A stretch of DNA of 62,892 bases, filler included, from Psammoneis japonica (lineage: Eukaryota), in assembly GCA_008632985.1 (NCBI GenBank). It is 3 parts of 3 records of this genome, joined end to end, with 100 filler letters (N's around TTAATTAATTAA, not from the genome) between each part and the next. Parts side by side here need not be neighbours in the genome. Positions count along the whole stretch, not along the records: positions 1 to 23,816 come from QPGO01000433.1; positions 23,917 to 48,174 come from QPGO01000430.1; positions 48,275 to 62,892 come from QPGO01000463.1. The stretch is one strand, 5' to 3'. Position numbers and translations under genes: made by a program. Positions 1 through 62,892 of the stretch are shown one piece after another. Position 1 is the stretch's first letter. Each line of letters begins with the position of its first letter. Under the pieces are notes generated by a model. The model worked only from the letters and a program-made list of their open reading frames with translations, was not told the DNA's origin and did no database searches.

Positions 1-504
1 GAAAACCACCATGAATCGACCACTAGTCTCAGCAGCGCAGCTTCGTCCATGGTGGCAGCAACCGCTCAAAGTTTTGCAAACACGTGGTTCGTGACAGATG
101 ATGATTGTTAAATACGCGACGCACATGCTATAGACTTCTAAATGACATCTAATCGTTACTAATGACAATCTGGCTACGCTGTTTCGTCATTTCACGCTGC
201 TGGCAAAAACGACCGTCGTCGCACAAAGGCGGCTCAGACAGTCATTAGGTAGTCACATGCCTCCTCAGACCTTTTCATTTTCCCCGCAGTGTCTGAAGCA
301 CTAGAAAGTCGTTCTTGGAGATGCGGTCTACGACTCGCACATGCATTGATGGAGCGATGGACACCTGTGGTGCCAAGGATGCGAACTGTGACAGAGACAG
401 ATGTGTTTGATTTGTGTTTAAGCAGGACACCCATTGCATCTAAAACAACTGACGACTCGGAACTTCACACACACTGCATCTAACAACACGTCCAGCAGCG
501 GGCG

Positions 505-960
505 CTGCTGGTTTGGTTGCCTCCGGTGTCGTCGCCACCACCGCCTCATCCGGTGTTGCCACCTTCAGCGTTGCCACCAGCTTGGTCACCTCCAGTGCTC
601 GGAACTTGTCGCACAGGACAGGCAAGCTCTTCTGCTCTCATCCAGTGTTGTTGCCACCTTCAGTGTTGCCACCAGTTTGGTTGCCTCCAGCATCGTTGCC
701 ACTGCCATCTCATCTGGCGATGCCACCGCACCTTGTGCACCACCGCCAGTTTGTTTGCATCCAGTGTTGTTGCCATTGCTGCCTCATCCAGCGCGGCCAC
801 ATCCAGCAGCGCCGCCACCGGTTTGGTTGCCTCTGGCATCATCACTGCTGCCATCTTGTCCATTGTTGCCACCTTCAGCATCATCACCGCCAGTTTGGTC
901 ACCTCCAGTGTCGTCACCACCGCCATCTTGTCCAGTGCACATGTCAACACTGCAGGGTTG
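505..960. repeat. Degenerate tandem repeat, probably decayed low-complexity coding sequence
   Basis: Recurring motifs GGTTTGGTTGCCTC, GTTGCCACCTTCAGC and GGTCACCTCCAGTG; minus frames read ATKP../ATLKVAT-like repeats. Confidence 0.65.
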
Positions 961-1099
961 CTGAGAACACTTTTTTTGTTCTCTCTTGTGCCCAGACATG
1001 GCCAGCAACAGCATTGCAGCCACATTGGCAGATTTGAGCAGTGGGAATGGGTGAAATGCTCAAAGCTGGCAGCGGCTCTGGCACAAGCAGCAGTGAAAG

Positions 1100-1335
1100 C
1101 AGCAGCACTGCCACTGGTGACAGAAGTGGTGGCACTGCTGCTGGTGGCAGATGTGGCAACATTGCTGCTGGCAGTGGATGTGGCAACACTGCTGCTGGCA
1201 GTGGATGTGGCAACACTGCCACTGGCAGCTGCAGCAGCAGAAGTGGTGGTGATGCCACTGCCACTGGAGTCAGAAGTGGCGATGCTGCAGGTGGTGTGGC
1301 TGGTGGCATGGCTGGTGGCGGCAGAAGTGGAGACA
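1100..1335. repeat. 27-bp minisatellite with degenerate flanking units
   Basis: GCAGTGGATGTGGCAACACTGCTGCTG-like units at 1144, 1171 and 1198. Confidence 0.75.
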
Positions 1336-2399
1336 AAGCTGGCTGCAGCAAAACATTGTGCTGGGTTTTTTGAGGAAATTTGCCAGCTTTGCCAGCTTGG
1401 TCCAGTCTGGGTCAAGTCTGACTCACTTGGGTGCTTCACTCTCACGGCCAAGAAAGCAGCACCTGGTTGGATGTCCTGCCTGGCTCTTGCAAACAAATGA
1501 ACCGTTCATTGCAAAAATGCAAAACAAATGGGCACAGCTGGTGTCTGCCTTGCCACCAAGCAGTGTGTTTTGTCATCGCACGACAATGAGCAGCAGCAGC
1601 AGAGGTTGACTGGGTGTGTTCAATCCCAGCAACACACACGCTCTTGAGGTCGGCCCAAGAAGGTTCATGCCCATTTTGGCAATGGGGACACACTCTCTGG
1701 GTCGATCCAAGGTTCGCACCAATTTTGGCAATGGTGGGGAGCTTTCTGTTTTTCCTGTGCACCATTTTTGAGTGTGTTGTTCAACTTCTGGTCTGAGCTC
1801 CTTCTTGCCAAGATGTTGGGTTTGTGGTGAAATTGGAGAGGTGCTGCCATTTTGTTTGTGGAACTCCACAATGGCAGCAAAAAACAACCCATGAGTGTGG
1901 CAGATTCTGGTTGACAAGGCAAGAACTTCTTCTTTTGTGCAGCCATTGAGCAGCAAATCAAGGTGAAACAACAAAGGGTTGCCCACCAAAACAAAGCACA
2001 TCAGAGCTCAAATTCATGTGCAAGCTGGGGCAATTCCCAAAGGTTTGAAGTGGCATGCTGTTGGCTGACCCAGCTTGATGAGAGGTTGAAAAATTTATGT
2101 GGGACAAGGTGAGGAAGAAATCATGTCTTCAGCCGTGACTGCACGGTGTGCAGCCCATCTAATTTGGTGACGAAATGCCCAAATCTCAATGTGCTGATGC
2201 TGTGTTGCAGTGATGCTGTCAGTGCATGTGGTCAACATGCACCCAGAGATTCAATCTCATTGAAGTTGAAATCGGTCACATTTTTGCCACCTCGGAACAT
2301 GAATTCAAAGGCTTCTTTGTCCTTTGTCCATCTGCCTGATCATTCACAATTGTGAGTCCCAGGCCATTCTCCTGCATTAAAGTTGTCACAACCCACCTG

Positions 2400-3555
2400 A
2401 AAACTCACACTGCAGATGCCAATGACTGAAATCAACAACCAGCATCAGCTGATCAAGGGAAAAAGGAGATGGTGAGCGGCCTTGCAATCTCACTCACTTC
2501 GGGAAGACCAAAGGAGTCTTGACAACTCCACAGCATTTGAAATTCTGCAGTTTGCAAAAGATGAAATGGGAGTGCCTCAACTTGTGAAAGTTCCCTCCAG
2601 TCATTCATTGGAGAGGTGAGAGGACAACTTGACGTGGTTTTTGAGGACATTGATGCTGTTTTTGACATGTCGCCAGTCACCAGTCACTCACGCTGCACCA
2701 AGACCAGTGCTGTGATCTTGATTGCCCCCCCCCCCCCCCAGTGTTTCAACTGTGACTCCTGCAATCATGCTGATGAGAAAGATGCCATTGCCTTCCTGGA
2801 TGCTTTGCTGGGGGTCCAGATCTGATCAAAAAGCTGGCAATTTTGAGGTCATGGATTCCAGCTCATTCCCCCAGTTGCAGATGGCATTCACTGCTGCTGT
2901 GCTTTGCAGCCCATCCATCAAGCAGCTTGGCAAGATCAAATGGGATGACAAGAGCTCAGCCCACCCCAGTGTCCTGGACACAGAGAACACCCAACTGCTC
3001 CTCTGCTGCTCTCCAAGGGCTGCAAGACCAAGGCAAAAGAGCTGGGCACAGCTGGGCATTGTGTGCACATGGTTGCTCCAGCTCACCTGACTGCTGATGT
3101 CCCAGCTGCAGGTGGCACCAGAGAGAGTGGTGACCAGCCCAGGCACCGTTGTGCATGAAGAGAGACAGAGAAGTTGGGGACAAGCTGCTTTTGTTGGAGC
3201 AGCACTCAAGACCAAGGACAATGCCAAGTGCGCCACATGCAAGGCTGGTCTTGCCCGTGCTTGCTCTCTGCGCCAGCATCTCCAGCTGACATGACCACCT
3301 CAAGAGCCAGCCCATGCAGCCCCTGATGGCCCAGCTGTGCCTTTGACCCAGCCAATGCTGAACATGCTCATGCAGCAGCCATTGGCTGGCTGGTGCTCTT
3401 GCCAAGAAGACCCCCAGAGAGCATGCCACACCTTCTTTGTGACAGCCAACAAGCTTGGGCACTGGGCTGAAGACTGTCCTGACAAGGAGAGTGGCAGCAC
3501 TGGCACAGCAGCAATGGAGGCTCCTGCGTTCACTCTCCAAGCACTGAAAAGATGA
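2400..3555 (+). mobile_element. Possible decayed retroelement gag remnant
   Basis: Only a partial zinc-knuckle-like motif (NKLGHWAEDCP at about 3450-3480) inside the hypermutated domain; extent is a guess. Confidence 0.3.
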
Positions 3556-5159
3556 AAGAAGCAAGATGATTTGCAACAAAGCTTTTTCCTGACACTTCTT
3601 CTTTGCCAGAAATTTCCCAATCAAAAGACTTTGTGGTCACCCAACCAAGAGCATGATTTTGCATTTTTCACATTTGACTTTCTTGTTGTTCTTCTCCATT
3701 GTCACATTGCTCAAGAGTTTGGTGCCACTGTGGAGCATCTTTGTGCTCCTGGAGCTCATCTGTTCAAGTGCTGGTCATTGTGATGCTGAGTTCACAGTGC
3801 CAACAACCAACAACATTGCAACAAAAAATCATTGCACCACATTGTCACTTTCAAAAGAGGAGTTGTTGCATCCTTCCTGAATGTGGCACAATGTCAAGCA
3901 GCAACAGCAGCCATTGTGGCAAAGGCAAAGGTCACAGCAAAGGCCGGCATGACAGAAGTCATCGTGCTAAGAAATTGTTGTCACAGGTGGTTGCCACAGC
4001 AATGACAACCACCACACAGCCTGCTTGTGACAGCAAAGATGCCAAAAACATCCAACACAAAAGAGCAGTGGCCAAGGGAGGACTTAAAAACTGAGGCAAA
4101 GACACCAGTGGTCTCTGGCTCTGAGGAAGACATGCCCAAACATGACATTGCAAATGTTGATGTGCCAACTGACAGCAGCAGCATTGGATTGGCCTCAACC
4201 TTTGATGAGCACTCTCAAGATGAGGGTGAAGATGAGAGCACAAAGTGCAAAGCACGAATTTGAATTCCCCTGGAACGTCATTCGAGATGGGGTGGAAATC
4301 AACCTGTTGAGAGCAAAGAGAGAGCTTCAAATGAGCTCCTCAAAACAAAGCTTGAAGATCAGATGAGATGCATGCTGGACCATCTCAAAGCTGGCAAAGC
4401 GCAACTCACTGAATCAGAGGCAAAACATCTCCAGGTGTGCTCCACTGGGGGACGTCACCAAATCAAGCCCCAACCAGCCCGTTTGCCACCCATCACACAC
4501 TGCAAATCAGACCTTTTGAATGAGCCTCAAGGAAAGGAAGTGCTGGTGGCTGTGATTGCTGGTGCTCGTTGCCTTCAAGAAGAAGCCTTTGCATGCCACG
4601 TGAGAGCAGACAACTGCCACAAGGCTGGACAACTGCCTCTGGCTGCTGTGCAGAAAAAGGGGGTCTTGAGAATGAGGTGGTCTTGGAACACATCCAAGAT
4701 CTTGAAAACTTGATTGCAAACTTGACAGATGTCTCAGTGACTGCTCTGAGATGCTGAGCAACAACAAGCTCAAAGTGCTTTCACCCAAGGCCATGCAACT
4801 CAAGCCCTGCACTGGACAGTCTGCCAGCACTTGGTGCTTGTGGAAGAAAACAACAAACTGGCCCTCACATGAATGACCCTCAAAAGGTTCTTGGAAATGG
4901 AAGAAAAGAAGGAAAAGAGGCTCAAAAGAAGGAGTCTAAAGAGCTTGCAAATGCAATGATGGACACCAACAAAGCCCTTGGCAATGCCATCAAGAAGAGC
5001 AACAAGAACAACCCAGTGGATTGAGTGAATTGAAAGAAAGTGCAAGATTGAGAGCTGTGATGATGTGCTTGGAAATGCACTCACTGACAAGAAACTCAAG
5101 GAGCCAGTGATGAACATGAAGCATTGAGCTTTGGCAGTGTTTTTGTGTCTGCAATGTGT

Positions 5160-6200
5160 TTGCATTTGGTCGTCATTCATTGCCATTGATTGTTGCAACA
5201 TTCTTGGCAGCTGTGGAGCAACCTCTTTGTTGGCAAGTTTGGTGGGATGTCAAGTGATTGGCGCAGGAAACCGCCAACTCAGGTCTGCTCAAAGCATGCA
5301 AGCAAAAGTCACATCATTGGAAAGCCATTGTTCTGCAGATGTTGTCATTGCTGTCAATTGCTCCACAGCTTTTGATGGTTGTGGAGTCATGCCTGCTTCA
5401 TTGAATGCCAAGCAGAGCTTGTTGGAAGATGCGTTCCAGCCCTGGGCGGGACTCTGTGTGACACAGTGGGCCCATGGAACTCTGCGTGCAAGCTCCGCAG
5501 CACACAAGAATTCAATTGATGCATGTGTTTGTCTTCATCATCAAACAAACAACCAAGTTTGTGGTGCATTTGTGCCTGTCCACACTCAAAGGCTTTGAAC
5601 ATCCACCTGCCCTGCACCATTTTTAAGACATTTGAGAATGGTGCAGAAGAAAAAATGTTGAAAGTGGTTGAATGGACAGCCCAATGATTGCACAGCAAAA
5701 TGATGCAAAATTCCACCAAAGTCATGCAGGAACATTGACACACCACGCGATCCAAAAAAACTGCCGATGTCACAGTTCAGTGGTGTGAGGCCCCACCTGG
5801 CTGGAGCTGGAGTGCATTGGAGTGGAGCCCAGCCGGCATTTGGTCGCATCAGCGCCAACTCAGATCTGCTCAAGGCACAAAAACAAAGGCCACCTCATTG
5901 GGAATCTCTTGTCCTGCAGATGCTGTCATTGCCGTCAACTGCTTCATGACTCTTTGCACTTGTTGAGTTGCGCCTGCTTCATTGAATGGAAGCTGGTGTG
6001 TGGCATGGAGCCCAGCCAGCATTTTGGTGCATCAACACCAACTCAGATCTGCTCAAGGCTCCAGGACAACAAAAGTCACCTTGGTGGAAAGCTCTTGTTT
6101 TGCAGATGTTGTCATTGCCATTGATTGTTTCACAGCTCTCAGTGGCCATGGAGTTGCACCCACTTCATTGAACAGAAACTGGTGTGTGGCATGAAGGCCA
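5160..6200. repeat. About 185-bp degenerate tandem repeat (3+ units) interrupted by a MITE
   Basis: CCAACTCAG(G/A)TCTGCTCAA...TGCAGATG(T/C)TGTCATTGC...CTTCATTGAA recurs at about 5273, 5855 and 6039. Confidence 0.75.
5428..5818 (-). mobile_element. MITE family A, heavily TpA/CpG-mutated copy
   Basis: Starts GATGCGTTCCAG and ends CTGGAGTGCATT; body is the reverse complement of 43053-43442. Confidence 0.8.
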
Positions 6201-6225
6201 GCCACGTTTGGATGTGGGGACCCAT

Positions 6226-6622
6226 TGCAGCATGCATGCAGACAAAAGGTCATTTTTGTCACGCCCTTTGTGACATTTAAAGGCTGCAACACGTCGCCGT
6301 GATGCATTGACTCTTGTCAGCAGCTGTGTGTTGCACTCCTCCCCATGTGTCACGCATCCGTGCGGCTCTTTGCCAACGTGCACTGACACTGCACGGTTTT
6401 GGCGGAACAGTGTGGGTACGTGCGAAGGAACGTGCAGAACTGCACAGAGTTTTACGCGTTCGAAAGTGATCAACGTTGCTGCAGACAACTCCCACTCGGG
6501 TTTCGAACCCCTGGCCTCCTGCCCAGTGGTTACGATGTGCCACTCCGCTGTGAATTCACAACGCAGCATGCGTGCAGACAAAAGGTCATTTTTGTCACGC
6601 CCTTTGTGACATTTAAAGGCTG
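6226..6622 (-). mobile_element. tRNA-derived (Pol III A/B-box) element with about 88-bp direct repeats, copy 1, runs into gap
   Basis: Reverse complement of 33442-33869; the minus strand has CAGCGGAGTGG and GGTTCGAAACC; this copy retains several TA sites. Confidence 0.75.
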
Positions 6623-8825
6623 NNNNNNNNNNNNNNNNNNNNNNNNNNNNNNNNNNNNNNNNNNNNNNNNNNNNNNNNNNNNNNNNNNNNNNNNNNNNNN
6701 NNNNNNNNNNNNNNNNNNNNNNNNNNNNNNNNNNNNNNNNNNNNNNNNNNNNNNNNNNNNNNNNNNNNNNNNNNNNNNNNNNNNNNNNNNNNNNNNNNNN
6801 NNNNNNNNNNNNNNNNNNNNNNNNNNNNNNNNNNNNNNNNNNNNNNNGGCTCAACGCCAAGTGTGCCAGTGACTTGGCTGCCATTGCTTTGAGCACAAGT
6901 GAGCAAGTTAAAGAAAAACACTTGCGTGCCCCAAAGTGGGTCACACAAGTGTGCCCAGCTCCTTGGCCAGGGCCATTTTACAAAATGTGATGGGACTCAA
7001 ACAATCTGCATGGGAGAGCAGCTTGGTGGCCCAGTCTTGGAAGCTGTCTTCAATGCACAACCTTGGCTTCATGTCAGTGCCATCTTGAGCCACAGCCTCA
7101 GCTTGCTCTTGGGAACTCATGGCAGCAAGCTCAGCATTGGCGTGCGATGGATGAACAAAGTCAGAACATCCACAAGCTTTGTCAGTGGCAACAATGGCTG
7201 GCCTGTTGGGGTTGCCATTGGCTCTCACATCTGACGCCATTGTGGCATTTCAGAAGCTTCCAACACAGCTGCATCATGATGCCTGCACAAGAATGACGTT
7301 TGAAAACTGTGCTTTGCACTGTTGGCCTGCACCATTTGCTGCACCTTTGCACCACAGAATCCACAATGTCTGTTGCAGCAGGCTTGTTGCATCAAGTTCT
7401 GTTGTTCAGACCTGCTGCAACAGCAAAAACATGGTCTGCTTGTCTTGTTTTGCCAGGTCAAGTTGATTGCCAAGGCTTGCCATCTGTGAAAAAGAGCGCG
7501 CGGATCTCAGATCCAACACACGCTCAAATGATCTCACTCCATTCAGCAAGCAGCTCTCCTGCTGGTCTTTTGACCTGCTCAAAGACTTTCTTGTGTGCAA
7601 GAACATGCACCACACCCACTCGCTACAAACACACCAATGCATGTCACCCCCCAAGTGAAAATTTTGCTTGTTGGTTGTCGCTGCAAACCTGTCTTTTTTG
7701 GCTGGAAAATTGCAGTGGCATTTGTTGTGGCCACCTTGCTCTTGCTGCACATGGCTGTGACACAACTTTTTGCCACATTGTGCACTGGCAAGATGCAGAA
7801 AAGTCAAAAAGTGGACGAACTTCTGCTGAGTGCTGCCAGCCACCTGTGCCACTCTGGGGCAGCTGCAAAAGCTGTGCTGGGGGGCCATCTCTTGTTGGCA
7901 CAAATTTCACAAAGAAATTTGGTGTGGGTCAGGCACTTCAAAAAGCTGTTGAGCAAAGATGTGGGGGCAACTTTTGCAAAAAGTTGAGCCAGTTTTTTGA
8001 AAGCAGCTGGTGCTCCAACCCCACATGCAAGTGCGAAAAGTGTCGAATGCACTCAAGAAGTCATGAGGACCCTGCACGTGTGCTTTCAACACCACACTTG
8101 TGTTTTCACCAGATGTGCGGCCCTCCCTTGCAAGCACACACACGTTTTGTTTCTGCAGCGTACAACTTGCTGACCTGGACCTCGCCCGCGCATTTCTCGT
8201 CCTCATTGTTCACATGTGTCTGACAACATTTTTTTCATTCAACAGGGTCAGGAAAGCAGTGACCTGAACACCCCATTCAAATGACTTTTAACAACTTCAT
8301 TATTTAAGAAGTGCAGAAACCATCTGCATAATTGTTGTGCACAATTATTGTGATCTGTATGACTTAAGGGGTTCTCGAAATGCCAATCGACTGTAAATGG
8401 ATCTCCAAAGCTGAATAAGAGGTAATGTTGGACATATTCTGTGGAGATCTCCAGCCACATCATTATTCGTTTGTAAACAGCCCTTTTGTTTAAGAAGGAG
8501 AAAGTCATGTCGAAAACCCATTTAAATGTTCATCATCATTTAAAGTGGAAAACCCTTAAACATAATTTTCATTTATTAGTCGTCAATAGCCCAAGCAAAC
8601 CGCCATTCTTCGATTTCGGACATTTTTCAACTCACAAACCGCACGAAAATTCGAAAATGCGAAGGCCCTACTCTCCTACAAGAAGAGACGAAAGGCAAAA
8701 CACGACTACAAAACAAGAAAACGATAGATCATCAAGCAAGTGATACAAACCAAAAAGTCTACAAATAGATTCAGGAACATTTTTCATCAACCACTCTCCA
8801 TACCGTACGACTGTGGAACCGACAA

Positions 8826-10692
8826 ATGATGATCTTGTTTAGGCGCTGCACATTACTGTTCGTCGTGACATCCTTCACTTCTTCCTTAGCACAAAACGCG
8901 GCGAAGCCTAACTTCATCCTCATCATGACGGATGATCAGGGTATGGATGATTATGGCTTTCGCCAGCCGCCGCTGGAGACACCAAACATGGACAAGCTAA
9001 TGAAAGATGGGGTGCAATTCACTCGATTCTACACTGGAACCGCATGCGCTCCGACCCGGTCTCAGCTAATGACGGGAAGGAACTTTCTTCGCACGGGCAC
9101 AGTTGGAGTAGGTTTTGGAGGGGATGCACCACATCTGAACGAGTACATGCTTGGAGAAGCCCTTCAGGATGCTGGATATGTAACTGGCATGGTTGGCAAG
9201 TGGAATCTCGGCACCTCAGATGCTGAATTACCTCATCGACGCGGTTTCAACGAAACATGGGAAGTGACAGGTGAAGAAGCTCGTGACCGCGGCAAATACG
9301 AACATTTTAATGCCCCTTTTGCTCACAATGGTGTACCTCGTGGTATTGAGCCAGGCTGGCAGGTTGAGCACGTCACAGACAGAGCTCTCAGCTTCATTAG
9401 CCGCAACAAGGAAGAACCATTCTTTCTCTACATTCCTTATGTACAGCCTCATGAACCGTGGCTATGCCGAAAGGACCTCCAAGAAAAATACATTGGAAAA
9501 GGCATTGGAGAATCATATGCTATGCTCCTTGGTATGCTAGAGCAAATGGACGTCCAAGTTGGGCGGATTCTTGATGCGCTGGAGCAGCATCGGTCTCTCA
9601 AACAACACCATAGTCATCTATTATGGTGATAACGGTCCTACTCCAAAAACAAGGCTCCTTGCTCAGGACTCAGATGGTAACTTTATTAAAACTGGTGAAA
9701 GATATGAAATGAACGAGACAGAATGGGAGGCACGCAATCCGACAGGTTTGCGATCCAAGAAGGCAACCTGTTGGGAGAACGCTGTTCGCAACCGGCTCTC
9801 CTTTTATTGGCCGGCAAGACTTAACGCCAAAGTTGTCCAAGACATGACCATTGTATATGACATTTTTCCAACGTTGCTCCACTTGGCCGGACACTACGAA
9901 CAATACAAGAACAGAAGTGGTGTGCCACGCTTGGACGGCCAAAGTTTCCGGCGCTTGCTTTTTCAAGACAACCCCAGCTGGCCGCAAGACCGTGAGTACC
10001 TTCTTGCACAGACCGGAAAACCTCAGAAGCACCTAGCTGCCGATGGCTGGTACTACCGCTTCACTAAGGAGCATTCTTTTCAACTAGAAAAGGCGGAAAG
10101 CGCACTCGTTTCAGGTCAATGGGTGGTTGTAAACGAAAAAGGCACATGGGGTTTGTACGACCTTTCGAGTGATCCCGGTCAGGAGAATGACCTCAGAACG
10201 GTCGTGCCTGAGAAGTTTCGTCAAATGAAAGACAGATTATATTCTGTGGTGCAGGACGTAAGGCAGGAACCACACGCGTGGTCGGATCCAGTCCAAGTTA
10301 TTGGCCTTCCAGGCATTGAACAGCCATACTTGGAGATGTGTTATGCGTATCGTTACAAGGGTAGGAATAAAATCGATTGGTTCTATACGTTCTTCGAAGA
10401 GGTCGGGGCCGCTCAGGATCTGAAAGTTCGTGTACTCGGGTCCGGTAGGTACAATGTGATTCTTCGGGCAAATTGGCCTCCTGTGGGAACCAAGGTTAGG
10501 TTTCGTGTCGGAGAACAAAGAAAGATTTCCCTTCTCCAATCTCGCAAAAAGCTTCATAACCTTGGTACGTTTGACTTTGAAAAGGGCGACACATCCATTG
10601 GAATGACCATTGTTGAGTCGGGAGACCCTTCACGGCTTCATAGAATGGTTGTTTACAACCTGCTCTTGAACAAAGTGAGCGAAGAGACGTAG
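8826..10692 (+). CDS. Secreted arylsulfatase (formylglycine-dependent S1 family), copy 1; one frameshift near 9591
   Basis: Signal peptide; KPNFILIMTDDQG; CAPTRSQLMTGR (CxPxR); GKWNLG; GDNG; LYDLSSDPGQ. ORFs 8826-9629 and 9559-10692 join and align to copy 2. No introns seen. Confidence 0.93.
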
Positions 10693-11849
10693 TCATTTCG
10701 AGAGCAGTTAATTATTTTCACGTGCCATCAATCGTTGTATTCATGTGTCCTTCTATAATCAAAATATAAATACATGCATCGCATGGACGATTTTTAGGTC
10801 GCCCTCTTTGGTATCAGGGGTGATACACCTTGAACCTGGCTTGTCAATCGGCTTCATTCGTTCGGCTCACGGATCATACGGCGCTCTTACTTAATATTTG
10901 AGCAAGGCAATTGGAAATCAATGGCCAGGACGGTCGAGGAATCATCATGCCCTGCCTATTGCCTCTTCGCTACGCAATGACTGCACTGAAACACAACACG
11001 TTGTTTTAGGAGTGGATGAGATGAGGAATTCTCCAGGCTTTGTCTCGAGTTTCCTTTTGATGCCCATAAGTTCAACATCGAATGGACCATGCACTGGAAT
11101 GGTATAACCATATTTCAAAAGCTTGAGGTGTAATTGAAGATGTATTGCGAATGAACAGTGGAAAAGAACCCACAGGACTAAGAACGCAATTCAAGGTGCA
11201 CGAACTATTTTGGAAGCTCTTGAAAACTTGAACCAAACTCTGCAACTGGACGAGTCCAACAGAGATTCAAGCAATGATGAAATAGAACTCCTTGAATGTG
11301 GCAATGATGAGACACCAAGTGATGGCACCAGTGCAGCGGCTTGTCCGTCGCAAAATCAACAAGCCCCGGCATTTCACAATGCACATTAGCCCAACTCCTT
11401 GACACCACCACGCACTCTCGACTTGCCATTGCAGTGTGCTCGGTGCTCGTCACAATGACGACTCTAGTCACAGTTGGTGGAACACAGATGTGTCCTCTAA
11501 ACCGCGTAATACCTGCCAGGAAAGAAAATCAAGCAACAACAAGAAGAAGAGGTAAGCGCAGTGGCGACACTAGTAGGAAACGAAGTAGTCGTTCGTTGCA
11601 TGCGCTGCGGGCCATAGAATGCAGACGCCGACACCCAAGGCTCTAGGACAAGAGAATGCGAGTATTTTCAAAGTGATGTGAGCCCCCGAAACTCACAGCA
11701 TGCAGAGAACAGAAATCAAAGCACAAACGCACCAAAAGTGTCCACAGTTTTCCAAATCTCTTGACAACGACAATGATTGAAGAGGCGAAGCTATAAAGAA
11801 CGGAAGGGAACAGCGCTCGCTGTTTTCCAGAAGTCTAAATGGAACCGAC

Positions 11850-14800
11850 CATGAAGTTGGAAGTCGTGACGGCGGCCAGACATCGCAACCAAATCATCAT
11901 CGCATCGCGCGCATCGCATGGCATGCTGTCAACTACACAATGTGACAATGAGTTGACAAGACTGAGGGTGAGCGTCACAAGACAGGCAAAAACATCAGCA
12001 GCAAAAAGGTCACAATGGACATGCTCCCAAGCAGCATCGCTTGCCACATGTGCTGCTGCAACCAAAACATGGGGGAGATGTCTTTCTCCTGAAAGAGGCT
12101 GGTTGACAGGAAGCACCAAAAATGACGTCACACCTGGCAGCAACCACATTTTTAGCCAATGAAGGAACCCCACAGATCCAACTCTCTTCCCCACCAGCAT
12201 GTCAACAGACACCTGTCTGATGCAGAAATGTGTGATGGCTCTGGCCCAACCCTTGCAAGACAGGCAACAGATTTCTGCACCCTGCATCAGGCAGGTGTGT
12301 CCCCATTGACACGCTGGTGGAGAAGAAAGTTGGATCTGGCATTTTGTGTACACTTGTTTTTGTTCTACATCACCCATCTTTTTGCTTCATTGGTGCACTC
12401 ATCAGAACAAAATGTGATGCAAACTGCAGTGTGAAAATGTTGGCAGCAACCGCGTTGGCGAGAATGTCTGGCACCACCTGTTGCTGCTGTCATGGTCTGG
12501 TGGTTTTTGTGCTGATGATTGGGCTCTCAGCTTGCACTGCTGGATCATGTTGTTGCTTGGAACAAGGAGGTGGTAGCTGCTCCTTTTAATGCAGCTAAAA
12601 TGGAGCTTGTGCTTGATTCAACTGGTGCTGCCCTGACAGCCACAATGGCAACCATGGAACATTTGCCACAAACAAGGTCTGTAAAAACTCTTCTGTGCTT
12701 GCACTTGTGCTGCCCATGGCTGTCTTGCCAAAAGAGTGTGTTGCAACCCTCCTGGTGTTGTGTGAAAGAGCACATCTGCAGAGAAAGCATCTCAAGTCAG
12801 GTGGCATGGGCTGCACTGGTTTCTGTGCTGTGTCGCACAATGCTGGGTGTTGACAAGTGTGAAGTGCAGGGCAGCAAAGAGACAACAGACACTGCTCTGC
12901 AATGGAAGCTTGCTGGGGAGCTTGCCTGCTGCTTCATGGACATTGATGTAGCTCCTGAGTTAGATGACAAATGTGGCACAGAGGATGCTGACAAGAATTG
13001 TCAGGCAACAGAGGTGTTGACGTCAGGAGTGACTTGAGCAAGAATGTGCTGCTGCACCAGCCACACATTCAGTTGGAAGCATGTGGAGGATCAAATCCAA
13101 CAGTTTGTTGCTTGACTAGAAACAAAACAAGCAGCAGAGAGTGCCGACGCAACAGTGCCAATGAGCGCCACACAGGTTCTGGAGAAGTGCTCTGGCATGG
13201 CACCCAAGCTGTTGTGGGACAGCACTCACCACAAGTCCCCCCCTTGGGCTCCTGCAAAGCTCACTGCAAATCCTTCTCTGCAAGAAAGAAACATCCCAAC
13301 AGCATCAGCACACAATCAAAATGTTGCATGGGTGGTGATGTCCATGCAAACATGTGGTGTTTTTGGCAAAGAAGCACCAAGCATCATGGTCTTTATGAAC
13401 ACAGCACCTGGAGGCAACACAGGATGATGTGCAGGACAACTTTTTCAAAACTGGAAAAGCAAAAAATGAGCTCTCATTTAAAAGAAGCACTGTGACCAAA
13501 GAGGCACTTGTGGAAGCTCTTGACAATGAAAAATGAGATTGACAACAGAAGCAGTGAATGAGAACAAATGAGATGAGTGGGAGCACTTCAGCATTTGGTG
13601 TGACAGGTGGCTGAACTTGCCTGCCAATGAATGGTCTTGATGCCACATCTTGCATCTTTGATGCTTGATGCCAGGTGACAGAAACAAGCTGCACTGGCAG
13701 AAACCCATGCAACTCTTGGGACATGCCGGCCTTGCTGGTGCATGCACAAGAGACCCAACTGCACCAGTCATAAGGCAAAGAAATGCACCAAGACCTGTGT
13801 GAAGTGCTGCAACAAACAAGAGCATGCACCAACACATGACTGTCTGCTGAGTCATTTGGGATCTGGCAAATGCTTTGACATGGGATCATTTGTTGACTCA
13901 TTTTTTTTTTAGTCATGTTGATGGTGCAGCTGTTTTGGTCTTTTCTCTGTCATGTGTGGCTCCAATGTCTCGGCTGGTTGATCACACAATTTCTTGTTTT
14001 CTGTTTTGCACTGGTCTTTCAATTTGTTCTCCAACTTTTCTCTCACTTGCTTTTTTCAGAAAAGGGTGCCAATTCTTGTGACAACACTTGTTGTGGTCAT
14101 TGAAAAGATTCTCAAGAGAAGTTTCAACACTTCTGACAAACTGGTCAAGTGGCAGATGTCTGTTTTGTTGCGCCAATTCCCAAGACGCCTTTTTGTTTTA
14201 AAGAAGAAGCCCAGCACCCTTGGTGCCCTCCTTTGTCATCCTGAGGCAAGTGCCATGCTGGGGGGGGGGGCGATCTGTTGCAAGTTCAGGCTCTAGAACA
14301 TCATGTTGTGAGCAGCCATGGCATTTCAGCTTCCTTTTGGTTTTTGGATTACAGGGCCACTCCCTCATTTTCTCATTGCTGATCTTGTCTTTGATGGCAT
14401 GCTTGAAAGTTTGCACCTGCACTTGAGTTGTCATTGGGCACAGAGTTGTTGCAGCAACATGTGTGCATGAGCTGCAGAATGCTGCTTTTGAAAGCTCCAT
14501 TCCAGCAGCCGCTTCCACAGACTTGCGTGGTCCCAAGTGTTTTGGGGAATGGTTGTGTGTTGGTGCATCTTCTTCTTCATTGCTGCATTTCACACATTGG
14601 TGCAGTCAGAGACATCTTTCACACAAACACACTGATGAGGCCAGCATGTCTCAAACACAAATCATGTGATTTCCTTTGGCCCTTTTCTGCCACCTGGCAT
14701 CAAAGGACACAAGAAGCTGCGCTCGATGCCTTTTGTCAGCAGGCAAGTTTAGCCACTCATGACATGAGTGCTCTCGCTGCTCATCATTTTTGTTCTCATT

Positions 14801-16580
14801 CATTGCTTCTGTTGTCAATCTCACCTCTCATTGTCAGGGCCCAAGAGCTTCTGCAAATGCCTCTTTGGTCCCTGCATCATGTTCAAATGAGCCAACTTGT
14901 TTCCTCAGCTTTGAAAAAGTTGTCTTGCACATCCTGTTGCCTCCACATGCTGTGTTCACAATGACCATGGTGATCAGTGCATCTTTCCCCCTGAAACACT
15001 GCACATTTGCATGGACACCACCCATCCAGCATTTTGGTTGCATGCTGATGTGTTGGGATGCTTCTTTCTTGCAGAAAAGGATTTGCAGCAAGTTTTGCTG
15101 GAGCCCAAGTGGGGGGAGCATGGGCAAACTTATGGCAAACACAACCCCATGACAGCATGGGCAGAACACACCAAAAGGAGCACTTCTCTGGAACCTGTGT
15201 GTTGTTGCTGTGGGTTTGTCCCCTTCTTGTGCTAATTGCATGCCTTTTACACTGGCATGCTCTCACCCTCTTGTGCTTGTTTTGTTTCCAACCATGTGAC
15301 AAACTGTTGGATTTGATTTCCCACTTGCATCTGAATGTGTGGCTGGCACTGTGGTGCACTCTTGCTCAAGTGGCCCATGTCAGCACATGTCTGTTGTCTG
15401 GCAACTTCTTGCCATGATTTCTTTGTGCTCTAAATTGCTGGCATCCTCTGTGCCACATTTGTCATCTAACTTGACAGCAGCTGCATCAAGATCCATGAAG
15501 CATCTGGGCTTCCCACAAGCTTTCATGGAGAAGCAGAGCTGGTGTTGTCTCTTTGCTGCCCAGCGCTGCCTCCACTGCTCTGGAGGCTTTTCAGTTCCTG
15601 TGAACAGTGCTCGACAATGTGGCCACACAGCCGCTGGGTGCGCCACTGATGGCGCATGCTGCTGCCAGCAAGTTGCAGTCACTTGCTTGCTTCATCATTG
15701 CTGCTCTGCTTTTGAATCTTTGCAAGTCATGAGGAGTCATGTGCGCACTTGTCACCACTTGGAGTTGCATGGCACAGAAACCAATGTGGCAACCCATGCC
15801 GCCCAGCTTGGGATGCCAAAGAATGGGGTCTCTTCTCCTTTTGTTTCTCTCTTGCTTTTTTTTGTTTTCTTCTTTCTCCCTTTTCAGTCTAAAGTGCACT
15901 CCAACAACATGGCAAAAAACCCAAAAAACTTTGTTTTTTGCATGTGTTTGCAAAAAGCATCAAAACCAACCAATGTGCTTTGATCATTTGTGATGTGCAA
16001 CTGCACGCTCTTGTGTGACAAACATGTGAAAAAAGTTGCCAGCCACACCACCTCCATTGCACTCAACAAACTGCATTTCCCTGCCTGCTGCAGCATGGTC
16101 TTGTTTGAGCTCAGAATGGAGACCAGGCAAGACAATTAAAAAATGGCCAACAATGAAAAGGCAGATGACAAGGTGTGTGGACAACGACGTCGAAACAACT
16201 CGTTCATTGTCAGCGTGTTGAAAACAAGGCAGTTTTTGTGGCTTTGTCATGACAAGACAGATGGACAGTGCTTCCACCACAGCAGTGCCATGGTGCATGA
16301 TGATTGATGGTCGATGTGGAGATGATCGAACGTCAAGGAGCAACAGGCATGATGTCTCGCCAACACTCCTTTCCATTGATCTGGCATTTTCCCTGCTCAA
16401 ATGATGACACAAGTTTGTCTTTTTTGCTGGAAAGAAACTCAAGAGTCTCTCACACTCTTTAAAAGCTGCCGGCACTTTTTGATGAAGTGTCGGATTGTCA
16501 CCGTGGAAAGGGGGCAGGAGGATGCATGACAATGTCTCCAGGTGTCGATTTGCGCATTGTTCGCGCGTTTCAAGTGCTGA
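11850..16580. other. TpA-depleted domain 2, between the sulfatases
   Basis: Same compositional signature as domain 1; boundaries approximate. Confidence 0.85.
12795..15805. repeat. Diverged inverted repeat: arms about 12795-13845 and 14555-15805
   Basis: GTTAGATGACAAATGTGGCACAGAGGATGC at about 12960 has its reverse complement at about 15440-15470; further matches 13270/15060, 13500/14860 and 12800/15790. Confidence 0.85.
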
Positions 16581-16903
16581 TAGAATCGATGTCGACACCG
16601 CTCTTTTACGACGGTCAATGTTAGTTCAATGTGGTGCGTTACAAGAGGTGCAAACCAATCTCGATCGCAATGACCACAAGCGTTAGAGTACTCCGGCTCC
16701 TCCTACCGGTGAGGAAAAGCAAGTGCTTGGTCGGTGTGTGAAAGTAAGAGCGCCAGTATGCAAGCCAGATGTTATCGCCCTTGACCTCAGGCGCGGCAAA
16801 ATTCGACAGTGGGATGTTTATGCATATTTTGATGATGAATTAAGCACGACGACTAAAGCAAATGAAGGCACGTGATACTAACCATTCTCTGCTCTCGAAA
16901 TAT

Positions 16904-18760
16904 TCACGTCCCTCTGTTCACTTTGTTCAAGAGGATATTATAGACAGGCATTCTTCGGAGTCGTTGAAGGTTTCCCGTCTCAACAACAGTCATTCCAATG
17001 TTATAATTGCCCTTTTCAAAGTCAAACTCACCAAGGTTATGCATCCGGCCGTCCTTGTTGAGAAGGGAAATATTTTTTTGTTCCCCGACATGAAACTGAA
17101 CCGTGGTTCGTACAGGAGCGCGCTCTGTGCGAAGCATCACATTGTACCTACCGGACTCGAGTACACGAACTCTCAGATCCTGAGCGGCCCCGATCTCTTC
17201 GAAGAATGTAAAAAACCATGAAACTCTGTTCCTACCTTTGAAGCGATACGTGTAACACATCTCCAAGTACGTATGTTCAATGCCTGGAAGGCCAATTACT
17301 TGGATTGGGTTCGACCACGAATGCGTGTCGTGGCTTACATTGTGCAGCACAGAATAAAATCTGGTTTCCATTTGAAGAAACTTTTCAGGCAGGACCGTTT
17401 TGAGGTCAATCTCCTGACCGGGATCACTCGAAAGGTCATACAAACTCCACGTGCCTTCTTCGTTGACGACCACCCAGTGACCTGAAACGAGTGCGCATTT
17501 CGACTTTTCTAATCGGAGAGAATACTCCTTAGTGAAGCGGTAGTACCAGCCATCTGGAGCTAGATGTTTAGCAGGTATTGCGGTCTGCGCAAGAAGGTAC
17601 TCACGGTCTTGCGGCCAGCTGGGGTTGTCTTGAAAAAGCAAGCGCCGGAAACTTTGACCGTCCAAGCGTGGCACACCAGTTTTGTTCTTGTAACGTTGGT
17701 AGTGTCCGGCCAAGTGGAGCAACGTGGGAAAAATGTCATATACAATGGTCATGTCTTTTGTGTTTAGTCTGGCTGGACAATAAAAGGTGAGCCGATTGCG
17801 AACAGCGTTCTCCCAGCAGGTTGCCTTCTTGGATCGCAAACCTGTCGGATTTCGCGCCGCCCATTCAGCATCGTTCATTTCATACATATTTCCAGTTGGC
17901 TTGAAGTTACCATCTCTGTCCTGAGCGAGGAGCCTTGTCTCTGGAGTAGGACCGTTGTCTCCAAAATAAATTACTATGGTATTTTTGGAGAGATGATACC
18001 GCTCCAGTCCATCAAGAATTCGCCCAACCTGGATATCGATGTGCTCCAGCATGCCAAGGAGCATAGCATACGATTCTCCGATTCCTTTTTCAATGTATTT
18101 TTCTTGGAGTTCCTTTCTGCATAACCACGGTTCATGTGGCTGTGCATAAGGAATGTAAAGAAAGAATGATTCTTCCTTGTTGCGGCTAATGAAGCTGAGA
18201 GCTTTGTCTGTGACGCGCTCAACCTGCCAGCCTGGCTCAATGCCACGAGGCACACCGTTGTGAGCAAAAGGGGCGTCAAAGTGTTCGTGTTTGCCGCGCT
18301 TACGAATTTCTTCATCTGTCAGTTCCCATGTTTCATTGAAGCCGCGTCGATGGGGTAAATCAGCATCTGAGGTGCCGAGATTCCACTTGCCAACCATGCC
18401 AGTAACATATCCGGCATCCTGTAGGGCCTCTCCAAGCATGTACTCATTCAGATGTGGTGCATCTCTCCCAAAACCTACTCCAACTGTTCCCGTGCGCAGA
18501 AAGTGCCTTCCTGTCATTAGCTGAGACCGGGTTGGCGCACATGCGCTTCCCGTGTAGAATCGGGTGAATTGCACCCCATCTTTCATTAGCTTGTCCAAGT
18601 TTGGCGTCTCTAGCGGCGGCTGGCGAAAGCCATAATCATCCATTCCCTGATCATCTGTCATGATGAGGATGAAATTAGGCTTCGTCACGTCTTTTGCGCT
18701 AGAAGAAGCGAGGGACACCAGGAGACATGCCAAAGTGTAGTGCGTGAATATGTTCTTCAT
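16904..18760 (-). CDS. Secreted arylsulfatase, copy 2 (intact 618-aa ORF)
   Basis: Same motifs as copy 1 (CAPTRSQLMTGR etc.); signal peptide; lacks 3 residues relative to copy 1 near RLNTKDM. Confidence 0.95.
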   Translation of the reverse strand: MKNIFTHYTLACLLVSLASSSAKDVTKPNFILIMTDDQGMDDYGFRQPPLETPNLDKLMKDGVQFTRFYTGSACAPTRSQLMTGRHFLRTGTVGVGFGRDAPHLNEYMLGEALQDAGYVTGMVGKWNLGTSDADLPHRRGFNETWELTDEEIRKRGKHEHFDAPFAHNGVPRGIEPGWQVERVTDKALSFISRNKEESFFLYIPYAQPHEPWLCRKELQEKYIEKGIGESYAMLLGMLEHIDIQVGRILDGLERYHLSKNTIVIYFGDNGPTPETRLLAQDRDGNFKPTGNMYEMNDAEWAARNPTGLRSKKATCWENAVRNRLTFYCPARLNTKDMTIVYDIFPTLLHLAGHYQRYKNKTGVPRLDGQSFRRLLFQDNPSWPQDREYLLAQTAIPAKHLAPDGWYYRFTKEYSLRLEKSKCALVSGHWVVVNEEGTWSLYDLSSDPGQEIDLKTVLPEKFLQMETRFYSVLHNVSHDTHSWSNPIQVIGLPGIEHTYLEMCYTYRFKGRNRVSWFFTFFEEIGAAQDLRVRVLESGRYNVMLRTERAPVRTTVQFHVGEQKNISLLNKDGRMHNLGEFDFEKGNYNIGMTVVETGNLQRLRRMPVYNILLNKVNRGT

Positions 18761-19169
18761 TATTTGGTTCCACGGTCCTACGGTATGGGGAATGGAGAGT
18801 GCTTGATGAAAATCCTGAATCTATTTGTAGACTGTTTGGGTTGTATCACTTGATTATCTATCGTTTTCTTGATTTGTATTCGTGTTTTGCCTTTCATCTA
18901 GCTGTACGCTTCGCGTTTTCGAGTGCGTTTTGTGAGTGCAAAAATGTCCGATAACCAATAATGACAGTGGGGCAATTGACGGACAAAAAATAACACCAGG
19001 TACACATCATGCTGCAGCGTCATGTGTAAAGGTTCTCCGACTGACTTTAAATAAAAACTAACATTTATATTCGCGTTTTCGAGATTGCTGCTCAGTGTTA
19101 ACTTCTGCACCAAATGACATGGTGGACCGGTGCCGTACGACATCGTAGCCCTGGAGCAGAGGGCCGAAA

Positions 19170-21950
19170 ATTTCTGCACCATGATGTGTGGTTTCGTGAC
19201 TCACTTTTCAGCCACTCATCACTCCTCCAACCTCCCTCCAACACGAGACAGTGAGTCGCATCTGTTGTTTTCATTTTTTCAACAGTTCTTTGCACTTTGC
19301 AGCAACTTCATTTCAGCACAGTGCAAGGATGACTGACAACAACAAGGAAAATGAAATGCCAGCATGGCTTGTGGGTTTGGCGATTGTGTCTCATGTGCAG
19401 CTGCAGTGATTGAAAATTTGGACAAGCTTTCTTGCACGGTTTCTTGAAATGAGCTTTGTTTGCAAAGCCGCACCATGCATTCAAAGCCAGCCACCTCAGT
19501 CGACAGCAATTGGCATGTCTTGGCAGCCAGGAAGGGCATGAGGACAAGCAACAGATGCTTTCACATGGCCAAATGGACCACAGTCAGAGCTGTCATTGGG
19601 TCGAGACTCGAGAGCAGAGCAGCCACTTTTGTTTAAAAAGTTGGCACATGGGCTGTTGTTTTGGCAAAAGCAGCATGGATGTGAGAGTGGCCAAGGCTCC
19701 AGCCAGCATCCTGCATGTTGTTGAGTGGCTTGGTGTGCTGACTGAGTCAGCTGTTCACAAGGCATGCAGGCCTGTTCCAGCTCCAGGTGATCAGCTTTTC
19801 ATCACGAGAGAGGCCGATTTTCTGCACAGTTTGGCACAAATGACTCCTTCAATTTTGATCGTTTTGAAAATCGAAAGGCAAGTGTACACCCAAAAACACA
19901 TGTAAAGTGTACACTTGCCCTTCGATTTGGCAAAAAATGGATTTTGAAAAAGTTAATTGCGCTAAATGCGACAATTTTTGATTGATCAGAATCGAACCTG
20001 TGTGCATCACCTGGAGCTGGAACAGGCCAGCAGCTGTGCATCAAGCACAAACAACAGCTGGCAGAAGAGTGCCAGCGGCTGGCCCAGTGGCTGGGCTGGC
20101 ACTTGCTGCATGGGCAGCAGCAGAGTCATTTTTGTTTTGGCACATCGCTGGCTCAGGAGATCCTTTTTGCACTGCTTTCATGGAGAATCACACACTGCCG
20201 CCACTGCCTGCAACATTGGCCTGGTTGGTTCATCACCTGCAAAGCAGCTGCACAAATGCTCTTTGTCCATTGCAGAGGGCAGCAATGAGGGAGCTGACTC
20301 CATTTGACAAGAAAGAGGCACTTGTTCGTCTTCCTCAGAAAAGCCATGGTCATTCCCTCTCTGCATGGAGAACTTGTTGTTGCTGTGCAAATCCTGGTGC
20401 TGTGGGCTTTGCAAACAGGATGGTGCAACCAACAACCTTCTTTCTTGCAGGAGAGACTTGGCTCCATGACTTTTTAGCTGGTGGTGGGTTGTTGATGATG
20501 TTTCTCACTCTTCACTGCTCAAATTTTCTGACACTCCAATCTGCAAAGAATGCAGAATCCAGAGCAGCAGCAGGGGCCCTGCCGCACAATGTCAAGGACA
20601 AACAAAATGATTGTCACCCTCCTCCACATCATTGTCACACAGTCTTTTTTTTTCAAAGATGCCACGCTGGCAGGTGCCTTCTCTTGTTGAAAGTGTGAGG
20701 AAATGGATGTGCCACCGGCGGTCCTGGAAAAACAAAATGGGCTGATTTGCTCACCAGGTTGTCTGTCCATTGGATGCAAAGTCTGTTGAATTTCAGCCAC
20801 TCACCAAGCACTGGAACAACAATTGAATTTTTGGAAAGACAAACACAGTGGAGTTTGAATGTCAATTTTGGTGACTTTGTCACAATGTGTGACAGGTGAA
20901 ATGCCAGTGAAGCTGTGAGGCTAAATGTCTGTCAAACAGCTGAGTCTTTCAAAGTGGAAATGACCCTTCATTCAGGTCACTGAAATTTTCATGTGTCCTT
21001 GAAACATGACTCAACAAGCAAAGCATGGCATCACAAGCTGCTTTTCACATTTTTGCCTTAAAAATTTTGACAGCGCCTTGATTTGTTTACGTGAAGAGGG
21101 CTGATGCATCAGAAGGTGTCGCACCTCAAACTTTGATCATGGTTTGGCATCATTTCAACCCACCACAGCCATGCAACACAGCAACAGCAGCATGAGCACA
21201 CAAGGCAGCTGCAACAGCACAAAATGGATTTATTTTTCAAACACTTGTGGGTGAATGGAGCAGGATGAAATGTGGTGGTTGCCATCGGACATGTCGCCGA
21301 AGGAGTGCCATTCACTGTCATTGTGTTGTGTGACTGACTTTGGGGGGGGGCAAAACAACATCAAGATGACTTTGTGTCTCCACAGTGATCACAATGCACT
21401 GTGCCACATGAACAACTTGCAATGCAATGGTGTCAACAGATCATTGATTTGTCTCTGACAAGGGCTTGGATTCGCACGCCATTGTTTTGTCTTCTTCCAC
21501 AAAACAAAGCCACCTCAGTGGCACCAAAGGTGAGTCAACGGCCAAAAATATGAACACATCTGTGCTGTCAAAAATGTTGTTTGTTCAATGATGTTGACAC
21601 CTCAACAATTGGATCGCTACAAGGTGCTCACTGCATCAAAAATGTGCCATTGTCGAAACAGCATTTTTGACTTGAAGCATTTTTGCAGAGTTCAATGTTT
21701 CAATGTCTCTATCTTTGAAGATTGTTTGCTTCCTCACCCAGAATTTGTGCTGGTGCCTGCGGCTAAAATGATTTGTTTTAACTTTTTAACTTTCCTGTTT
21801 GGCGCTTTTTCGCTTTCGGGGAGGAACAACCTCGCTGTCTGCCGTCTTTGTGCCGTCACTCTCGGCGGGGGAAAAGCACGAGAGGGCTGAATCGGTGTGC
21901 ATCGTGCGGTCGTGCGCGATGCACGTGATTGATGATGCGATTCCCCTTTC
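19170..21950. other. TpA-depleted domain 3
   Basis: Same signature; the right edge (21790-21950) is CpG-rich yet TA-free. Confidence 0.8.
19769..20028. mobile_element. MITE family C (260 bp)
   Basis: Perfect 23-bp TIR GGCCTGTTCCAGCTCCAGGTGAT / ATCACCTGGAGCTGGAACAGGCC; flanks TGCA and AGCA; internal 22-bp inverted repeat at 19868-19928. Confidence 0.9.
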
Positions 21951-22057
21951 CCCTGGAATCAGTACAGTGTGGCATGAAGAGGCAAAGTGAGTCAACCATT
22001 GACTTAAAATCAATTTAACCAAAGAAACTGAAATTTAGCCTCCTTTCAAACCACCAA

Positions 22058-22862
22058 ATGAGCCTGCTGCTTGTTCTATTTGGTGTTGCTTTCTCATGTA
22101 TCGCGCCAACGGAGTCTCTGGTTTCGTCGTTGCATCAACCGCATTTCTGTGCACGAACGCGACAATGTACACTTCAATCATCGAGTAGTCGCTTGTGGTC
22201 TTCCGTAGGTCCAGATGAGGATGACGCAGAAAGATTAAAAGAGTCAGCCACGAAGCTACGTCAGGAGGTGGAAGAATTGGAGTTGCAGCTACGACAAGGC
22301 AAAAGAAAGAAAGGCGATGTCGCAGTCGAAAGCCAAGAGCCGCCTCCCAAGTACACATCGCTGCAAGGATTCACACTGGAAAATGACTTATCGCTTCGCC
22401 AGTGAACCACCTCCAAGCAAAGAAGAAAAGGAAGATACGTGCCCGCGATTGTACTACTCTGGTAGCGTCGTGTTGAAATTTAGACAAGACGGTTACACGG
22501 ACTTGATTTCTCACGAACCAACAGGAAGAGGCGCGCGCATAATGGTGGAGAAGTTCTGGGGATGGGACGAAGAGATTTCGTCAGAGGATGGACTGAGATA
22601 TGTATCATGGTCATCCAATGTTATGCTACCAAAGGAAGACCCTCATATTCCTGGCCAAACAACTCGATTCTATTTTCAAGCGCAGGTCGTTGTCGACGAC
22701 TCAAATTCCAGTATTTCCTTGTCTGACGGAACTGTCACTGTGAAGCAGAGTGTCAAGCCACCGGGCGGATTTTGGGGGATCTTTAATGCTGAAGGGATTT
22801 TGGCACGGTTTCGATATGTTGGAAACTTTGTGCAAAAGGCAACCTCCGCGCCTGCTAACTAG
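22058..22862 (+). CDS. Hypothetical protein with signal/transit peptide and coiled coil; frameshift near 22360
   Basis: ORF 22058-22405 (hydrophobic N-terminus, AERLKESATKLRQEVEELE) overlaps ORF 22317-22862, which has normal composition. Confidence 0.65.
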
Positions 22863-23322
22863 CCGTCTTGCGAAAAATACAGTTGGGCCGGCACTTGCTA
22901 ATTGATAAGGACCAACATTCGTTGGTGATTAGCCCAGTTGTTGCTGGGCTTGTGGAGGGCGGTGCAAGGACAGTGAAGTCTTTCTAATCACCCATAAGTG
23001 TCTTTGTTGCTATTATATCCTAACGTCAAAGCATAAGAGACAGCGAAAAACCCCTATTAGAACAAAGGTGTTCCTTTACCAGAAGCAGCAGACAAAAGAG
23101 ATACTCTAGTACGATTGCAAGGTGCATCAAAATGTTTCTCATCGTGAAATGGTATCAGCTTTGCGCTCTTCTGTCTGTGTCTTACAACAGCAATCTTCCT
23201 CAAGGAGAAAAATGCTGTATCACTGGAACGGGTCTGCTTGACTTGGAATCACAGTTTGCGTGGTTTGAGCAAAATGCCAAAAAGAGGCAAAAAAGGCACA
23301 CGCGCAACAACGGTGCAGTTCT

Positions 23323-23815
23323 TCAAGGAAGATCAGAAGCAGTCGCTCGCTGTCCACGACGTTCGGAGAGTTTTGTCGTTGCTTTTTCGATTGCTCTCGT
23401 TGGTCTCGATATACCAGCAAGCCAAGGCAATCTTTCGTTTACCACTTCCGTATCAAACTTGCCTGGAAATCTGTGCAGTATCATGACAGTCAATCGCTCC
23501 AATGGCCAATCCATACTGGTCCAGGGTATATCCGCAGGCGGGCCAACCGTTTCATCAACTTTCCATCGATCCGGCTGTGTGAGCCCTGGGAGGGGTCCAA
23601 TCTTTTGCCATTTGTTCATGGAGCACAGATCATCAGCGATTTCTTTGTTCTGGGTTACCAAATATCAGAGTGAAGCCGAAAGAATTGTCGTAAATCTGTC
23701 GAAAGAGCGCCTCCGCGACTTTCATGTTGATACGATCAGGGCCTTCGTAATTGAATTCGTCTAAAATGAGCACAGCATGAGCCCTTTCTGAGTTTGCTTC
23801 AGGTCGCAATGCTGC
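23323..23815 (-). CDS. 3' fragment of a probable P-loop NTPase-like gene, truncated by gap
   Basis: Minus strand reads ...HAVLILDEFNYEG... (Walker-B-like) and, after a frameshift, continues into ORF 23323-23661. Confidence 0.45.
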
Positions 23816-24204
23816 ANNNNNNNNNNNNNNNNNNNNNNNNNNNNNNNNNNNNNNNNNNNNTTAATTAATTAANNNNNNNNNNNNNNNNNNNNNNNNNNNN
23901 NNNNNNNNNNNNNNNNGTATGTATGATGTTTGCAGTGTATTACTGTGCCTGTAATCCGACAATCGTGCTGACAGCAACCCAGCTACCAAGCTATCTCGCC
24001 TTCAAGCTTCGAAGCCACTCCATCGCAATCGATTTGCTGTACTGAATCTACATAGGTTTCTACGTGGGATCTTTGATCTCGGAGGGAGTTTTGGGAATTT
24101 CGAAAATCGGTGCACATCGCATCGATACGGTGCGGAAGCACACAGTATGTTGTTGAAGAAATATCCATCGACATCAAAAAAGCTTTCTACAGACAGTATA
24201 TACA

Positions 24205-24978
24205 ATGAGGTCTTTATCGATATCATTCTTTACCTTGCGGGAGCAGTACTGGATAACAATTGGCGTGCTTGTGGATTCTCGCTCCAACAAAACCGACAGC
24301 GACGAGACGTCCACAATAACCATGAAAAACCGCGCAGTTTTGAGTTGTTTCTTTCTCATGAAGAAAAAATGAGTACCACGACAAGATCGATGCACAAGCG
24401 CATCAACAAAGTAGGATGGATCGTCGCAGTGTCCTAAATTTGTTGTCAGTGCTGCCAATACTGCAAACAACACCAGGTCAAGTGTCTGCGAGTGAAAAAC
24501 AATAATGTTATGGCGTTCGTCAGAGGTACTGTATCCGTACCAGAGGATTACAATGCAGCAGATGTGGCAAATTCATCATCATCGAGTCCGGCTTTATACG
24601 TTACGGCACGTCCAGATCGCCCCGACAATGTTCCTGAGGCTATACTGAGTGGAACAAGAGGCAAGGCCCCACCCGTGTTGGCAGCTCGCTTTGAAAATCC
24701 CAAGCTTTCCTTTTGATTTCGAACTCACTAGAGAAAACATGACTGCAGAGGGTGCATCCGCTGCTGATGGATCGGTTCAGCAAGATTTGAATAACTTGTG
24801 GTGGGAAAATAGCGACTTGGTTATAAGTGCTCGTTTAGATATGGATGGCGTCGCTTCAACACGGTCTCCCGACGATTTGGTGGGCCGTGGCTTTTTCAAG
24901 GCAAACGAAGGAAACACGGTTGATGTAAAACTAACTGGAAGAGGGAGCTTTGGGAAATTCGTCACTGGTGGAAAATAG
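24205..24978 (+). CDS. Protein resembling the C-terminal Ig-like domain of CcmI/CycH, with a long targeting presequence; several frameshifts
   Basis: LYVTAR...PPVLAARFENPSFPFDFEL...LVISARLDMDGVASTRSPDDLVGRG from joined ORFs 24492-24716 and 24649-24978; start reconstructed across frameshifts. Confidence 0.6.
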
Positions 24979-25600
24979 TTGTACAGCCTGTTGGTAGAGC
25001 GAGGCACACACACGCAACAATTTTTAGTTGGAAGACTTGCAGTCATTTCAGTGCGTTGTACATGCAGCCATCATGTCGAGTCTACTTGTTAGACTCTGGT
25101 TGCAAGTGCAGCGACATATCCTAAAGATATCCTAAAGATAGGGCCCTACCATACGCCGTGATGCTTGCTGCAAAGTCACCTGCTTGTTAACTGTACAGTC
25201 GCTGCACTACACTGCGAATTTGTGACAGAAAGGCACAATCGCCTTCATCGCATACGTTTTCATTGACGTAATGCTGACATCAACTTGAACCTCATTTTTC
25301 ACGTCGTCACTCTCGTAGAACGCTCCTATTGATTCTACGCCGATCCAAGTTGAGCTGGCGAATTTTGATTGGGACAGTTGATCATTTCATTTAGTGTTAG
25401 ACAGAGCTTTCAGAATCTTGTTTGATTTTGTATGAGAGTCGTCGAGCTAAGAATGACAATAAAAAAGGCTTGTGTTTGTCCGTTCGCTCTGCTGAGACGT
25501 GTGCGTCACTGCAGCTGACGCAATCGTAATTGCATCGACTGGTCCTCCGATGACCAACGAGACTGCCGCATTGTTTTTGAACGAAAGAAGAAAATACACC

Positions 25601-26137
25601 ATGGCCAAGGATAAGAAACCGAGTTCGAAGAAGGGAGCCAAGGTCTTCAAGACCAAGTGCTCGCAGTGCCACACTGTTGAAGAGGGTGGTGCTCACAAGC
25701 AGGGACCCAATCTTTACGGATTCTTTGGCCGACAGAGTGGACAAGCCGACGGATACTCGTATTCCTCGGCCAACAAGAAGAGCGGCATTATGTGGGGCGA
25801 AGATACTCTCTTTGAATACCTCGAGAACCCCAAGAAGTACATCAAGGTGTGTTAACAAAAGTTACAGTGACCAAAAGCTAGGCTGTTGAGAGAAATGGTC
25901 CTTCGGTATTTTTGTTTGTTTGTGCGCAATACGTAACCTGAGACGTGCGACTGGAGTTGTTGGCTGATTCGCTGTTGGTTTGTACTATCTCTGTGTGTAA
26001 TCGGTACCATGTCTAATGTTTCTTTGTGTTATGCTCTGCTTATGTTACAGGGAACAAAGATGGTCTTTGCCGGAATCAAGAAGCCCGCCGAGAGGAAGGA
26101 TCTCATTGCCTACTTGAAGGAGACTTGCAGTGCTTAA
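25601..26137 (+). CDS. CYC1: Mitochondrial cytochrome c; exons 25601-25846 and 26051-26137
   Basis: CSQCH haem motif, [32 protein letters not shown] intron at 25847-26050. Confidence 0.97.
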
Positions 26138-26523
26138 ATGTGACTCGTACTTGCGACTTTTCAATGTTTACGCCAATTTATCGATATACGCTGAACCCTG
26201 CGGTGATGTAGTTTTTCAATTCAAGTTAGTTGCAAAATGTATAATAGCACTTGGTTATAATTTGCATGGCTTTAGTGTATCAGATTTTACTAGCGAAGTT
26301 CGGTAGGACCACGTTCGTTAGAGTGATGTAACTGATATATTTGTTGTAGCTATCCAAGATCCATCGTAGCGGTGATCCTTATCTTACCGGAACACTCGAG
26401 TGTTTGGACGCCATAGCAACTGCCTTCGTGCAACACACAAAGATCTCTCTAGTAGAAGAGACTATTAACTGGCCAAACGACATGCCACTCTCCAAAGCTA
26501 AGCAATTAACGCGAGCTTAGATT

Positions 26524-28258
26524 TTAGTAAGCGACCGTCACACGTCCACTCGAGTTGCCGCCAACAAGCACCACCTTGTCTTGAGAAGGATGGAAACAAC
26601 ATCGACTGGCAACAGCCGTGAGCGCTTCCCCTTGGACTGCACGTAAAAGGGATCCAGTCGCATCAAAGACCTCCATTCTCCGTGGTCGCTCCATGCTTCC
26701 AACCACAAACACGTCCTTGGACGGGTGCCACTTGGCCATGAATGTTGAGAGCCATCGTCCTGTATGGTTATCATGGCGAATCTTGTTGATATTCTTACTA
26801 ATTCTGCTCTTCTCTTTATGTGCATTCGTAATAATGTCAAGAGTGTTGCCCATGGTTGTGGACAACGGCTTTGGAGCCTTTTTGCTCCCCGTCTTGTTGT
26901 TCTTTAACATTCGGATATCCCATAGTTTAACCGTACAGTCCAACCCTGCAGAAGCAAGCGTGTGTCCGTCTGGATGCAAACTTTTGGTGCAGTTGGCAAA
27001 AAATGAGTGAAATGGGTTAGCGGCGAATAGAGACACTTCATTTACATTACAGACCTCGAAACGTACCTGACGGTATTGATCTTCTTTTCGCTTAGCTCTT
27101 CGTGAAAAGACAGTCGATTCTTACCAACCCTCAGGTCAACATGCATTGCAGTACCAGCAGAGGTCGAAAGGAAGAAACATTGTTCCGAGGCATTCCTATG
27201 GTCGAGAGTGGCATACTGCACCCAATAATTGTATCCTTCATCAAGTCCACGACCTAATTCTTTCCTCCATTCAACAGAATCATCATAGGTTGCAAATAGC
27301 TGCTCAAAGCTTTCTTTCTGGACGTCAAACTTGCGTACCGTGCCATCATAGGAAGCGGACAACATGGAGTTGCCTGACGGAGTCCATTCAAGACAAGATA
27401 CGGGTCTTGTGTGGATCTTGAATAGATGCACACCGTCCTTACTATTCGTTTCTTCCCCATGCTGCATCACATTCCAAAGCCCCACATGTCCATCTTTGTC
27501 ACCAGCACCCACTACCAAATGCTCTGTGGATGGATGGCAGGCAACCGAATAGATTCGATTGGGTGTGACTTTCGCAACATGCGCTTCATCGTCCAGCGAT
27601 ATATCGTTCAAACTAGAATCAAACGCATCATTGGAGGATAAGGACGCAGTAACCGAAGTTGGACTACGACTGAACCTTTGATCCGCAACCGTGCCCGCAG
27701 CAAGAGTGCCACGAACAAAGTTACAGGCATCTGCCACTGAATCCTCCTCAACCCATTTCGCTTCGGCGAGTTCAACCGCGGCCTTTACGGAAAGCGCTGA
27801 GCCGTCGTTTATGCGGTTTCGAAAGAACGATTCTTCTTCCTCGGTAATTTTATTTTCATCTTGCGATTGAACAGTACTTGTTCCTCCAATTGTAAATTTG
27901 CCACTCCTTTCGCTCTCTACAAAAGCGCCGTCCGCTGCTTCACCCGCAAGTCGACTTGATTTTCGACGGGACATCCCTGGAGCATCTGTCGCCGTCTTGC
28001 GTTTCTTTTGAAGACCACGTTGACTAGCCCGAGCAGTAGTAGTAGCCGATACCAGTTTCTCACGAGCCGCCACCAATCCTGACTGTATCAACATCTTCTT
28101 GTTTCGTTCACGTTTTGCAGCAACCATGTCGACGTAAGTTTCATACTGCTTTCCTTCAAAAAAGTACTGCTCTTCTGTCTCTTCTTCTTCTATATCGCTT
28201 TCATGAGCATCTTTTCAGCAACAGCTTTCTGTCGCTGACGGCGCGTTGTCGGGGCCAT
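26524..28258 (-). CDS. WDR76: WD40-repeat protein WDR76/Cmr1; intron 26981-27066; probable homopolymer frameshift near 28212
   Basis: KRERNKKML...RRKSSRL N-terminus; AKVTPNRIYSVACHP; GDKDGHVGLW; SASYDGTVR; HDNHTGRWLSTFMAKW; GGNSSGRV. Confidence 0.88.
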
Positions 28259-28379
28259 CGTTGAAGCAACAATCTAAGATAAAGACAGTAAGAAGATCTG
28301 TAACAACAATGCTGATGATATGAGAGCAACGTAGCCTGCGCTTGCTCAGTCAGAGCTAGCTCTGCCGCTGCGCGTCGTG

Positions 28380-28610
28380 ACGCAGCGACACTAAAAAAAT
28401 CTACTCCGAAGTACAAAGTACAAAAAGAACTACTCCTACCTCCTACCCAATACAGAAATCGCAGAGAGCACACACAAGTTTCTAGAGTAGAGTCTTGAGT
28501 GTCTCTACTAGTAGCTACTCTACTTGAACAAAGAGGACATCCTACGACACTGGTAGCTAGGGTATTCGTACTATGCCGCTTGGCCCTGTCTCTAGTCTCT
28601 CTAGGTCTGA
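28380..28610. promoter_or_regulatory. TAG/CTA-rich tract upstream of WDR76 (putative promoter region)
   Basis: Dense CTAG/TAG/CTAC motifs, e.g. TCTAGAGTAGAG and CTACTAGTAGCTACTCTAC; function inferred from position only. Confidence 0.4.
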
Positions 28611-28732
28611 GCTTTTGTTTCAAGAGAATGTACCATACGGTTCACTAGCTGTCTTTCTTCGGGTGGAACCTTCAGTAGAAATACTAATCGTAACCACTGC
28701 CAGTCAACATTCTTAACTAGAACAATATCCAT

Positions 28733-29906
28733 TCAAAGGCAGCACGCCACAACCATCGAGCCGTCTTGCTTTCTCATTATCCTTGGCACTATCACTAGTT
28801 TCACACAAACTTGCGAGATACGACATTCCCAAGAAACCAAGCACATACTTATGAGTTTCAACGTCTCGAGTTGCTTTTGCGATAAAGACACTCGCAGCGG
28901 CCCATCACTGTGGCGGCAAATGAGCAATTCCTTCATTCCAACCTCCATAATGCTTACATAAAGAAACGTTCCGGCAACAACAGCCTTGACAACACCAATC
29001 GATGAGCTGTCCTCGTCAAACGAATGCAACCCATTCCAATAAAGATACCCAAAGGGGTCGATAGAGAAAAAACAAGGCCCAAAATGAGACATCGATCGTG
29101 TCCGAGATCGGCAGCCACCATGGTTGACCCCAAAGCATATCCGGCGAAAACCTTGTGTGCTATAATAGCAATGCGTAGAATAGATATCCTGGCATCCTGA
29201 ACAATTCCAATGGATAAACCAGCCAAGACAGAATGTATTGATAGCGCCATAGGAGCATGATGGAAGCTAGAAAAGAGCCATGCAGATGCTCCGAGATGTG
29301 GTCGTCATGGTGATGATGAACGGATTCTTGTGGTTCACCAAACACAGTGATGGAAAGGCGTGATGTTCGCCTCGGGAGATTCTTCTTGAAGGAACGATTC
29401 ATCGAATTGGATGCCCTTCTCCATTGAAGAGGCTGATGCTCATGACTGTGAGAATGAGATATCGTACCATAGTCTTTTTCTTCTTCGTCTTCAATGATTG
29501 CTTTGGCGTCTATTTTTTCCATAAGAATACTTCCACGACAGCTTTGGTGAGCCTTCGCCATGTCGAGTAGGGATTCATCGCTATGGTTATGGCCCTCAAC
29601 TAGTAGCAAGTGCACAGACTCTTCAAATATCAAAAATAGGAAGAAGGTAAGGCCGCATAGAAAGAAGCTCCATGGATACCCATCTTCTTGATCTAGAGAT
29701 CCAGAGCTGTCTGCCAATTGGTGAACAAGACCAGCAGCTAGAAGGACACCGGCCGCCATCATGTTGCCGGCCGAAAACAGTGCTTCGTTTTTGCCTGCAA
29801 CGCACAGAGGCGAGATTGTAGACAAGAGCCCACAAACAAAAATCCCTAGGGCCACCACGAGCTTTGTTGTTTGAACAGGAAGCATTTCACTATCACAAAG
29901 AGCCAC
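28733..29906 (-). CDS. ZIP-family zinc/iron transporter; several frameshifts
   Basis: GVLLAAGLVHQL, His-rich loop (HSHSHEH, HHHHDDH), ALSIHSVLAGLSIG, IIAHK, STPLGIFIG and AGTFLYV spread over three overlapping ORFs. Confidence 0.9.
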
Positions 29907-30192
29907 TGCGTCGTTGCCTATCTTTTCGTTGGCCTCTTTGTAAGTGCATCATGCACATCAATGCCGCAAAAAGTGCGGGAAAAGGAGAAGCGTCGCAACT
30001 CGCAACGAGCATCAGAAAGATCACGAAGGATATCAGACCTCGTAGCTCGACAAAACGATAACCAACGTGAAACGGTGGATCAATTCACCGGTATCATACC
30101 TTAGCTGGAGAGAGGCCTGGACTACAGTGGTACACAGCTACAGCCACAGAAACGCTGTCGAAAAAGTTCTATAGTAGTTGTAGTCACCATTC

Positions 30193-31946
30193 CTAGAGAA
30201 GACCAGACTCGAGAATAGCCAGCTTGAACGAAGAGGAAAAGACGTCGTCTGAGAATCGATTGGCAGACTGTCTCGCTCGTTTTCGTATTGCAGTGGCCCC
30301 AGCAATGTCCAGAACTAAAGCATTGTACATGGCGCTCGCATATTCTTCCTTTGTAGTAGCTAGAAAGCCTGTAGGTTTGCCGTCCAACGGCACAATAATA
30401 TCGGCAGCAGGACCGCCTGATTTGTGAGCAACAACCAACAAGCCCGCCGCCATCATTTCCACAACGCCAATTCCAAAATGCTCATTCCACATTGTATGTA
30501 GTCCAACACTAGCTCGACCGTACCACTCTTTTACAACAGAGTATGGCTGGTTGAGAACAAACTCTATCGAATCAACAAGGCCAAGAGTCTGGACAAGTCG
30601 TTTCAGATCTTCCACTCTCTCTCTATCCTCGCTTCCGCGACAACTGCCAATAAGTACCAACTTGGCATCCTCCATATTCGGATATTGCTGTTGCATTTCT
30701 GCAAACGCCATGATTTGTAATGTGTGGTCCTTTTCCGGACGAAACTGGCCTATGCTCACAATTGCCTTTTCACGAGCTCCCTCGACAGGCAGATCTTGAC
30801 AACTCTTCACGTCACAGGGTGGATATACAATGCGTATTCTCCGAGCGGCCCCTCGCCACAAGAACTGAATGTGCTCAAATGTCCACGACGAGTTTACCAT
30901 GACAAGTCTAGCCATGCTACCGCATACCCCGTACAAAAAGGCGAAAAAGACATAGTATACCAACTTGATGCTCGTTCTGACAATGCTTCCGGCAAGACGC
31001 GGGTCGTTATTGTATGATGGTCGTCGTTCCCACACCAGCGACAGCATATCCTTGCAGTAAAAGAAACGAAAAAGGCATCAGTATTGATTTGAGAAGAAGG
31101 TGAAGCTGAAATCCGCAAGGCAAACACAAGCCGCATGAACTTTGCAGAATAAGACTAACGCACCGTACTTATTGTTGGGTAGTGAACGTAAGCACAGACA
31201 TGGCATCCTGCTAGTAATCTAGCTACAGGATAGGTAAAGGCGCACCCAGTAGTGTCAATAAAGATATCCGGTGTCCATGCGTCAAGTGCTTTGAACGCAA
31301 GCACAATTGTACCCCAAGCTTCGACCAACAGCGAAAGAAAGCTTGAAGGTGCTGAAGTAACAAGAAAAGGTGAGCATGCATAAGAAAACAGAAAAGATCG
31401 AATGGCATATAATATGCATGTGTCTTACATAAACAGTCGGAATGTTTGTCGAGATGAACAAAGGAGATTGGAGTAGATATCGGAAGATCGATGGAGAATC
31501 GTCTCTTCACTTCTTGGAGTAGGTCTGAGATCAGGTAAAAAAAGAACCAATTAGTTTAAGATCAAAAAAGACAAGTTTCATAGTAGAGATTGTTGCTTTG
31601 TTACATGCACTTTCGTCAGCATACAGACAGTACCTTGCGTGTAAGTGTCGGAGGGAGCATCGATAGTATACACAACCACATGCAGACGAAATCCATCTTG
31701 TTTTATACCTGCCAATACTTCGATTGCTTTCCATAGCACTCGCTCTCCACCACCTCCTCCAGAACATCGAGGATGAAAGAACGCAACAATCTTATCGCTT
31801 GAATTACATTCTTGCTCGAGGCGATGCTTCTTGAGTCTTTGTCGGCGAAACTTTATCCGGCAAAACACAAAGAAGACGGATAAAGCCAAGACCGCAGTCA
31901 ACACACATACTTTTAACGCCATCAGAAATGCTGATGACATTGACAT
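30193..31946 (-). CDS. ALG11: GDP-Man:Man3GlcNAc2-PP-Dol alpha-1,2-mannosyltransferase, multi-exon
   Basis: AFFHPRCSGGGGGERVLW, SIGQFRPEKDH, GLHTMWNEHFGIGVVEMMAAG and HKSGGP. Confidence 0.95.
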
Positions 31947-33441
31947 GACAAAGAATTGAGATTGACGCGGTAGGGCCCTCTCTAGCTAGTAGCAGCTAGC
32001 TACTTCTATTCTAGAAGTACAGTGCTGTACTCGAGAGCCGGTAGTGAAAAGTGACGCCATTGCCGCCCGCACGCACTGGCATCAAGCGGGTCCGCGACGG
32101 CCGACGGGGGACACACGCGAATCGATCCTCGCAACGGCGCACTGCGCTGCGCACGCTGCCATGGGTGGGGACGCCGTAGAAATCACGTGGGAGCTGTTTT
32201 TTTAGAAAAATTAACCTCGTTGCCCAAATGGACCATGGCGGTCGTCATCGTCGTGACAAAAAAAAGTGTCATCATCACGATTCGTAAGACTCAACGTGCG
32301 TTCACAACGCGCAAGTCCGAGCTTCCATCTCCCACCACAGCCTTCGCCAAGCGACGACCAAATCAACCTGCTGTTTCTCACCAAATCGCTTTCGCGCCCT
32401 CAGGATCATCACAAAAAGTTGCACTTTTGACACCATCATGTCCGCCGTCATCGAATTGGGTGGGGTGCACTGAAGCACAACTTTTGACTGCAATCTCATC
32501 GAGTGATTTTGAAATGTTTGCGGATGTCCACGCAACTCGTTTGAACAACATGCCGTCATCCAAATGGCACTTTCATGAGGCAGAACTGAGACGCCTGATT
32601 GGAACAAAGTCAAAGGATGGCACCTGTCTGCATGCATGCAAGCAGGAAATCCACTCACTGTGTTGCAAAAGGGACATTTTCACAACATCAGGAAGGGCGC
32701 GCACGGACCACAGGGTCTCCCTTGTTGGATCCACTCCGCACAAAGCACTCAACAGAAGAATTGCTCTAAGACTCATTGCTTCAATCATGGATGCCCAGAG
32801 GGTTTCAAAACGAGTCATCTGCAAGAGGATGTCACTGTCTCAAGAGTGCCAAGATGCTTTGCGATCGGGTGTGACATGGAGAGTGGATGGATGCAACTCT
32901 TCTGATTCAACAGAATGGCAATGACAGGAAGTGCAAGCGACCCCACTTTCATTCCAGAATTTCAACAAAGGCAAGTCTCTGACAGCGCAGTCATTGAAAC
33001 AAATGTTGTGCTCTTTTGTCACTTGTTTGCATCACCTTTTCACAGTTGTGTTTCACAGGCACATGCGAGTGCTGCGGTGGGAACCGATCTTGTCGGCTTG
33101 GCTTTGTGATGCCAAAAGGCATGATTGATTCTCTGTTTGTCGCAGAGACATGTCGCTTCTGCAAAGACACTGAAGAGCCCTTTTCTTTTCTTTCTTTTTG
33201 TTGCAAGCTCGTTGACGACAACAATGTCTTTGTGCACAATCGTTCAGATCGTTGCATTGGCAAATGCATCGCTGTTGCATGGGACAAGAGTTTGCTGTCA
33301 AGGGCACTCCAACCAAACAACAAACCCTGTTGACTGAGGATCAACCACACTTCAAGCCGAAGCCACCGTGTTGCAGGAGTTGAGTCATGCCTTCAGCGGC
33401 ACTTTGTGTTTTGCAGCAGCTGCAATGTGCAGCCACCAATG

Positions 33442-33869
33442 AGAGTCAATGCATCACGGCGACGTGTTGCAGCCTTTAAATGTCACAAAGGGCGTGACAA
33501 AAATGACCTTTTGTCTGCATGCATGCTGCACCATGAATTCACAGCGGAGTGGTTCATCTTGCAACCACTGGGCAGGAGGCCAGGGGTTCGAAACCCTGAG
33601 TGGGAGTTGTCTGCAGCAACGTTGATCACTGTCGAACGCGCAAAACTCTGTGCAGTTCTGCATGTTCCTTCGTGCGCACCCACGCTGTTCCGCCAAAACC
33701 GTGCAGTGTCAGCACACGTTGGTGAAGAGCCGCATGGACGCGTGACACATGGGGAGGAGTGCAACACACAGCTGCCAACAAGAGCCAATGCATCACGGCG
33801 ACGTGTTGCAGCCTTTAAATGTCACAAAGGGCGTGACAAAAATGACCTTTTGTCTGCATGCATGCTGCA
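33442..33869 (+). mobile_element. tRNA-derived (Pol III A/B-box) element with about 88-bp direct repeats, copy 2
   Basis: Direct repeats 33442-33529 and 33781-33869; A-box-like CAGCGGAGTGG at 33542; B-box GGTTCGAAACC at 33585 within a CAGGG/CCCTG T-arm. Confidence 0.78.
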
Positions 33870-34004
33870 CAGCAAACCCAGTGTTCTCATTTGGTGATTG
33901 CAGTGGGAACACGTCTGGCTGTGCCTGCTGTCTTTTGTCGGCAATGTGCGAAACAATGGCAGCACTGACTCTCACCCCTCCCTTGAATGACAGTTTGCCC
34001 ACAG

Positions 34005-34690
34005 TTCACGGAGATTTTGCATGGTGGTGACCTTCTTGATCCGATCGTGTCCAAAGGCAAGAACTCTGAAGCTGAAAGCCGCCGAGTCTTGAGACGGTTT
34101 CTCGGTGCTGTTCAATGTCTTGGCGAGGACCGCCAGGTCCTTCACAGTGAGTTGAAGCCAGAAAACATTCCAATGATCGACTGCAATTCTGACGTGGCAT
34201 TGGCATCAAGCTGACAGACTGTGGAGATTGACCAAAAAGGACTGGGGCCTCCTGAAGACCTTTTGTGGAATGCCACTGTGCTTTGCACCCAAAGTGTTGC
34301 AATGCCATCACACGGTTGCTGGGTGAGGAAGTGTGGAAAAAAGGCTGACATGTTTTTGTTGGGAGTCATTCTCCACATCTGCTGAGCAGCATTCCTCCTT
34401 TTGACGGTGACACTGCTGGAGCCGCCAAAGGTCAAGTGACGTTTGTGCCAGATGCCTTTGCCAATGTTTCGGAGGCGGCCAAGGATTTGGCAATTGGGTG
34501 GCTTCGGCCGGACCCAAAGGACCTGTCAGTGGTGCAAGAAGCGCGTCAGCACGAGTGGATGTCGATCGACAATGGAGATGTGCATGTTCATCCTCTGGAT
34601 GATCCCGTTTTGGCCAACTCCCAAGACGATGAGATTGACACAAAGGGACGGAGGACAATGAAACGACTCGCATCGGTTTGCAAACAGAAG
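34005..34690 (+). pseudogene. Decayed CAMK/Chk2-like Ser/Thr kinase fragment
   Basis: GGDLLDPIVSKG, VLHSELKPENI, IKLTDCG, KTFCGMPLCFAPKVL, GKKADMFLLGVILHI, VSEAAKDL and HEW, with frameshifts and stops. Confidence 0.85.
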
Positions 34691-36711
34691 AGGAATCAGA
34701 AAATGTGGACATTCATGAAACTTTAGAAGAGGACTCCACGGTGACAAGCAGAAGGATGCAAACGCGAGAACAGAGGAGACAACAAGTGAACGTGACGTTG
34801 TGAGAGAGGCGAACTGGATCGTTGCTCCAAGGGTGACGGGGAATTCCAAACATAGAAAAGACAAGCAGAAAGAACAAAAAAGGTGGATTTCTTTACACTT
34901 GTAAAAATGTGACCTCAATTTCACCACGAAAACGGCGTGCATTTGTGCTCAGTTGATTTTTACATGGTGAAGTGCAGCAAAATCGAGAAAAGTGCCATTT
35001 CACGTTCTCTCCAACCACGTGGTCAGGTGACTTGGTAGATGCATTGTAAGAGAGAGAGCTTGCACTTTTGATGTCGGTCACCACTGGCATCTTTAAAGCC
35101 ACAACAACATTCCAAAACTACAAACGAGTCAACGTGTGAAAAACTCGAATTTTTCAGTTGTGATTGCACGGCAAAGTGCGGGAAGTCACTTCATTGCTCT
35201 CAATCTTGACAAATGCAAGGCCAATGAAAAAGTTGCACCCCGTTCCAAGCACCTCTGAACACCCTCTGTCGAACAAGGCAACTCTCGTTTTGATCCGAAA
35301 AAATTCGTTTCTGCATGTTTTCTGTGGCGGCCTCTCCCATGGCTGCACTGTGAATGCAACGCAACGCTTGAAAATGGGCTGGGGCATTTTGCGGCAATCG
35401 TCCAGCCACGCAGGCAGCTCCACAGAAATCGTGCAGGAAATGTGCTGGAGTTTGTGTAGATTCCTGTGACGACACAATTCCATTTCTGTGATGACAAGCA
35501 GAAATGCACGGCATTTCTGGCGCACATTGCATGACGACACGAAACAGGGAATCCTCATGATTCCCTCCATGACCCACGAGCAATGAACCATCAGTGGCTG
35601 CTTCTCCAGAGCAGAGAGAGCTCTCTTCTGGCTGGGTGGAGAGCAGAGAGCTGGCTGTTGCTCTCAAACAGAGAGCAGAGACTCTGCTCTAGAGAATGGA
35701 GAGAGGAGCAGGCAGAGTTCTGCAGCGACTGCCACATTTCTTTCGCACTTGACGCACGCAGAAAAATCGACACTGTTTCCCATTTTACATTTTTGTTGCA
35801 CACACTAGAGCACCGGTGGCTGGGCGACAGGTGACACCACTCGGGACTGGGCGTTTTTGCTCCCACTGTTGGGCCCCAGAGACATGTCAACACCATCGAC
35901 GATGCAAGTGTGATCTTCTTTCTTTCTCACTTGCTTGCTTGCTCTCTCCCCTTTTCCAGAGCAGAAATCGCAAGCAAGACCAATGGTTTCAAGGCTGGTG
36001 CATTTGTGGAATGATGAAAGAAAGTGAGCGGGCACCAAACGGAGGTGGAGTTGCCTGAAGCAAGCACCGGCAGCACCTGGGTTCTTGAAGAGTGCAGCAG
36101 TGGCGGCAAACATGACACGGCATTCATCGGGGTGCCTCTCATTTTGCTCTGATGGAAGGAGTTAGAGCTGCCACTTCTTGCAACAATCTGGGGGCTCCAT
36201 GATCTTCAATCTGCAAAGCACAAACCAAAATTAAAACAAGCAAGTTGTGAGAACCCGAGTCTGAATGCAACAAAATCACAGGAAGGAGCGTTCAGCCAAT
36301 TTTGGATTTTCTCTTGCCTCTCTTTTCATGGACACACTCATCAGAGAAAAACACAACATGTCGCACAATGGCATTTTTGGTGGGAAAGGTTAAGCGGCTA
36401 AACAGAGCATTGGTTGTTGCTGCGCAAGTTGTGAGAATAGAGTCAGACAATGGCAGCAAAATCACAGAAGGATTTCTCATCCATTTTTGGGTTTTCTCTC
36501 ACCTCTCTTTTCATTGACACACTCATCAGACAAAAGATTGGAATCTTGTGCAGTTGCATCTTTTGCAGGAACAGCTTTGTTGAAGAAATTGTGCAGCGGC
36601 TGTTGCTGCCACCATGGTTGCTTTTTGAGATGTGTCAAGTCCTGCCGGGTGGGTGGGCCAGGGACACAAACATCCAGTGAGACGGGATGTGACACGCGGT
36701 GCAAAAAAAAT

Positions 36712-38105
36712 GGGCCCTTTGCATTGATTTTAAGGTTTGTCCACATGTCGGCAGATGAGTGAACATGTGATGTTAAAAATTGACACGGGCGGTCCCTTTG
36801 ACAGGCCAAAAGTGAGGGAATGCTGAGTCTCAAGGCACGCACACCTGACACCAACATGATGCCACATTGCCGTTGTTGCGCTGTTTTCTCCTTCGTGATT
36901 CCGCTGTTGCTCTCCCTCGTGGTCACATGCCGACACATTCATTTCTCTGTTGGCTTGCCACCAGTGAATGAATTTTGCAAATGCCATTTTGCTTCCTCTT
37001 GCTCTTCCATTTTGTTGCTTCTTGTGGTGTGTGAGCATTTGCTGAATGCATCTCGTCGTGTTGCTGCATTTCATTGCATTGGGTGCGTCAAATTTTGCCA
37101 TGCCCCTCATTGTGATCGTCTTCCTTTTTCTCTTTTCAGTGGCTCATTGAAGCTTGTGCGTAAGCAACTCATGTGAAGGTGACTAAATCGACAACGCAAC
37201 TCAGTTCCTTCAGAAATGCCGTGTCGTGAAAAAGCAAATCCGAGCGACTTTCAGTTTCTGTCACAGGAGCAGCACTCACAACATGCATCGGCTCCAAAGC
37301 AAGAGGGTTTGCATCTGGCGACTCTTTCATTTGTTGCCACACCCCACACAGCGCATTTCTAATTTTTTGGCTCCATTTCTTCTCCTTGGGCTTGGCATCC
37401 CGCGTCTGTGGCAAATGGCAGTTTCCGTCTGCAGGCACTTAGATTGGCAATGGTGACAACATGTTGCACATCTGGCACCTCTTTGTTGCAGTGCCCCATC
37501 TGACATTTTGGCTCCATTTCTTCACCAAAGCAAGTTGTCCTTTGTTGAAGAAGTGATCTTCCGTGCAGCCACATTTTTCCAATGCGGAGCCCTCGAATGC
37601 TGGAGAAGAGACCTCGACATCAGACTGATTGGGGTGCAGTGCTGGCATGAACTTGGGTCCATTGTGAAGATTCAAAACCGCTCTTGCATGGGAAAAGGAC
37701 AAAATTTAATTCCAATGTCATGGGCTCTGCCATTTCTCATCCTTCTTGCTGTGCCAGAGGTTGTTTCGAGCTGCTTTGCACTCGTGAGCTGTGCAGCTCC
37801 ACACTTCCGTCCAAATTTTTACCTTGCTCTTCAAGGACGCTCTTGAACAGACTCAGCAGTTCTCCACAGATGCAGGTTAAATGATCAGACATGGTCAATG
37901 CAGTTGGTTGGGCAAGAAGTGCTTGTCTTTTCTCTTGCACGATGTGCGCTTGTGTTGGCGCCGCCGCGTCTGGCGCGTGTTGTTTGATTTTTTGTTTTCC
38001 CTCACTTTTGGCCTGTCAAAGGGATTGCCCGTGTCAATTTTTAACATTTGATTTTTGTTTGTGTGCGCATGTTGGATGAACCTTAAAATCAACGCGAAGG
38101 GCACA
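36712..38105. mobile_element. About 1.4-kb non-autonomous DNA transposon with about 110-bp TIRs
   Basis: 36712-36820 is the reverse complement of 37997-38105 (shared TGTTAAAAATTGACACGGGC and CCCTTTGACAGGCCAAAAGTGAGGGAA); no clear TSD or transposase. Confidence 0.8.
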
Positions 38106-40504
38106 AGATCCCTGTGGCCGCCATGTGGGCATGTGCACATCGCATCTGACTGGACATTTGTGTCCCTGAGGCAGGCCTGCAGCTCGACATTCTTCTGGTC
38201 GTCGCATGCGCGCTTTGAGCTTGCAGCCTCTCTCTCTCCCCCTCCTCCTTTTCCTCTTCCTTTTTTCACAAACTTGGAGCCACCTGCGTGACCGGACACA
38301 TGCCCATTTTACTTTTTCGTCTCCACTTTGCCATGACAATGCAGATCCTTGAGTGCCCAAGTTGCTGGGCTGCATTTCAAGTTTTTTGGATCATGAAAAA
38401 TTTGGACATGGTTTGGATTTCTGGCACTGGTTGGTTTCTTGCCCTCTCCCAGCCAGCTGACAAAAAGAAAAACTCTCCAAAACACGGGGGGAGGGGACGC
38501 ATCCCGCCCTTTGGTTGGTTTGCAGCCAACAATGCAGGAAGCAGAGCAGCCCCTGATGCACTGAAGGACAAAGCTCAGAAGCATGTCTCATGTTGCATGT
38601 CTGATGACATGGAGAGAGCTGGCCAAGTTCAAAGCAGCCTTGGCCAACTTTGAGCCTTTTTCATCAGAGGGAGGCACCCAAGGTTTGCCCCCAGAGCTGA
38701 CCCCAAGCATTGGGCAGCAAATGTTGAGACCAAAAGCTCTTCCACACACAAGCAACATCACTGCCCTCACCTTCATGTGACTTCAACAGCTTTTCAGTTC
38801 ATCAGCAGCACGGCTTCTCACTCCTCAGACCCTCTGTTCTTTTGGATGCAAAAAAGCCTCAGACCATGGGTCAGCTTGTGTGTGGCATGTGCACGGCACA
38901 ATGAGCCAAGCCCAAGCAATGTGGTCCCCTGTGCTTTGCTGTCTGACCAGCAAGAATCTCATTGTGCAAGCACAGCTGGAAAGTTTGTGCAATGTCAGTC
39001 TTTTTTTGAACAGCCCTCCATTCAGATGTTGTGCACGCGGGGGTCATTTGGGAGTCTTGGAACTTCAAAAAGTGCTGGAAGCTTCTCCCTGGGTCCTTTT
39101 CCTTTGCAGAGCTTGTGCTGGATGGAGTCAACACACACTCAAAATTTGATTCAAAAATCAATCCAACAGTTGTGAACAACCATCCAATTGTCTCATCTTG
39201 CTTCTGCAACATTCCTTTTCCAATCAGACTCTTAGCTTGGCATGCCTTTTCACCACCGTTGCTGCCAATGCTGGCAAAATGCATCCCGCTCCAGTGCGTC
39301 TGCAACAAGTCAATTGAGCCAGCTGTCACAAGCCACCATTTTTGTTTCCCAAGAACAGCAAATTGCTCGTCAGTTGTCCATTTCTGCTGCCAAGAAAGAT
39401 GAGGCAGCAAATCCCAGCACTGGCTTTAATGCAGATGACAGCCCACCCAGTTTCCCACCTGTGGAAGACCTGGAGCTTTTTCCTGCACCCGACAAAGAAG
39501 CAGAGGAGGAGGATGAACGTGACAACAACTCCTCTTGTTTTGCGCAAAATGTTCCCCAGCACTCTTGCTGCTGTGTCTTTGTCCTCTCCTTGGCATGAGA
39601 CATCTGAAGAATCCACCCTGCCCCTGGATCCACCCACTGTCCCTCCCATCACTGCTGACTCGGACCCCTTGCACTGGGGCGCACCTGATCCACCAACCTT
39701 TTCACTTGCGGAGGAAGCTTTGCCAGAGCTGATCATGCCACGTGACAATTCCGGTGCCACTTGTCAATTTTGCAGTTGGCTCTTGCTCACCCTGTTGCAA
39801 CAATTTTGCAAGAAGCGGAAACTTGATTGTTCCTGGTGTTTTGGGTGGGACTTGTTGGTGAAGAAACTCTGCAAGAAGGTTTTCCTGCCCCAGCCCAACA
39901 CTCGCATCATTGGTGATCAGGAAGTCACTTGCTTCTGCATGCTGGACATGCATGTTGAGAGATTTGTGCCTGCTTGATGTTTGACAAGGAGCAAAATCTC
40001 AACGTGAACAAGTCCATCCAGGCACATTTCCGCAAATTCATTCCTGTTGACTGGACGCTTCTCAACAGGAACAACTGAAGAAAGCTGGAATGTCCCTCCC
40101 ATGTTCTTGAATTGCTCAAGAAGTGAAAACTTTGTCTCCCATTGATTTTCCAATGAGTGCCCCACACAACTCCAGCCTCCTCAAGTCATTCTTCTCTGAC
40201 AATGTCAAGCTCACTGACCTCACATTTTTTTGTTGCTTGGACAACCATGATCCAAGGGCAAAGCCATCCTTGACACATCCAAAAGGAACATCACAATTGC
40301 CTTCCCTCCCTGAGTGAGCTGAGAGCACATTGCAAGCACGACTCCATCTGCCCTGGTTTGCACTCCACTCAACACCAGCCATTGCTGCACTGCAAACCTT
40401 GGGCAGCTGGTGCATTGTGAGAGAATGCTCCAGTGGCTGGCAGAGTCAAAAGGTTGCCCAGCAGTTCACTGGCTCATTCTTTTGCAATGAACGTTGACAC
40501 AAGA

Positions 40505-41720
40505 TGATGCCAAGATGCAGCATCGCTCCTTGCAAAAGACACTCAATGCTGTGTCTTGTAGCGGACTCTGCTTTTTGGCAAAAGGTTGTGAGCAGGGATT
40601 CAGTGTGGGGGCTGTGCACTCCCAAAGAATGACGGAGCTGCTCCAACCTTGAACTCATCACAAAGACCTGGCGTGCGGACCCAAGGTTGATGTGCAAGAG
40701 GCAAAAGTGGCCCTCAAGGAAATGGTCCAGGCTCAAAGTCAAGGAAGCTCTCTGTGGAACATGGGCATGGGACAGAACATCATGAACGCAAGGTCACACA
40801 GGGATGTTGGAAACATGCATGGACCATTTGAATGCAACGAACCCAGGCATTGGCAGACTTGTGCATGGGCTTCAGCTCAAGGACAATCGTGCCTCTGGTC
40901 TGGAGTGGGGGTCAACAACCTGCAACAACTGCAGCTTTTGACATTTTTTGTTGCAGCGCGATTCTGCAATGTCTCAAGAATTGCGTGGGGCAGGCACTTT
41001 TAAAAAAAGGTTGAGCAGCAAGAGGCACAATTGCACCACAAACTTGGCCATTTGCTTGATGTTGAAGACAAACATGTCCACCAATTAATTTCTTGCACTG
41101 CGGAGCTCACACGCAGAATTCTGTGGGCCCAATGTCGCGTGAAGTCCCGCCTGGGGCTGGAGAACGCATCTGCCAAGATGCGTTGTCACTCCTTGCAAAA
41201 GATGCTCAATGCTTGCACTGCGGAGCTCACACACAGAATTCTTTGGGCCCAATGTCGCACGAAGTCCCGCCTGGGGCTGGAGAACGCGTCTGCCAAGATG
41301 CGTTGTCACTCCTTGCAAAAGATGCTCAATGCTGTGTCTTGCAGTGGACTCTCTGCTTTTTGGCAAAGGGTTGTGAGCAGGGATTCAGTGTGGGCTGTGC
41401 ACTCCCAAAAAATGATGGAACTGCTCCAACCTTGAACTCATCACAAAGACCTGGTGCATGCAGACCCAAGGTTGATGTGCAAGAGGCAAAAATGGTGCTC
41501 AATCAAGGAAATGGTCCAGGCTCAAAGTCAAGGAAGCTCCTCTCTGTGGAACGTGGGCATGGGACAGAACATCATGAACGCAAGGTCGCACAGGGATGTT
41601 GGAAACACGCGCGGACCATTTGAGTGCAATGAACCCAAGCATTGGCAGACTTGCGCGTGGGTTTCAGCTCAAGGATGAGCACGCCTCTAGTCTAGAGTGG
41701 GGGTCAACAACCTGCAGTCA
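40505..41720. repeat. Direct duplication (about 40505-40920 and 41291-41720) around a truncated MITE-A fragment with a 120-bp internal duplication
   Basis: Matching ORF text KEMVQAQSQGSS..WN.GMGQNIMNARSHRDVGN in both arms; CTGGGGCTGGAGAACGC at about 41151 and 41271. Confidence 0.8.
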
Positions 41721-41784
41721 GCGGTGTTGACAAAATCATCTTGCAGACTGACAAGAGCATGCGCCCCCTTCAGCACAACAGCAT

Positions 41785-42402
41785 GTTGTCTTCAACTTTG
41801 ACTGTTGGACAGTGTGGTCTCCTGTTGAGTCTCTTGCAGTGACTGGCGGAGCCAAAGATCTGAATCCAACAAAGCAGCAGCAACACCCACGATGCCAAAG
41901 AACACTGTCCAGCTGCAAAGAGCAAACACGCATGCTTTGTTTCAAAGTGGCTGTTTTCATTTTCAAGAACAGAAACACCACGGGACCAAGATGTCTTCAA
42001 CTTTGACTGTTGGACAGTGTGGTCTCCTGTTGAGTCTCTTGCAGCAATTGGTGGAACCGAAGATCTGAATCTGACAAAACAGCAGCAACACCCACGACGC
42101 CAAAGAACATTGTCCAACTGCAAAGAGCAAACATGCATGCTTTGTTTCAAAGTGACTTTTTTCATTTTCAAGAACAGAAACACCGTGGGACCAAGATGTC
42201 TTCAACTTTGACTGTTGGACAGTGTGGTCTCCTGTTGAGTCTCTTGCAGTGATTGGCAGAACCAAAGATCTGAATCTGACAAAACAGCAGCAACACCCAC
42301 GACGCCAAAGAACGTTGTCCAGCTGCAAAGAGCAAACATGCACGCTTTGTTTCAAAGTGACTGTCTTCATTTTCAAGAACAGAAACACCATGGGACCAAG
42401 AT
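41785..42402. repeat. 205-bp tandem repeat, 3 copies
   Basis: TTCAACTTTGACTGTTGGACAGTGTGGTCTCC at 41791, 41996 and 42201. Confidence 0.92.
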
Positions 42403-43052
42403 GACCCCCAATTGCAGAGACTGCTTTTTAGTGAAAACAATGCCGAGACCCAGCAGCTGCTCTTTTTGGCCATTCTCCAACTTTCCTGCCTTGTCCCAAG
42501 CTTGCTTTTGATTGTTCAACCAAGCTCCAAGTCTCTTTCCAATGTCAACGTGAGGATGAGGCACTTTTCAATTTCCCTCGTGCACCGCAAATTGTCCAAG
42601 ATGAGAAAACACAATCTCCCGTTGATTTTCCAACAAGTCTCACTCCATTCCAGCCTTCTTCAGTCGTTTCTGTCAAGAGGCGTCCAGCTTGCCCTTCCTT
42701 TTGGCTGTCCTTCACTTGACTGGCCAACTTCCAAGGTTCTCCCCATTCCCCATCCTCTTTGTGATGCCTTGGCAGGTTGCAATGGTGTCCCTCCCATTTC
42801 TTGAATTGCTTCAGAAGAGAGAACATTGTGCCCCATTGATTTTCCAACATGCCCCACTCAACTCCAGCCTCCTTGAGTTTTTCTTCTTTAAAGTGTCAAG
42901 CTTGCCAAGCTTGTGCTCTCGTCATCATTGGTCATCCAACCAAATTCCAAGGGCAAAGCCATCCTCAATGCATTTGTTGGGAACATTGCAATTGCCTTCT
43001 CTCTCCAAGCAAACAAGAGTGGGCTGCAAGCACGACTTCATTTGTCATCGCA

Positions 43053-43442
43053 GACGCGTTCCAGCTCTAGGTGGGACCTCGCACTGCTGAACTGTGACAT
43101 CGATAGTTTTTTGGATCGCACCGTATGTCGCGCACGTAGAAAGGTACGTGACTTTTGTGAAATTTTGTATCATTTTGTGGTGCACTTATTGAGCGATCCG
43201 TCCAACAACTTTTGACATTTATTTCTTCTACGCCATTCTTAAATGTCTTAAGAATGGCGTAGGGCAGGCGCATTTGCAAAAACGTCAAGTGGCAATGGTC
43301 ATAATTGCACCACAAACTTGGTCGTTCATTTGATGTTGAAGACAAAAATGTCCATCAATTAGATTCTCGTAATGCGGAGCTCGCACGTAGAATTCTACGG
43401 GCCCGATGTCACAAAAAGTCCCACCCAGGACTGGAACCCGTC
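43053..43442 (+). mobile_element. MITE family A, young copy (390 bp, TSD CGCA)
   Basis: TIR GACGCGTTCCAG..GGTGGGAC / GTCCCACC..CTGGAACCCGTC; CGCA at 43049-43052 and 43443-43446; removing it restores the host frame WSVCDDK. Confidence 0.92.
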
Positions 43443-44558
43443 CGCACACGCTCCACATGACACCAGCCTTTTTGAGCTTTTGTTTGAGAGAAATGTCCAG
43501 CACCCCACTCTTTTTGGCCTGTCTTTGTCTGTTCAGCCAATTCCCCAAGTTCACCCCTCCATCAAGAACGTGGCCATGACAAATGTCGCAACTCCCTTTG
43601 TGGTCTGCAGTGCAAGAGCAAACCACATGTGCGATCCCAGGAACTCTTGTCCTTGCATTCTCTGACTGCCCCACCCACATGATGACATCCCTCATTTCAA
43701 AAGACACCAAATCAGGAAGCACAAAGGAATCGAGGACACGAGGAGGGAACTCTTCACCCTTCAAAGGCCTGTGTTTGGGCAAAATGCATTTCGATGGACT
43801 GGCGGCATCGGAGTTGTTTTCATTCAGGGCTGGAACACACGTGTCAGGGTGTGCAACTGGGCCAGCCAAGCCGTCGTGTGTGAGTTGTTGAAGGGCAAGG
43901 TTTGGAGTTGGCTCCAGCAGATGCCATCTCACTTCACAATTTTGGCCAGTCCTTTCATTCTTTAAAACAGAAACACCACCAAGAACCAGCAGATTCCTGC
44001 ATTGCAGAGACTGCTTTCTAGCAAAAACAGCGCCAAGATCCAGCAGTTGACTCTTCTGGCTGTTCTTCAGTTTTCCAGCCTTCCATGCTTGCTTTTGATC
44101 TTTCAACTAAAGCTCGAGTCTCGCTCCATTTTCAATGTGATGAAAAGGCACTTTGCAGCTGCCTTCGCACACCACAAACTGCTCGAGAAGAGAAAACACA
44201 GTCTCCCACTGCTCAGCCCAAATGCCCCACTTAACTCCAGCCTTCTCCAATCGTTCCTGTCTAGAAGCACTCAGTTTCCCTTTCCTTTTGTCTGTCTGTT
44301 GCCTGTTCAGCCACACTCCAAGATTCACCCCATCCTCTTTGTGACCCTGCAGCACCCTGCAATGGCCCTCACACACCACAAACTGTTTGAGAAGAGAAAA
44401 CACAGTCTCCCATCTCTCAGCACAAATGTCCCACTCAACTCCAGCCTGCTCCAGTTGTTTCTGTCAAGAAGCGCGCAGTTTCCCTTTCCTTTCATTTTTC
44501 CTTTGCATGCCCAACCATCTTCCAAGGTTCTCCCCATCCTCTTTGTGACCCTGCAGCA

Positions 44559-44954
44559 GACGCGTTCCAGACGCAGGTGGGAATCCGTGTGACATTGGGC
44601 CCGTAGACTTCTACGTGCGAGCTCCGTAGTAAAATTATACGGTAATTAAAATGTCAATGATCGCCAACAGAAAATGAGGCAATTTTGCGAACGCACAAAC
44701 TCGCACATGATTGAAGTACATCATTTTTTACTCAGCCAGTTACATTCTTCAGACATTGAAGAATGTAACTGGCGCATTATTGTTTCTATAAATTTGTTAT
44801 ATAAAACGTCTGGGGCTTCGCAAAACAGCGAGTCTGGACAATTTTTTTTAAATGTCACACGTAGAAATCTACGTACGAAACATACGACGGATGATAAAAA
44901 TTATTGTTGTCACACGTCAGCACTACGAGCTCCAACCTAGGGCTGGAACGCGTC
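44559..44954 (+). mobile_element. MITE family B, young copy (396 bp, TSD AGCA)
   Basis: Perfect 12-bp termini GACGCGTTCCAG / CTGGAACGCGTC; AGCA at 44555-44558 and 44955-44958; the empty site matches the paralogous HA unit at 44341-44370. Confidence 0.93.
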
Positions 44955-47103
44955 AGCACCCCACAATGGCCCTCATGTGCCGCAAATTGTTCAAGACAAG
45001 AAAACACAGTCTCCCATTGATTTGCCCACAAGCCCCACTCATCTCCAGCCTCCTTGATTTTTTTCTTTGTCAATGTCAAGCTTGCCAAGCTTGTGTTTTT
45101 GCCATTGGTTGTCCAACCAAATTCCAAGGGCAAAGCCATTCTCAGCGCATTTCTTGGGAACACTGCAGTTGCCCCCTCTCTCCAAGCAACCAAGAGCATG
45201 CTGCAAGCACGACTCCATTTGTCATCGTTCACACTCCACTCAACTCCTGCCTTCTTGAGCACTTGTTGACAAAAAACATCCAGCACCCCACTCTTTTTGG
45301 CCCACTGTTGTCTGCCCAACCAATGCTCCAAATTCACCCCCTCCTCTTTGTGGCCATGGCGAACTTTGCAACTCCCTTCGCAGTCTCCATGCACCAAGAG
45401 CAAATCGTTCATGCAATCCCAGGAACTCTTGTCTTTGCATTCTCTGATTGCCCCACGCATGATGCCATTTGTCGTTTCCAATGGCATCGAAACGGGAAGT
45501 GTGAAGGAATCGAGAACACAAGGAGGGTGCTCGCATTCCTCCAAAGGCCTTCCCAATCTGTTGCTCTCTTCAATCACAAACAAGACATCCTCGCACAATT
45601 TGGGATCTGGACCAACCATGGCCTCAAAAGCAAGAGCAAAACTTTCACGTCCATTGACATCCTCAGACAATGATTCTTTGTCAGAAGAAGCTGGAGCAGG
45701 AACAAGAACACAACCACAGTTTTTGTCACAGTCCCTTTCTGGCTCACACATCCAATCATTTGACATGCAAGGACTGAACTCCGAATGGGATCAGCCATCA
45801 CAGCCAACTCTCAATCTGCCTTGTCAACACCTGCAGCCAGTGATTTGCAGTTTGCAATGACAGATTTGGGTGCAGACTTTGCTCTCAACAAAACCTTTTC
45901 CCATTTTGCAACAGACATTTTTGGGCTGCCGCTGACAGGAAATGTGGCAATGTCATCCTTCAAAAGGAGTCAAGAGGAGTCTGCAAACGCCTGTGCCTGG
46001 GAATTTGCAGAGTGAGGCGAGACTGCATGACTCACATTGAGTTTGTGAAAAGCTGCTTGAATGGCAAAAGGCACCAGGGGACACATTGAAAGATTGTTTG
46101 AATCGACGGGCGTGCAGTCACAGATTTTGCCTCAATCTGGAACGCACAGCATGACAGGAACCACAATGTTGCACTCCGCACTTTCCTGCAGCATCTTCCT
46201 CTTGATGCGCGGCCCAAACAATGGCTCATCATTGAAGCTCCAAACAGCTGCAGCTTTGTGAGCCGCAGCATTGTCACCCCTTTTTGGCAACAGAGTTTGT
46301 GCTCCAAACTTGTCAAGCTTGGATCCCAACACGGCAACTTGCTTTGGAGATTTGGTGCATCAACGAGGGGTGGCCGCAAGAAAAAGTCGACAGTCAATGG
46401 GAAGGACGCCATTGCAGGGACCGCAACCAAACAAATTGCCAGCACCTTCCATCTCGTGTGCTTCATCAAAGATGCCAAACCTGATGCTGCCACCCAGCTT
46501 GTTTGAAGCCTTGCCAACCTTGGGCAACAAGTTGCATGTGCAGCTGACAAACTGCAACTTGTCATCATTGGAAGAAAGAAATGCTGCAATCTCATCGACA
46601 GATGTTGTGCATGCCTCGGATTGACTGGCTTGGCTCGCCACAATCAATCTCAAGTGAGGCACATTGTCAAATGCTCTGGATGAATCCAAGACTCCCAGCA
46701 TCTGATCCACAAGTGCAAGCTTTGGTGTTGCATGAGTTGCCGCTTGCACCCCTTTGAGTCACAATCTTGCAAGCGTTTTGAGGCTCAGCAATGTTTTGCC
46801 CCATTCCGGGGGAAGCTGAACATTGGCTTGGCAATGTTTCTTGTCTTCAGATGATTTCAGCATGCCAACCACACCTCCATTTGAATTGCTCCCTCTCCCT
46901 GCGGAGGATTTGTTGTCCTCTCCACAGCAGTGACTTGCAAGAGAGTCAATGACATCATTGTGTTGACCACCGCAATCTTGACAGCAGCAGCTTTCTTGAT
47001 TTTCTGCATGTGACGCTTTGATCTCTGAAGAACCTGTTTTTGTTCTTTGATCAATCTTGCTGGCAACAGTTCTGTGATCTTGTTGCAGATGCTCAATCCC
47101 AGA

Positions 47104-48174
47104 GACGCACTCCAGGTGCAGGTGGCAATCCGTGTGACATTGGGCCCGCAGAATTCTGCTTGCAAGCTCCGCAGTGAAATCATCAGGCAAGTGACACGTC
47201 AATGATCGCCAACAGAAAATGATGCAATTTTGCAAATGCACAAACTCGTCTGTGGTTGAAGCACATCATTTTCTGCTTGGCCAGTTGCGCTCTTCAGACA
47301 TTGAAGAATGCACCTGGCTTGTTTGTGTTCCCATGATTTCATCAAATGAGATGTCAGGGGATGCGTTCCAGGTCTGGGTGGGACCTCGCGCCACTGAACT
47401 GTGACATCGACAGTTTTTTGAATCTCATCGTATGTCGCGCATGCAGAATTCTATGTGATTTTTTGACATTTTGTGTCATTTTACGGCACACTTGTTGAGC
47501 GCTCCGTCCAAAAACTTTTGACATTTTTTGTTGCAGCGCGATTCTACAATGTCTTGAGAATCGCGCAGGGCAGGTGCATTTGCAAAAACGTCGAGTGGCA
47601 AGAGGCACAATTGCACCACAAACTCAGCAGTTCATTTGATGTTGAAGACAAACACATCCATCAATTAAATTCTTGCACTGCGGAGCTCGCACGCAGAATT
47701 CCACGGGCCCAATGTCACACGGAGTCCCACCTGGGGCTGGAACGCGTGTCAGGGGTTTCGCAAAACAGCGAGTCTGGAACAATTTTTTGAAATGTCACAT
47801 GTGGAAATGTGCACACAAAACATGCAACGGATGACAAAAAACAACTGTGTCACACGTCAGTGCTGCGAGCTCCCACCGACGGGTTCCAGTCCCAGGCGGG
47901 GCTTTTTTTGTGACATTTGCCCCGCAGAATTCCACGTGCGAGCTCTGCAGCTCGCACTCTGGTCAACAGATGTGCTCATCTTTGACACAAAACAAACGGC
48001 CAAGTTTGTTGCACACACATCTCTGTTCGTACTTGCAGTTTTGGACAGTGCGCCTGCCCTGCGCCATTCTCGAGTGTCTCGAGAATGGCGCAGAAGAAAA
48101 AAATGTCAAAAGTTGTTGAATGGATCGCCTGACAATTGCGCTGCAAAATGATGCAAAATTTCACCAAATTCATG
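47104..48174. mobile_element. Nested MITE cluster: old B copy (47104-47359 plus 47751-47877) with A copies at 47360-47750 and 47878 to the gap (reverse)
   Basis: Colinear with the 44559 and 43053 copies; AGGG flanks both sides of the 47360 insertion. Confidence 0.85.
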
Positions 48175-48274
48175 NNNNNNNNNNNNNNNNNNNNNNNNNN
48201 NNNNNNNNNNNNNNNNNNTTAATTAATTAANNNNNNNNNNNNNNNNNNNNNNNNNNNNNNNNNNNNNNNNNNNN

Positions 48275-49906
48275 GGCAGTCTCCCTCTCGGCCGATGGAG
48301 CAGGAGTGAACGAGACGGTCGTAGTCACTGGAGTCGAACTCAAAGAGTCGTCCACAGGTGCACACCACATGCCGCAATAAACCAGCTCGTTAGGGTCAGA
48401 GGGTTCGTCTGTAGGCGGAGACGTCGTCTGCTCGGGAGGACCAAAAGGAATGCCCGAAGAGGGGTCCGACACAGCAGATAAATTTGCCGCAGCGGTGGTT
48501 TCGGTGTTGACAGACGGTTTCCCGGTGTGTTGAGCGGAGGAGTGGCCTTGACACATGCCCTTCTTGCCCGTTTCCTTGTTCACACACTTGTCGCACCAGT
48601 GCCAGGTCGTGCCTTTCTCGTCGGTGACAGTGGCACCTTTGTGAACGAAACGCCAGGCCGGCTTGGGTGGTTTCTTGGAAGGGTCAGTCTTCCGGACATC
48701 CGGAGGGTCATCCTTGGACTTGTCCGCCGTGCCCTTTTTGTCCTTCTTGCATTGCTCCTTGCAGGTGGGACACGTGCGTTTGGTGTGCCCAACCTTGCCA
48801 CAGCCGCAGCAATGCTTTTCCGAGTTGTCCTTGGCGAGGTTGGATTCCGGGAGCTTGGCTGCTAAGGCAGGCCAATCTTCATCGCTAATGAGTTCGCCAT
48901 GGGTCTTGGTGATCCAGCCAATGAGGCCAACAGGTCCAAGATCCGCACAGTCGGCATCCTTGGGGACTTCTGCCGGGTCACGCAAGCGACATTTGCGCTC
49001 CAAGCGCTTGACGGAGTCGAGCTTGGCAAAAACTTGACGATTGAAAAACTCGGAGGATGTCTTTGACACCTTAGATAAAACAGCAGACCCAGTTTCAACT
49101 GGCAACGCACAGTCCGTCTGCATGATCTTGAGCAGGCGCAGAGCTTCGGTTGCAAGCTCGGTGCAGTCTTCGCCAGGGCAGTTGTCCAGAGTTAAGTCGT
49201 TCAACTTTTCCTTGGCGGCCTTGACGTCAACCAGAGCACTGGCGTTGCAGGTGTCCAGAGCCATCATAAATGAGACAGACCCCGGAAGATCCTTGCAGTT
49301 CTTCAAGTGATTAAACTTGGTTTCAATCTTTTCACGGAAGGTTTCGGTGATGCGCGACTTGACGATGAGTTGTGACAAGCCGATGTCATCGATTTCATGC
49401 TGATCGTAGCCTTCGTCACCTGCAGCCGCCACACGGGTCTCACATTCCTTCTCAAGGTCTTTGACAGTGAAGGCGTGAAGATGATCAAAAAGGTGCACGA
49501 CCTTGCCGTCGACTTTCTTGAGATGGTAGAAAGTTTCTTGTCCGTGCGACTCGATTGAGTCCTGAATGGTCTTGACGAAGTGGTCTTTGTCCAGTTCAGC
49601 ACTGGAACCGTTGGACAACTCAATCTGGCCGTTGAACTTGGATGTGGTTGCCGAAGCGAGTTGATCTCTGAGAGATCGCTCGACAGAGTCGACAGCTTTC
49701 GGATGGCGACGTTGCGAGGCAAAACGGCAGGTGCGGGTGTCGGTCTGCTCGCACTTGTTGTTCAGAGCCGAACCACCCAGATGCACTCCATGAGAGTGGT
49801 GGATGCCGCCGCGAAGCGGCGTGGGGATCGTAGGAGGGTTGGTCGAGGTTTGCATCTTGGCGAAGGCCTCAGCAAACATCTTGACGGTGTCAGGATCCAT
49901 GGACAT
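48275..49906 (-). mobile_element. Ty1/Copia-type (diatom CoDi-like) gag ORF, truncated by gap
   Basis: CCHC knuckle CCGCGKVGHTKRTC; second motif WHWCDKC...HSSAQH; upstream LTR/PBS-like region. pol is not visible, so the superfamily is inferred. Confidence 0.75.
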
Positions 49907-50071
49907 GGTTGTGGATGATTCGACACAGAGGATCGATTAGCAGGTGGGGATTGCGACATAGATGATCGCCGTTGGATTGCGACATAGAAGATCGCCGTTG
50001 GATGGGATGTCGTCTGTAACGAGACGAACGAGTGGCAGCAACTCCGTTGCGAGTTGATGCCGGTGCGTGGA

Positions 50072-50241
50072 TTGGGGTCGTAACCACTTGGGATACAACA
50101 ATGCACTGTGTAGGATGGAGAGTTCAGGACTCTCTTGAGGTTGTACAATACAACAGAGGATGACAAGAAGTGGTTTTGGGACAATGAGATGCGCCAAAGA
50201 TGCGAATTGTGAGAAGATCTCACGAGGGATTGGAGATGACA
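50072..50241 (-). mobile_element. Putative 5' LTR (50241-50089, TG...CA) and PBS (GGTTACGACCCCAA)
   Basis: Minus strand TGTCATCTCC...TATCCCA, then AGT GGTTACGACCCCAA, resembling copia-type GGTTATGGGCCC primer sites; the second LTR is lost in the gap. Confidence 0.45.
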
Positions 50242-50412
50242 TTATGACCTAACGGTCGTGTGTGTCACTCCGATTACTATCGCTAGAAGACTCAACGGAC
50301 ATTTCTTCCGGAAGAAGAGATCCATGACCGGAGCGTCATCCGTGAATCAGACTCGGTTGTTGACTCGTGACTCGAAAGTGAGGAGGCTCAGAAAAAGGAA
50401 GCCGAGGACCGT

Positions 50413-52051
50413 TTGAAAAAGATACCCAAGAAGAAGCTGGCGTCGCAGACAGCCTATTCCTATTTTGCCGCCCCCCTGTTGGATGAGAATGGAAATAAGG
50501 TTGATTATTTTCCCGCCACCTTCAAGTGTGGCCATGCTGTGGACCCTGAAACGAAGCAAGTCTACTTTGCACACGGTGGAGTGCGCAAGTGGACCTTGGC
50601 CAATGACAGCCCCATCGACCAAGAGCGAGCCAAGCTTCACATCTTCAAGGCTGTTGTTTCTGCGGAAAATAAGGAGCTCCTTAGCACTTTGAAAGAGTTC
50701 CATGCAAAGAAGTCCAAGAACAAGGGCAAGCTTTCCCCCACAGCCGAGACGGCTTTGTCAAAGTTCTTTTACTCTGTGATTTCGAAACAATTTGGTATGT
50801 AAACTTTTGTGACACAAGTGTCATCCTTTTTTGTATGCTGAGACATTTGCCACATTACTGACACGTTTGCCATTGTTTGGTGCAGATGTCGGAAAGAAGA
50901 TGACGCACACTTGGAACCTGAACAAACTGCTGGACGCTCTGATGGCGTACTCCAATGTTTTTGGCAAAGGCACCGGCCGGCCTAATCTTTCCACCCATGC
51001 CGCCTGTTTGGACCGGCACGAAGAGATGATTAGAATGATGTTGAACACTACGACAGGACATCAGGCGAGTCTTGATGAGCAGGCAATGCTCTTGCAGGCC
51101 CTTGACGATCGTGCCGATGCACAGGATAAAAAAATCGCTGAGATTCTGAGTCGTCTTGATTTGGATTTCTTGGAGTCAACGGTCGACGAGCTTGGGGCTC
51201 GTTTGAAAATCCTCGAGAGCAAGCGGGACACTCCCGTCACAGTGGAGGGCAAGAAGGATGTTGACAAGGAAGCTCCCGCCGCAGTGGAACCGGATCCGGA
51301 CCCGACTGCCAATGAACTTGGTGCGTTGTTGGATGCAGGCATCCCAGACGACGAGTATCGCCAGTATTTGCAACACTCAGCAGCAGCTGCTGCTGATGAA
51401 ACACTTCTTGTTGCCCCATTTGTATGCGCGAAAGACCTTGCCACCTTGAAAGCCGGAGAATATCTCAACGACATCATCATTGCTGATTTTTTCCGTCTGC
51501 TGTCCATGCGTGCAAAAAAGCACGGTGCCGAGGTTCCCAAGAAATGCCACTTCGTCAACTCATACTTTTTGCCAAAGCTTGTAGAGGACGGGTCCGTCAA
51601 GAACATCAAAGTGCGTCGTCAACTGAAGAAACTGCCGGGCAAGGGGGTGTTTGAATATGACCGCCTGTTGGTCCCAATCAACAAAAGCAATGTCCACTGG
51701 GCTCTGTTGGTTGTTGATTTCGAAGCTCACGTAGTCGCAGGGTACGATTCGTGCGGATGTCCATGCAAGTCGTACGCCAAGAAGTTGTTGGAGTTCCTCG
51801 AGCAGGAACATCGTCTCCAGCACAATGACGAGAAACTCCCGTCCGACTGGTCTATTGTAGAGAGTCGTGACATCCCCAAGCAGCACAATGGATTTGATTG
51901 CGGTGTATTCGTCTGCATGTATGCCTACTTTTTGTCGTTGGGGTATGATGTCCGCGAAGGACACTTTGACCAGGACAAGATTCTAGGTGCGTCCGGGAAC
52001 TTTGGCCGTGCCAAGATTTGTTCCACCATCCTTCAGGGGCAGGTGGAATAG
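50413..52051 (+). CDS. Ulp1/SENP-like C48 cysteine protease; intron 50795-50885; 5' end uncertain
   Basis: EYLNDIII, VNSYF, LLVPINKSNVHWAL, GYDS and PKQHNGFDCGVFVC (His-Asp-Cys triad plus Gln); the phase-1 GT-AG intron joins ORFs 50413 and 50831 in frame. Confidence 0.88.
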
Positions 52052-53928
52052 AAGGGTTGTTTCCACCATAATGCTGTACTTAGCACCTTTAGAAATCCAG
52101 CACTTTGTGCCGTTTAGTCGTGGTGCCAAACCCACCTGCTCTCTCTAGCTACCGTAGCTACCGTGCTCGTACTCCTAAGGGTAGAGCTACTTCTGCAGCC
52201 CCGGGCACCCAGCAACACTACACTGGAGCCAGAAGACTTGCTTGCTACTCCCTACCCTACTGCTAACACTATCAAGAGAGTACAGCTCTCTCTAGAGACA
52301 GTAAAGAGAGTGTAAGAGATTTGATAACGTTTACCTACACTCCTTGCTCGTCAGGCGGATGCACACCTCTCCTCTCTAGACCTTCTACAAAATGCATCCA
52401 ATGACTCTAGCTTCGGAAGTCGGAAGAGCGAAGGGAGGATCTTTACTCTCTGGCGGAGAAGGTTTAGATAGGCCAGCATCGTGCACCTTTATTACAACAA
52501 ACAATGAGGCATCATCTGAACGACATACGGACACATTCTCTTGGGAAGAGTGCCGCATCCTTGGCAGTAAATGAAGCAGCCCCCAAAAATGCTAGGCCTA
52601 GTCTCTCGGCGATCTCGAGTCTCTCCCTCCCACTTCATTCTTATTGGCTTGTTGCAGATCACTTCACAACTTTTCCTAGCTAGAGAAATATGTAAACAGA
52701 CTTTTCCTTGGCAGTGCGGCTTCATGTCGCCTGTGCACTTTAGAAGATAGTCTCCGAAGAAGCCTCTCGACGCGAAGCATTGTCAAGGCAAGGAAGTCAG
52801 GTCTTGCGGGACTTGGCGACGAAAAATCCCATGGGGTCTGCCGCCTCGTCACTACTTGGACTCAAACCTCCGCACCATCGCTCTTTCAACGCCGTTGAGT
52901 CCTGCCCTTTGGAGTCCGGCCCTTTGGAGTCCGGGTAGGCACACGCCAGACTCGATTAAGAAAAGATTCGTAAAAAGATATTCATCCAAAATATGCCGTA
53001 CCATTTCTTCGTTCTCCAAAGTGTTTTTTGTGCATATGCTGTAGGTTAGAGTCACTCCCTGCTTTCGCAATGAGACAGCTTCCCTCACAAAACGCGTTTG
53101 GTAGTTTGAATGCGTTTCTATACTTTTCCATCTGAATTGTTCTATCTTCAGTTTCGTTCGTAGCCCCAATGCGCTACAAGGTGGATCAAGAAGTATCCGA
53201 TCAAAGAAATTAAGGATAGAAGAATTCTACTACCGAAAGCCCATCCTCGCCCTGGCGTGCTTACAGTCGATAGTACCTGCATTCACAATACAGAAGACAT
53301 AATAATGAGACTTTCCTCTCGAAATCAAATGAATTGACGTAGAGCGCACAATTACCTCTGACACACTCTTCCTAGAGTCACTACTCTCCCGTAGCACGCA
53401 TAAAGTGGTGTCAAGCACAAGAGGAATTATGCAGGACGCCGTCATTCTCTGGAACAACGCTTCTGCTGTCACCATCTTTCCATCACTCTTGTCGCATGCT
53501 ACAACTGTTGCCATAACAAGGCTAGCGATGTGGTTTGTTTCCCTCCGGGCACAGAGTGCATGCCCAGTACAAACTCTCCTTGTGGGGTGCCGTCGGCAAC
53601 CAAGACTGAAGGAAGGTTCTGAAGAATCATCTTGTCAGGCAGAACACGAAGTGACAGCAGCGGTGGACCAGCACGGTCCTCCCGTCTGCTGGACATTCTG
53701 ACGGCAACACCTTTTGATAACTTGAACATATCAGCACGCGCTCAGGACATCGTACCAATACCAAGAAAAACACACGCCCCAATGTGTTGATCAGCGTAGA
53801 AAAAAGGTATATTCTAGACCCTGTTCTCTTCAAAAAGTAGGATCATCGGACGAAGTAGCCTTCCTGTGTTTTTCACTGTCGACGGCGACGAATCTCGATA
53901 CGGTCCAAGGCAGCAACATTCGTCAACT

Positions 53929-54650
53929 TCACCTCTTTTGAGTTTCGCGTCTCTCGTTGAGCCACTTTGAATGGTCCAAAACAAGGTTGCCACCCCGCAT
54001 GGTGGGCAAAGCGTCGTTACTGATGCCATACGTTGCAAGTGTTTCGATGACTTTCTCGTTCGTTCCTTTGTGTACATAAAGACTCTTCCTTAACTTTGGG
54101 CCGAGAAACAGTTTCGTCGTCTTCACATAACAACACAAAAACGCCTCTACAATAATATGCCATCGACTTGGTGGCCAACCGGTCCCACTGAGATAAGTTG
54201 TGCACAGTATTGAAAAGTCCCACCACCCCACACTTCTGCGAGTCCTCGTCTTCAAGTGCCGCATGGACCATGTACCAGAAGGCTCTCGCCAAGCTTCTTC
54301 GCTCGTACTTGCCGTTGTCGCCGGTTGTGAACTCTCCAAAGAGAATCGCTCTGCCGTCCCTGTCCTTGTGGCCCGTCAGACGATCAAGAGCTCGACCTTC
54401 GGCAAGTGCAACATGGTCATTCTTTAGTGCCCCATCGAGTGTAAGTGGTAGAAAGGCTTTCTCTTTTCCAAACAATTCAATGCGCCTGTCCCAGTACAGG
54501 ACGAAAACGAGCGACCGCCGCCTCGACATTGAATACGTACTTCGCATCGAAGAAACGCAAGTTTTAGCCGGGATGCGGTTAATTCTTTTTCAAACTCTTT
54601 CTGTTTTCCTTCGACTAGGTCAGGAGTCTCCTCTGGTGTCGGTGTGATGA
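53929..54650 (-). CDS. CRAL-TRIO-like protein, frameshifted (possible pseudogene)
   Basis: YWDRRIELFGKEKAFLPLTLDGAL, KDRDGRAILF, RAFWYMVHAALEDEDSQKCGVV and LATYGISNDALPTMRGG resemble the SEC14/CRAL-TRIO fold. Confidence 0.65.
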
Positions 54651-55596
54651 ATTCCAGCGATGCTCCTTTTCACTTTGTCATCGGCTGGAGTTTTCTGTAC
54701 GGTACATACAGTACGGGTACGTCCCTGTTCAAAAAAATTTCAAATTCCTCGAGATCCTTCGACTACGAAGTATCGCTTGTGCCCTGTATAAGATCTTGTC
54801 ATCCAACGATCAGTTTCAGCAGGAGTCTCACCATACTGAAGACAATGATTGAAATATCTTCGACATGTCGAAGGATCGTGGGTGTCCCGAGGAAGATAGA
54901 GATCGCTTGCTTGCTTACACAGGTTGGAGAGCTGGGTTTTCGCGCCAGTTCCGACTTTGACAATGTCTGAACGCAATCCGATTAGAATAAACGAATAGCC
55001 TGTTGAAAACCACGGCGATTGTAACGCCGAACCGTTGGGTCAATCTGATAGTGTTTCTTTGCTGATTTCCCTAAGCCATAGTCCGTTCTGATTACTCTTT
55101 CACTGAGTAGATGATTTCCGCGACAAAATATGCCCTCGGTAGGTTGCTGAATATTATTTGCAGCCCATTGTTTTCAACAATATCAAGTACACGGCGTTAT
55201 TCGAGACACAAAAGGCGATTGTTAGACAGCGGGTAACGTTTGGGGAAAGAGGTATTTGGTACAAACAAACAACCTTTCTCGATTTCACAGGAACAAAACA
55301 ACGTTTTGCGCGTCAATTTTCGCCAATTCTCGTTAGTAGTACGAACGTTATTCGCTCTTTCGCGTTATAGCCTTATCAAGCCTGTATGTCTCTAGGCGTG
55401 GCTTGGTGGATGAAAAAAGAGACGCAGACTGTTGCATAGCGACGATGTTGTTCTGAAAAAAAAAAAAAAAAAAANNNNNNNNNNNNNNNNNNNNNNNNNN
55501 NNNNNNNNNNNNNNNNNNNNNNNNNNNNNNNNNNNNNNNNNNNNNNNNNNNNNNNNNNNNNNNNNNNNNNNNNNNNNNNNNNNNNNNNNNNNNNNN

Positions 55597-55622
55597 TGTG
55601 TGTGTGTGTGTGTGTGTGTGTG
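55597..55622. repeat. (TG)n microsatellite at gap edge; poly-A (55456-55474) at the other edge
   Basis: Read directly from the sequence. Confidence 0.95.
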
Positions 55623-55808
55623 CAACTTGGCACTTTTTCGTGGAACACCATGAACCAGAAATAGAGATACCGTACGTATTGCCAATGGCCATACCCGTTG
55701 CCACCGCGCCTCTCCACGACTCTTATATTCGTCAGCTTCCTATCGACATCACCAACGCCATCACTCTCGTTCTACTAGAATTTTCATCCGTGATCATCCT
55801 CTGTCACC

Positions 55809-57532
55809 ATGCTCCAACGCGACGCCACGTTCAGGTCTGATCGATACAATCTCTTGGTCGAGTTTGCCCACAAGCATCTCGATTTTCAGAGGGCCGAGTT
55901 GGAATCGGTTCTCGAGATGCACGAGCTGAATAAGGCCTGCACGGTGCTTCCTCTTCCCAACGAAGTGTTCGTTGAACGGTCGGAACATGCGGCTACGTCA
56001 GTCAGCGATGCAGAAACCAATTCACAGAGTCCCCACAGACCATTTCTTATTCTGTCGTTTCCTAGCGATGCAATATCAAGACTCTTTCTGCTCGACGACC
56101 TAATCTCGGAAGGCGAAACAGCGGACGCGCAGCAACACGAGAGAAGAACTTCTTCTTCCCATGTTGCTTCTCTTCCCAATATATTCGATGTTCTCTCTCG
56201 ATGCACGTTAATCCGAAGTGTTGTAGAGCTGTGGGGCGTGGGAACAACAATTGATTCATGCGCCTCGGCCACGTCTGAGTGCGTAACCAATTGTACCATT
56301 GGACGGGAATTATTTGAGCGGTTCAAAGAATCGCATCCATGGAAGATTACAATTCACACACTGGGATCTACATTTACTCGTGAAGAGCAGCAACATATGC
56401 GTGGCAAGTTTTCGAATCTCGGCTTCAAAGGAAATGTACGAATGAAGGAATCAAACGAGCTCATTCTCATAAGAGAGATTGAATTGAACAACATGGGAGC
56501 TCCAAAGTATCCTCGCCGTGGCCTCAACAAGGTCTTAATAACAGAAAACGATGCACGACCTCCGTTGGGTGTCTATTTTGGAAGAGTCCTGGGTGGTGTT
56601 AGAAGTCTCAAAGGACGGGGAAATATAGACCAGTACAGCTTGAAGAAACGCGCATATCTGGGTCCGACCAGCATGGACGCTGAATTGAGCTTGATCATGA
56701 CCAATCTGGGACAAGTGCGCAAGGGATCCTTTTGCTTTGATCCCTTTGTTGGAACCGGGTCAATCTTGTTGACCTGTGCATTGAAAGGAGGCTTCTGTTT
56801 CGGCACTGATATTGACATTCGTGTGCTGCGTGGTCGCGGGGAAAATCAAAATATTGTGAGCAACTTCCAACAGTTCAACTTGCTGCCCCCGGAAATTGTC
56901 CGAAGCGACAACGCAATCTATCATCGTCACTATCGCACAGATGTCCCTCTCTACGATGCAATTGTTTGTGATCCGCCATACGGTGTTCGCGCCGGGGCAA
57001 GAAAGTCGGGATCCAAACGCGAAAACCCGCGACCTGTACTGGAAGAAAATCGGCACGACCACATTGCACAGACGAAACCTTACGTGGTATCCGATGTCAT
57101 GTCAGATCTTTTGGACGTGACGGCGCGAACTCTTGTAATTGGAGGAAGATTAGTGTACATAATCCCATCCATGTCTGACTTTGACGAAGCGACAGATCTT
57201 CCTCAGCACGAATGCCTTGATTTGGTGCATGTTTGCTACCAGCCACTGTCACTGGAACTTGGTCGAAGAATGGTCACAATGAAAAGATAAAGGAATATGA
57301 TGCAACAAAGCATGAGCAGTATCTTTCAACTTGTTGGGTAAATGGGCCGGAAAGTGCAGAAAAGTGTGCCAATATTCGCGATAAGCTCGCAGAGTTGGCC
57401 AAGCAGAAACCCGGCTACGAACAGAAGGCCCTGGCGAGGAAGCAGAAGAGAAAGGCGAATAGAGAGCGAAGAGGGCAGCAAGGCTGCGGGCAACCGAAGG
57501 CTCTTCGACCGCTGCGTCTTCGTGAATCGTAG
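55809..57532 (+). CDS. TRMT11: tRNA (guanine-10-N2)-methyltransferase; frameshift near 57283
   Basis: HLDFQRAELES, YSLKKRAYLGPTSMDAELS, FDPFVGTGS, GTDID, YDAIVCDPPYGVR and GGRLVY. Confidence 0.93.
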
Positions 57533-57591
57533 ATTGCAACACTTGCGCCGCGACTCACACCAAAACAATTATGCCGATGCTACTTCGTGAT

Positions 57592-60500
57592 TTAACCACT
57601 ACCTTTCACAGTCAGTCTAATCTTCCTTACTGCTGAACCACCGTCCATATTCATGGCACGTCTTTGCTGCGCGGCAGATGCGATCCAACCGCCTTGTTTA
57701 AATGCAGCATTCCGTTGTACCGGAGGAAGTGGGTAGCCGACATCAGTCTCCTTCGCTACGGATGTTCCTCTCTTCTCAGCCTTGTACTGCCTCCACGCCG
57801 ACATTGCCATCTCTCCCCGCCAGAGTTGTCGATCAATTTCTGTCGTCACTGCTTTGTTGAGCTCGTTAAGCGACGCTTCTTCCACCTGTGCTGCTGCCTT
57901 TTCCATGTCAGTAGTCTTCAAGACATGTTCGCACCCAAGATTCTCCCGTGAAGTGCCCTCTAATGAAATCCACGACTGGACTCGAAGAACCGCAAAGCAT
58001 CCTTTGGGCCAGATCCACTGCCAAAGAGACAAGAGAGTGCAGCGCAAAGTGCTATCAAATGAGCATATGCCATTCAGTTCTTCAAGCATAGAATCCCGGC
58101 GATTCGCGTGGACTGTCACCGTTGATGGTCCTCCAGAGCAACGTCGCGAATTTCGCTACGCGAACGACGATCTGATCTCGTCCGTCAGCATCATGAGAAT
58201 GCCCGGCCCGCGTAATCAGGCGGAGCCCACGTCTTGCTCCATCATTAACGGCATTAGCGGCTGGATGGGACGTTTCCGATACCGTTGTTATCAAGGCACT
58301 CCCGTTGTCACCTCCGTGACTCACTCCCAATGGACCTGCCATGAACCGAGCACCTGAAGCGCACAAGTCGGAGCGCCCCCCAATAGTTCCAGTTCTCTGC
58401 ATTGAACAGACTTTTCCAGTGCAGGAGTCTACCATAAGAAGCGCCAAAGTCTGCCTCAATCCAGGAGAATTGCGGTTATCTGGGGGGGAGAAGAATGAGA
58501 TGAAAACTTATACGATTGAAAGAACATTGCATCACACGTCGACGTACCCAATATTCTCTCGAGCAAAAATTCCAGGGCAGAAAGAAGTCCCAGAGGTTCC
58601 TTTGACACGTCTTCGAGCCTATCCGCTGCACAACATATGCAAGCTACGGCCTGAGCGCAAGCTACCGGTACCAACAAGTTCCACAACGTTTGTCGTGAGA
58701 ATCGGAACGTCCAGGGGAAAAAGAAAGACGCGAAATGCTCGCACGAAGTTACTGATACTTTTTGCTTTTTGTCACTCACCAGCTCTCGTGATATCTGATC
58801 TTCGTGGCTCTTCATCGAATATCTTCATGTAAAACTGCGATGTCGCCTGAAAAATAGGAATAAGGTCAAAAAGGACGCGTCAATTAGAAGGTTTCGTGTA
58901 AAAAATTCCGGCCAGTCTTACGGAAACTCACTTCATCGATCAAACTGCTTGTATCCGAGTCTGTTGATTTACGTTTGGATCCACCCGGAGCGGGGGGGTC
59001 GTTGCCTTTACTCGAGGTAGCGGCGGACGTGGCGGGTTCGTCTGGAGGATCCATCGTACTCTGTCGGAGAATGGCCATGGAAGACAATGATGTAATAGCG
59101 CTCGCCGCGATAGGGGCATAACAGCCACCGCCGATCCCCGTCACAGTCTCAAGTTCCTCTTCTATCCTAATTGATTCGCGGAACAACTCCCATTCTAGCC
59201 ACTTCCGCGTGACCTTCATGAGCGGGAGCACAGGATGATTGGCTGACGACTGCACTGACTTTCCTGTCGCAGGGTCGACATACACTGAAGGACGAACATT
59301 GACATTGCACAATGCAAGCAATGCGTCAGCTACAAGCAAACTGGGGACATATGTCATCCCGGAAACGTCCTCAGTGCTTTCAGAGTCACTGTTGTTATTC
59401 TCGTTGAATTCTTCGTCGTTCACTGGGACGGCACGCCGCTTTGTACGATTTATCCCGTCTTCATCGGGTGAAAGCACATTCCCGGCAGTAGATATATTTT
59501 CCGAAAGGAGCACTGACTCGAGAAATCGCAAAACAGAGGGAGGAGTCATGCCATCTTTTGCTCTAACTGACGAAATTGCAGTCAATACAGCGGATCGAAC
59601 TCGGTACTCTTCGTCCTCCTCAACTTCAATCGCCTCAGCTGATTCTAACGCAGCGGCTCTTTCAGTCTCGTCAACTATTGCATCCACGTACTGGTACGCA
59701 TCGTCGTCGCTCGACGGGTTGTTTCCGGTACCTTCAGCTTGGTGTCCACTTTGAATCCTTTCTTCTTCACTTTTCTTCAGCACAACACGAGAAAATTTCA
59801 CAGGAACCGAAACCCGATCGCTGAAAAATCGCTCGTTGAAGTACTGCATGAGAAGGTTAAGACCGATCCACGAGTCTGCCGTAACGGCACCCGCGGACAT
59901 CGGCGCTTTGTTGTTTTGCCATTGGGCTATCGCCAGGGCGGCTTGAGCGCGTACTGCTGGAGTGTGCGGTAGCGAGCTATGGAGAGCTGGCGCACCCCGA
60001 AGACAGTCGCCCAAAATGAGAACCGGCAATTTGTTGACATCCACATCATAAACTGCAGACACTTTAAGAGGAGTTTGAACGCGAAGAGGGCGTTCCGCGA
60101 GAGCGCGAATGGCATCAACCTGAGCGCCAGCGTCTCCGTCATGAAAGAGCTGTTCCGAAAGACAAGAGTCCGGCTGAAAAATAGAAATCCTTCCTCCGTA
60201 CAGCCCTTCCAGAAAAGATTGAAAGCATACAACGATGAGTGAGAGTGTAACTTCGGGAGTGAAGAAGCATAGTCTTGGTGCTACAACGTACCTTGTGGAT
60301 CAGCGCGCACCCAAAGCAGAGGAGTGCGATTTGTGAGGCGCATCAGTTCAATCGCCTGATAGCCTCCGCCATGAAGTATATCCCGGTTGAAGCCTCTACT
60401 AACACCGGCTAATCTGCCATCGGCGCGGCTCGCGTCAGCCTTCGCTTGACCACTCCCCCCTTCAATAGTGCCACTCGCCGCCGTCTGCTGTCTTGCTGTA

Positions 60501-62892
60501 GTTACAGGTTTGGTCGTGTGAAGAGAAATCGGTCCCCAGTCACAGCGGCTGCCGTCGCTCTTCAATGCCCGAACCACGAAGTGATTCTGTCCTTCATTCT
60601 CTACCACTCTTAATGTGACAGGTCCGCCAAAAGCAATGCCACCTTCTGGAATTATGGGCTCTGCGAACACGTGCAACTGAAATCGCTTCGCCGCAGAAGC
60701 TGCGGTCTGGGAGGAACCTCCTCCGTCGGCGCCACCAGCAGGCTCTACGTGAGTGCCAACACGAAGATACAGTTCCGAAGCGCCACGAACGAACGAGTTC
60801 GGAAATCCTTCTGGCTCGACGACTCGCAGATTTGTCCTTGCATCTAGGTTGTCACGTTCCACGTCTACTAGCGTTCCCGAAGATGCGGTTCTCTGTGACC
60901 TGCGAGCTTCCTTAGGACAACGGTGAAAAGAGTGTGCGTCAAGCCATGCTTCTTAAGGATCTCGTCCACGCAGAGTCCAAATCTCGGTAAAGTATTCTGT
61001 CGCGACACATCTTCTGATTGCATCGATTCTTTTTTATCCTTCGGTGCTTCGTCCATTCCCTTGTGCATGCGTAATTCGGACTCTCCTTTATCTTCAATAT
61101 GTGCCGCAACAAATGCAGCACGAATAACTCGGATAAAGTTAGATATGCCTGCCCTTCCTTCAACCACGCGTCGAAGTATTTCGCTCTTTACTGTGCGATA
61201 AACCAGCCCACCAACAGGGTGAACCAACTCTAATGCCCCGCAGCCCAACGCGCTGCTAGATGCCGAATTACTGGACAAGAATGATAAGGAAAAGTGCGAT
61301 CCCAGCCACCCAAAACCAGGCAACGGAACTGTTCTGTCTCTGTCAGTGCCGCGTTCGAAGGCATCCAAGATATCTTTGCATAGAACCTGCCTCACTGCAA
61401 ATTCATCCATCGCGGACGTGTGAGACTCTGTTCCATTGGAAGCCGACCGCCACAGCTGATCGTTGTTCCGGTCCTCTATTCAATTGTTAAAAATGAAACA
61501 AGAAGAAAAGGTCAGTAAATAAGACATCCCTGGCAAAGAGGTGCTTCCAAGAATAGGAGCTCACCAATCGGTGCGGCACCAACCACGCCACCAACAATCA
61601 CCTCTAGCTCCTCTTCTTCAATGTTCGGAACTGGTAGGAAGTCCAAGTTCCTGCTATTTAAGCCACTCGTAACGGCATATCTCTCCGAGAAAAAGACAGA
61701 CCCACTTGCACCTCCTGCGCAGAAGAAGCAAAGGCGAGGTAAGAGTTTGTCGAAACACGTCCATAGAAACGTATGCGATACAATACCTTCGCCTTGTGCC
61801 CCATGAGCGCGTTCGTAGAGACTCATGAGGAAGCATTCAAAAAGCGTGTGAATATAGCCGAAACCAACGTCATCATGCCCTCCAAGTGGCAAAGCAGCAA
61901 CAAGCCAGCCTCTCACCGCAGAACGCGCTTGGACAAACTGCAGCGATCGTCCGCCGTTGTAGTACGGGAGTCGGAAACCACCAACCGGTGGCAGCAGCCT
62001 TGAGTCCATAATGGCGCCCCCAAGGAATGGATTCACAAGAACTTCGGGACAACAGTGAAGAGCTCCACATGTGGACCCGCCATGGACGGCGTCAGGAATC
62101 CAAATCTGCGTGTATGACGCCGTTCGATAAGTTGGCAGCGCCAGAATATCCCGCATCAGTGACAAAGCACGATTTGAAACGCCAGAAGTGTTGGCTTCGA
62201 TCGTACGATGTATGCGGGTCGACATCTCGACGTGCCGACGTGCCAACGGAGCTAATACAATGTCTGTGTTTGGTAAGAGAGATGTATCTGCCTTTGCATG
62301 AATGAATTTCCGTTCGTAAATAGGTGCGATGTACATTTGTCGGACCCCCTCCCCATTTGCTCTCGCCTCATCTGCTACAAGCGATTGGTCTTCCGACGGT
62401 GAATCTCCCTCGGCCATGTTTTTCGTCCTCGTCGTCGTCGGATGATGCACTGTAGTATTCTGGATCCAACAGCTCCTTTAGTGGCGCGATCGTAAATCCC
62501 AGCGACCTAGCGGGAATTGGCGTCCATATGTTCGAACACCAAATGCTGGTGGCCATAATATTATCAACCGATCTTCCTGAAGGAATCACGTGCAGCTCGC
62601 CACTTCCTTTATCTCGCATTTCTTGCGCAAACCTTTGAACCAACTTTACATGCTCGCTCCCAAGCTTTATATTTGCACCGTCAGAGCCCGACAAGTCGTG
62701 AAGAAGAGTCGATTCCGTCCCAAAATCTTCCCCACACCCCGTTGGCGAAATACCCTCCTTCATTGGGGCCGAGACCTTCACTGCAATCTCATGGGATGCC
62801 CGGTGCTGAGCTGACGCCGAGTCCAGACAAGGTAGCCAACTTCGCGGGCCCTCGTGATCTCCCACAGTTCCACGTGTGGTGTACACGATTGG
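57592..62892 (-). CDS. TAF2: TFIID subunit 2 (M1-aminopeptidase-like fold), multi-exon, 5' end outside window, frameshifts
   Basis: PRSWLPCLDS, TPLLWVRADP, VRAQAALAIAQW and AISSVRAKDGMTPPSVLRFL across collinear minus-strand ORFs; inclusion of 57592-58860 is inferred. Confidence 0.75.

What the first reader, a model, noticed from the sequence alone, without database searches (positions are those of the whole stretch)
330..50000. Repeat-targeted TpA->TpG/CpA hypermutation: a reverse-RIP-like candidate genome-defence process
Seen: four domains (about 0.3-8.2, 11.9-16.6, 19.2-22.0 and 32.0-50.0 kb) made of TEs, repeats and pseudogenes have almost no TA, while adjacent genes have normal TA and the borders are fairly sharp. 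Copy comparisons show TA replaced by TG or CA, i.e. A->G on either strand, while AA runs persist. Known: fungal RIP (CpA->TpA) and 5mC decay (CpG->TpG/CpA) both lower GC, and neither removes TpA. Inference: a targeted A:T->G:C mutator acts on repeats or heterochromatin. Candidates are a TadA/ADAT-like adenine deaminase acting on DNA (TadA-derived editors favour TA) or Pol-eta-type error-prone repair (WA->WG). I do not know of a published description, but I could not search. No effector gene is evident in this window.
Basis: partly seen in the sequence, partly recalled or inferred. Interest (0 to 1): 0.95.

Follow-up and report, generated by a model that had tools for sequence, protein, structure and literature searches.

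The report
TpA-erasing hypermutation in diatom repeats
Half of this diatom DNA stretch has had almost every TA step turned into TG or CA, the mark of a targeted A-to-G mutation process that has so far been reported only once, in an unrelated alga.

Summary
Six HMM segments (32,175 of 62,892 nt) have TpA observed/expected of 0.03-0.08, against 0.56-0.64 in the genes between them. The longest TA-free run is 2,493 nt.

Copy comparisons inside the window, a protein-family comparison and contigs built from reads all show TA changing to TG or CA in place. The count of YpR steps is unchanged, and the losses of TA and CG (about 2,011) match the gain in TG+CA (about 2,025).

The two processes can be separated: some blocks have lost TA but kept CpG. 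The TpA process also has a wider motif, 5'-TAY-3'. TTAA survives best; ATAT and ATAC are extinct.

The nearest named relatives of a conserved gene are all diatoms. A 2026 preprint shows the same TpA-only hypermutation arising de novo in Bigelowiella natans, so the kind is no longer unpublished. Seven completed literature searches found no such report for diatoms.

"Repeat-induced" targeting in the RIP sense is not supported, and Pol eta is contradicted. A TadA/ADAT-like DNA adenine deaminase fits best but is unproven, and no effector gene lies in the window.

The parts
482..8288 (.). TA-depleted block 1 (rho TA 0.03, CpG 0.25, TG+CA 1.83)
   Evidence: HMM segmentation; per-kb profile. X1 contigs match it at single-copy depth except for 5322-6643.
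11837..16580 (.). TA-depleted block 2 (rho TA 0.08, CpG 0.21). Holds a degenerate ~0.9-kb inverted repeat, 12863-13684 against 14684-15567, at 68% identity.
   Evidence: X1 k-mer depth is 48-72, i.e. single copy.
19147..21709 (.). TA-depleted block 3 (rho TA 0.07, CpG 0.27). The stretch 19203-20524 is high-copy in X1 (depth about 3,600-4,100 against about 56).
32213..43067 (.). TA-depleted block 4, first part (rho TA 0.06, CpG 0.48). Its 32.3-38 kb part keeps CpG at 0.61.
43068..43396 (.). TA-normal, CpG-rich island (rho TA 0.59, CpG 1.30). It is the least-mutated copy of the ~390-nt dispersed element.
43397..44603 (.). TA-depleted block 4, second part (rho TA 0.07, CpG 0.39), with HA-domain remnants.
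44604..44938 (.). Second TA-normal, CpG-rich island (rho TA 0.80, CpG 1.61). Its mutated counterparts lie at 47103-47365 and 47748-47882.
44939..49937 (.). TA-depleted block 4, third part (rho TA 0.08, CpG 0.66). Holds the 2,493-nt TA-free run at 44939-47431.
48275..49936 (-). Open 554-codon gag-like ORF with a CCHC zinc knuckle (P0241). It is a mutated member of a large family that has no Pfam domain. Composition: Tyr 0.5%, Cys 4.0%, His 3.6%.
   Evidence: At 13 columns where relatives have Tyr, this ORF has Cys 6, His 4, Phe 1 and Tyr 2.
40119..45790 (-). Array of degenerate HA (helicase-associated, PF03457) domain remnants at 40119-40445, 42548-42895, 43288-44106, 44110-44463 and 44858-45790.
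   Evidence: Pfam, (E from 2e-22 to 1.5e-3).
47360..47751 (+). Mutated copy of the ~390-nt dispersed element. Other copies lie at 43053-43445 (+, least mutated), 40860-41180 (+), 5425-5800 (-) and 47878-48174 (-).
   Evidence: Alignment A1; counts.
5322..6643 (.). Very high-copy repeat (X1 depth 3,337 to 61,110 against about 56). An inverted 93% copy lies at 33470-33869. At 6372, 6374 and 6381, 26-49% of the laid depth reads TA where the window has TG or CA.
41787..42403 (.). Tandem array of 3 x 205 nt at 93% identity. Its copies differ by TG/CA/TG, CG/TG/CA and CA/TG/TG at single sites, which are in-situ DNA-level changes. Further arrays lie at 41092-41333 (2 x 120) and 44161-44558 (2 x 204).
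8581..10795 (+). Control: sulfatase gene copy 1. It is an inverted duplicate of 16798-18981 at 83% identity, with normal TA (0.56) and CpG (0.86).
16798..18981 (-). Control: sulfatase gene copy 2 (638-codon open frame at 16907-18820), with normal TA (0.59-0.61).

Best explanation
The window comes from a diatom. About half of it consists of degenerate, non-genic blocks made of repeat relics, a gag-like ORF, HA-domain pseudogenes and small dispersed elements. Two separable transition processes have acted on these blocks in place, at the DNA level.

(1) A TpA-specific A:T->G:C process turns TA into TG when the A of the top strand changes, or into CA when the A of the bottom strand changes. It has run nearly to saturation and prefers an A followed by a pyrimidine (5'-TAY-3', which is 5'-RTA-3' on the other strand).

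(2) The usual decay of methylated CpG to TpG/CpA.

Together they funnel both self-complementary YpR steps into TG/CA without changing G+C content. Neighbouring genes are spared, and the borders are about 100-300 nt wide.

Shown here: the signature, its direction, its occurrence in situ, its regional limits and its sequence context. Inferred: the TpA process is enzymatic and directed at silent or foreign-type chromatin, as in the Bigelowiella natans hypermutation. Also inferred: the chemistry is deamination of adenine to hypoxanthine in DNA by a TadA/ADAT2-like or other deaminase-fold enzyme encoded elsewhere in the genome.
For: Composition:
- TA is 93 observed against 1,796 expected in 27,577 nt.
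- The YpR share of dinucleotides is 0.2406 in depleted DNA and 0.2401 in genic DNA.
- Relative to genic rates, TA loss (about 1,055) plus CG loss (about 956) equals the TG+CA gain (about 2,025).
- TG and CA gains are balanced in every block.

Direction and in-situ origin:
- In 9,759 aligned columns of intra-window repeats, TA pairs with CA 50 times, TG 45 and itself 44, and with any other dinucleotide at most 6 times each. TG:CA double differences number 208, against 2 in the 2,164-column gene-duplicate control.
- At 17 TA sites of the least-mutated copy of a 5-copy element, the 57 aligned dinucleotides in the other copies are CA 24, TG 17, TA 5 and other 11. At 9 of the 17 sites both TG and CA occur.
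- Tandem copies differ by TG/CA at single sites.
- Outside evidence: at 13 columns where at least 60% of 13 relatives of ORF P0241 have Tyr (codon TAY), the window has Cys (TGY) 6, His (CAY) 4, Phe 1 and Tyr 2. Other conserved residues are mostly kept: S 9/9, K 7/7, P 12/13. Its Tyr content of 0.5% is below all 150 listed relatives, whose minimum is 1.17%.
- In a high-copy repeat, 26-49% of the read-derived depth has TA where the window has TG or CA.

Context:
- Survivors are TTAA 28 of 93, ATAT 0, and ATAC/GTAT 0.
- An additive per-strand model with rates T 3.36 > C 1.75 > G 1.17 > A 0.26 reproduces all 10 context classes.
- In 59 polarised events the mutated A is followed by C 32, T 11, A 9 or G 7. 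Informative sites split 35 against 7, p = 1.5e-5.

Separability: blocks at 32.3-38 kb and 47.4-50 kb have TA at 0.08-0.18 but CpG at 0.61-0.92.

Precedent: mutation-accumulation lines of B. natans gained 230 of 231 mutations as A->G or T->C, all at TpA, in two integrated viral regions at about 1,000 times the background rate (Results read).

Deaminase fit: an early TadA-derived DNA editor prefers YAC, and ABE8e-YA prefers YAY over YAR (passages of PMC12528748).
Against: - Everything rests on one 63-kb window. No genome was available, so a genome-wide association with repeats, chromatin or methylation is untested.
- No de novo events were observed; the signature may be ancient and the process extinct.
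- No effector gene is known. A->G on one strand cannot be told from T->C on the other, so a thymine-directed chemistry fits equally well.
- TG:CA pairs cannot be assigned to a TA or a CG ancestor one by one.
- The polarised sets are small (59 events, 17 sites, 13 columns). The 59 events are biased towards slow contexts, and palindromic contexts are counted twice in the model fit.
- Two TA-normal islands inside block 4 show that the process does not hit everything in a block, or that they are very young.
- No TA-poor window was seen in 573 kb around ALG11 relatives, and no Tyr-poor member among 150 relatives of P0241. There is therefore no evidence yet that other diatoms share the process.
- X1 may be the assembly's own data.
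Confidence: 0.7

Rival explanations
1. The same regional TpA process, but the chemistry acts on thymine rather than adenine. An enzyme modifies T in TpA, for example by hydroxylation to 5-hydroxymethyluracil or a further derivative. The modified base mispairs with G or is mis-repaired, giving T->C in the context 5'-RTA-3'.
For: In double-stranded DNA, T->C at RTA is the same observation as A->G at TAY. Nothing in the window separates the two. From recall, with no call behind it: dinoflagellate 5-hydroxymethyluracil is enriched at TpA.
Against: No thymine-modifying enzyme or modified base is documented for diatoms in anything I read. The TAY>TAR hierarchy has a direct parallel in TadA-derived adenine deaminases acting on DNA, and U33-A34 is the natural ADAT/TadA context (recalled). 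The B. natans authors also favour adenine deamination.
Confidence: 0.12
2. RNA-level A-to-I editing of transposon transcripts (ADAR-like, or ADAT-type mRNA editing) is fixed in DNA by reverse transcription. On this view the TA-poor state was inherited at insertion.
For: A-to-G hyperediting of retroelements is known in animals. One gag-like ORF lies in a TA-poor block.
Against: - Copies that arose by DNA duplication in place, namely tandem arrays at 93% identity and dispersed copies, carry different outcomes (TG against CA) at the same site.
- Both strands are hit equally.
- Whole blocks with sharp borders are affected, including HA-domain and kinase remnants and unique DNA.
- No reverse transcriptase was found.
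- From recall: ADARs are confined to animals and favour G, not a pyrimidine, 3' of the edited A.
Confidence: 0.04
3. There is no dedicated enzyme. TpA is lost through spontaneous or damage-induced mutation that accumulates only where transcription-coupled or chromatin-dependent repair is absent.
For: The blocks are non-genic. CpG decay shows that they have been evolving without constraint.
Against: - Unconstrained DNA elsewhere does not approach TA O/E of 0.03. The minimum was 0.147 in 1,029 control windows.
- The loss is confined to one dinucleotide with a 13-fold dependence on the next base. AA, AT and the other steps are kept.
- In B. natans the equivalent process runs at about 1,000 times the background rate and only in some lines.
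Confidence: 0.05
4. The blocks are foreign or viral DNA whose donor was natively TA-poor, or TA was removed by selection such as avoidance of a nuclease or of a transposon target.
For: In B. natans the targets are integrated viruses. The blocks here have almost no recognisable genes.
Against: Polarised comparisons show TA as the ancestral state, with independent TG/CA outcomes per copy. The changes destroy conserved Tyr codons, which is the opposite of selection on a working gene. No viral gene family was detected.
Confidence: 0.03
5. Sequencing, base-calling or assembly artefact, for example modified bases miscalled in heterochromatin.
For: Methylated regions are known sources of systematic long-read errors (recalled). 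CpG and TpA are both affected.
Against: De Bruijn contigs of run X1, with k-mer depth about 48-72 that is equal to the flanking genes, reproduce the TA-free sequence with 0-15 differences per piece. Protein-level and copy-level polarisation are internally consistent. The window holds scaffold-type N gaps.
Confidence: 0.02

Closest known systems
TpA-specific hypermutation of integrated viral DNA in Bigelowiella natans (Mettrop et al., bioRxiv 10.64898/2026.01.13.699255; abstract, Results and Discussion read)
   Same: - The changes are exclusively A->G or T->C at TpA, giving TpG/CpA.
- The process is regional, next to normally evolving genes.
- The long-term signature is TpA depletion with CpA+TpG gain. 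48 of 115 windows here pass that paper's own thresholds.
- TE-type genes are enriched among that paper's TpA-poor CDS.
- No effector has been identified, and ADAT2-type adenine deamination is proposed.
   Different: - The host is from another supergroup lineage: a diatom (stramenopile) rather than a chlorarachniophyte (Rhizaria).
- Depletion here is near-complete (rho 0.03-0.08), against 0.45 in their NCLDV region.
- The targets here are repeat or TE relics and pseudogenes, with no viral genes found.
- CpG decay is superimposed here. The words CpG, context, trinucleotide and diatom do not occur in their main text.
- The TAY>TAR context is new here.
- Here there is only the fossil signature, with no measured de novo rate. 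Their supplements were not available to me and might hold context data.
Repeat-induced point mutation (RIP) of Neurospora and other fungi
   Same: Both are regionally confined, dinucleotide-specific transition hypermutation that ruins repeats and mobile elements and leaves sharp compositional domains.
   Different: The direction is opposite. RIP makes TpA from CpA and lowers G+C; here TpA is destroyed and G+C is unchanged. Duplication as such is not the trigger here: an 83%-identical 2.2-kb duplicate is untouched. Features of RIP are recalled, plus the abstract of PMC7296669 seen in the listing.
Deamination decay of 5-methylcytosine at CpG
   Same: It accounts for roughly half of the TG/CA gain. 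CpG rho is 0.21-0.66, and CG pairs with CA 129 times and TG 96 times in copy comparisons.
   Different: It cannot remove TpA. TA loss also occurs where CpG is retained: 32.3-38 kb and 47.4-50 kb.
TadA/ADAT2-3 tRNA adenosine deaminases and TadA-derived DNA adenine base editors
   Same: The target A is preceded by U/T. YAC, or YAY>YAR, preference is seen on DNA (passages of PMC12528748). This matches the TAY>TAR order found here.
   Different: These are natural tRNA enzymes. DNA activity is known to me only for engineered TadA and, as cited in the preprint, for amphioxus and trypanosome ADAT2. No such gene is in the window, and no link to chromatin targeting is known.
AID/APOBEC editing of retroelements and viruses; ADAR hyperediting
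   Same: Both are deaminase-based mutational restriction of mobile or foreign nucleic acids.
   Different: AID/APOBEC enzymes deaminate C, not A. ADAR acts on double-stranded RNA in animals. Here both DNA strands of resident chromosomal blocks are hit in situ.

Membership tests
B. natans-type TpA hypermutation | Mutations are almost only A->G / T->C, and they fall on TpA. | tested here: met
   When TA does not pair with itself, its partners are CA 50 and TG 45, with any other dinucleotide at most 6. Copies of the dispersed element show CA 24 and TG 17 among 57 aligned dinucleotides. Conserved Tyr has become Cys or His at 10 of 13 columns. AA and AT are not depleted.
B. natans-type TpA hypermutation | TpA depletion is coupled to CpA+TpG enrichment, in clusters of adjacent windows. 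| tested here: met
   48 of 115 1-kb windows pass the preprint's thresholds (rho TA <=0.43 and rho CA+TG >=1.52). They lie in six contiguous segments.
B. natans-type TpA hypermutation | The process is confined to regions beside normally evolving DNA. | tested here: met
   HMM borders; rho TA is 0.03-0.08 inside and 0.56-0.64 outside.
B. natans-type TpA hypermutation | The targets are of viral, transposon or other foreign origin. | tested here: inconclusive
   Found: a gag-like CCHC ORF of a 519-member family without Pfam domains, a dispersed ~390-nt element, two high-copy stretches and HA-domain remnants. Not found: viral, RT, integrase or transposase domains.
B. natans-type TpA hypermutation | The de novo rate is raised about 1,000-fold, episodically, in mutation-accumulation lines. 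| not testable with these tools
   This needs cultures and resequencing. There is only a hint: among the 40 of 319 X1-against-window differences that were shown, 6 are TA<->TG/CA and about 12 are CG<->TG/CA inside TA-poor blocks.
Fungal RIP | C->T at CpA, creating TpA and lowering G+C. | tested here: not met
   TpA is destroyed, CpA is gained and G+C is unchanged: 0.47-0.50 inside against 0.46-0.50 outside.
Fungal RIP | It is triggered by sequence duplication (about 0.4 kb or more, about 80% identity or more; recalled). | tested here: not met
   The 2.2-kb inverted sulfatase duplicate at 83% identity has normal TA. Most TA-poor DNA has no copy at >=90% likeness in X1. Past duplication cannot be excluded.
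5mC decay at CpG | CpG is lost to TpG/CpA. | tested here: met
   CpG rho is 0.21-0.66. CG pairs with CA 129 times and TG 96 times. Methylation itself was not measured.
5mC decay at CpG | It explains the whole signature. | tested here: not met
   It cannot remove TA. The TA loss of about 1,055 is as large as the CG loss of about 956.
TadA/ADAT-type adenine deaminase action | The target A is preceded by T/U, and a pyrimidine is favoured 3' of it. | tested here: met
   TpA-only loss. The 3' neighbour order is T,C > G > A, and informative sites split 35 against 7. This parallels YAC and YAY>YAR in PMC12528748.
TadA/ADAT-type adenine deaminase action | A deaminase that acts on DNA is present. | not testable with these tools
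   No genome was held, and no deaminase lies in the window. Stramenopile-specific deaminase-SAM-Tudor proteins are described in passages of PMC3239186. This is a lead only.
Pol eta WA->WG mutagenesis | A after A is mutated as well as A after T. | tested here: not met
   AA rho is 1.22-1.34 in depleted blocks against 1.10-1.24 in genes.
ADAR-type editing fixed by retrotransposition | The changes precede insertion and are strand-specific to the transcript. | tested here: not met
   Tandem and dispersed DNA copies carry independent TG against CA outcomes. TG and CA are balanced in each block.

The most novel reading that the evidence does not exclude
Diatoms carry an active, chromatin-guided DNA adenine-deamination defence, a 'reverse RIP' with the motif TAY. 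It would be homologous to the process just seen in the rhizarian Bigelowiella, and so ancient within SAR or wider. Together with CpG methylation it erases both self-complementary YpR steps from silenced mobile or foreign DNA. It removes Tyr codons, TAA/TAG stops and TA-type insertion targets while leaving G+C unchanged. Its effector could be an ADAT2 paralogue or one of the stramenopile-specific deaminase-Tudor proteins.
Probability: 0.3. Interest if true: 0.95.

Novelty: new member of a known kind. Interest (0 to 1): 0.8.

Why it matters
Directed hypermutation of mobile DNA is known from fungi (RIP, C->T) and from animal APOBEC/ADAR systems. An A:T->G:C counterpart acting on chromosomal DNA has a single report, a 2026 preprint on a chlorarachniophyte.

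Finding the same signature at saturation in a diatom would mean three things. First, the process is not a curiosity of one alga; it may be widespread in the SAR lineages that dominate marine primary production. Second, it acts on ordinary repeat and pseudogene blocks, not only on integrated giant viruses. Third, it has a defined three-base motif (TAY) that narrows the search for the enzyme.

Diatoms include genetically tractable species, so the effector becomes findable. A natural DNA adenine deaminase would also interest base-editing research.

There are practical consequences. TA-free DNA keeps long open frames, because TA>TG/CA changes create no new in-frame stop and can remove TAA and TAG. 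Gene predictors will therefore call spurious proteins that are Cys/His-rich and Tyr-poor. TE-dating methods that assume uniform substitution will also be badly off in such genomes.

Tried and rejected
- **Whole genome:** none is held, so no genome-wide scan, TE consensus building or search for deaminase genes was possible.
- **Earlier notes of this scan:** nothing for this genome, its look-alikes or the word set. The 'TpA' word search returned only phage and operon notes that do not bear on this.
- **Expression:** no RNA holder is listed. Run X2, recorded as 'DNA?', has depth only over the genic bins and the high-copy repeat, and none over the other TA-poor bins. X3 laid nothing.
- **Identity of the blocks:**
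  - Pfam on 129 ORFs of 120 aa or more, 150 ORFs of 70-119 aa and 20 further ORFs gave only HA domains, one weak Pkinase fragment (33987-34211) and sub-threshold noise inside the TA-poor blocks.
  - The HA ORF 43288-44106 had no homologue at E<=1e-5.
  - P0241 had no relative in metagenome contigs.
  - 12 long relatives of P0241 carry no Pfam family.
  - The atlas look-up gave only diatom 'hypothetical' clusters, one set with zf-CCHC in 41% of members.
  - There are no tRNA genes and no Rfam matches, including a permissive search of the high-copy repeat, whose T-loop-like motif therefore stays an unverified impression.
- **Other diatoms:**
  - 0 of 1,029 windows around ALG11 relatives are TA-poor. 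These are gene-rich metagenome contigs, so this is a background control and not a test of absence.
  - None of the 150 listed relatives of P0241 is Tyr-poor.
- **Polarising TG:CA pairs:** this is not possible site by site, because a TA or a CG ancestor gives the same pair.
- **Context from tetranucleotide mass balance:** it is confounded by CpG decay, and its balances are off by up to 161 counts per context. I used survivors and polarised events instead.
- **Rejected readings:** RIP, Pol eta, biased gene conversion (not dinucleotide-specific; AA/TT and AT are kept), artefact, native composition and RNA editing. See the rival explanations and the membership tests.
- **Literature:** seven completed searches found no report of TpA-directed hypermutation in diatoms. 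The library lacks most subscription journals, and the preprint's supplements are closed.

Full report
**1. The observation**

A per-kilobase profile shows TpA observed/expected (rho) of 0.00-0.14 over about 0.5-8.2, 12-16.5, 19.1-21.6 and 32.3-48 kb. TG and CA stand at 1.4-2.1 there, whereas the genes in between have TA at 0.54-0.84.

A two-state HMM on TA positions gives these depleted segments:
- 482-8288
- 11837-16580
- 19147-21709
- 32213-43067
- 43397-44603
- 44939-49937

Together they make 32,175 of 62,892 nt. Their rho TA is 0.03-0.08, against 0.56-0.64 in the long normal segments.

The longest TA-free run is 2,493 nt. At the genic TA frequency its probability is about e^-106.

The joint criterion TA<=0.25 and TG+CA>=1.4 is met by 53 of 115 1-kb windows here. 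It is met by 0 of 1,029 windows in 80 metagenome loci, 573 kb in all, around relatives of the window's ALG11 gene. The minimum TA rho there was 0.147.

**2.

CpG is also strongly depleted in most of the same DNA. Rho CpG is 0.21-0.27 in blocks 1-3 and 0.39-0.66 in the parts of block 4.

The bookkeeping is exact. YpR dinucleotides make up 0.2406 of all dinucleotides in the depleted DNA and 0.2401 in the genic DNA, so only transitions within the YpR class have happened. Relative to genic frequencies, about 1,055 TA and about 956 CG are missing, and 2,025 TG+CA are in excess. One process adds G+C and the other removes it, which explains why G+C is the same inside and outside.

The two processes are separable. 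The DNA at 32.3-38 kb has TA at 0.08 with CpG at 0.61, and 47.4-50 kb has TA at 0.18 with CpG at 0.92.

**3. Is it real DNA?**

A search for public runs found three coded runs of one sample. De Bruijn contigs of X1 cover TA-poor bins at k-mer depth of about 48-72 and flanking single-copy genes at 55-78. Long pieces match the window with few differences:
- 1,226 nt with 0 differences
- 1,141 nt with 0
- 1,821 nt with 0
- 1,455 nt with 2
- 1,894 nt with 15 differences plus 5 gaps

This rules out an assembly or consensus artefact. X1 may, however, be the assembly's own data, so it is not an independent platform.

The same table shows that most TA-poor DNA has no second copy at >=90% likeness. The exceptions are 5322-6643 (depth 3,337-61,110) and 19203-20524 (about 3,600-4,100).

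**4. Direction of change, and where it happened**

Four lines of evidence bear on this.

(a) *All intra-window repeat alignments* (43 pairs, 9,759 columns). TA pairs with CA 50 times, TG 45 and itself 44, and with any other dinucleotide at most 6 times. CG pairs with CA 129 times and TG 96. TG:CA double differences number 208, against 2 in the 2,164-column control, which is the inverted sulfatase gene duplicate.

(b) *A ~390-nt dispersed element with five copies* (alignment A1). At the 17 TA sites of the least-mutated copy (43053-43445), the other copies show CA 24, TG 17, TA 5 and other 11 among 57 aligned dinucleotides. At 9 sites both TG and CA occur in different copies. This requires an ancestral TA hit independently on either strand after the copies separated.

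(c) *Tandem copies of a 205-nt unit*. These arose by DNA duplication on the spot. They differ by TG/CA/TG, CG/TG/CA and CA/TG/TG at single sites.

(d) *Evidence from outside the window*. The open 554-codon ORF at 48275-49936 (-) carries a CCHC knuckle. It has 519 relatives at E<=1e-3 among 1.84 billion representatives. I aligned it with 13 of the top 16 hits. At 13 columns where at least 60% of them have Tyr (codons TAY), the window has Cys (TGY) 6, His (CAY) 4, Phe 1 and Tyr 2. Other conserved residues are largely kept: S 9/9, K 7/7, P 12/13, G 16/19. Its Tyr content of 0.5% is lower than in all 150 listed relatives, whose minimum is 1.17%. Other open frames in the blocks show the same composition: Tyr 0-1.3% and Cys 4-9%.

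(e) *Read-level evidence*. In the high-copy repeat, 26-49% of the laid depth reads TA where the window has TG or CA, at 6372, 6374 and 6381.

Of the 40 X1-against-window differences shown, out of 319 in total, 28 lie in TA-poor blocks. Of those, 18 are transitions within YpR steps: 6 involve TA and about 12 involve CG. The other 279 rows were not displayed.

**5. Sequence context (new here)**

The 93 surviving TA are far from random:

| Context | Survivors |
|---|---|
| TTAA | 28 |
| CTAA/TTAG | 24 |
| GTAA/TTAC | 16 |
| ATAT | 0 |
| ATAC/GTAT | 0 |

A model in which each strand's A is lost at a rate set by one flanking base reproduces all ten context classes. Examples are TTAA 56 observed against 55.9 modelled, CTAA 24 against 23.0 and GTAC 8 against 6.1. 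The fitted exponents are 3.36, 1.75, 1.17 and 0.26. Palindromic contexts are counted twice in that fit.

Survival alone cannot say whether the flanking base lies 5' or 3' of the target. The outcome can. In 59 unique events one copy keeps TA, the other has TG or CA, and the flanks agree. In these the mutated A is followed by C 32, T 11, A 9 or G 7, while the A of the unmutated strand is followed by A 20, G 24, C 10 or T 5. Informative sites split 35 against 7, p = 1.5e-5.

The motif is therefore 5'-TAY-3', which is 5'-RTA-3' if one prefers to see T->C. This sample is biased towards slow contexts, because one copy must still hold TA.

**6. What the blocks are**

Recognisable content is thin:
- HA-domain remnants on the minus strand between 40.1 and 45.8 kb;
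- one weak kinase fragment;
- the gag-like ORF;
- the ~390-nt element;
- tandem arrays;
- two high-copy stretches.

No reverse transcriptase, integrase, transposase, viral gene or deaminase was detected.

Two ~330-nt islands inside block 4 (43068-43396 and 44604-44938) have normal TA and high CpG (rho 1.3-1.6). They are copies of elements whose other copies are mutated. They may be young insertions or locally protected; I could not decide which.

The 2.2-kb inverted sulfatase duplication (83% identity) that brackets block 2 is unmutated. Duplication as such is therefore not the trigger, and 'repeat-induced' in the RIP sense is not supported.

**7. Organism**

All named top hits of the ALG11 exon (30196-31077, -) are diatoms, with one exception: a row at 53% identity labelled Alexandrium tamarense, a dinoflagellate. 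The diatom hits are an Attheya transcriptome and Fragilaria crotonensis at 61%, Thalassiosira profunda and Seminavis robusta at 55%, and Cyclotella cryptica at 54%. The best unnamed hit is at 71%.

Genes are intron-poor; the sulfatase, for example, is a single 638-codon frame. The window is therefore from a diatom and not from Bigelowiella. I did not try to go further than that.

**8. Comparison with what is known**

The library holds one description of this kind of process, Mettrop et al., bioRxiv 10.64898/2026.01.13.699255. I read the abstract, Results and Discussion, and searched it for terms.

In mutation-accumulation lines of B. natans, 231 of 302 nuclear point mutations fell in two integrated viral regions. 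Of these, 230 were A->G or T->C, all at TpA, at about 6e-7 per site per generation, and only in some lines. The genome also holds 124 clusters that are TpA-poor and CpA+TpG-rich, enriched for RT and DDE domains. An ADAT2 homologue is proposed as the effector.

Their main text contains none of the words diatom, CpG, context or trinucleotide. Their supplements were not available to me.

Seven completed searches found nothing comparable for diatoms. The present case is thus a second lineage for a kind of process known from one preprint. It differs in four ways: it is at saturation, it acts on repeat and pseudogene blocks, CpG decay is superimposed, and it has a defined three-base motif.

As a rough inference only, I borrowed the B. 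natans rate (about 2e-5 per TA per generation, my arithmetic from their figures). At that rate, a survival of about 5% would need on the order of 1e5 generations.

**9. Mechanism**

*Shown:* a TpA-restricted transition process with motif TAY, acting on both strands equally (TG and CA are balanced). It acts on resident chromosomal DNA, within blocks whose borders are about 100-300 nt wide, and it is separable from CpG decay.

*Inferred:* an enzyme directed at silent or foreign-type chromatin. No spontaneous or repair-deficiency process known to me removes one dinucleotide to 3% with a 13-fold dependence on the neighbouring base.

Adenine deamination by a TadA/ADAT-like enzyme fits best. Those enzymes act on A after U (recalled). 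TadA-derived DNA editors show YAC, or YAY>YAR, preference (passages of PMC12528748).

Pol eta (WA>WG) is contradicted, because AA is kept. ADAR-type RNA editing is contradicted by the in-situ, two-strand pattern. A thymine-directed chemistry (T>C at RTA) cannot be excluded with sequence alone.

One lead for targeting comes from Iyer et al. 2011 (passages of PMC3239186). They describe a stramenopile-restricted deaminase clade fused to SAM and 1-22 Tudor domains, and an LmjF36.5940-like clade for which they consider DNA-mutagenising activity. Neither has been tested, and neither lies in this window.

**10. Verdict**

The signature and the deaminase idea hold. The repeat-induction and Pol eta ideas do not, and CpG decay was overlooked. 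The claim that nothing has been published is overtaken by a 2026 preprint in another lineage. The finding remains of high interest as the first diatom case I could find, and for the TAY motif.

Noticed in passing
8581-10795 (+) and 16798-18981 (-): An inverted duplication of a sulfatase gene (83% identity) brackets TA-poor block 2. Copy 2 is a single 638-codon frame. Copy 1 is split into two overlapping frames near 9541-9626, and X1 contigs leave out one base at 9592. The frameshift may therefore be an assembly error or an allele rather than a pseudogene. X1 depth over both copies is 200-390 against about 56, which suggests further family members.
   Followed up: partly
43068-43396 and 44604-44938: Two ~330-nt islands with normal TA (0.59, 0.80) and high CpG (1.30, 1.61) lie inside the largest TA-poor block. 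Both are copies of elements that are mutated elsewhere in the window. They may be young insertions or protected (for example nucleosome-free or promoter-like) spots; this is undecided.
   Followed up: partly
5322-6643; inverted 93% copy at 33470-33869: An extremely abundant repeat, with X1 k-mer depth up to about 61,000 against about 56 for single-copy DNA. It holds a stretch that resembles a tRNA T-arm to the eye, but ARAGORN and Rfam (including a permissive search) found nothing.
   Followed up: partly
48275-49936 (-): The gag-like CCHC ORF belongs to a large family: 519 relatives at E<=1e-3, 59 of them at E<=1e-30. Neither the window's ORF nor any of the 12 long relatives scanned has a Pfam domain. 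The nearest atlas clusters are diatom 'hypothetical proteins'. This is probably an undescribed diatom mobile-element protein.
   Followed up: partly
50813-52048 (+): An Ulp1/C48 protease ORF lies just outside block 4 and has intermediate TA (rho 0.32) with normal CpG (0.88). It may be a partly mutated element gene or simply a gene with low TA.
   Followed up: no
whole TA-poor DNA, e.g. 484-1497 (+), 7297-8220 (+), 44858-45790 (-): Many long open frames overlap on both strands, because only TGA stops remain. Their translations are Tyr-poor (0-1.3%) and Cys-rich (4-9%). Gene predictors would call spurious proteins here.
   Followed up: yes
23817-23916 and 48175-48274: There are two places with paired 44-N runs separated by exactly 12 bases. 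Single N runs lie at 6623-6847 and 55475-55596. The paired pattern looks like masking or a scaffolder's convention rather than biology.
   Followed up: no
33987-34211 (+): A weak protein-kinase fragment (E 2.3e-5, below Pfam's cut-off) lies inside a TA-poor block. It is possibly a pseudogene remnant.
   Followed up: no

Follow-up and report, generated by a model that had tools for sequence, protein, structure and literature searches.

A dead diatom-type kinase gene copy of Psammoneis japonica, probably stripped by TpA-specific transitions

In Neurospora and other fungi, RIP changes C to T at CpA and creates TpA. The G>A hypermutation by APOBEC3 and the A>G hypermutation by ADAR take place on single-stranded DNA or RNA and are strand-biased and partial; ADAR and ADAT-type enzymes favour a 5′ U or T before the edited A. 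The closest described system is that of Bigelowiella natans. As reported in the accessible text of a preprint (Mettrop et al., bioRxiv 10.64898/2026.01.13.699255), 230 of the 231 mutations found in two hypermutable regions of mutation-accumulation lines were A>G or T>C, all of them at TpA, and the rate in these regions was ~1000-fold above background. Both regions are single-copy and virus-derived, and TpA still makes up 3.3% and 9.2% of their dinucleotides. The same text describes 124 TpA-depleted clusters in about 95 Mb, which contain many unannotated ORFs and some TpA-depleted coding sequences with ordinary eukaryotic domains; the words kinase, pseudogene and diatom occur in it 0 times each. 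A full-text literature search for TpA-directed hypermutation returned this one chlorarachniophyte, in one 2026 preprint, and no diatom. Diatom DNMT4 is related to fungal RID; the accessible part of PMC9998398 calls its function in diatoms unknown and gives no mutation signature, and that of PMC5124317 contains nothing on TpA.

We analysed a 62,892-nucleotide stretch of the genome of Psammoneis japonica (assembly GCA_008632985.1), joined from parts of three records and called the window below. The TA map of the window is bimodal with sharp borders, and a near-complete purge covers ~45% of the 63 kb. In the purged blocks the ratio of observed to expected TA (o/e) is 0.0–0.15, that of TG and CA is 1.3–2.5, and CG o/e is 0.0–0.6 in most of them. 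Intact genes in the window carry 38–45 TA per kb. The block studied here is repeat-rich, spans positions 32290–43000 (about 10.7 kb) and contains 0–5 TA per 500 nt, versus 15–39 in the neighbouring gene blocks. Its border is sharp: TA density is normal up to position 32285 and is followed by 4 TA in 2.4 kb (32286–34724). Two 0.4-kb islands of normal TA (43.07–43.40 and 44.60–44.94 kb) lie within purged DNA and fit targeting by unit better than a state of the whole region; a further unit, at 48–51.5 kb, is half-purged. In a palindrome at 8.6–19 kb, the non-genic inner arms are purged and the genic arms are not. Comparison of the two purged inner arms revealed 24 TG/CA swaps, versus 0–3 for three control double-difference dinucleotide pairs; the swaps fit the model of TpA loss, yet an ancestral CG could produce them equally well, which leaves them ambiguous. 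An intact-looking pair of sulfatase genes, 83.5% identical to each other, is unpurged. Domains of capsid, reverse transcriptase, integrase or transposase were detected neither in 142 ORFs of at least 110 aa from the whole window nor in 72 ORFs of 62–109 aa from 32–43 kb. Searches of the window for Rfam families, tRNAs and the dinoflagellate spliced-leader motif gave 0 matches each. The gene content of the window is diatom-like and includes an ALG11 exon, whose protein-atlas matches are to prokaryotic GT4 clusters only, and a cytochrome c ORF, whose PDB matches are uninformative.

The purged DNA resembles the TpA-depleted DNA of B. natans, as far as the accessible text of the preprint describes it, in that only TpA>TpG and TpA>CpA are concerned, on both strands, and in that long-term TpA depletion is accompanied by a gain of CpA and TpG. 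It differs in that the process was measured in lines there and is read from sequence alone here, and in that the purge here is near-complete and affects repeat-rich DNA together with a cellular-type kinase copy. With RIP it shares context-specific transitions that ruin repeated DNA in sharp-edged blocks and kill trapped gene copies. In contrast to RIP, TpA is destroyed while CpA and TpG arise, so that the composition is reversed, and the sulfatase pair is untouched; fungal RIP itself was rejected on the TA, TG and CA ratios of the purged blocks. APOBEC3 and ADAR, too, act on selfish or foreign sequences and leave transitions there that are dense and biased by context; here, the changes fall on both strands and on TpA alone, and the loss is essentially complete.

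The C-lobe and conserved tail of a dead kinase gene occupy positions 34005–34723 on the plus strand. The recognisable C-lobe starts at 34005, homology to relatives stops at ~34630, and the open frame continues to a TAG at 34724. An A-rich stretch is present ~130–160 nt past this stop, near 34850–34885. A 75-aa open piece (33987–34214) was used as the query for Pfam and phmmer searches. The Pfam kinase domain PF00069 matched it over profile positions 77–134 with an E-value of 2.3e-5 and 24.4 bits, below the gathering score of 31.7, and phmmer against 1.84 billion representative proteins returned 417 matches with an E-value of at most 0.001 (lowest, 3.6e-15). When the relic was read through with X at the breaks, blastp aligned it to one protein (P0158) over 209 aa with 49.8% identity (E 9e-63). 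The homology to PF00069 and to the diatom FHA-CAMK (Chk2-like) subfamily is thus significant. Over ~205 residues the read-through is 48–50% identical (184–202 bits) to diatom-type FHA+kinase proteins of the Chk2/Rad53/Cds1 type (CAMK group), for example a Skeletonema marinoi 'FHA domain-containing CAMK family serine/threonine-protein kinase', and shares with them the C-lobe, the activation segment and a post-kinase tail motif. Both FHA and Pkinase domains are carried by five of eight relatives tested, and all eight relatives with a legible organism name are diatom proteins. In a kinase tree the relic falls within a 141-leaf clade (support 0.989) that includes these eight. Its branch length is 1.10 versus a median of 0.24, and its 3-leaf group and the remaining 135 leaves are sisters within a 138-leaf sub-clade of the 141-leaf clade (support 0.61), a placement that could reflect long-branch attraction.

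The relic differs from diatom FHA-kinases in being broken, catalytically dead and devoid of a detectable FHA domain: none was found in 31900–34020 by Pfam searches of ORFs, by tblastn or with a homologue profile, and the domain may either have decayed or be absent. Remnants of the N-lobe are present upstream. With a profile built from the N-terminal parts of 94 homologues, hmmsearch identified the alpha-C helix TTLQAEATVLQELSHAF at 33344–33394 (+; E 2.5e-4), which is also seen in tblastn alignments and reads HAF in place of the conserved HPY. A weaker remnant of the beta-3 'AVK' region lies at 33279–33323 (+), with an E-value of 0.62 on its own and in a frame different from that of the next piece; the two remnants are collinear on the profile (positions 317–331, then 343–359). 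Between N-lobe and C-lobe lies a very high-copy repeat (33395–33912), identified from contig depth, the joint and the repeats. Contig depths summed over it reach 40,000–164,000, a sum that is not a copy number. It contains a direct repeat (33421–33531 and 33760–33870) and has an inverted copy, 93% identical, at 6226–6622. In other genomic copies, position 33393 is joined straight to 33913, without this repeat.

The C-lobe and tail are read in five in-frame segments on the plus strand (34005–34196, 34205–34225, 34228–34326, 34329–34379 and 34382–34723). The four frameshifts between them consist of 8 nt in place of one codon of the relatives (34197–34204), two additional nucleotides (34226–34227) and two codons that are each 1 nt short (34327–34328 and 34380–34381). 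An in-frame TGA at 34324–34326 stands where the relatives mostly have Arg, in a less conserved column (Arg in 54/133 homologues), with CGA>TGA as a one-step path. All three catalytic motifs are damaged: HRD reads HSE (34143–34151), DFG reads DCG (34217–34225) and APE reads APK (34285–34293), the R, D, F and E of these motifs being present in each of 133 homologues. Four frameshifts, a TGA and a repeat insertion are disabling lesions in gene-homologous sequence, i.e. those of a pseudogene, and the intact HRD, DFG and APE and the open frame of a functional member are absent. The relic is a remnant of the family, not a working kinase.

The preliminary description had read two kinase motifs in this stretch and derived the direction of mutation from them. 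Both are encoded exactly as read: KTFCGMPLCFAPKVL at 34255–34299 (+), where the homologue consensus is KTFCGTPQYFAPEVL, and GVILHI at 34362–34379 (+). Since the parent gene was not found, ancestral codons were inferred from an alignment with 133 homologues, which are only 48–50% identical to the relic. The column of the Cys in PLCFAP is Tyr in 133/133 homologues; at the His of GVILHI, 104 homologues have Tyr and 29 have Phe. Cys or His occurs in neither column in any homologue. The Met of CGMP corresponds to Thr in 132/133, and the Lys of APK to Glu in 133/133. The relic codons TGC, CAC, ATG and AAA (preceded by C) agree with the one-step paths proposed for them, namely TAC>TGC, TAC>CAC, ACG>ATG and C|GAA>C|AAA.

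The loss of Tyr extends to all five conserved Tyr columns, which now read AAC (Asn, 34062–34064), TGT (34116–34118), TGC (34279–34281), TGT (34332–34334) and CAC (34374–34376), all on the plus strand. Thus, three have become Cys, one His and one Asn, and this change of five out of five compares with 26/107 for other conserved columns (one-sided Fisher test, p = 0.0013). Four of the losses go via TA>TG or TA>CA and one via a T>A transversion. Not a single Tyr is left among the 205 residues of the relic, while the 133 homologues have 6.8 on average and at least 5. Arg has fallen to 7, compared with a homologue mean of 16.2.

At the nucleotide level, the 722 nt at 34005–34726 contain one TA versus 43.9 expected from base composition, and this sole TA is that of the TAG stop at 34724. 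TG and CA exceed their expected numbers (78 versus 49.6 and 56 versus 40.3, respectively), CG is at 0.66 of expectation (30 versus 45.7), and AA is not depleted (o/e 1.22, with AT at 0.86). At 31 replaced conserved residues we inferred 36 nucleotide changes by minimal paths, with the ancestral codon chosen as the one nearest to the present codon and with present-day neighbour bases: six transitions and one transversion at TA, seven CpG transitions, six other transitions and 16 other transversions. The expectation that changes concentrate at TA and CG therefore holds per site and does not hold by count, TA and CpG transitions making up 13 of the 36. Ordinary decay has been substantial, because 16 changes are transversions outside TA and CG and one Tyr was lost by T>A. 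The proposed CpG decay is likewise borne out in part: the seven CpG transitions, the CGA>TGA stop and the shortage of Arg speak for it, and CG still stands at 0.66 of expectation.

The polarity of the changes was also assessed at the DNA level in a repeat family. An unpurged repeat copy at 43040–43450 (+) has 17 TA and 27 CG and was compared with four purged copies at 47350–47760, 5420–5810 (−), 40925–41300 and 47870–48174 (−). At its 17 TA sites, the purged copies show CA 24 times, TG 16 times, TA 5 times and other dinucleotides 10 times. Both TG and CA are found across the purged copies at 10 of the 17 sites; therefore TA is ancestral in the family. Because the unpurged copy keeps its 27 CG, its TAs do not come from double CpG decay. 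Context dependence is strong: the A>G frequency is 0.38 after T versus 0.09–0.22 after A, C or G (only 0.09 after A), and that of T>C is 0.47 before A versus 0.03–0.18 elsewhere. In the relic, too, both strands are hit, TG and CA each being in excess and Tyr>Cys and Tyr>His both being seen.

Two claims of the preliminary description are upheld by these data. Tyr, and hence TA, is the ancestral state, as indicated by the homologue columns, by the loss of all five Tyr and by the repeat family, and double CpG deamination as the source of TA is excluded by the conserved Tyr codons and by the CG of the unpurged copy. TpA transitions very probably removed Tyr codons after selection had ended, and the relic therefore gives the process its polarity, TA being the state from which it set out. 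TpA depletion, the TpA→TpG/CpA direction on both strands and TpA specificity are all found here; this is the signature measured directly in B. natans, and the kind of process is already known. A TpA-directed A:T>G:C process very probably acted on the kinase copy once it was dead.

The genome contains several diverged copies, of which the relic is one. Further copies of the kinase are present on at least three other contigs with 84–92% identity over the kinase, and the repeated unit reaches beyond it: contigs match as far as 35300 and further, with joints and deletions. Within the parts covered by contigs, and among the listed differences between the window and these copies, which were the ones used and beside which 324 more exist, codon 34231 is Thr in the window and the ancestral Ala in all of these copies. 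Two open pieces taken from the relic, used as protein queries, did not lead to the parent. With residues 440–670 of a relative (P0005) as the query, none of the best 120 of 5186 proteins (E ≤ 1e-20; 8000 scored candidates) exceeded ~50% identity to the relic, and the best of 150 listed matches among representative proteins was ~50% identical over the read-through. Metagenome contigs yielded three loci and no parent, two of them with 38% identity over residues 1–59 and one with 63% over 19 residues. The sequencing runs listed as containing window sequence include no RNA run. Among 80 loci on giant-virus or viral contigs the best match had 33% identity and 97 bits, compared with 184–202 bits for cellular proteins, and to judge by this homology the kinase is of a cellular, diatom-type kind.

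The claim that host-gene copies are targeted stands only in part. The kinase is of cellular type, which supports it; against it, the relic is multi-copy, a very high-copy element splits it, and the purged DNA around it (~10.7 kb) is rich in repeats. The targeting of gene duplicates as such is thus only partly shown, because an effect on the whole region, or a mobile element that carried the kinase, would look the same here. We consider it likely that positions 33279–34723 (+) preserve what is left of a cellular FHA-CAMK kinase gene (Chk2/Rad53-like) of diatom type, in a copy that died and was then stripped by TpA-specific transitions. The copy is split by the very high-copy repeat and broken by four frameshifts and a stop. 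After selection had ceased, a TpA-specific transition would have turned TpA into TpG, the same event on the opposite strand reading as TpA to CpA, until every TA of the copy was cleared, all conserved Tyr codons included. Per site, such a process would have outpaced ordinary decay by at least an order of magnitude, and it would have outpaced CpG decay as well. It might be the work of an enzyme that deaminates adenine at TpA in DNA and is directed against silent, repeated or foreign sequences; a deaminase is put forward tentatively, with somewhat less than even confidence.

The main competing explanation of the target is that a virus or mobile element brought the kinase in and that the process hits foreign or mobile DNA, so that the relic would be uninformative on host duplicates. 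This agrees with the multi-copy nature of the stretch, with a repeated unit that extends past the gene, with the position of the relic among repeats and its splitting by a very high-copy element, with the intact-looking sulfatase pair left unpurged, and with B. natans, where the hypermutated regions are integrated viruses and not gene copies. We nevertheless regard carriage as rather unlikely, since the relic falls among cellular FHA-CAMK proteins of diatom type at identities well above the viral best of 33%, and no viral or transposable-element hallmark domain was recognised in the 142 and 72 ORFs. About equally improbable, in our estimate, is a bias in silent DNA that is linked to chromatin or to DNA modification and involves no targeted deaminase; for example, a modified thymine could mispair at TpA, or G:T mismatches could be over-corrected towards G:C. 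In enterobacteria, a G:T repair bias depletes a TA-containing word. A bias of this kind would account for a loss confined strictly to a palindromic dinucleotide on both strands, for its coincidence with CpG depletion, by which silent, methylated DNA is usually marked, and for the palindrome in which inner non-genic arms are purged and genic arms spared. It is harder to reconcile with the two 0.4-kb islands of normal TA, which suit unit-wise targeting better, and with B. natans, where the process is on or off by line with tens of sites per line and is viewed by the authors, in the accessible text, as a regulated activity.

Three further explanations fare worse. A retrocopy whose RNA underwent ADAR-like hyper-editing (A to I) before reverse transcription and integration would be consistent with the C-lobe being uninterrupted for 720 nt, with the A-rich stretch beyond the stop and with the preference of ADAR for a 5′ U mentioned in the discussion of the B. 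natans preprint (bioRxiv 10.64898/2026.01.13.699255). However, the sense strand of the relic has both A>G (three Tyr>Cys) and T>C (Tyr>His and Leu>Pro), the non-genic flanks and the inserted repeat are equally purged, A>G is rare after A and AA is not depleted, and the absence of any remaining TA is more complete than partial editing would leave. ADAR-type editing fixed in a retrocopy was rejected on the strand pattern and the completeness of the loss, and we hold it to be very improbable. That ordinary neutral decay with CpG deamination produced the relic, the lack of Tyr and TA being due to chance or composition, is more improbable still. Although 22 of the 36 inferred changes are transversions or transitions outside these contexts, such decay would have to explain the Tyr columns (5/5 versus 26/107), the invariable presence of at least five Tyr in this region of homologues, the near absence of TA in DNA that keeps two-thirds of its expected CG, and the bimodal TA map with its sharp borders. 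A sequencing or assembly artefact is scarcely credible. The window does contain six runs of N, and the best DNA run is possibly the assembly's own data; yet contigs from one sequencing run are identical to the window over 33846–34147, 34680–34850 and 34945–35114, other diverged copies exist, and frameshifts, a stop and transversions point to long-term decay.

The dead kinase copy is a clean outgroup-based proof of direction, since conserved Tyr codons cannot derive from CpG decay. In this narrower sense the relic is a useful marker and not a new kind of object. The window presents the B. natans-type signature taken to completion over ~45% of 63 kb. Should such a process operate in diatoms generally, the composition of repeats would be shaped by it, and homology searches would miss transposons and viral insertions, just as the purged DNA here shows no recognisable element domain; it would also produce long false ORFs, because TAA and TAG disappear, and would bear on the control of duplicated or foreign DNA in these algae. 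It is possible, though doubtful, that diatoms, or the alga studied here, have a RIP-like defence of opposite chemistry, in which TpA adenine deamination would be triggered by silencing or repetition and not by viral origin, and in which every silent duplicate, cellular gene copies included, would lose all its TA. If this is true, such a defence would purge nearly half of some chromosome regions and limit gene-family growth as in Neurospora, and its presence, together with B. natans, in two SAR lineages would suggest an old and widespread eukaryotic defence.

The window is eukaryotic nuclear DNA in which intact-looking genes (ALG11 mannosyltransferase with introns, a ZIP transporter, WD40 proteins, cytochrome c, two sulfatases, a Ulp1 protease and methyltransferases) alternate with blocks almost devoid of TA. 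Whole-window observed/expected ratios are 0.33 for TA, 0.68 for CG, 1.45 for TG and 1.44 for CA. A TA map in 500-nt steps is bimodal, with 15–39 TA per 500 nt in gene blocks and 0–6 in TA-poor blocks, where TG and CA reach 1.3–2.5 times expectation. These purged blocks (501–8000, 12001–16500, 19001–21500, 32300–43000, 43501–44500 and 45001–48000 on the 500-nt dinucleotide map) make up about 45% of the window. They are sharply bordered: TA stays at its normal density until 32285, and only four TA follow as far as 34724. The dead protein kinase copy analyzed here lies within this most completely purged stretch.

Several features of the map deserve mention. Within 501–8000, TG and CA are in excess to different degrees, and the sign of the difference switches along the purged DNA (TG 2.15 and CA 1.27 at 4501–5000; TG 1.64 and CA 2.5 at 501–1000), which hints at a local strand bias of the process. 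A half-depleted zone at 48001–51500 (TA observed/expected 0.1–0.48) includes an open Ulp1/C48 protease ORF of 412 aa (50813–52048, plus strand) with 19 TA per kb, compared to 38–45 in three other intact genes (sulfatase, ALG11 and WD40); this zone may be an intermediate stage of purging. Two islands of normal TA density, 43068–43396 and 44604–44938, each about 0.35 kb, are surrounded by purged DNA and may be young insertions or have been protected; other parts of the window hold purged homologues of the first. The window contains 168 stop-to-stop ORFs of at least 110 aa; with TAA and TAG lost, numerous long stop-free frames overlap one another in the purged blocks, on either strand. A Pfam scan of 142 ORFs found no match in purged DNA except repeats of the helicase-associated domain (HA, PF03457), which are abundant in diatoms. 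These repeats are decayed (40119–45790, minus strand; best 44110–44463, E 2e-22) and could provide a second marker of polarity at the protein level.

The open piece 33987–34214 matched Pfam Pkinase under the gathering score (E 2.3e-5, profile positions 77–134) and retrieved 417 of 1.84 billion representative proteins at E ≤ 0.001 (best 3.6e-15). By tblastn, its relatives revealed a single gene of changing frame from 34008 to about 34630. The kinase C-lobe and tail are read on the plus strand as five in-frame segments, 34005–34196, 34205–34225, 34228–34326, 34329–34379 and 34382–34723, implying four frameshifts and an in-frame TGA at 34324. Read through with X at the breaks, the relic is 48–50% identical to many proteins over 200–210 residues (best E 9e-63, 202 bits). 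Its catalytic motifs are altered from HRD to HSE, DFG to DCG and APE to APK, the replaced residues being invariant across 133 aligned homologues. Invariant residues were also changed by T/G transversions, at 34353, 34457, 34220 and 34499; these comprise Trp to Phe (TGG to TTT, twice), Phe to Cys (TTT to TGT) and Leu to Trp (TTG to TGG).

All eight relatives with a legible organism name are diatom proteins (three from Thalassiosira, one each from Skeletonema, Chaetoceros, Attheya, Fistulifera and Mayamaea), one being named FHA domain-containing CAMK kinase. An FHA domain precedes the kinase in five of eight relatives tested; FHA plus CAMK kinase is the Chk2/Rad53 architecture. In the tree the relic falls within a clade of 141 leaves (support 0.989) that holds all named diatom sequences, its branch being 4.7 times as long as the median. 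The best of 80 viral-contig loci reached 33% identity and 97 bits, compared to 184–202 bits for diatom-type proteins. Judged by sequence, the relic kinase is of cellular type. A profile built from the N-terminal parts of 94 homologues located an alpha-C helix remnant at 33344–33394 (E 2.5e-4) and a weak but collinear beta-3 AVK region at 33279–33323; no FHA domain was detected upstream of the C-lobe by Pfam on ORFs, tblastn or the homologue profile. The relic is split between N-lobe remnants and C-lobe by a very high-copy repeat (33395–33912; summed contig depth 40,000–164,000, compared to 27–68 for single contigs), and contigs from sequencing run X1 join 33393 straight to 33913 without it. 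The repeat is itself TA-purged, contains a direct repeat of 111 nt and has a further copy at 6226–6622 (minus strand).

Protein searches and a metagenome scan did not reveal the intact parent, no match among those listed being closer than about 50%, and ancestral states were taken from the 133-homologue alignment instead. The preliminary description had argued from two peptides, one containing PLCFAP (34255–34299) and GVILHI, both recovered in place, that Tyr is ancestral and that TA did not arise by double CpG deamination. The Cys of PLCFAP (TGC) stands in a column that is Tyr in 133/133 homologues, the His of GVILHI (CAC) in one with 104 Tyr and 29 Phe, the Met of CGMP (ATG) in one that is Thr in 132/133, and the Lys of APK (AAA, preceded by C) in one that is Glu in 133/133; the proposed single-step codon paths fit all four. 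In columns at least 75% conserved, Tyr was changed in 5/5 (Cys, Cys, Cys, His, Asn) compared to 26/107 for other residues (Fisher one-sided p = 0.0013); at 90% or more, the numbers are 4/4 and 24/88 (p = 0.007). The relic has no Tyr in 205 residues, compared to a mean of 6.8 and a minimum of 5 in the homologues. Conserved Tyr can only have been encoded by TAY, which makes TA the original state and not a product of two deaminations of CpG; the proposed polarity is borne out. Between 34005 and 34726 a single TA remains, in the final TAG, compared to 43.9 expected from composition, or 27–33 at the rate of the window's intact genes (38–45 per kb). CpG decay is much less advanced, because 30 CG are left of 45.7 expected.

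By minimal paths, which assume the nearest ancestral codon and present-day neighbouring bases, 31 replaced conserved residues correspond to 36 nucleotide changes: six TA to TG or CA, one transversion at TA, seven CpG transitions, six other transitions and 16 other transversions. The relic therefore also underwent ordinary decay, and the expected concentration of changes at TA and CG holds per site, but not by count of these 36 inferred changes. As at most 1 in about 27 TA survives while 24% of conserved codons were replaced, we roughly infer a TA rate at least 10 times background, and also several times the CpG rate.

The polarity argument from the relic is sound, and a second test within the window strengthens it. 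An unpurged repeat copy (43040–43450; 17 TA, 27 CG) was compared with four purged copies having 1–5 TA each. At its 17 TA sites the purged copies carry CA 24 times, TG 16, TA five and others 10 times. Both TG and CA occur among the copies at 10 of 17 sites, and only two sites are uniform; this is explained most simply by the two outcomes arising independently from an ancestral TA. The TAs of the unpurged copy are not products of CpG decay, since it keeps its CpGs. Relative to this copy, A to G frequency is 0.38 after T and 0.09–0.22 after other bases, and T to C frequency is 0.47 before A and 0.03–0.18 otherwise. The mutation process is specific to TpA and affects both strands.

It had further been claimed that host-gene copies are targeted, not only TEs. 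The cellular type of the kinase agrees with this, and no reverse transcriptase, integrase, transposase or capsid domains were found in the window (142 ORFs of at least 110 aa; 72 ORFs of 62–109 aa in 32–43 kb). However, the relic belongs to a multi-copy unit: at least three other X1 contigs match it at 84–92% identity, some with internal deletions, and the repeated unit extends past the gene. At 34231, all of these contigs keep an Ala codon, the ancestral state, in place of the window's Thr codon. Because summed depth does not measure copy number, the claim is limited to several diverged copies. From another run, X2, a 934-nt contig (record 10) matches over only 34 nt (34347–34380); at its loose ends it resembles a homologous kinase that retains TA-bearing codons, and it may point to an intact relative.

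A large palindrome (8581–18981) provides a control. Its outer arms, which carry sulfatase genes, are 83.5% identical, have 55 TA in common and are not purged, while its non-genic inner arms (12863–13684 and 14684–15567) are 76% identical, with one TA in common and 24 TG/CA swaps. Thus, duplication alone does not bring the purge; whether the DNA is silent, or not under selection, seems to play a part. For the relic, the targeting of a gene duplicate is only partly supported; a regional effect, or carriage of the kinase on an unrecognised element, may account for its purge instead.

A full-text literature search returned one relevant account, a preprint on Bigelowiella natans mutation-accumulation lines (10.64898/2026.01.13.699255). 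In these lines, 231 of 302 nuclear mutations fell within two integrated viral regions; 230 of these were A to G or T to C, every one at TpA, at a rate about 1000-fold background in some lines only. The preprint also describes 124 TpA-depleted clusters as well as coding sequences depleted of TpA, some of which contain ordinary eukaryotic domains, proposes an ADAT2-like adenine deaminase, and makes no mention of kinases, pseudogenes or diatoms (10.64898/2026.01.13.699255). The signature in the window is the same, but degree (near-complete TA loss), extent (about 45% of the window) and substrate (repeat-rich DNA plus a gene copy of cellular type) differ. The lineage of the window DNA probably differs as well: a diatom is suggested by the named relatives of the kinase, by the HA-domain repeats and by the long intron-free ORFs, which contrast with B. 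natans. RIP is the nearest functional analogy, yet chemistry and composition are opposite, and ADAR/APOBEC hypermutation, unlike that in the window, is strand-biased and partial. Mechanistically, the changes may reflect deamination of adenine at TpA in DNA. The relic itself, an ordinary dead gene, is valuable as the marker of a mutation process that was first described, in another alga, months earlier.

Follow-up and report, generated by a model that had tools for sequence, protein, structure and literature searches.

Two copies of the element MITE-B in Psammoneis japonica (GCA_008632985.1) differ at every TA dinucleotide of the younger copy, and this difference is quite probably the outcome of a directional, in-place and regionally targeted conversion of TpA into TpG or CpA, in which A:T to G:C transitions affect either of the two strands. 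The copies lie in a window of 62,892 nt, the whole stretch of DNA that was analysed, in which three records are joined with filler and are not necessarily neighbours. The direction of the change, its dinucleotide context, its action on both strands and in place, its regional confinement and its separability from CpG decay could each be demonstrated.

TA loss between the MITE-B copies

The young copy (44559..44954, + strand, 396 bp) carries 27 TA and 26 CG at a GC content of 41.9% and forms a TA-normal island within TA-free DNA. Its ends bear the 12-bp terminal inverted repeat GACGCGTTCCAG with AGCA on both flanks, and its start at 44559 is fixed by the contigs of other copies, which diverge at that exact base. 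The old copy is preserved as a left part (47104..47359, + strand, 0 TA, 8 CG) and a right part (47749..47877, + strand, 0 TA, 5 CG), the last ~17 bases being missing because MITE-A3 begins at 47878. Positions 44559 and 47104, given by the first-pass annotation as the starts of the copies, are indeed the first bases of the elements, but the old copy is not contiguous, owing to the insertions of MITE-A2 and MITE-A3.

The 44559 and 47104 copies were aligned pairwise and outcomes were counted for each dinucleotide. Of the 27 TA that could be aligned from the young copy, none is matched by TA in the old copy, which reads TG at 11 sites, CA at 11, GA at two, and TC, TT and AA at one each. Each TA differs by exactly one base (27 mismatches over 54 bases) versus 46 mismatches in 288 bases (16%) in the remaining contexts, where transitions and transversions are equally frequent (23 each); some of this divergence outside TA may be a subfamily difference that predates insertion. 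At a rate of 16%, the alteration of all 27 TA would have a probability of ~4e-15, and the per-base mismatch at TA exceeds that in other contexts (Fisher p = 2.4e-7). The young copy has 54 aligned TG or CA, none of which reads TA in the old copy; its 24 aligned CG are retained in 11 cases and replaced by TG or CA in 10. The near-total replacement of TA by TG or CA (22 of 27) that had been noticed by eye is thereby confirmed with the per-dinucleotide alignment proposed for it, and every example quoted at the time, including both identical TA-free blocks, is visible there.

The two main outcomes are balanced (TG:CA = 11:11) and interspersed, with 14 runs among 21 outcomes, and a permutation test detected no clustering of strand runs along the pair (p = 0.91), in agreement with the earlier suggestion that both strands are hit. 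The pair had also been called the cleanest internal control in the window, which is a fair description, although the inverted duplication at 8.6–19 kb is equally good.

Ancestral state of the TA sites

Four lines of evidence, namely MITE-A sites, nesting, a helicase outgroup and family contigs, agree that TA is ancestral and TG or CA derived, as had been supposed. For the MITEs, polarity rests on five MITE-A copies in the window and on four family-wide sites from contig comparison. The recent MITE-A1 (43053..43442, + strand, 390 bp) has the same 12-bp terminus, CGCA on both flanks, 17 TA and 24 CG, and its ends at 43053 and 43442 are fixed by loose ends of other-copy contigs. MITE-A2 (47360..47748, + strand, 5 TA, 23 CG) is nested in the old MITE-B and flanked by a direct repeat of TCAGGG, a duplication of 6 bp, or of 4 bp plus 2 extra bases. 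MITE-A3 (47878..48174, − strand, 1 TA, 15 CG) was inserted into the old MITE-B at its right end and is truncated by the assembly gap at 48175. MITE-A4 (5425..5805, − strand, 1 TA, 7 CG) is an old copy, and MITE-A5 (40932..41161, + strand) is a partial old copy with 2 TA and 8 CG over 266 aligned bases (40900–41165).

Across these five copies, 14 variable pyrimidine-purine sites have TA in at least one copy, and at 10 of the 14 both TG and CA occur elsewhere, while 12 more sites are CA and TG only. Where TG and CA share a site, a TA ancestor is indicated, since TA is one step from each whereas two steps lie between TG and CA. The TA sites of MITE-A1 are kept at three of 17 positions in MITE-A2 (11 TG or CA), at one of 15 in MITE-A4 (14 TG or CA) and at none of 12 in MITE-A3 (8 TG or CA). 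Set beside general divergence, retention is 3/17 at 11% (A2), 1/15 at 17% (A4), 0/27 at 16% (old MITE-B) and 0/12 at 23% (A3), and MITE-A2 is an intermediate stage of decay. In order of nesting, the host MITE-B has kept 0/27 of its TA, its insert A2 3/17 and its insert A3 0/12, and the TA-normal islands MITE-A1 (17 TA) and young MITE-B (27 TA) stand in TA-free DNA. Judged from the order of insertion, younger nested elements appear to hold more TA than the host element, which supports TA as the ancestral state.

Contigs of other copies, assembled from one sample, were aligned to 43000–45000 and are the source of family depth and element ends. Of the five family variants listed over MITE-A1, four turn CA or TG into TA (by C>T and G>A, respectively), and at these sites 29–79% of family depth is TA where MITE-A1 has CA or TG. 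The contigs over the young copies number 4110, including 473 that are ≥99% alike and 1121 that are 95–99% alike. Summed contig depth is 40,000–330,000 over the MITEs versus ~56–900 in their flanks, and by this measure the copy number is in the thousands. The elements are short (390–396 bp) and non-coding, without a long ORF of their own, and combine terminal inverted repeats and target duplications (4 bp on the flanks of two copies) with nested insertion and high copy number, as expected of MITEs. Inverted-repeat termini together with short duplications of the target identify them as DNA transposons, which have no reverse-transcribed stage. No autonomous partner was seen in the window, and a metagenome scan with a 24-base conserved MITE-B block as query gave 0 matches.

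An outgroup comparison is offered by a helicase pseudogene (45703..47109, − strand) of DEAD/ResIII/Helicase_C type by its homologues. It has 0 TA and can be read in a single frame with five in-frame TGA and no Tyr codon. At nine columns where at least two of three homologues have Tyr (TAY), the relic has Cys (TGY) at five, His (CAY) at one and Tyr at none (p = 1.4e-5). The relic supports the TA to TG/CA polarity. Two tandem paralogues with helicase-associated (HA, PF03457) repeats in 204-bp units (43285..45790, − strand) form a region that is likewise TA-free, apart from the two young MITEs inserted there.

Regional confinement, flank effects and CpG decay

By segmentation, TA-poor blocks make up 31.4 kb of the 63-kb window (TA O/E 0.03–0.14, TG+CA 1.32–1.83). 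They comprise 501..8300 (TA O/E 0.04, CG 0.25, TG+CA 1.83), 11801..16600 (TA 0.09, CG 0.23), 19201..21700 (TA 0.07, CG 0.26) and a super-block at 32301..49900 (sub-blocks with TA O/E 0.03–0.14 and CG 0.37–0.87), which is broken only by TA-normal islands at 34801–35100, at the two young MITEs and at 48201–48500 beside the gap. Block edges are sharp, as fine as the boundaries of inserted MITEs. Per kilobase of TA-poor DNA, CA and TG occur in about equal amounts, with no strand asymmetry of note between them. The gene-bearing blocks between them, in contrast, have a TA O/E of 0.55–0.64 and a CG O/E of ~0.9–1.0, and within them TA O/E is 0.64 outside long ORFs (661 TA in 14.4 kb) and 0.54 in ORFs. 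The sparing of gene blocks including their non-ORF DNA indicates targeting by chromatin or silencing domain, rather than by sequence alone or by duplication as such. A TRMT11-like ORF is present among the ORFs of the window.

A Pfam search of 96 ORFs from the TA-poor blocks gave one match, the HA domain, and no viral genes were seen in the TA-poor DNA. With a single match among 96, mobile or foreign DNA as the target holds here only for the MITEs.

The inverted duplication allows DNA of the same age to be compared inside and outside a block. Its sulfatase arm (8581..10795, + strand; partner 16798–18981, − strand) is TA-normal, and its inner arms (12863–13684 and 14684–15567) are TA-poor and lie in the block at 11801..16600. 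The sulfatase duplicate spans 2.2 kb at 83% identity (divergence about 15%) with 57 shared TA kept, TA having changed at about the general rate. TG<->CA discordant sites number 21 in 784 aligned bases of the inner arms versus four in 2171 of the sulfatase arms, a 15-fold higher discordance within one duplication (Fisher p = 2.6e-9). Restriction of the decay to the non-genic arms therefore points to a regionally targeted process. The nearest named relatives of the sulfatase are bacterial (Verrucomicrobiota, Opitutae, Pontiellaceae). As for timing, the young MITEs are intact 2–4 kb from the partly decayed MITE-A2, which argues against steady present action on the domain and for one that is episodic or slow.

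CpG decay is slower than TA decay and separable from it. TA-poor DNA also loses CG to TG or CA, as at the 10 of 24 sites in the MITE-B pair and at Arg columns of the helicase pseudogene, which read Gln, Trp or Cys, and the CG O/E of blocks falls to 0.23–0.26. Yet MITE-A2, from which most TA are gone, has 23 CG versus 24 in MITE-A1, and the blocks 32301–34800 (TA 0.03, CG 0.65) and 48501–49900 (TA 0.14, CG 0.87) are low in TA with much of their CG remaining. In methylated transposons, deamination of 5-methylcytosine leads to CpG decay. The CG to TG/CA change in the affected DNA is like that decay, which cannot, however, alter TA, whereas the DNA here loses TA too.

TA survival also depends on the flanking bases, the retained fraction being 0.64 for TTAA and 0.009 for ATAT, and this dependence looks symmetric. 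In surviving-TA contexts, the base 3' of the edited A ranks T > C > G > A in survival, a preference that differs from the usual ADAR pattern. A model in which this 3' base sets susceptibility was tried and rejected: it fits survival roughly but fails to predict the TG or CA outcome, and thus the strand hit, which by hand count was as predicted in 11 cases and not in eight. A symmetric flank effect is preferred to the 3'-base model.

Chemistry, alternative explanations and related systems

Hypermutation of nuclear DNA that is regional, specific for TpA and of A:T>G:C type has previously been described only once, in a 2026 preprint on the chlorarachniophyte Bigelowiella natans, where integrated DNA of giant viruses and virophages is reported to undergo TpA hypermutation (Mettrop et al., bioRxiv 10.64898/2026.01.13.699255), and a literature search for this signature, in diatoms and in other organisms, found this preprint alone. 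A process of this type would be expected to produce new mutations in living lines orders of magnitude faster than background. In mutation-accumulation lines, two viral regions gained 231 mutations, of which 230 were A>G or T>C, without exception at TpA, and 124 clusters were counted in ~95 Mb, with 0.45 for the viral region (10.64898/2026.01.13.699255). As far as the preprint describes it, the B. natans process resembles the present one in near-exclusive A>G or T>C change at TpA, giving TpG or CpA according to strand, in confined regions beside normally mutating DNA, and in a clustered footprint depleted in TpA and enriched in CpA and TpG. It is active in some lines only; here, young MITEs are intact beside decayed DNA. 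The footprint in P. japonica is far heavier, about half of the window having a TA O/E of 0.03–0.14 against the 0.45 given for the viral region, and it is a historical footprint alone, whereas new mutations were measured in B. natans. The substrates differ as well, being MITEs, a helicase pseudogene and unannotated DNA here but viral genes in the preprint. CpG decay is coupled here, unlike in B. natans as the preprint presents it, and the flank hierarchy with TTAA spared is without mention in its main text. The host genes in the window are diatom-like, whereas B. natans, as a chlorarachniophyte, belongs to a different supergroup branch.

Given a targeted process of this kind, the chances are about even that an enzyme deaminates adenine to inosine at TpA steps of the DNA, by analogy with the proposal for B. 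natans. Hyper-editing of dsRNA by ADAR is known, and ADAT2-type deaminases have been reported to edit DNA (10.64898/2026.01.13.699255). Both, according to the preprint, produce A>G with U or T before the edited base, as seen here, and are candidate chemistry; ADAR, however, takes RNA as its substrate, whereas chromosomal DNA was changed here in place, on both strands and with no run clustering. A chemistry that begins on thymine is unlikely, though it would leave the same strand-symmetric signature, A>G on one strand being indistinguishable from T>C on the other. The T of TpA would be modified by an enzyme, for example hydroxylated to 5-hydroxymethyluracil or beyond, and then mispair with G or be mis-repaired to give T>C. 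Thymine-modifying enzymes with a TpA preference occur in some protists, and the symmetric flank effect fits double-stranded recognition of the TA step by either kind of enzyme. No evidence specific to thymine chemistry is present in the window, and the sole published proposal found for the signature is adenine deamination (10.64898/2026.01.13.699255).

It is very unlikely that a genome-wide neutral bias against TA acts without a target, leaving the TA-normal blocks to purifying selection or younger age. TA retention does drop as general divergence rises (A2, A4, old MITE-B, A3), and normal blocks also have a TA O/E of only 0.55–0.64; but gene-block DNA outside ORFs is higher in TA than the ORFs, the blocks end abruptly, even at the borders of inserted MITEs, and arms of the same age differ, the sulfatase arms having diverged by 15% with TA changing at the general rate while the inner arms show the 15-fold discordance. 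Extremely improbable is an origin away from the locus, either in different master subfamilies or in ADAR-like A-to-I editing of dsRNA followed by reverse transcription. The divergence of 16% beyond the TA and CG sites, where transitions and transversions are equal in number, suggests some subfamily difference, transcribed MITEs fold into hairpins through their inverted-repeat ends, and ADAR enzymes prefer U before the edited A (10.64898/2026.01.13.699255). Yet MITEs, as DNA transposons, pass through no reverse-transcribed stage, DNA that never transposed (the inner arms and the helicase pseudogene) has decayed alike, the decay follows nesting order at one locus, and TG and CA are interspersed where one edited RNA strand would give runs.

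Repeat-induced point mutation (RIP) of ascomycete fungi is a dinucleotide-specific transition mutagenesis that degrades repeats and mobile elements and leaves aberrant blocks beside normal genes. The DNA here is similar in that compositionally aberrant, degraded repeats adjoin normal genes. However, RIP makes TpA from CpA and GC falls, whereas the process in P. japonica destroys TpA and GC rises, from 41.9% in the young MITE to 46–48% in decayed old copies; C>T at CpA making AT-rich copies is thus the opposite of the polarity found, the decayed copies being GC-richer. Duplication, if long and similar enough, triggers mutation in RIP, whereas the 2.2-kb sulfatase duplicate is untouched, and duplication alone is no trigger here. 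Accordingly, it is scarcely credible that the TA-rich MITE-B is the derived copy, with TA made in repeats by RIP-like C>T at CpA (G>A at TpG). TA against CA/TG is indeed the RIP dinucleotide pair read backwards, and the MITE-B pair alone gives no direction. Both TG and CA at 10 of 14 MITE-A sites are, however, impossible from one ancestor via C>T at CpA. TA is lacking (0) in the older host element and more frequent in the younger ones nested in it, the TA-free helicase relic has Cys or His in place of Tyr codons of its homologues, TA-rich blocks carry ordinary host genes at their normal TA and CG levels, and the sulfatase duplicate is without the signature.

The preferred process, namely in-place and targeted TpA loss, may be pictured as follows. 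A MITE would arrive with normal or high TA and CG content and, if inside a targeted domain, would lose its TA steps singly, with the strand chosen at random and no strand runs. From the MITE-B and MITE-A pairs, TA loss is estimated at roughly 15–20 times the background per-site substitution rate. A second process, several-fold slower, would remove CpG in the same domains, most simply by deamination of 5-methylcytosine. In the end state, blocks of kilobase size would be nearly devoid of TA and poor in CG, with TG and CA at twice the expected level. We infer that the process serves to defend the genome from mobile and foreign DNA.

With a second host, only distantly related to the first, the phenomenon could no longer be taken for a peculiarity of one species, and here the process is saturated across half of the 63-kb window. 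The locus also provides material for dissection, with nested MITEs as dated substrates, same-age controls in the inverted duplication, a flank hierarchy and separation from CpG. If the reading is true, thousands of MITE copies would serve as a built-in clock and as substrates from which the rate, the flank rules (ATAT best, TTAA spared) and the enzyme could be approached, and the enzyme might be traced by comparing the gene repertoires of hosts that bear the signature and hosts that do not. A natural adenine editor of DNA acting on double-stranded chromatin would be relevant to genome defence and to base editing. TA-free blocks lack TAA, TAG and Tyr codons and thus contain long spurious ORFs, which may mislead gene callers and repeat dating. 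More tentatively, diatoms, or at least this one, could possess a chromatin-domain-targeted DNA editor that removes TpA from both strands of silenced DNA and, together with CpG methylation decay, leaves mobile and junk DNA with essentially CA/TG as pyrimidine-purine steps; with a rhizarian alga bearing the signature as well, it might possibly represent an old, perhaps SAR-wide, defence by adenine (or thymine) editing, a mirror of RIP.

Paired MITE copies and the direction of TA change

Two copies of a ~396-bp element with terminal inverted repeats lie within 44559–47877. The young MITE-B copy (44559–44954) carries the 12-base inverted repeat GACGCGTTCCAG at both ends and AGCA on each side, and 44559 is the exact point where contigs of other genomic copies cease matching. 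The old MITE-B copy, from 47104, is split rather than contiguous: A2, a member of the MITE-A family, is nested inside it at 47360–47748 (TCAGGG flanks), and A3 follows in inverted orientation from 47878, reaching the assembly gap at 48175. A TA-containing MITE-A copy, A1, occupies 43053–43442 (CGCA/CGCA flanks), and the old copies A4 and A5 are found at 5425–5805 and 40932–41161. The termini and ~70 subterminal bases are common to both families, which are very abundant: 43000–45000 matched 4110 contigs of one sequencing run (identity at least 99% in 473, 95–99% in 1121), and summed word depth was 40,000–330,000 across the MITEs against ~56–900 in the flanks. Identical 100-base spacers (44 N + TTAATTAATTAA + 44 N) at 23817–23916 and 48175–48274 are artificial contig joins, so A3 and the right end of old MITE-B are truncated by the assembly gap and not by biology; further N runs lie at 6623–6847 and 55475–55596.

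The first-pass annotation had read TA of the young MITE-B copy as TG or CA in the old one, with TA taken as ancestral. Pairwise alignment, with the nested A2 excluded from the interrupted old copy, confirmed the observation. All 27 aligned TA differ, 22 being TG or CA (11 each) and the others GA (2), TC, TT and AA (1 each), and the old copy is entirely free of TA. None of the 54 aligned TG or CA of the young copy reads TA in the old, and among 24 aligned CG, 11 are retained and 10 became TG or CA. Other contexts show 46 mismatches in 288 bases (16%; 23 transitions, 23 transversions), a background at which loss of 27/27 TA has p ~ 4e-15. TG and CA outcomes are interspersed (14 runs in 21 outcomes, permutation p = 0.91); both strands are affected and the choice of strand is made site by site. 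At five sites the two copies pair CA with TG, as expected if young MITE-B had already lost a few TA itself.

By itself the pair does not polarise the change, and the opposite direction (C>T at CpA, the mutation of fungal RIP) needed excluding. Four concordant lines (site patterns, nesting, outgroup and family variants) support TA as ancestral and TG/CA as derived. A five-copy MITE-A alignment, scored only where every copy present (at least three of five) has a pyrimidine-purine step, gave 43 variable sites. TA is kept in at least one copy at 14 of these, with both TG and CA in the remaining copies at 10 of the 14, as in CGTAGAATTCTACGG / CGCAGAATTCCACGG / CGTGGAATTCTGCGG; 12 further sites have CA and TG only. 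A single transition leads from TA to either TG or CA, whereas TG and CA are two changes apart. Nesting gives the relative age of elements at one locus: the host, old MITE-B, keeps 0/27 TA, and its inserts A2 and A3 keep 3/17 (11 now TG or CA) and 0/12 (8 TG or CA) of the aligned A1 sites. A4 retains 1 of 15, the other 14 being TG or CA. A1 and young MITE-B, which are islands in TA-free DNA, keep 17 and 27 TA.

An outgroup was provided by a TA-free helicase pseudogene right of young MITE-B, a single reading frame with five in-frame TGA, for which three homologues (42–56% identity) were found. At nine columns with Tyr in at least two of the three, the relic has five Cys, one each of His, Thr, Ser and Val, and no Tyr (p = 1.4e-5), the pattern expected from TAY>TGY/CAY. 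Its 22 Arg columns include six Gln, two Trp and two Cys, as expected from CpG decay. Among the MITE-A1 variants listed, four of five are C>T in CA or G>A in TG, at 79%, 29%, 50% and 45% of family depth.

Regional confinement of TA loss

Across the whole window TA O/E (observed/expected) is 0.33, and CA and TG O/E are 1.43–1.44. Two-state segmentation assigned 31.4 kb to TA-poor blocks at 501–8300, 11801–16600, 19201–21700, 32301–34800, 35101–43100, 43401–44600, 45001–48200 and 48501–49900. TA O/E is 0.03–0.14 in these against 0.55–0.64 in the intervening blocks, TG+CA O/E 1.32–1.83 against 1.12–1.22, and CG O/E 0.23–0.87 against 0.86–1.01. No TA occurs across the 2.5 kb of 44939–47430, and the two young MITEs are TA-normal islands of 300–400 bp within a TA-poor super-block. 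Normal blocks hold genes for two sulfatases, a WD40 protein, a ZIP transporter, ALG11, a Ulp1 protease and a TRMT11-like methyltransferase, while Pfam searches of 96 ORFs of TA-poor blocks gave one match (HA).

The TA-erasing process is regionally targeted. A genome-wide bias hidden by selection was rejected on two grounds. Gene blocks have TA O/E of 0.64 outside long ORFs (661 TA in 14.4 kb) versus 0.54 inside, and an inverted duplication of ~10 kb (8.6–19 kb) provides a same-age control. Its TA-normal sulfatase arms (8581–10795, plus strand; 16798–18981, minus strand) have diverged by 15%, share 57 TA and have 4 TG<->CA discordant sites in 2171 bases, whereas the TA-poor inner arms (12863–13684 and 14684–15567) have diverged by 20%, share one TA and have 21 such sites in 784 bases (Fisher p = 2.6e-9 for discordance). 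Since the duplication, then, only part of the segment has decayed, and it did so in place; duplication per se is not the trigger. The sulfatase genes are 83% identical, one an intact 638-aa ORF and the other two overlapping ORFs. Among named relatives, the closest come from bacteria (Verrucomicrobiota, Opitutae, Pontiellaceae; ~50% identity), which makes a bacterial origin of the gene possible.

Several other repeats and frames were observed in the window. A 400-bp repeat pair in different TA-poor blocks (6226–6622 and 33470–33869, inverted; 93% identical) has only 24 mismatches, and five TG<->CA discordant sites are among them; a further repeat family thus carries this decay signature. TA-free tandem repeats of ~204–205 bp (41787–42403 and 44148–44555; 93% and 82% identical) code for helicase-associated (HA) repeat units, and the HA and helicase region has ~4–16x single-copy depth in the run's contigs. 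At 48275–49936 (minus strand), a frame of 554 aa is open; it has a CCHC-like zinc-knuckle motif, gave no Pfam match and sits in a block with TA O/E 0.14 yet CG O/E 0.87. This frame may be what is left of a gag-like gene midway through decay. In DNA whose sole remaining stop is TGA, chance alone should yield long ORFs. The Ulp1-type protease ORF (PF02902; 50813–52051, plus strand), whose surroundings have intermediate TA O/E (0.34–0.40), may be part of a partly decayed mobile element.

The host is likely a diatom-like stramenopile, and long intron-free ORFs are consistent with a diatom, as are many HA repeats. In a search of proteins of 516–2000 residues, the best named relatives of the ALG11 fragment were all centric diatoms at 49–55% identity (Thalassiosira, Skeletonema, Discostella, Cyclotella cryptica models, Cyclostephanos and Mediolabrus); the top relative overall reached 63%, and animals and brown algae came next (37–53%).

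CpG decay, flanking context and rate

CpG decay is a second process, separable from TA loss. Both dinucleotides are lost in some blocks (CG O/E 0.23–0.26), whereas TA is lost with CG kept at 32301–34800 (TA O/E 0.03, CG O/E 0.65) and 48501–49900. Half-decayed A2 has almost all its CG (23 versus 24 in A1), indicating that TA loss is much faster. Young MITEs are also CpG-rich (CG O/E 1.49 at 43101–43400 and 1.37 at 44601–45000), so fresh copies arrive with higher CG than host genes.

Retention per kilobase was compared between 116 surviving TA of TA-poor blocks and 1180 TA of normal blocks, a proxy baseline standing in for the ancestors of the TA-poor blocks. It was 0.64 for TTAA (p = 2e-16 against all other contexts), 0.27 for CTAA/TTAG, 0.13 for CTAG, 0.09 for GTAA/TTAC, 0.07 for CTAC/GTAG, 0.05 for GTAC, 0.04 for ATAA/TTAT, 0.02 for ATAG/CTAT, 0.009 for ATAT and 0.006 for ATAC/GTAT. 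A model in which susceptibility depends solely on the 3' neighbour of the edited A fitted roughly; it was rejected on its strand predictions in the MITE data (11 right, 8 wrong by hand count), where flank had no power to predict TG versus CA. Flank dependence seems to reside in the tetranucleotide as a double-stranded unit.

Other sites have diverged by 11% in A2 and 16% in old MITE-B. From TA retention in these two copies set against that divergence, and assuming divergence mostly on the old branch, TA loss per site is estimated at roughly 15–20 times the background rate and CpG loss at about 4–5 times. Two untouched young MITEs lie only 2–4 kb from partly decayed A2, indicating a slow or episodic process at this locus.

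Candidate mechanism and known systems

The sequence comparisons establish the direction of change, its TpA context, action in place and on both strands, confinement to particular regions and independence from CpG decay; a chemistry, a targeting signal and a defensive role are what we infer from this footprint. The proposed agent is an enzyme directed to chromatin domains that would alter TpA in either strand of chromosomal DNA in a non-processive manner, most likely by deaminating adenine to inosine, which would be copied as G. Modification of thymine would leave an identical footprint. Cytosine methylation of the same domains would add the slower CpG decay. CpG methylation decay by itself does not explain the TA signature, nor does RNA editing fixed via retro-copying. 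Compared with RIP, the process is its mirror image and lacks its defining features.

The sole description of this signature found in the set of papers searched is a 2026 preprint on Bigelowiella natans (Mettrop et al., bioRxiv 10.64898/2026.01.13.699255). According to its main text, an integrated giant virus and a virophage had gained 231 mutations in mutation-accumulation lines, of which 230 were A>G or T>C and confined to TpA; the rate was ~1000x background in some lines only, the genome holds 124 TpA-poor clusters, and an ADAT2-like adenine deaminase was proposed. That main text makes no mention of diatoms, MITEs or flanking context. Judged against it, signature and regional confinement are identical. 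Nevertheless, the present case concerns a different host lineage and different substrates, has a far heavier footprint, links CpG decay with TA loss, and is read from a historical footprint rather than from new mutations. The signature has been described only very recently, and the natural controls here are better than those of the original system.

Follow-up and report, generated by a model that had tools for sequence, protein, structure and literature searches.

The gag region of a Ty1/Copia retrotransposon of the diatom Psammoneis japonica, CoDi-like in type, has probably undergone mutation directed almost solely at TpA, which is converted into TpG or CpA. The stretch of DNA analysed (62,892 nucleotides, filler included; GCA_008632985.1), referred to below as the window, consists of three scaffolds placed end to end, and the gag copy occupies the end of one of them. 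Conserved Tyr residues of the gag protein are replaced mainly by Cys and His, CpG is maintained, and the reading frame contains no stop codon. Repeats elsewhere in the window are more strongly depleted and have lost CpG in addition to TpA.

The gag-region reading frame and its element

The following parts of the element were recognised in the window:

48175–48274, no strand: scaffold join of 44 N, TTAATTAATTAA and 44 N, which severs the protease, integrase, reverse transcriptase and 3′ LTR
49906–48275, minus strand: gag-region ORF, ATG at 49906, 544 codons, open to the contig end
49907–50073, minus strand: 5′ untranslated leader, from the primer-binding site (PBS) to the ATG
50074–50086, minus strand: PBS TGGTTACGACCCC, 13 nt, a conserved word in relatives
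50089–50400, minus strand: 3′ end of the 5′ LTR, partial extent, ending in ...CCCA and followed by a 2-nt spacer and the PBS

The linker (TTAATTAATTAA) occurs in identical form at 23817–23916. The ORF has zero stops over its 544 codons (the initial annotation had given about 540), and its end is set solely by the N-gap. An analytic estimate based on the ORF's own dinucleotide content gives a probability of 2.9 × 10⁻⁷ for 544 codons without a stop; as a sign of a young copy, an open frame counts for less here than usual, since TpA forms part of two of the three stop codons. The remaining five frames over the ORF hold 8–29 stops each, mainly TGA. Among the 544 residues of the product are 3 Tyr, 21 Cys and 20 His. 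The three Tyr, at residues 127 (TFYH), 167 (EGYD) and 510 (LVYC), are exactly those listed in the initial annotation, and the abundance of CpG reported there corresponds to a CpG O/E of 0.89, i.e. essentially kept. TpA is scarce (O/E 0.18; 15 TpA in 1632 nt), ApA shows no depletion (O/E 1.29), and the GC content is 0.55.

Sequence comparison confirmed the assignment of 48275–49906 to the gag region of a Ty1/Copia element. The gag ORF has 25 homologues at 31–47% identity, 17 of similar length and eight longer; RVT_2 (PF07727) is carried by six of the eight longer homologues. The best relative, P0019, is a 2084-aa Copia polyprotein with 47% identity over 95% of the query, and residues 26–544 of the gag ORF align with its residues 45–556 without a frameshift. 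In P0019 and P0023, the two homologues scanned, the domains are arranged as Pol_BBD, gag_pre-integrs, SH3_retrovirus and RVT_2. Judged by these domain assignments, this is the order protease, integrase, reverse transcriptase of Ty1/Copia elements, in line with the earlier reading of the ORF as Copia gag. The CCHC zinc knuckle typical of Ty1/Copia gag (CX2CX4HX4C) is present at residues 366–379 and aligns with the knuckles of the homologues. The Pfam scan of the gag ORF itself gave no significant family.

Upstream of gag, the LTR end in CA and the PBS stand in the arrangement that characterises Ty1/Copia elements (...CCCA, 2 nt, PBS). For comparison, 16 related gag loci were taken from metagenome contigs, 12 of them with upstream DNA. 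The PBS consensus TGGTTATGAGCCC, or a close variant of it, was found at the equivalent position in 11 of these 12, 65–360 nt ahead of the gag match, and the window PBS TGGTTACGACCCC agrees with the family consensus at 11 of 13 positions. The consensus is probably complementary to a tRNA-Met-like anticodon loop (CTCATAA); the window contains no tRNA genes. Searches of the window with the region by blastn and tblastn gave only the self-hit, with no second LTR copy and no further gag ORF or pol copies, and tblastn with the 25 homologues found the gag ORF only. With regard to the host, the organism-named relatives of the neighbouring TRM11 gene are all diatoms (12 of 12 among the 120 matches listed, at 53–63% identity).

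Tyrosine replacement and the fate of TpA and CpG

Tyr is the sole amino acid with an in-frame TpA in all of its codons. A change of A to G on the sense strand would turn Tyr into Cys, and a change of T to C on the same strand would turn it into His. The Tyr content of the homologues is 2.8–5.5%, as compared with 0.6% in the gag ORF; at the mean content of the homologues, about 21 Tyr would be expected, and the probability of three or fewer is 1.8 × 10⁻⁶.

Two alignments were used, one of 18 sequences (A1) and one of 26 (A2; the 25 homologues and the window protein). In A2, 17 columns hold Tyr in 50% or more of the homologues (Tyr-majority columns), the ancestral Tyr being taken from family conservation at 31–47% identity and not from a sister copy. 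At these columns, the window protein has Cys in eight cases, His in two, Tyr in two and other residues in five. The change to Cys is seen at residues 52, 60, 243, 266, 306, 320, 367 and 452, all with TGY codons, and that to His at residues 39 and 170, both with CAT codons; Tyr is retained at residues 127 and 167. The five other columns hold L, L, K, V and F, residues not accounted for by a single transition at TpA. Apart from these five, the Tyr replacements are single-transition products within TA and not conservative choices, and a change to Phe occurs in just one case. Among the columns of A2 that are at least 90% conserved, Tyr is kept in one of eight and other residues in 105 of 126 (Fisher p = 6 × 10⁻⁵); the eight most conserved Tyr columns contain six Cys, one Phe and one Tyr in the window protein. 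Changes that do not involve Tyr (I to V, M to V, T to A, etc.) show no clear excess over their reverses in A2.

The smaller alignment gave the same picture. Namely, the window protein has 7 Cys, 2 His and 2 Tyr at the 16 Tyr-majority columns of A1, and the homologues have Tyr in 199 of 227 cells and Cys or His in only 3 of 227, so that the Cys and His residues of the window protein are not shared within the family. Of the four positions that the initial annotation had singled out as former Tyr, two are borne out: residue 243 (LDNCPGED) is Tyr in 23 of 24 homologues and residue 266 (TDCALP) in 25 of 25. Residue 367 (knuckle CCGC) is ambiguous, with Tyr in only 13 of 24 homologues and Phe as the alternative in those inspected. 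The fourth, residue 436 (WHWC), where the closest relative carries Lys, lies outside the Tyr-majority columns.

The loss of CpG from the same copy is far smaller than that of TpA, as reflected in the O/E values of 0.89 and 0.18. Neither of the two outcomes by which the initial annotation would have been refuted, homologues with the same Cys and His or equal losses of CpG and TpA, was found, and its inference is supported. CGN accounts for 18 of the 20 Arg codons of the gag ORF, and the 13 conserved Arg columns show no more than a single CpG-type change (R to Q), as compared with nine Cys or His at 16 Tyr columns chosen by the same threshold. All 16 related gag loci have TpA O/E values of 0.47–0.82, a Tyr content of 2.2–5.0% and a GC content of 0.36–0.47; the gag ORF lies outside the range of all of them in each respect (0.18, 0.6% and 0.55). 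The TpA loss is therefore specific to the window copy or to its host. Ten of the 16 relatives display CpG O/E values of 0.20–0.44 together with normal TpA. Relatives in other hosts have thus lost CpG and kept TpA, and either process can go ahead without the other.

Depleted repeats, sequence context and strand

In about half of the window, TpA is nearly absent and CpG scarce, and CpA and TpG reach almost double the expectation. The following blocks, for which no strand applies, were delimited by composition:

1–8000: TpA- and CpG-poor block
12001–16000: TpA- and CpG-poor block
19001–22000: TpA- and CpG-poor block
32001–48174: TpA- and CpG-poor block

Within the blocks, TpA O/E is 0.0–0.15 and CpA/TpG O/E is 1.5–2.1; they adjoin ordinary genes with TpA O/E of 0.5–0.8 and CpG O/E of 0.8–1.2. 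Repeat families recur among the depleted blocks of the three scaffolds. The Pfam analysis of 64 of the 70 ORFs of at least 150 aa gave only two weak HA-domain hits in the depleted blocks, the remaining hits being host genes; the six ORFs outside that scan were the gag ORF, which was scanned separately, and five that overlap in alternative frames. At 32–37 kb, in the second mid-process block, the ORFs resemble translations of non-coding DNA. The same TpA loss is seen in non-coding, unrecognisable repeats of the window. Host gene ORFs have normal Tyr counts (e.g. 28/638, 19/383 and 12/498); host genes are moderately TpA-poor (O/E 0.5–0.7), which does not equal the level of the depleted blocks.

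Among 62 one-kb bins, CpG O/E is below 0.4 in 17, and all 17 also have TpA below 0.15. Eight bins have TpA below 0.15 with CpG still at 0.4 or above, and none of the 37 bins with TpA of at least 0.15 has CpG below 0.4. Taken as successive stages in time, the blocks imply that TpA is lost first and CpG later. The initial annotation had proposed that TpA conversion is faster than, and separable from, CpG decay; both the bins of the window and the CpG-poor, TpA-normal relatives fit this proposal.

The differences between repeats are predominantly transitions. Repeat pairs gave transition to transversion counts of 26:2, 21:3, 33:3 and 30:5, as against 157:154 for a host sulfatase gene pair. The direction of change can be seen in the block at 43–45 kb, which is less depleted than the others. 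In five repeat pairs that include this block, TA there is faced by TG in the partner in 24 cells and by CA in 25, with three cells in reverse; these tallies are cells and not events, since sites recur across repeat pairs. TA has therefore been lost, and both products have arisen equally.

The TpA sites that survive are distinctive in their neighbours. In the pool of seven old blocks, from which 43001–45000, the gag ORF and 49907–52000 were left out, Y-TA-R makes up 77 of 140 surviving TpA (55%) and R-TA-Y 13 of 140 (9%). The corresponding numbers for four stretches of normal DNA are 195 of 1087 (18%) and 346 of 1087 (32%), and the shift is highly significant (chi-square 105, p = 1 × 10⁻²²). 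From the surplus of Y-TA-R among the survivors it follows that the process acts fastest on R-T-A, whichever strand carries it.

In the gag ORF, the same preference appears on one strand. None of its 15 TpA is R-T-A on the sense strand, as compared with 220 of 512 in eight relatives (p = 3 × 10⁻⁴); in host genes, R-T-A accounts for 224 of 412 TpA. Nine of the 15 are T-A-Y; read on the antisense strand, these are R-T-A sites that persist. Expected and observed counts relative to the 16 relatives, which are more AT-rich so that the expected TpA counts are overestimates, are 22 and 0 for R-TA-Y, 16 and 0 for R-TA-R, 31 and 9 for Y-TA-Y, and 15 and 6 for Y-TA-R; the difference between R-TA-R and Y-TA-Y (0 vs 9 sites) has p = 0.033. 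Together with the eight Cys as against two His, the loss of R-T-A points, on small numbers, to A to G changes on the sense strand as the main event in the window copy. No bias in orientation is seen among older repeat pairs, the CA/TG double mismatches being balanced (pairs with at least five, all p ≥ 0.23), and the one-strand pattern is therefore unreplicated outside the gag copy.

The pattern extends a short distance upstream of gag. Between 48323 and 50082, all 20 TpA are Y-T-A on the sense strand. The leader, which carries a 26-nt tandem duplication at 49948–50003, contributes four TpA, all Y-T-A on the sense strand; leader and PBS taken together have five, again all Y-T-A, a result that would arise by chance about 6 times in 100. 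R-T-A returns at 50095, 9 nt upstream of the PBS. Because of this return and the small number of TpA in the leader, the edge of the mutated zone can be placed somewhere within 49832–50095. The 5′ LTR end at 50089–50400 has nine TpA, six of them R-T-A on the sense strand; it is not hypermutated and looks untouched. The divergent Ulp1-peptidase ORF beyond the 5′ LTR likewise shows no hypermutation.

Possible explanations and known systems

Conversion of TpA into TpG or CpA would consist of T:A to C:G transitions. In coding DNA, TAY would become TGY or CAY, NTA would become NTG or NCA, and NNT-ANN would become NNT-GNN or NNC-ANN. By virtue of the genetic code, such changes never make in-frame stops and destroy TAA and TAG; a copy may therefore shed most of its conserved Tyr residues and yet stay open. 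Since two of the three stops contain TpA, TpA-poor DNA shows long ORFs in every frame, and annotators should be aware that such ORFs may be false. R-T-A is the favoured target, attacked in the gag copy chiefly along the sense strand of its internal part. The same process, with loss of CpG following that of TpA, would have stripped the older window repeats of both dinucleotides and doubled their CpA and TpG. By analogy with known systems, the agent may be an adenine deaminase that serves host defence and acts on DNA in place; its identity, the timing of its action and the choice of DNA over RNA as substrate are our inferences. The stronger version of this explanation, in which an active DNA defence of the diatom converts A:T to G:C specifically at R-T-A, strand by strand, in the internal transcribed region, before CpG decay and without making stops, is plausible, but we would put its chances at somewhat below even.

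Several points count against the preferred explanation. The 5′ LTR end keeps R-T-A only 9 nt upstream of the PBS, and a process directed at the whole element should strike the LTR as well; it might have been spared because the process is tied to transcription or subject to a length threshold, or because the event took place on RNA and the LTR is recombinant. The strand asymmetry is drawn from small numbers (0 vs 9 sites; 8 Cys vs 2 His) and is absent from the older repeat pairs. The nearest protein is only 47% identical, so that the ancestral Tyr comes from family conservation, and five of the 17 Tyr columns carry residues other than Tyr, Cys or His (L, L, K, V and F). An alternative that we consider unlikely is that the copy was defective from birth: its sense RNA would have undergone hyper-editing, A to I at U-A, ahead of or in the course of reverse transcription, and the edited cDNA would then have been integrated. 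Such an origin would account for the sense bias (8 Tyr to Cys vs 2 Tyr to His), for the absence of R-T-A on the sense strand only, with T-A-Y surviving, and for CpG and a reading frame as intact as expected of a recent one-step event. It does not agree with the retention of R-T-A in the 5′ LTR end, which is copied from the same RNA, nor with the Tyr to His changes, which require the other strand. The repeats of the window, moreover, diverged after duplication, with TA to TG in 24 and TA to CA in 25 cells, and their balanced CA/TG double mismatches fit both DNA strands being hit in place. Changes in the alga Bigelowiella natans also arise in place, within a transcriptionally silent single-copy insert, according to a recent preprint (Mettrop et al., bioRxiv 10.64898/2026.01.13.699255). 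If the copy was indeed edited as RNA, its TpA loss would record a single burst tied to retrotransposition instead of decay in place, and would be silent on the relative in-situ rates of TpA and CpG change.

It is far less probable that the copy belongs to an active Copia family that evolved TpA-poor coding while exposed to TpA-targeted mutation, with Cys and His tolerated or compensated in a working protein. The 544 open codons without a frameshift relative to the 2084-aa homologue, the intact zinc knuckle and the normal appearance of the LTR end and PBS region are what one would expect of a functional element; on the other hand, the PBS is off consensus at 2 of 13 positions, and six of the eight most conserved Tyr are Cys in motifs that are otherwise kept across 25 homologues. 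Selected avoidance of TpA should favour Phe, which was seen once, and the same TpA loss affects non-coding or unrecognisable repeats of the window. Least probable of all, and hardly to be credited, is ordinary composition, i.e. a general avoidance of TpA by the host, or chance, with no special process involved. The moderate TpA poverty of the host genes (O/E 0.5–0.7) lends it some colour, but the Tyr counts of host ORFs are normal (28/638, 19/383, 12/498), R-T-A makes up 224 of 412 host-gene TpA, the gag ORF values fall outside those of all 16 relatives, and three or fewer Tyr would be found with a probability of 1.8 × 10⁻⁶. TpA-directed mutation of the gag copy is the explanation that we prefer.

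If its stronger version, with an active DNA defence, is true, the gag copy would be a rare early snapshot of the sequence and strand rules of the enzyme, namely R-T-A over Y-T-A, one strand first, the LTR spared and TpA before CpG, and the many tracts lacking both TA and CG in such genomes would be the fossil record of TpA hypermutation. TpA hypermutation in diatoms would also explain why much of their repeat DNA escapes homology searches.

Hypermutation of retroelements by deaminases is known from other systems. APOBEC3 acts on minus-strand cDNA and causes G to A changes; ADAR acts on double-stranded RNA and prefers a 5′ U. ADARs are metazoan enzymes, and A after A is also edited by them. The pattern in the gag copy resembles both in being strand-biased, clustered and restricted to transitions, and in that a retroelement copy can stay open but defective. 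It differs from ADAR editing in that ApA is undepleted in the gag ORF (O/E 1.29), and from both in that the window repeats are eventually hit on both strands.

Repeat-induced point mutation (RIP) of ascomycete fungi converts CpA into TpA, lowers GC and creates stop codons. As in RIP, dinucleotide-specific transitions riddle repeats and transposons, with sharp limits at single-copy genes, and make repeats unrecognisable. The polarity is opposite: in the diatom, TpA is destroyed, GC goes up and stop codons are removed. Fungal RIP itself was considered as a candidate and rejected, TpA being depleted, CpA/TpG enriched and the GC content of the ORF 0.55 as compared with 0.36–0.47 in the relatives.

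The CpG decay of methylated transposons yields the same TpG and CpA products in the same kind of target, and the LTR elements of diatoms carry CpG methylation (Maumus et al. 2009, PMC2806351). CpG decay is evident in the older window blocks and in 10 of the 16 relatives from other hosts. Unlike in CpG decay, however, CpG in the gag ORF is essentially intact (0.89; CGN 18/20) while TpA is mostly gone. Our literature search turned up no description of TpA being converted in the transposons of diatoms, and the accessible text of Maumus et al. (2009; PMC2806351) makes no mention of dinucleotide, TpA, RIP or deamination.

TpA-targeted hypermutation has so far been the subject of one report on one unrelated alga and its integrated viruses. 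In the chlorarachniophyte B. natans, integrated NCLDV and virophage DNA is affected. Mettrop et al. (bioRxiv 10.64898/2026.01.13.699255) report 231 mutations from two integrated viral regions of mutation-accumulation lines, of which 230 were A to G or T to C; these changes were all at TpA, occurred at about 6 × 10⁻⁷ per site per generation and, as de novo conversions of TpA to TpG or CpA, were limited to the integrated viral DNA. The same preprint reports an enrichment of reverse transcriptase and DDE domains among coding sequences that are TpA-poor and CpA+TpG-rich, and proposes an ADAT2-like deaminase as the candidate agent (10.64898/2026.01.13.699255).

The diatom and B. natans, as far as described in that text, share conversion of TpA into TpG or CpA only, a bias from AT to GC, foreign or selfish DNA as the target, and a long-term footprint of TpA depletion and CpA+TpG gain in clusters of 1-kb windows. 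That changes at TpA give TpG or CpA is seen here in the eight Cys and two His, in the repeat cells (49 to 3) and in the O/E values of TpA (0.18) and ApA (1.29). The mutations of B. natans are experimental, while the diatom process is known from its sequence footprint. The host here, a diatom, belongs to the stramenopiles and not to the rhizarians; an LTR retrotransposon and old repeats take the place of giant-virus inserts as targets; and the depletion is far deeper (TpA O/E 0.02–0.1 as compared with the Rho of 0.45 given in the accessible text for the B. natans NCLDV region). The R-T-A preference, the one-strand pattern of the gag copy, the untouched LTR end and the coupling in time of TpA loss with later CpG loss are seen here, and the accessible preprint text makes no mention of CpG, trinucleotide, context or diatom. 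We accordingly regard as new the host lineage and the target class, the much greater extent of depletion, the preference for R-T-A, the loss of TpA ahead of CpG and the early one-strand state. The occurrence of the same signature in diatom retrotransposons suggests that genome defence of this kind is widespread in marine protists; if diatoms do run an active defence specific to R-T-A, a RIP-like system of opposite polarity would be common to stramenopiles and rhizarians or would have arisen twice.

Depleted repeat blocks and the ORFs within them

The window is an end-to-end array of three scaffolds, as is evident from two joins of 100 nt, each made up of 44 N, TTAATTAATTAA, and 44 N. Adjacency across these joins is artificial. 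The following gaps and repeat features were recorded:

23817-23916, join
48175-48274, join
6623-6847, further gap
55475-55596, further gap
1-8000, 12001-16000, 19001-22000, and 32001-48174, depleted repeat blocks (TpA observed/expected ratio, O/E, 0.0-0.15)
43288-45790, (-), recurring ORFs that carry helicase-associated (HA) domains (weak matches)

The four depleted blocks together comprise about half of the window. Their CpG O/E is also low (0.1-0.6), while CpA/TpG O/E values reach approximately 2. No recognisable protein domains were present in these blocks except for two weak HA-domain matches.

The TpA-poor DNA throughout the window contains numerous overlapping ORFs of 150-340 aa, distributed over several reading frames of both strands (for example, at 422-1505, 12519-16625, and 38654-47265). 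These ORFs encode no Tyr, and Cys and His account for 5-10%. They are not genes but by-products that arise when TAA and TAG disappear.

Depletion is moderate in the block around the HA-domain ORFs (TpA O/E 0.27-0.43). TA and CG are kept here at positions where the repeat partners, located at ~5.4, 41, and 47-48 kb, display TG or CA. The block is, therefore, usable as a less-mutated reference copy.

Coding sequences outside the depleted blocks

Two groups of coding sequences were recorded:

50371-50802, (+), recorded alongside the Ulp1/C48 ORF
50813-52048, (+), Ulp1/C48 peptidase-domain ORF, 412 aa (domain E = 2e-21)
8581-10795, (+), sulfatase gene
16798-18981, (-), sulfatase gene

The Ulp1/C48 peptidase ORF, which is divergent from the Copia element and may be either a host gene or a component of another mobile element, was spared by the proposed TpA process (mutation of TpA to TpG or CpA), as its normal Tyr content (12 of 412 residues) and abundant R-TA-Y indicate. 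The two sulfatase genes are inverted relative to each other, share 83% identity, and lie on either side of the 12-16 kb depleted block. Half of the differences between them are transversions (157 transitions versus 154 transversions), i.e. the mutation spectrum of this pair is ordinary.

Related gag loci and the primer-binding site

In ten Copia gag loci that are related to this one and belong to other hosts, detected in metagenome contigs (among L006-L016), classical CpG decay is seen but no TpA loss: CpG O/E is 0.20-0.44, TpA is normal, and 2-17 stops occur in the matched span read in one frame.

The 5' leader of the window's Copia element contains a repeat:

49948-50003, tandem duplication, 26 nt, 2.2 copies, 96% match

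Comparison of the primer-binding site (PBS) at 50086-50074 with the related gag loci (L001-L016) revealed a conserved family PBS, which the window copy mismatches at 2 of 13 positions. The conserved PBS appears to be complementary to an anticodon stem-loop whose loop is CTCATAA and whose anticodon is CAT, which hints that an internal segment of a tRNA-Met acts as the primer. Such priming would resemble that of Drosophila copia, which is primed by an internal part of tRNA-Met.
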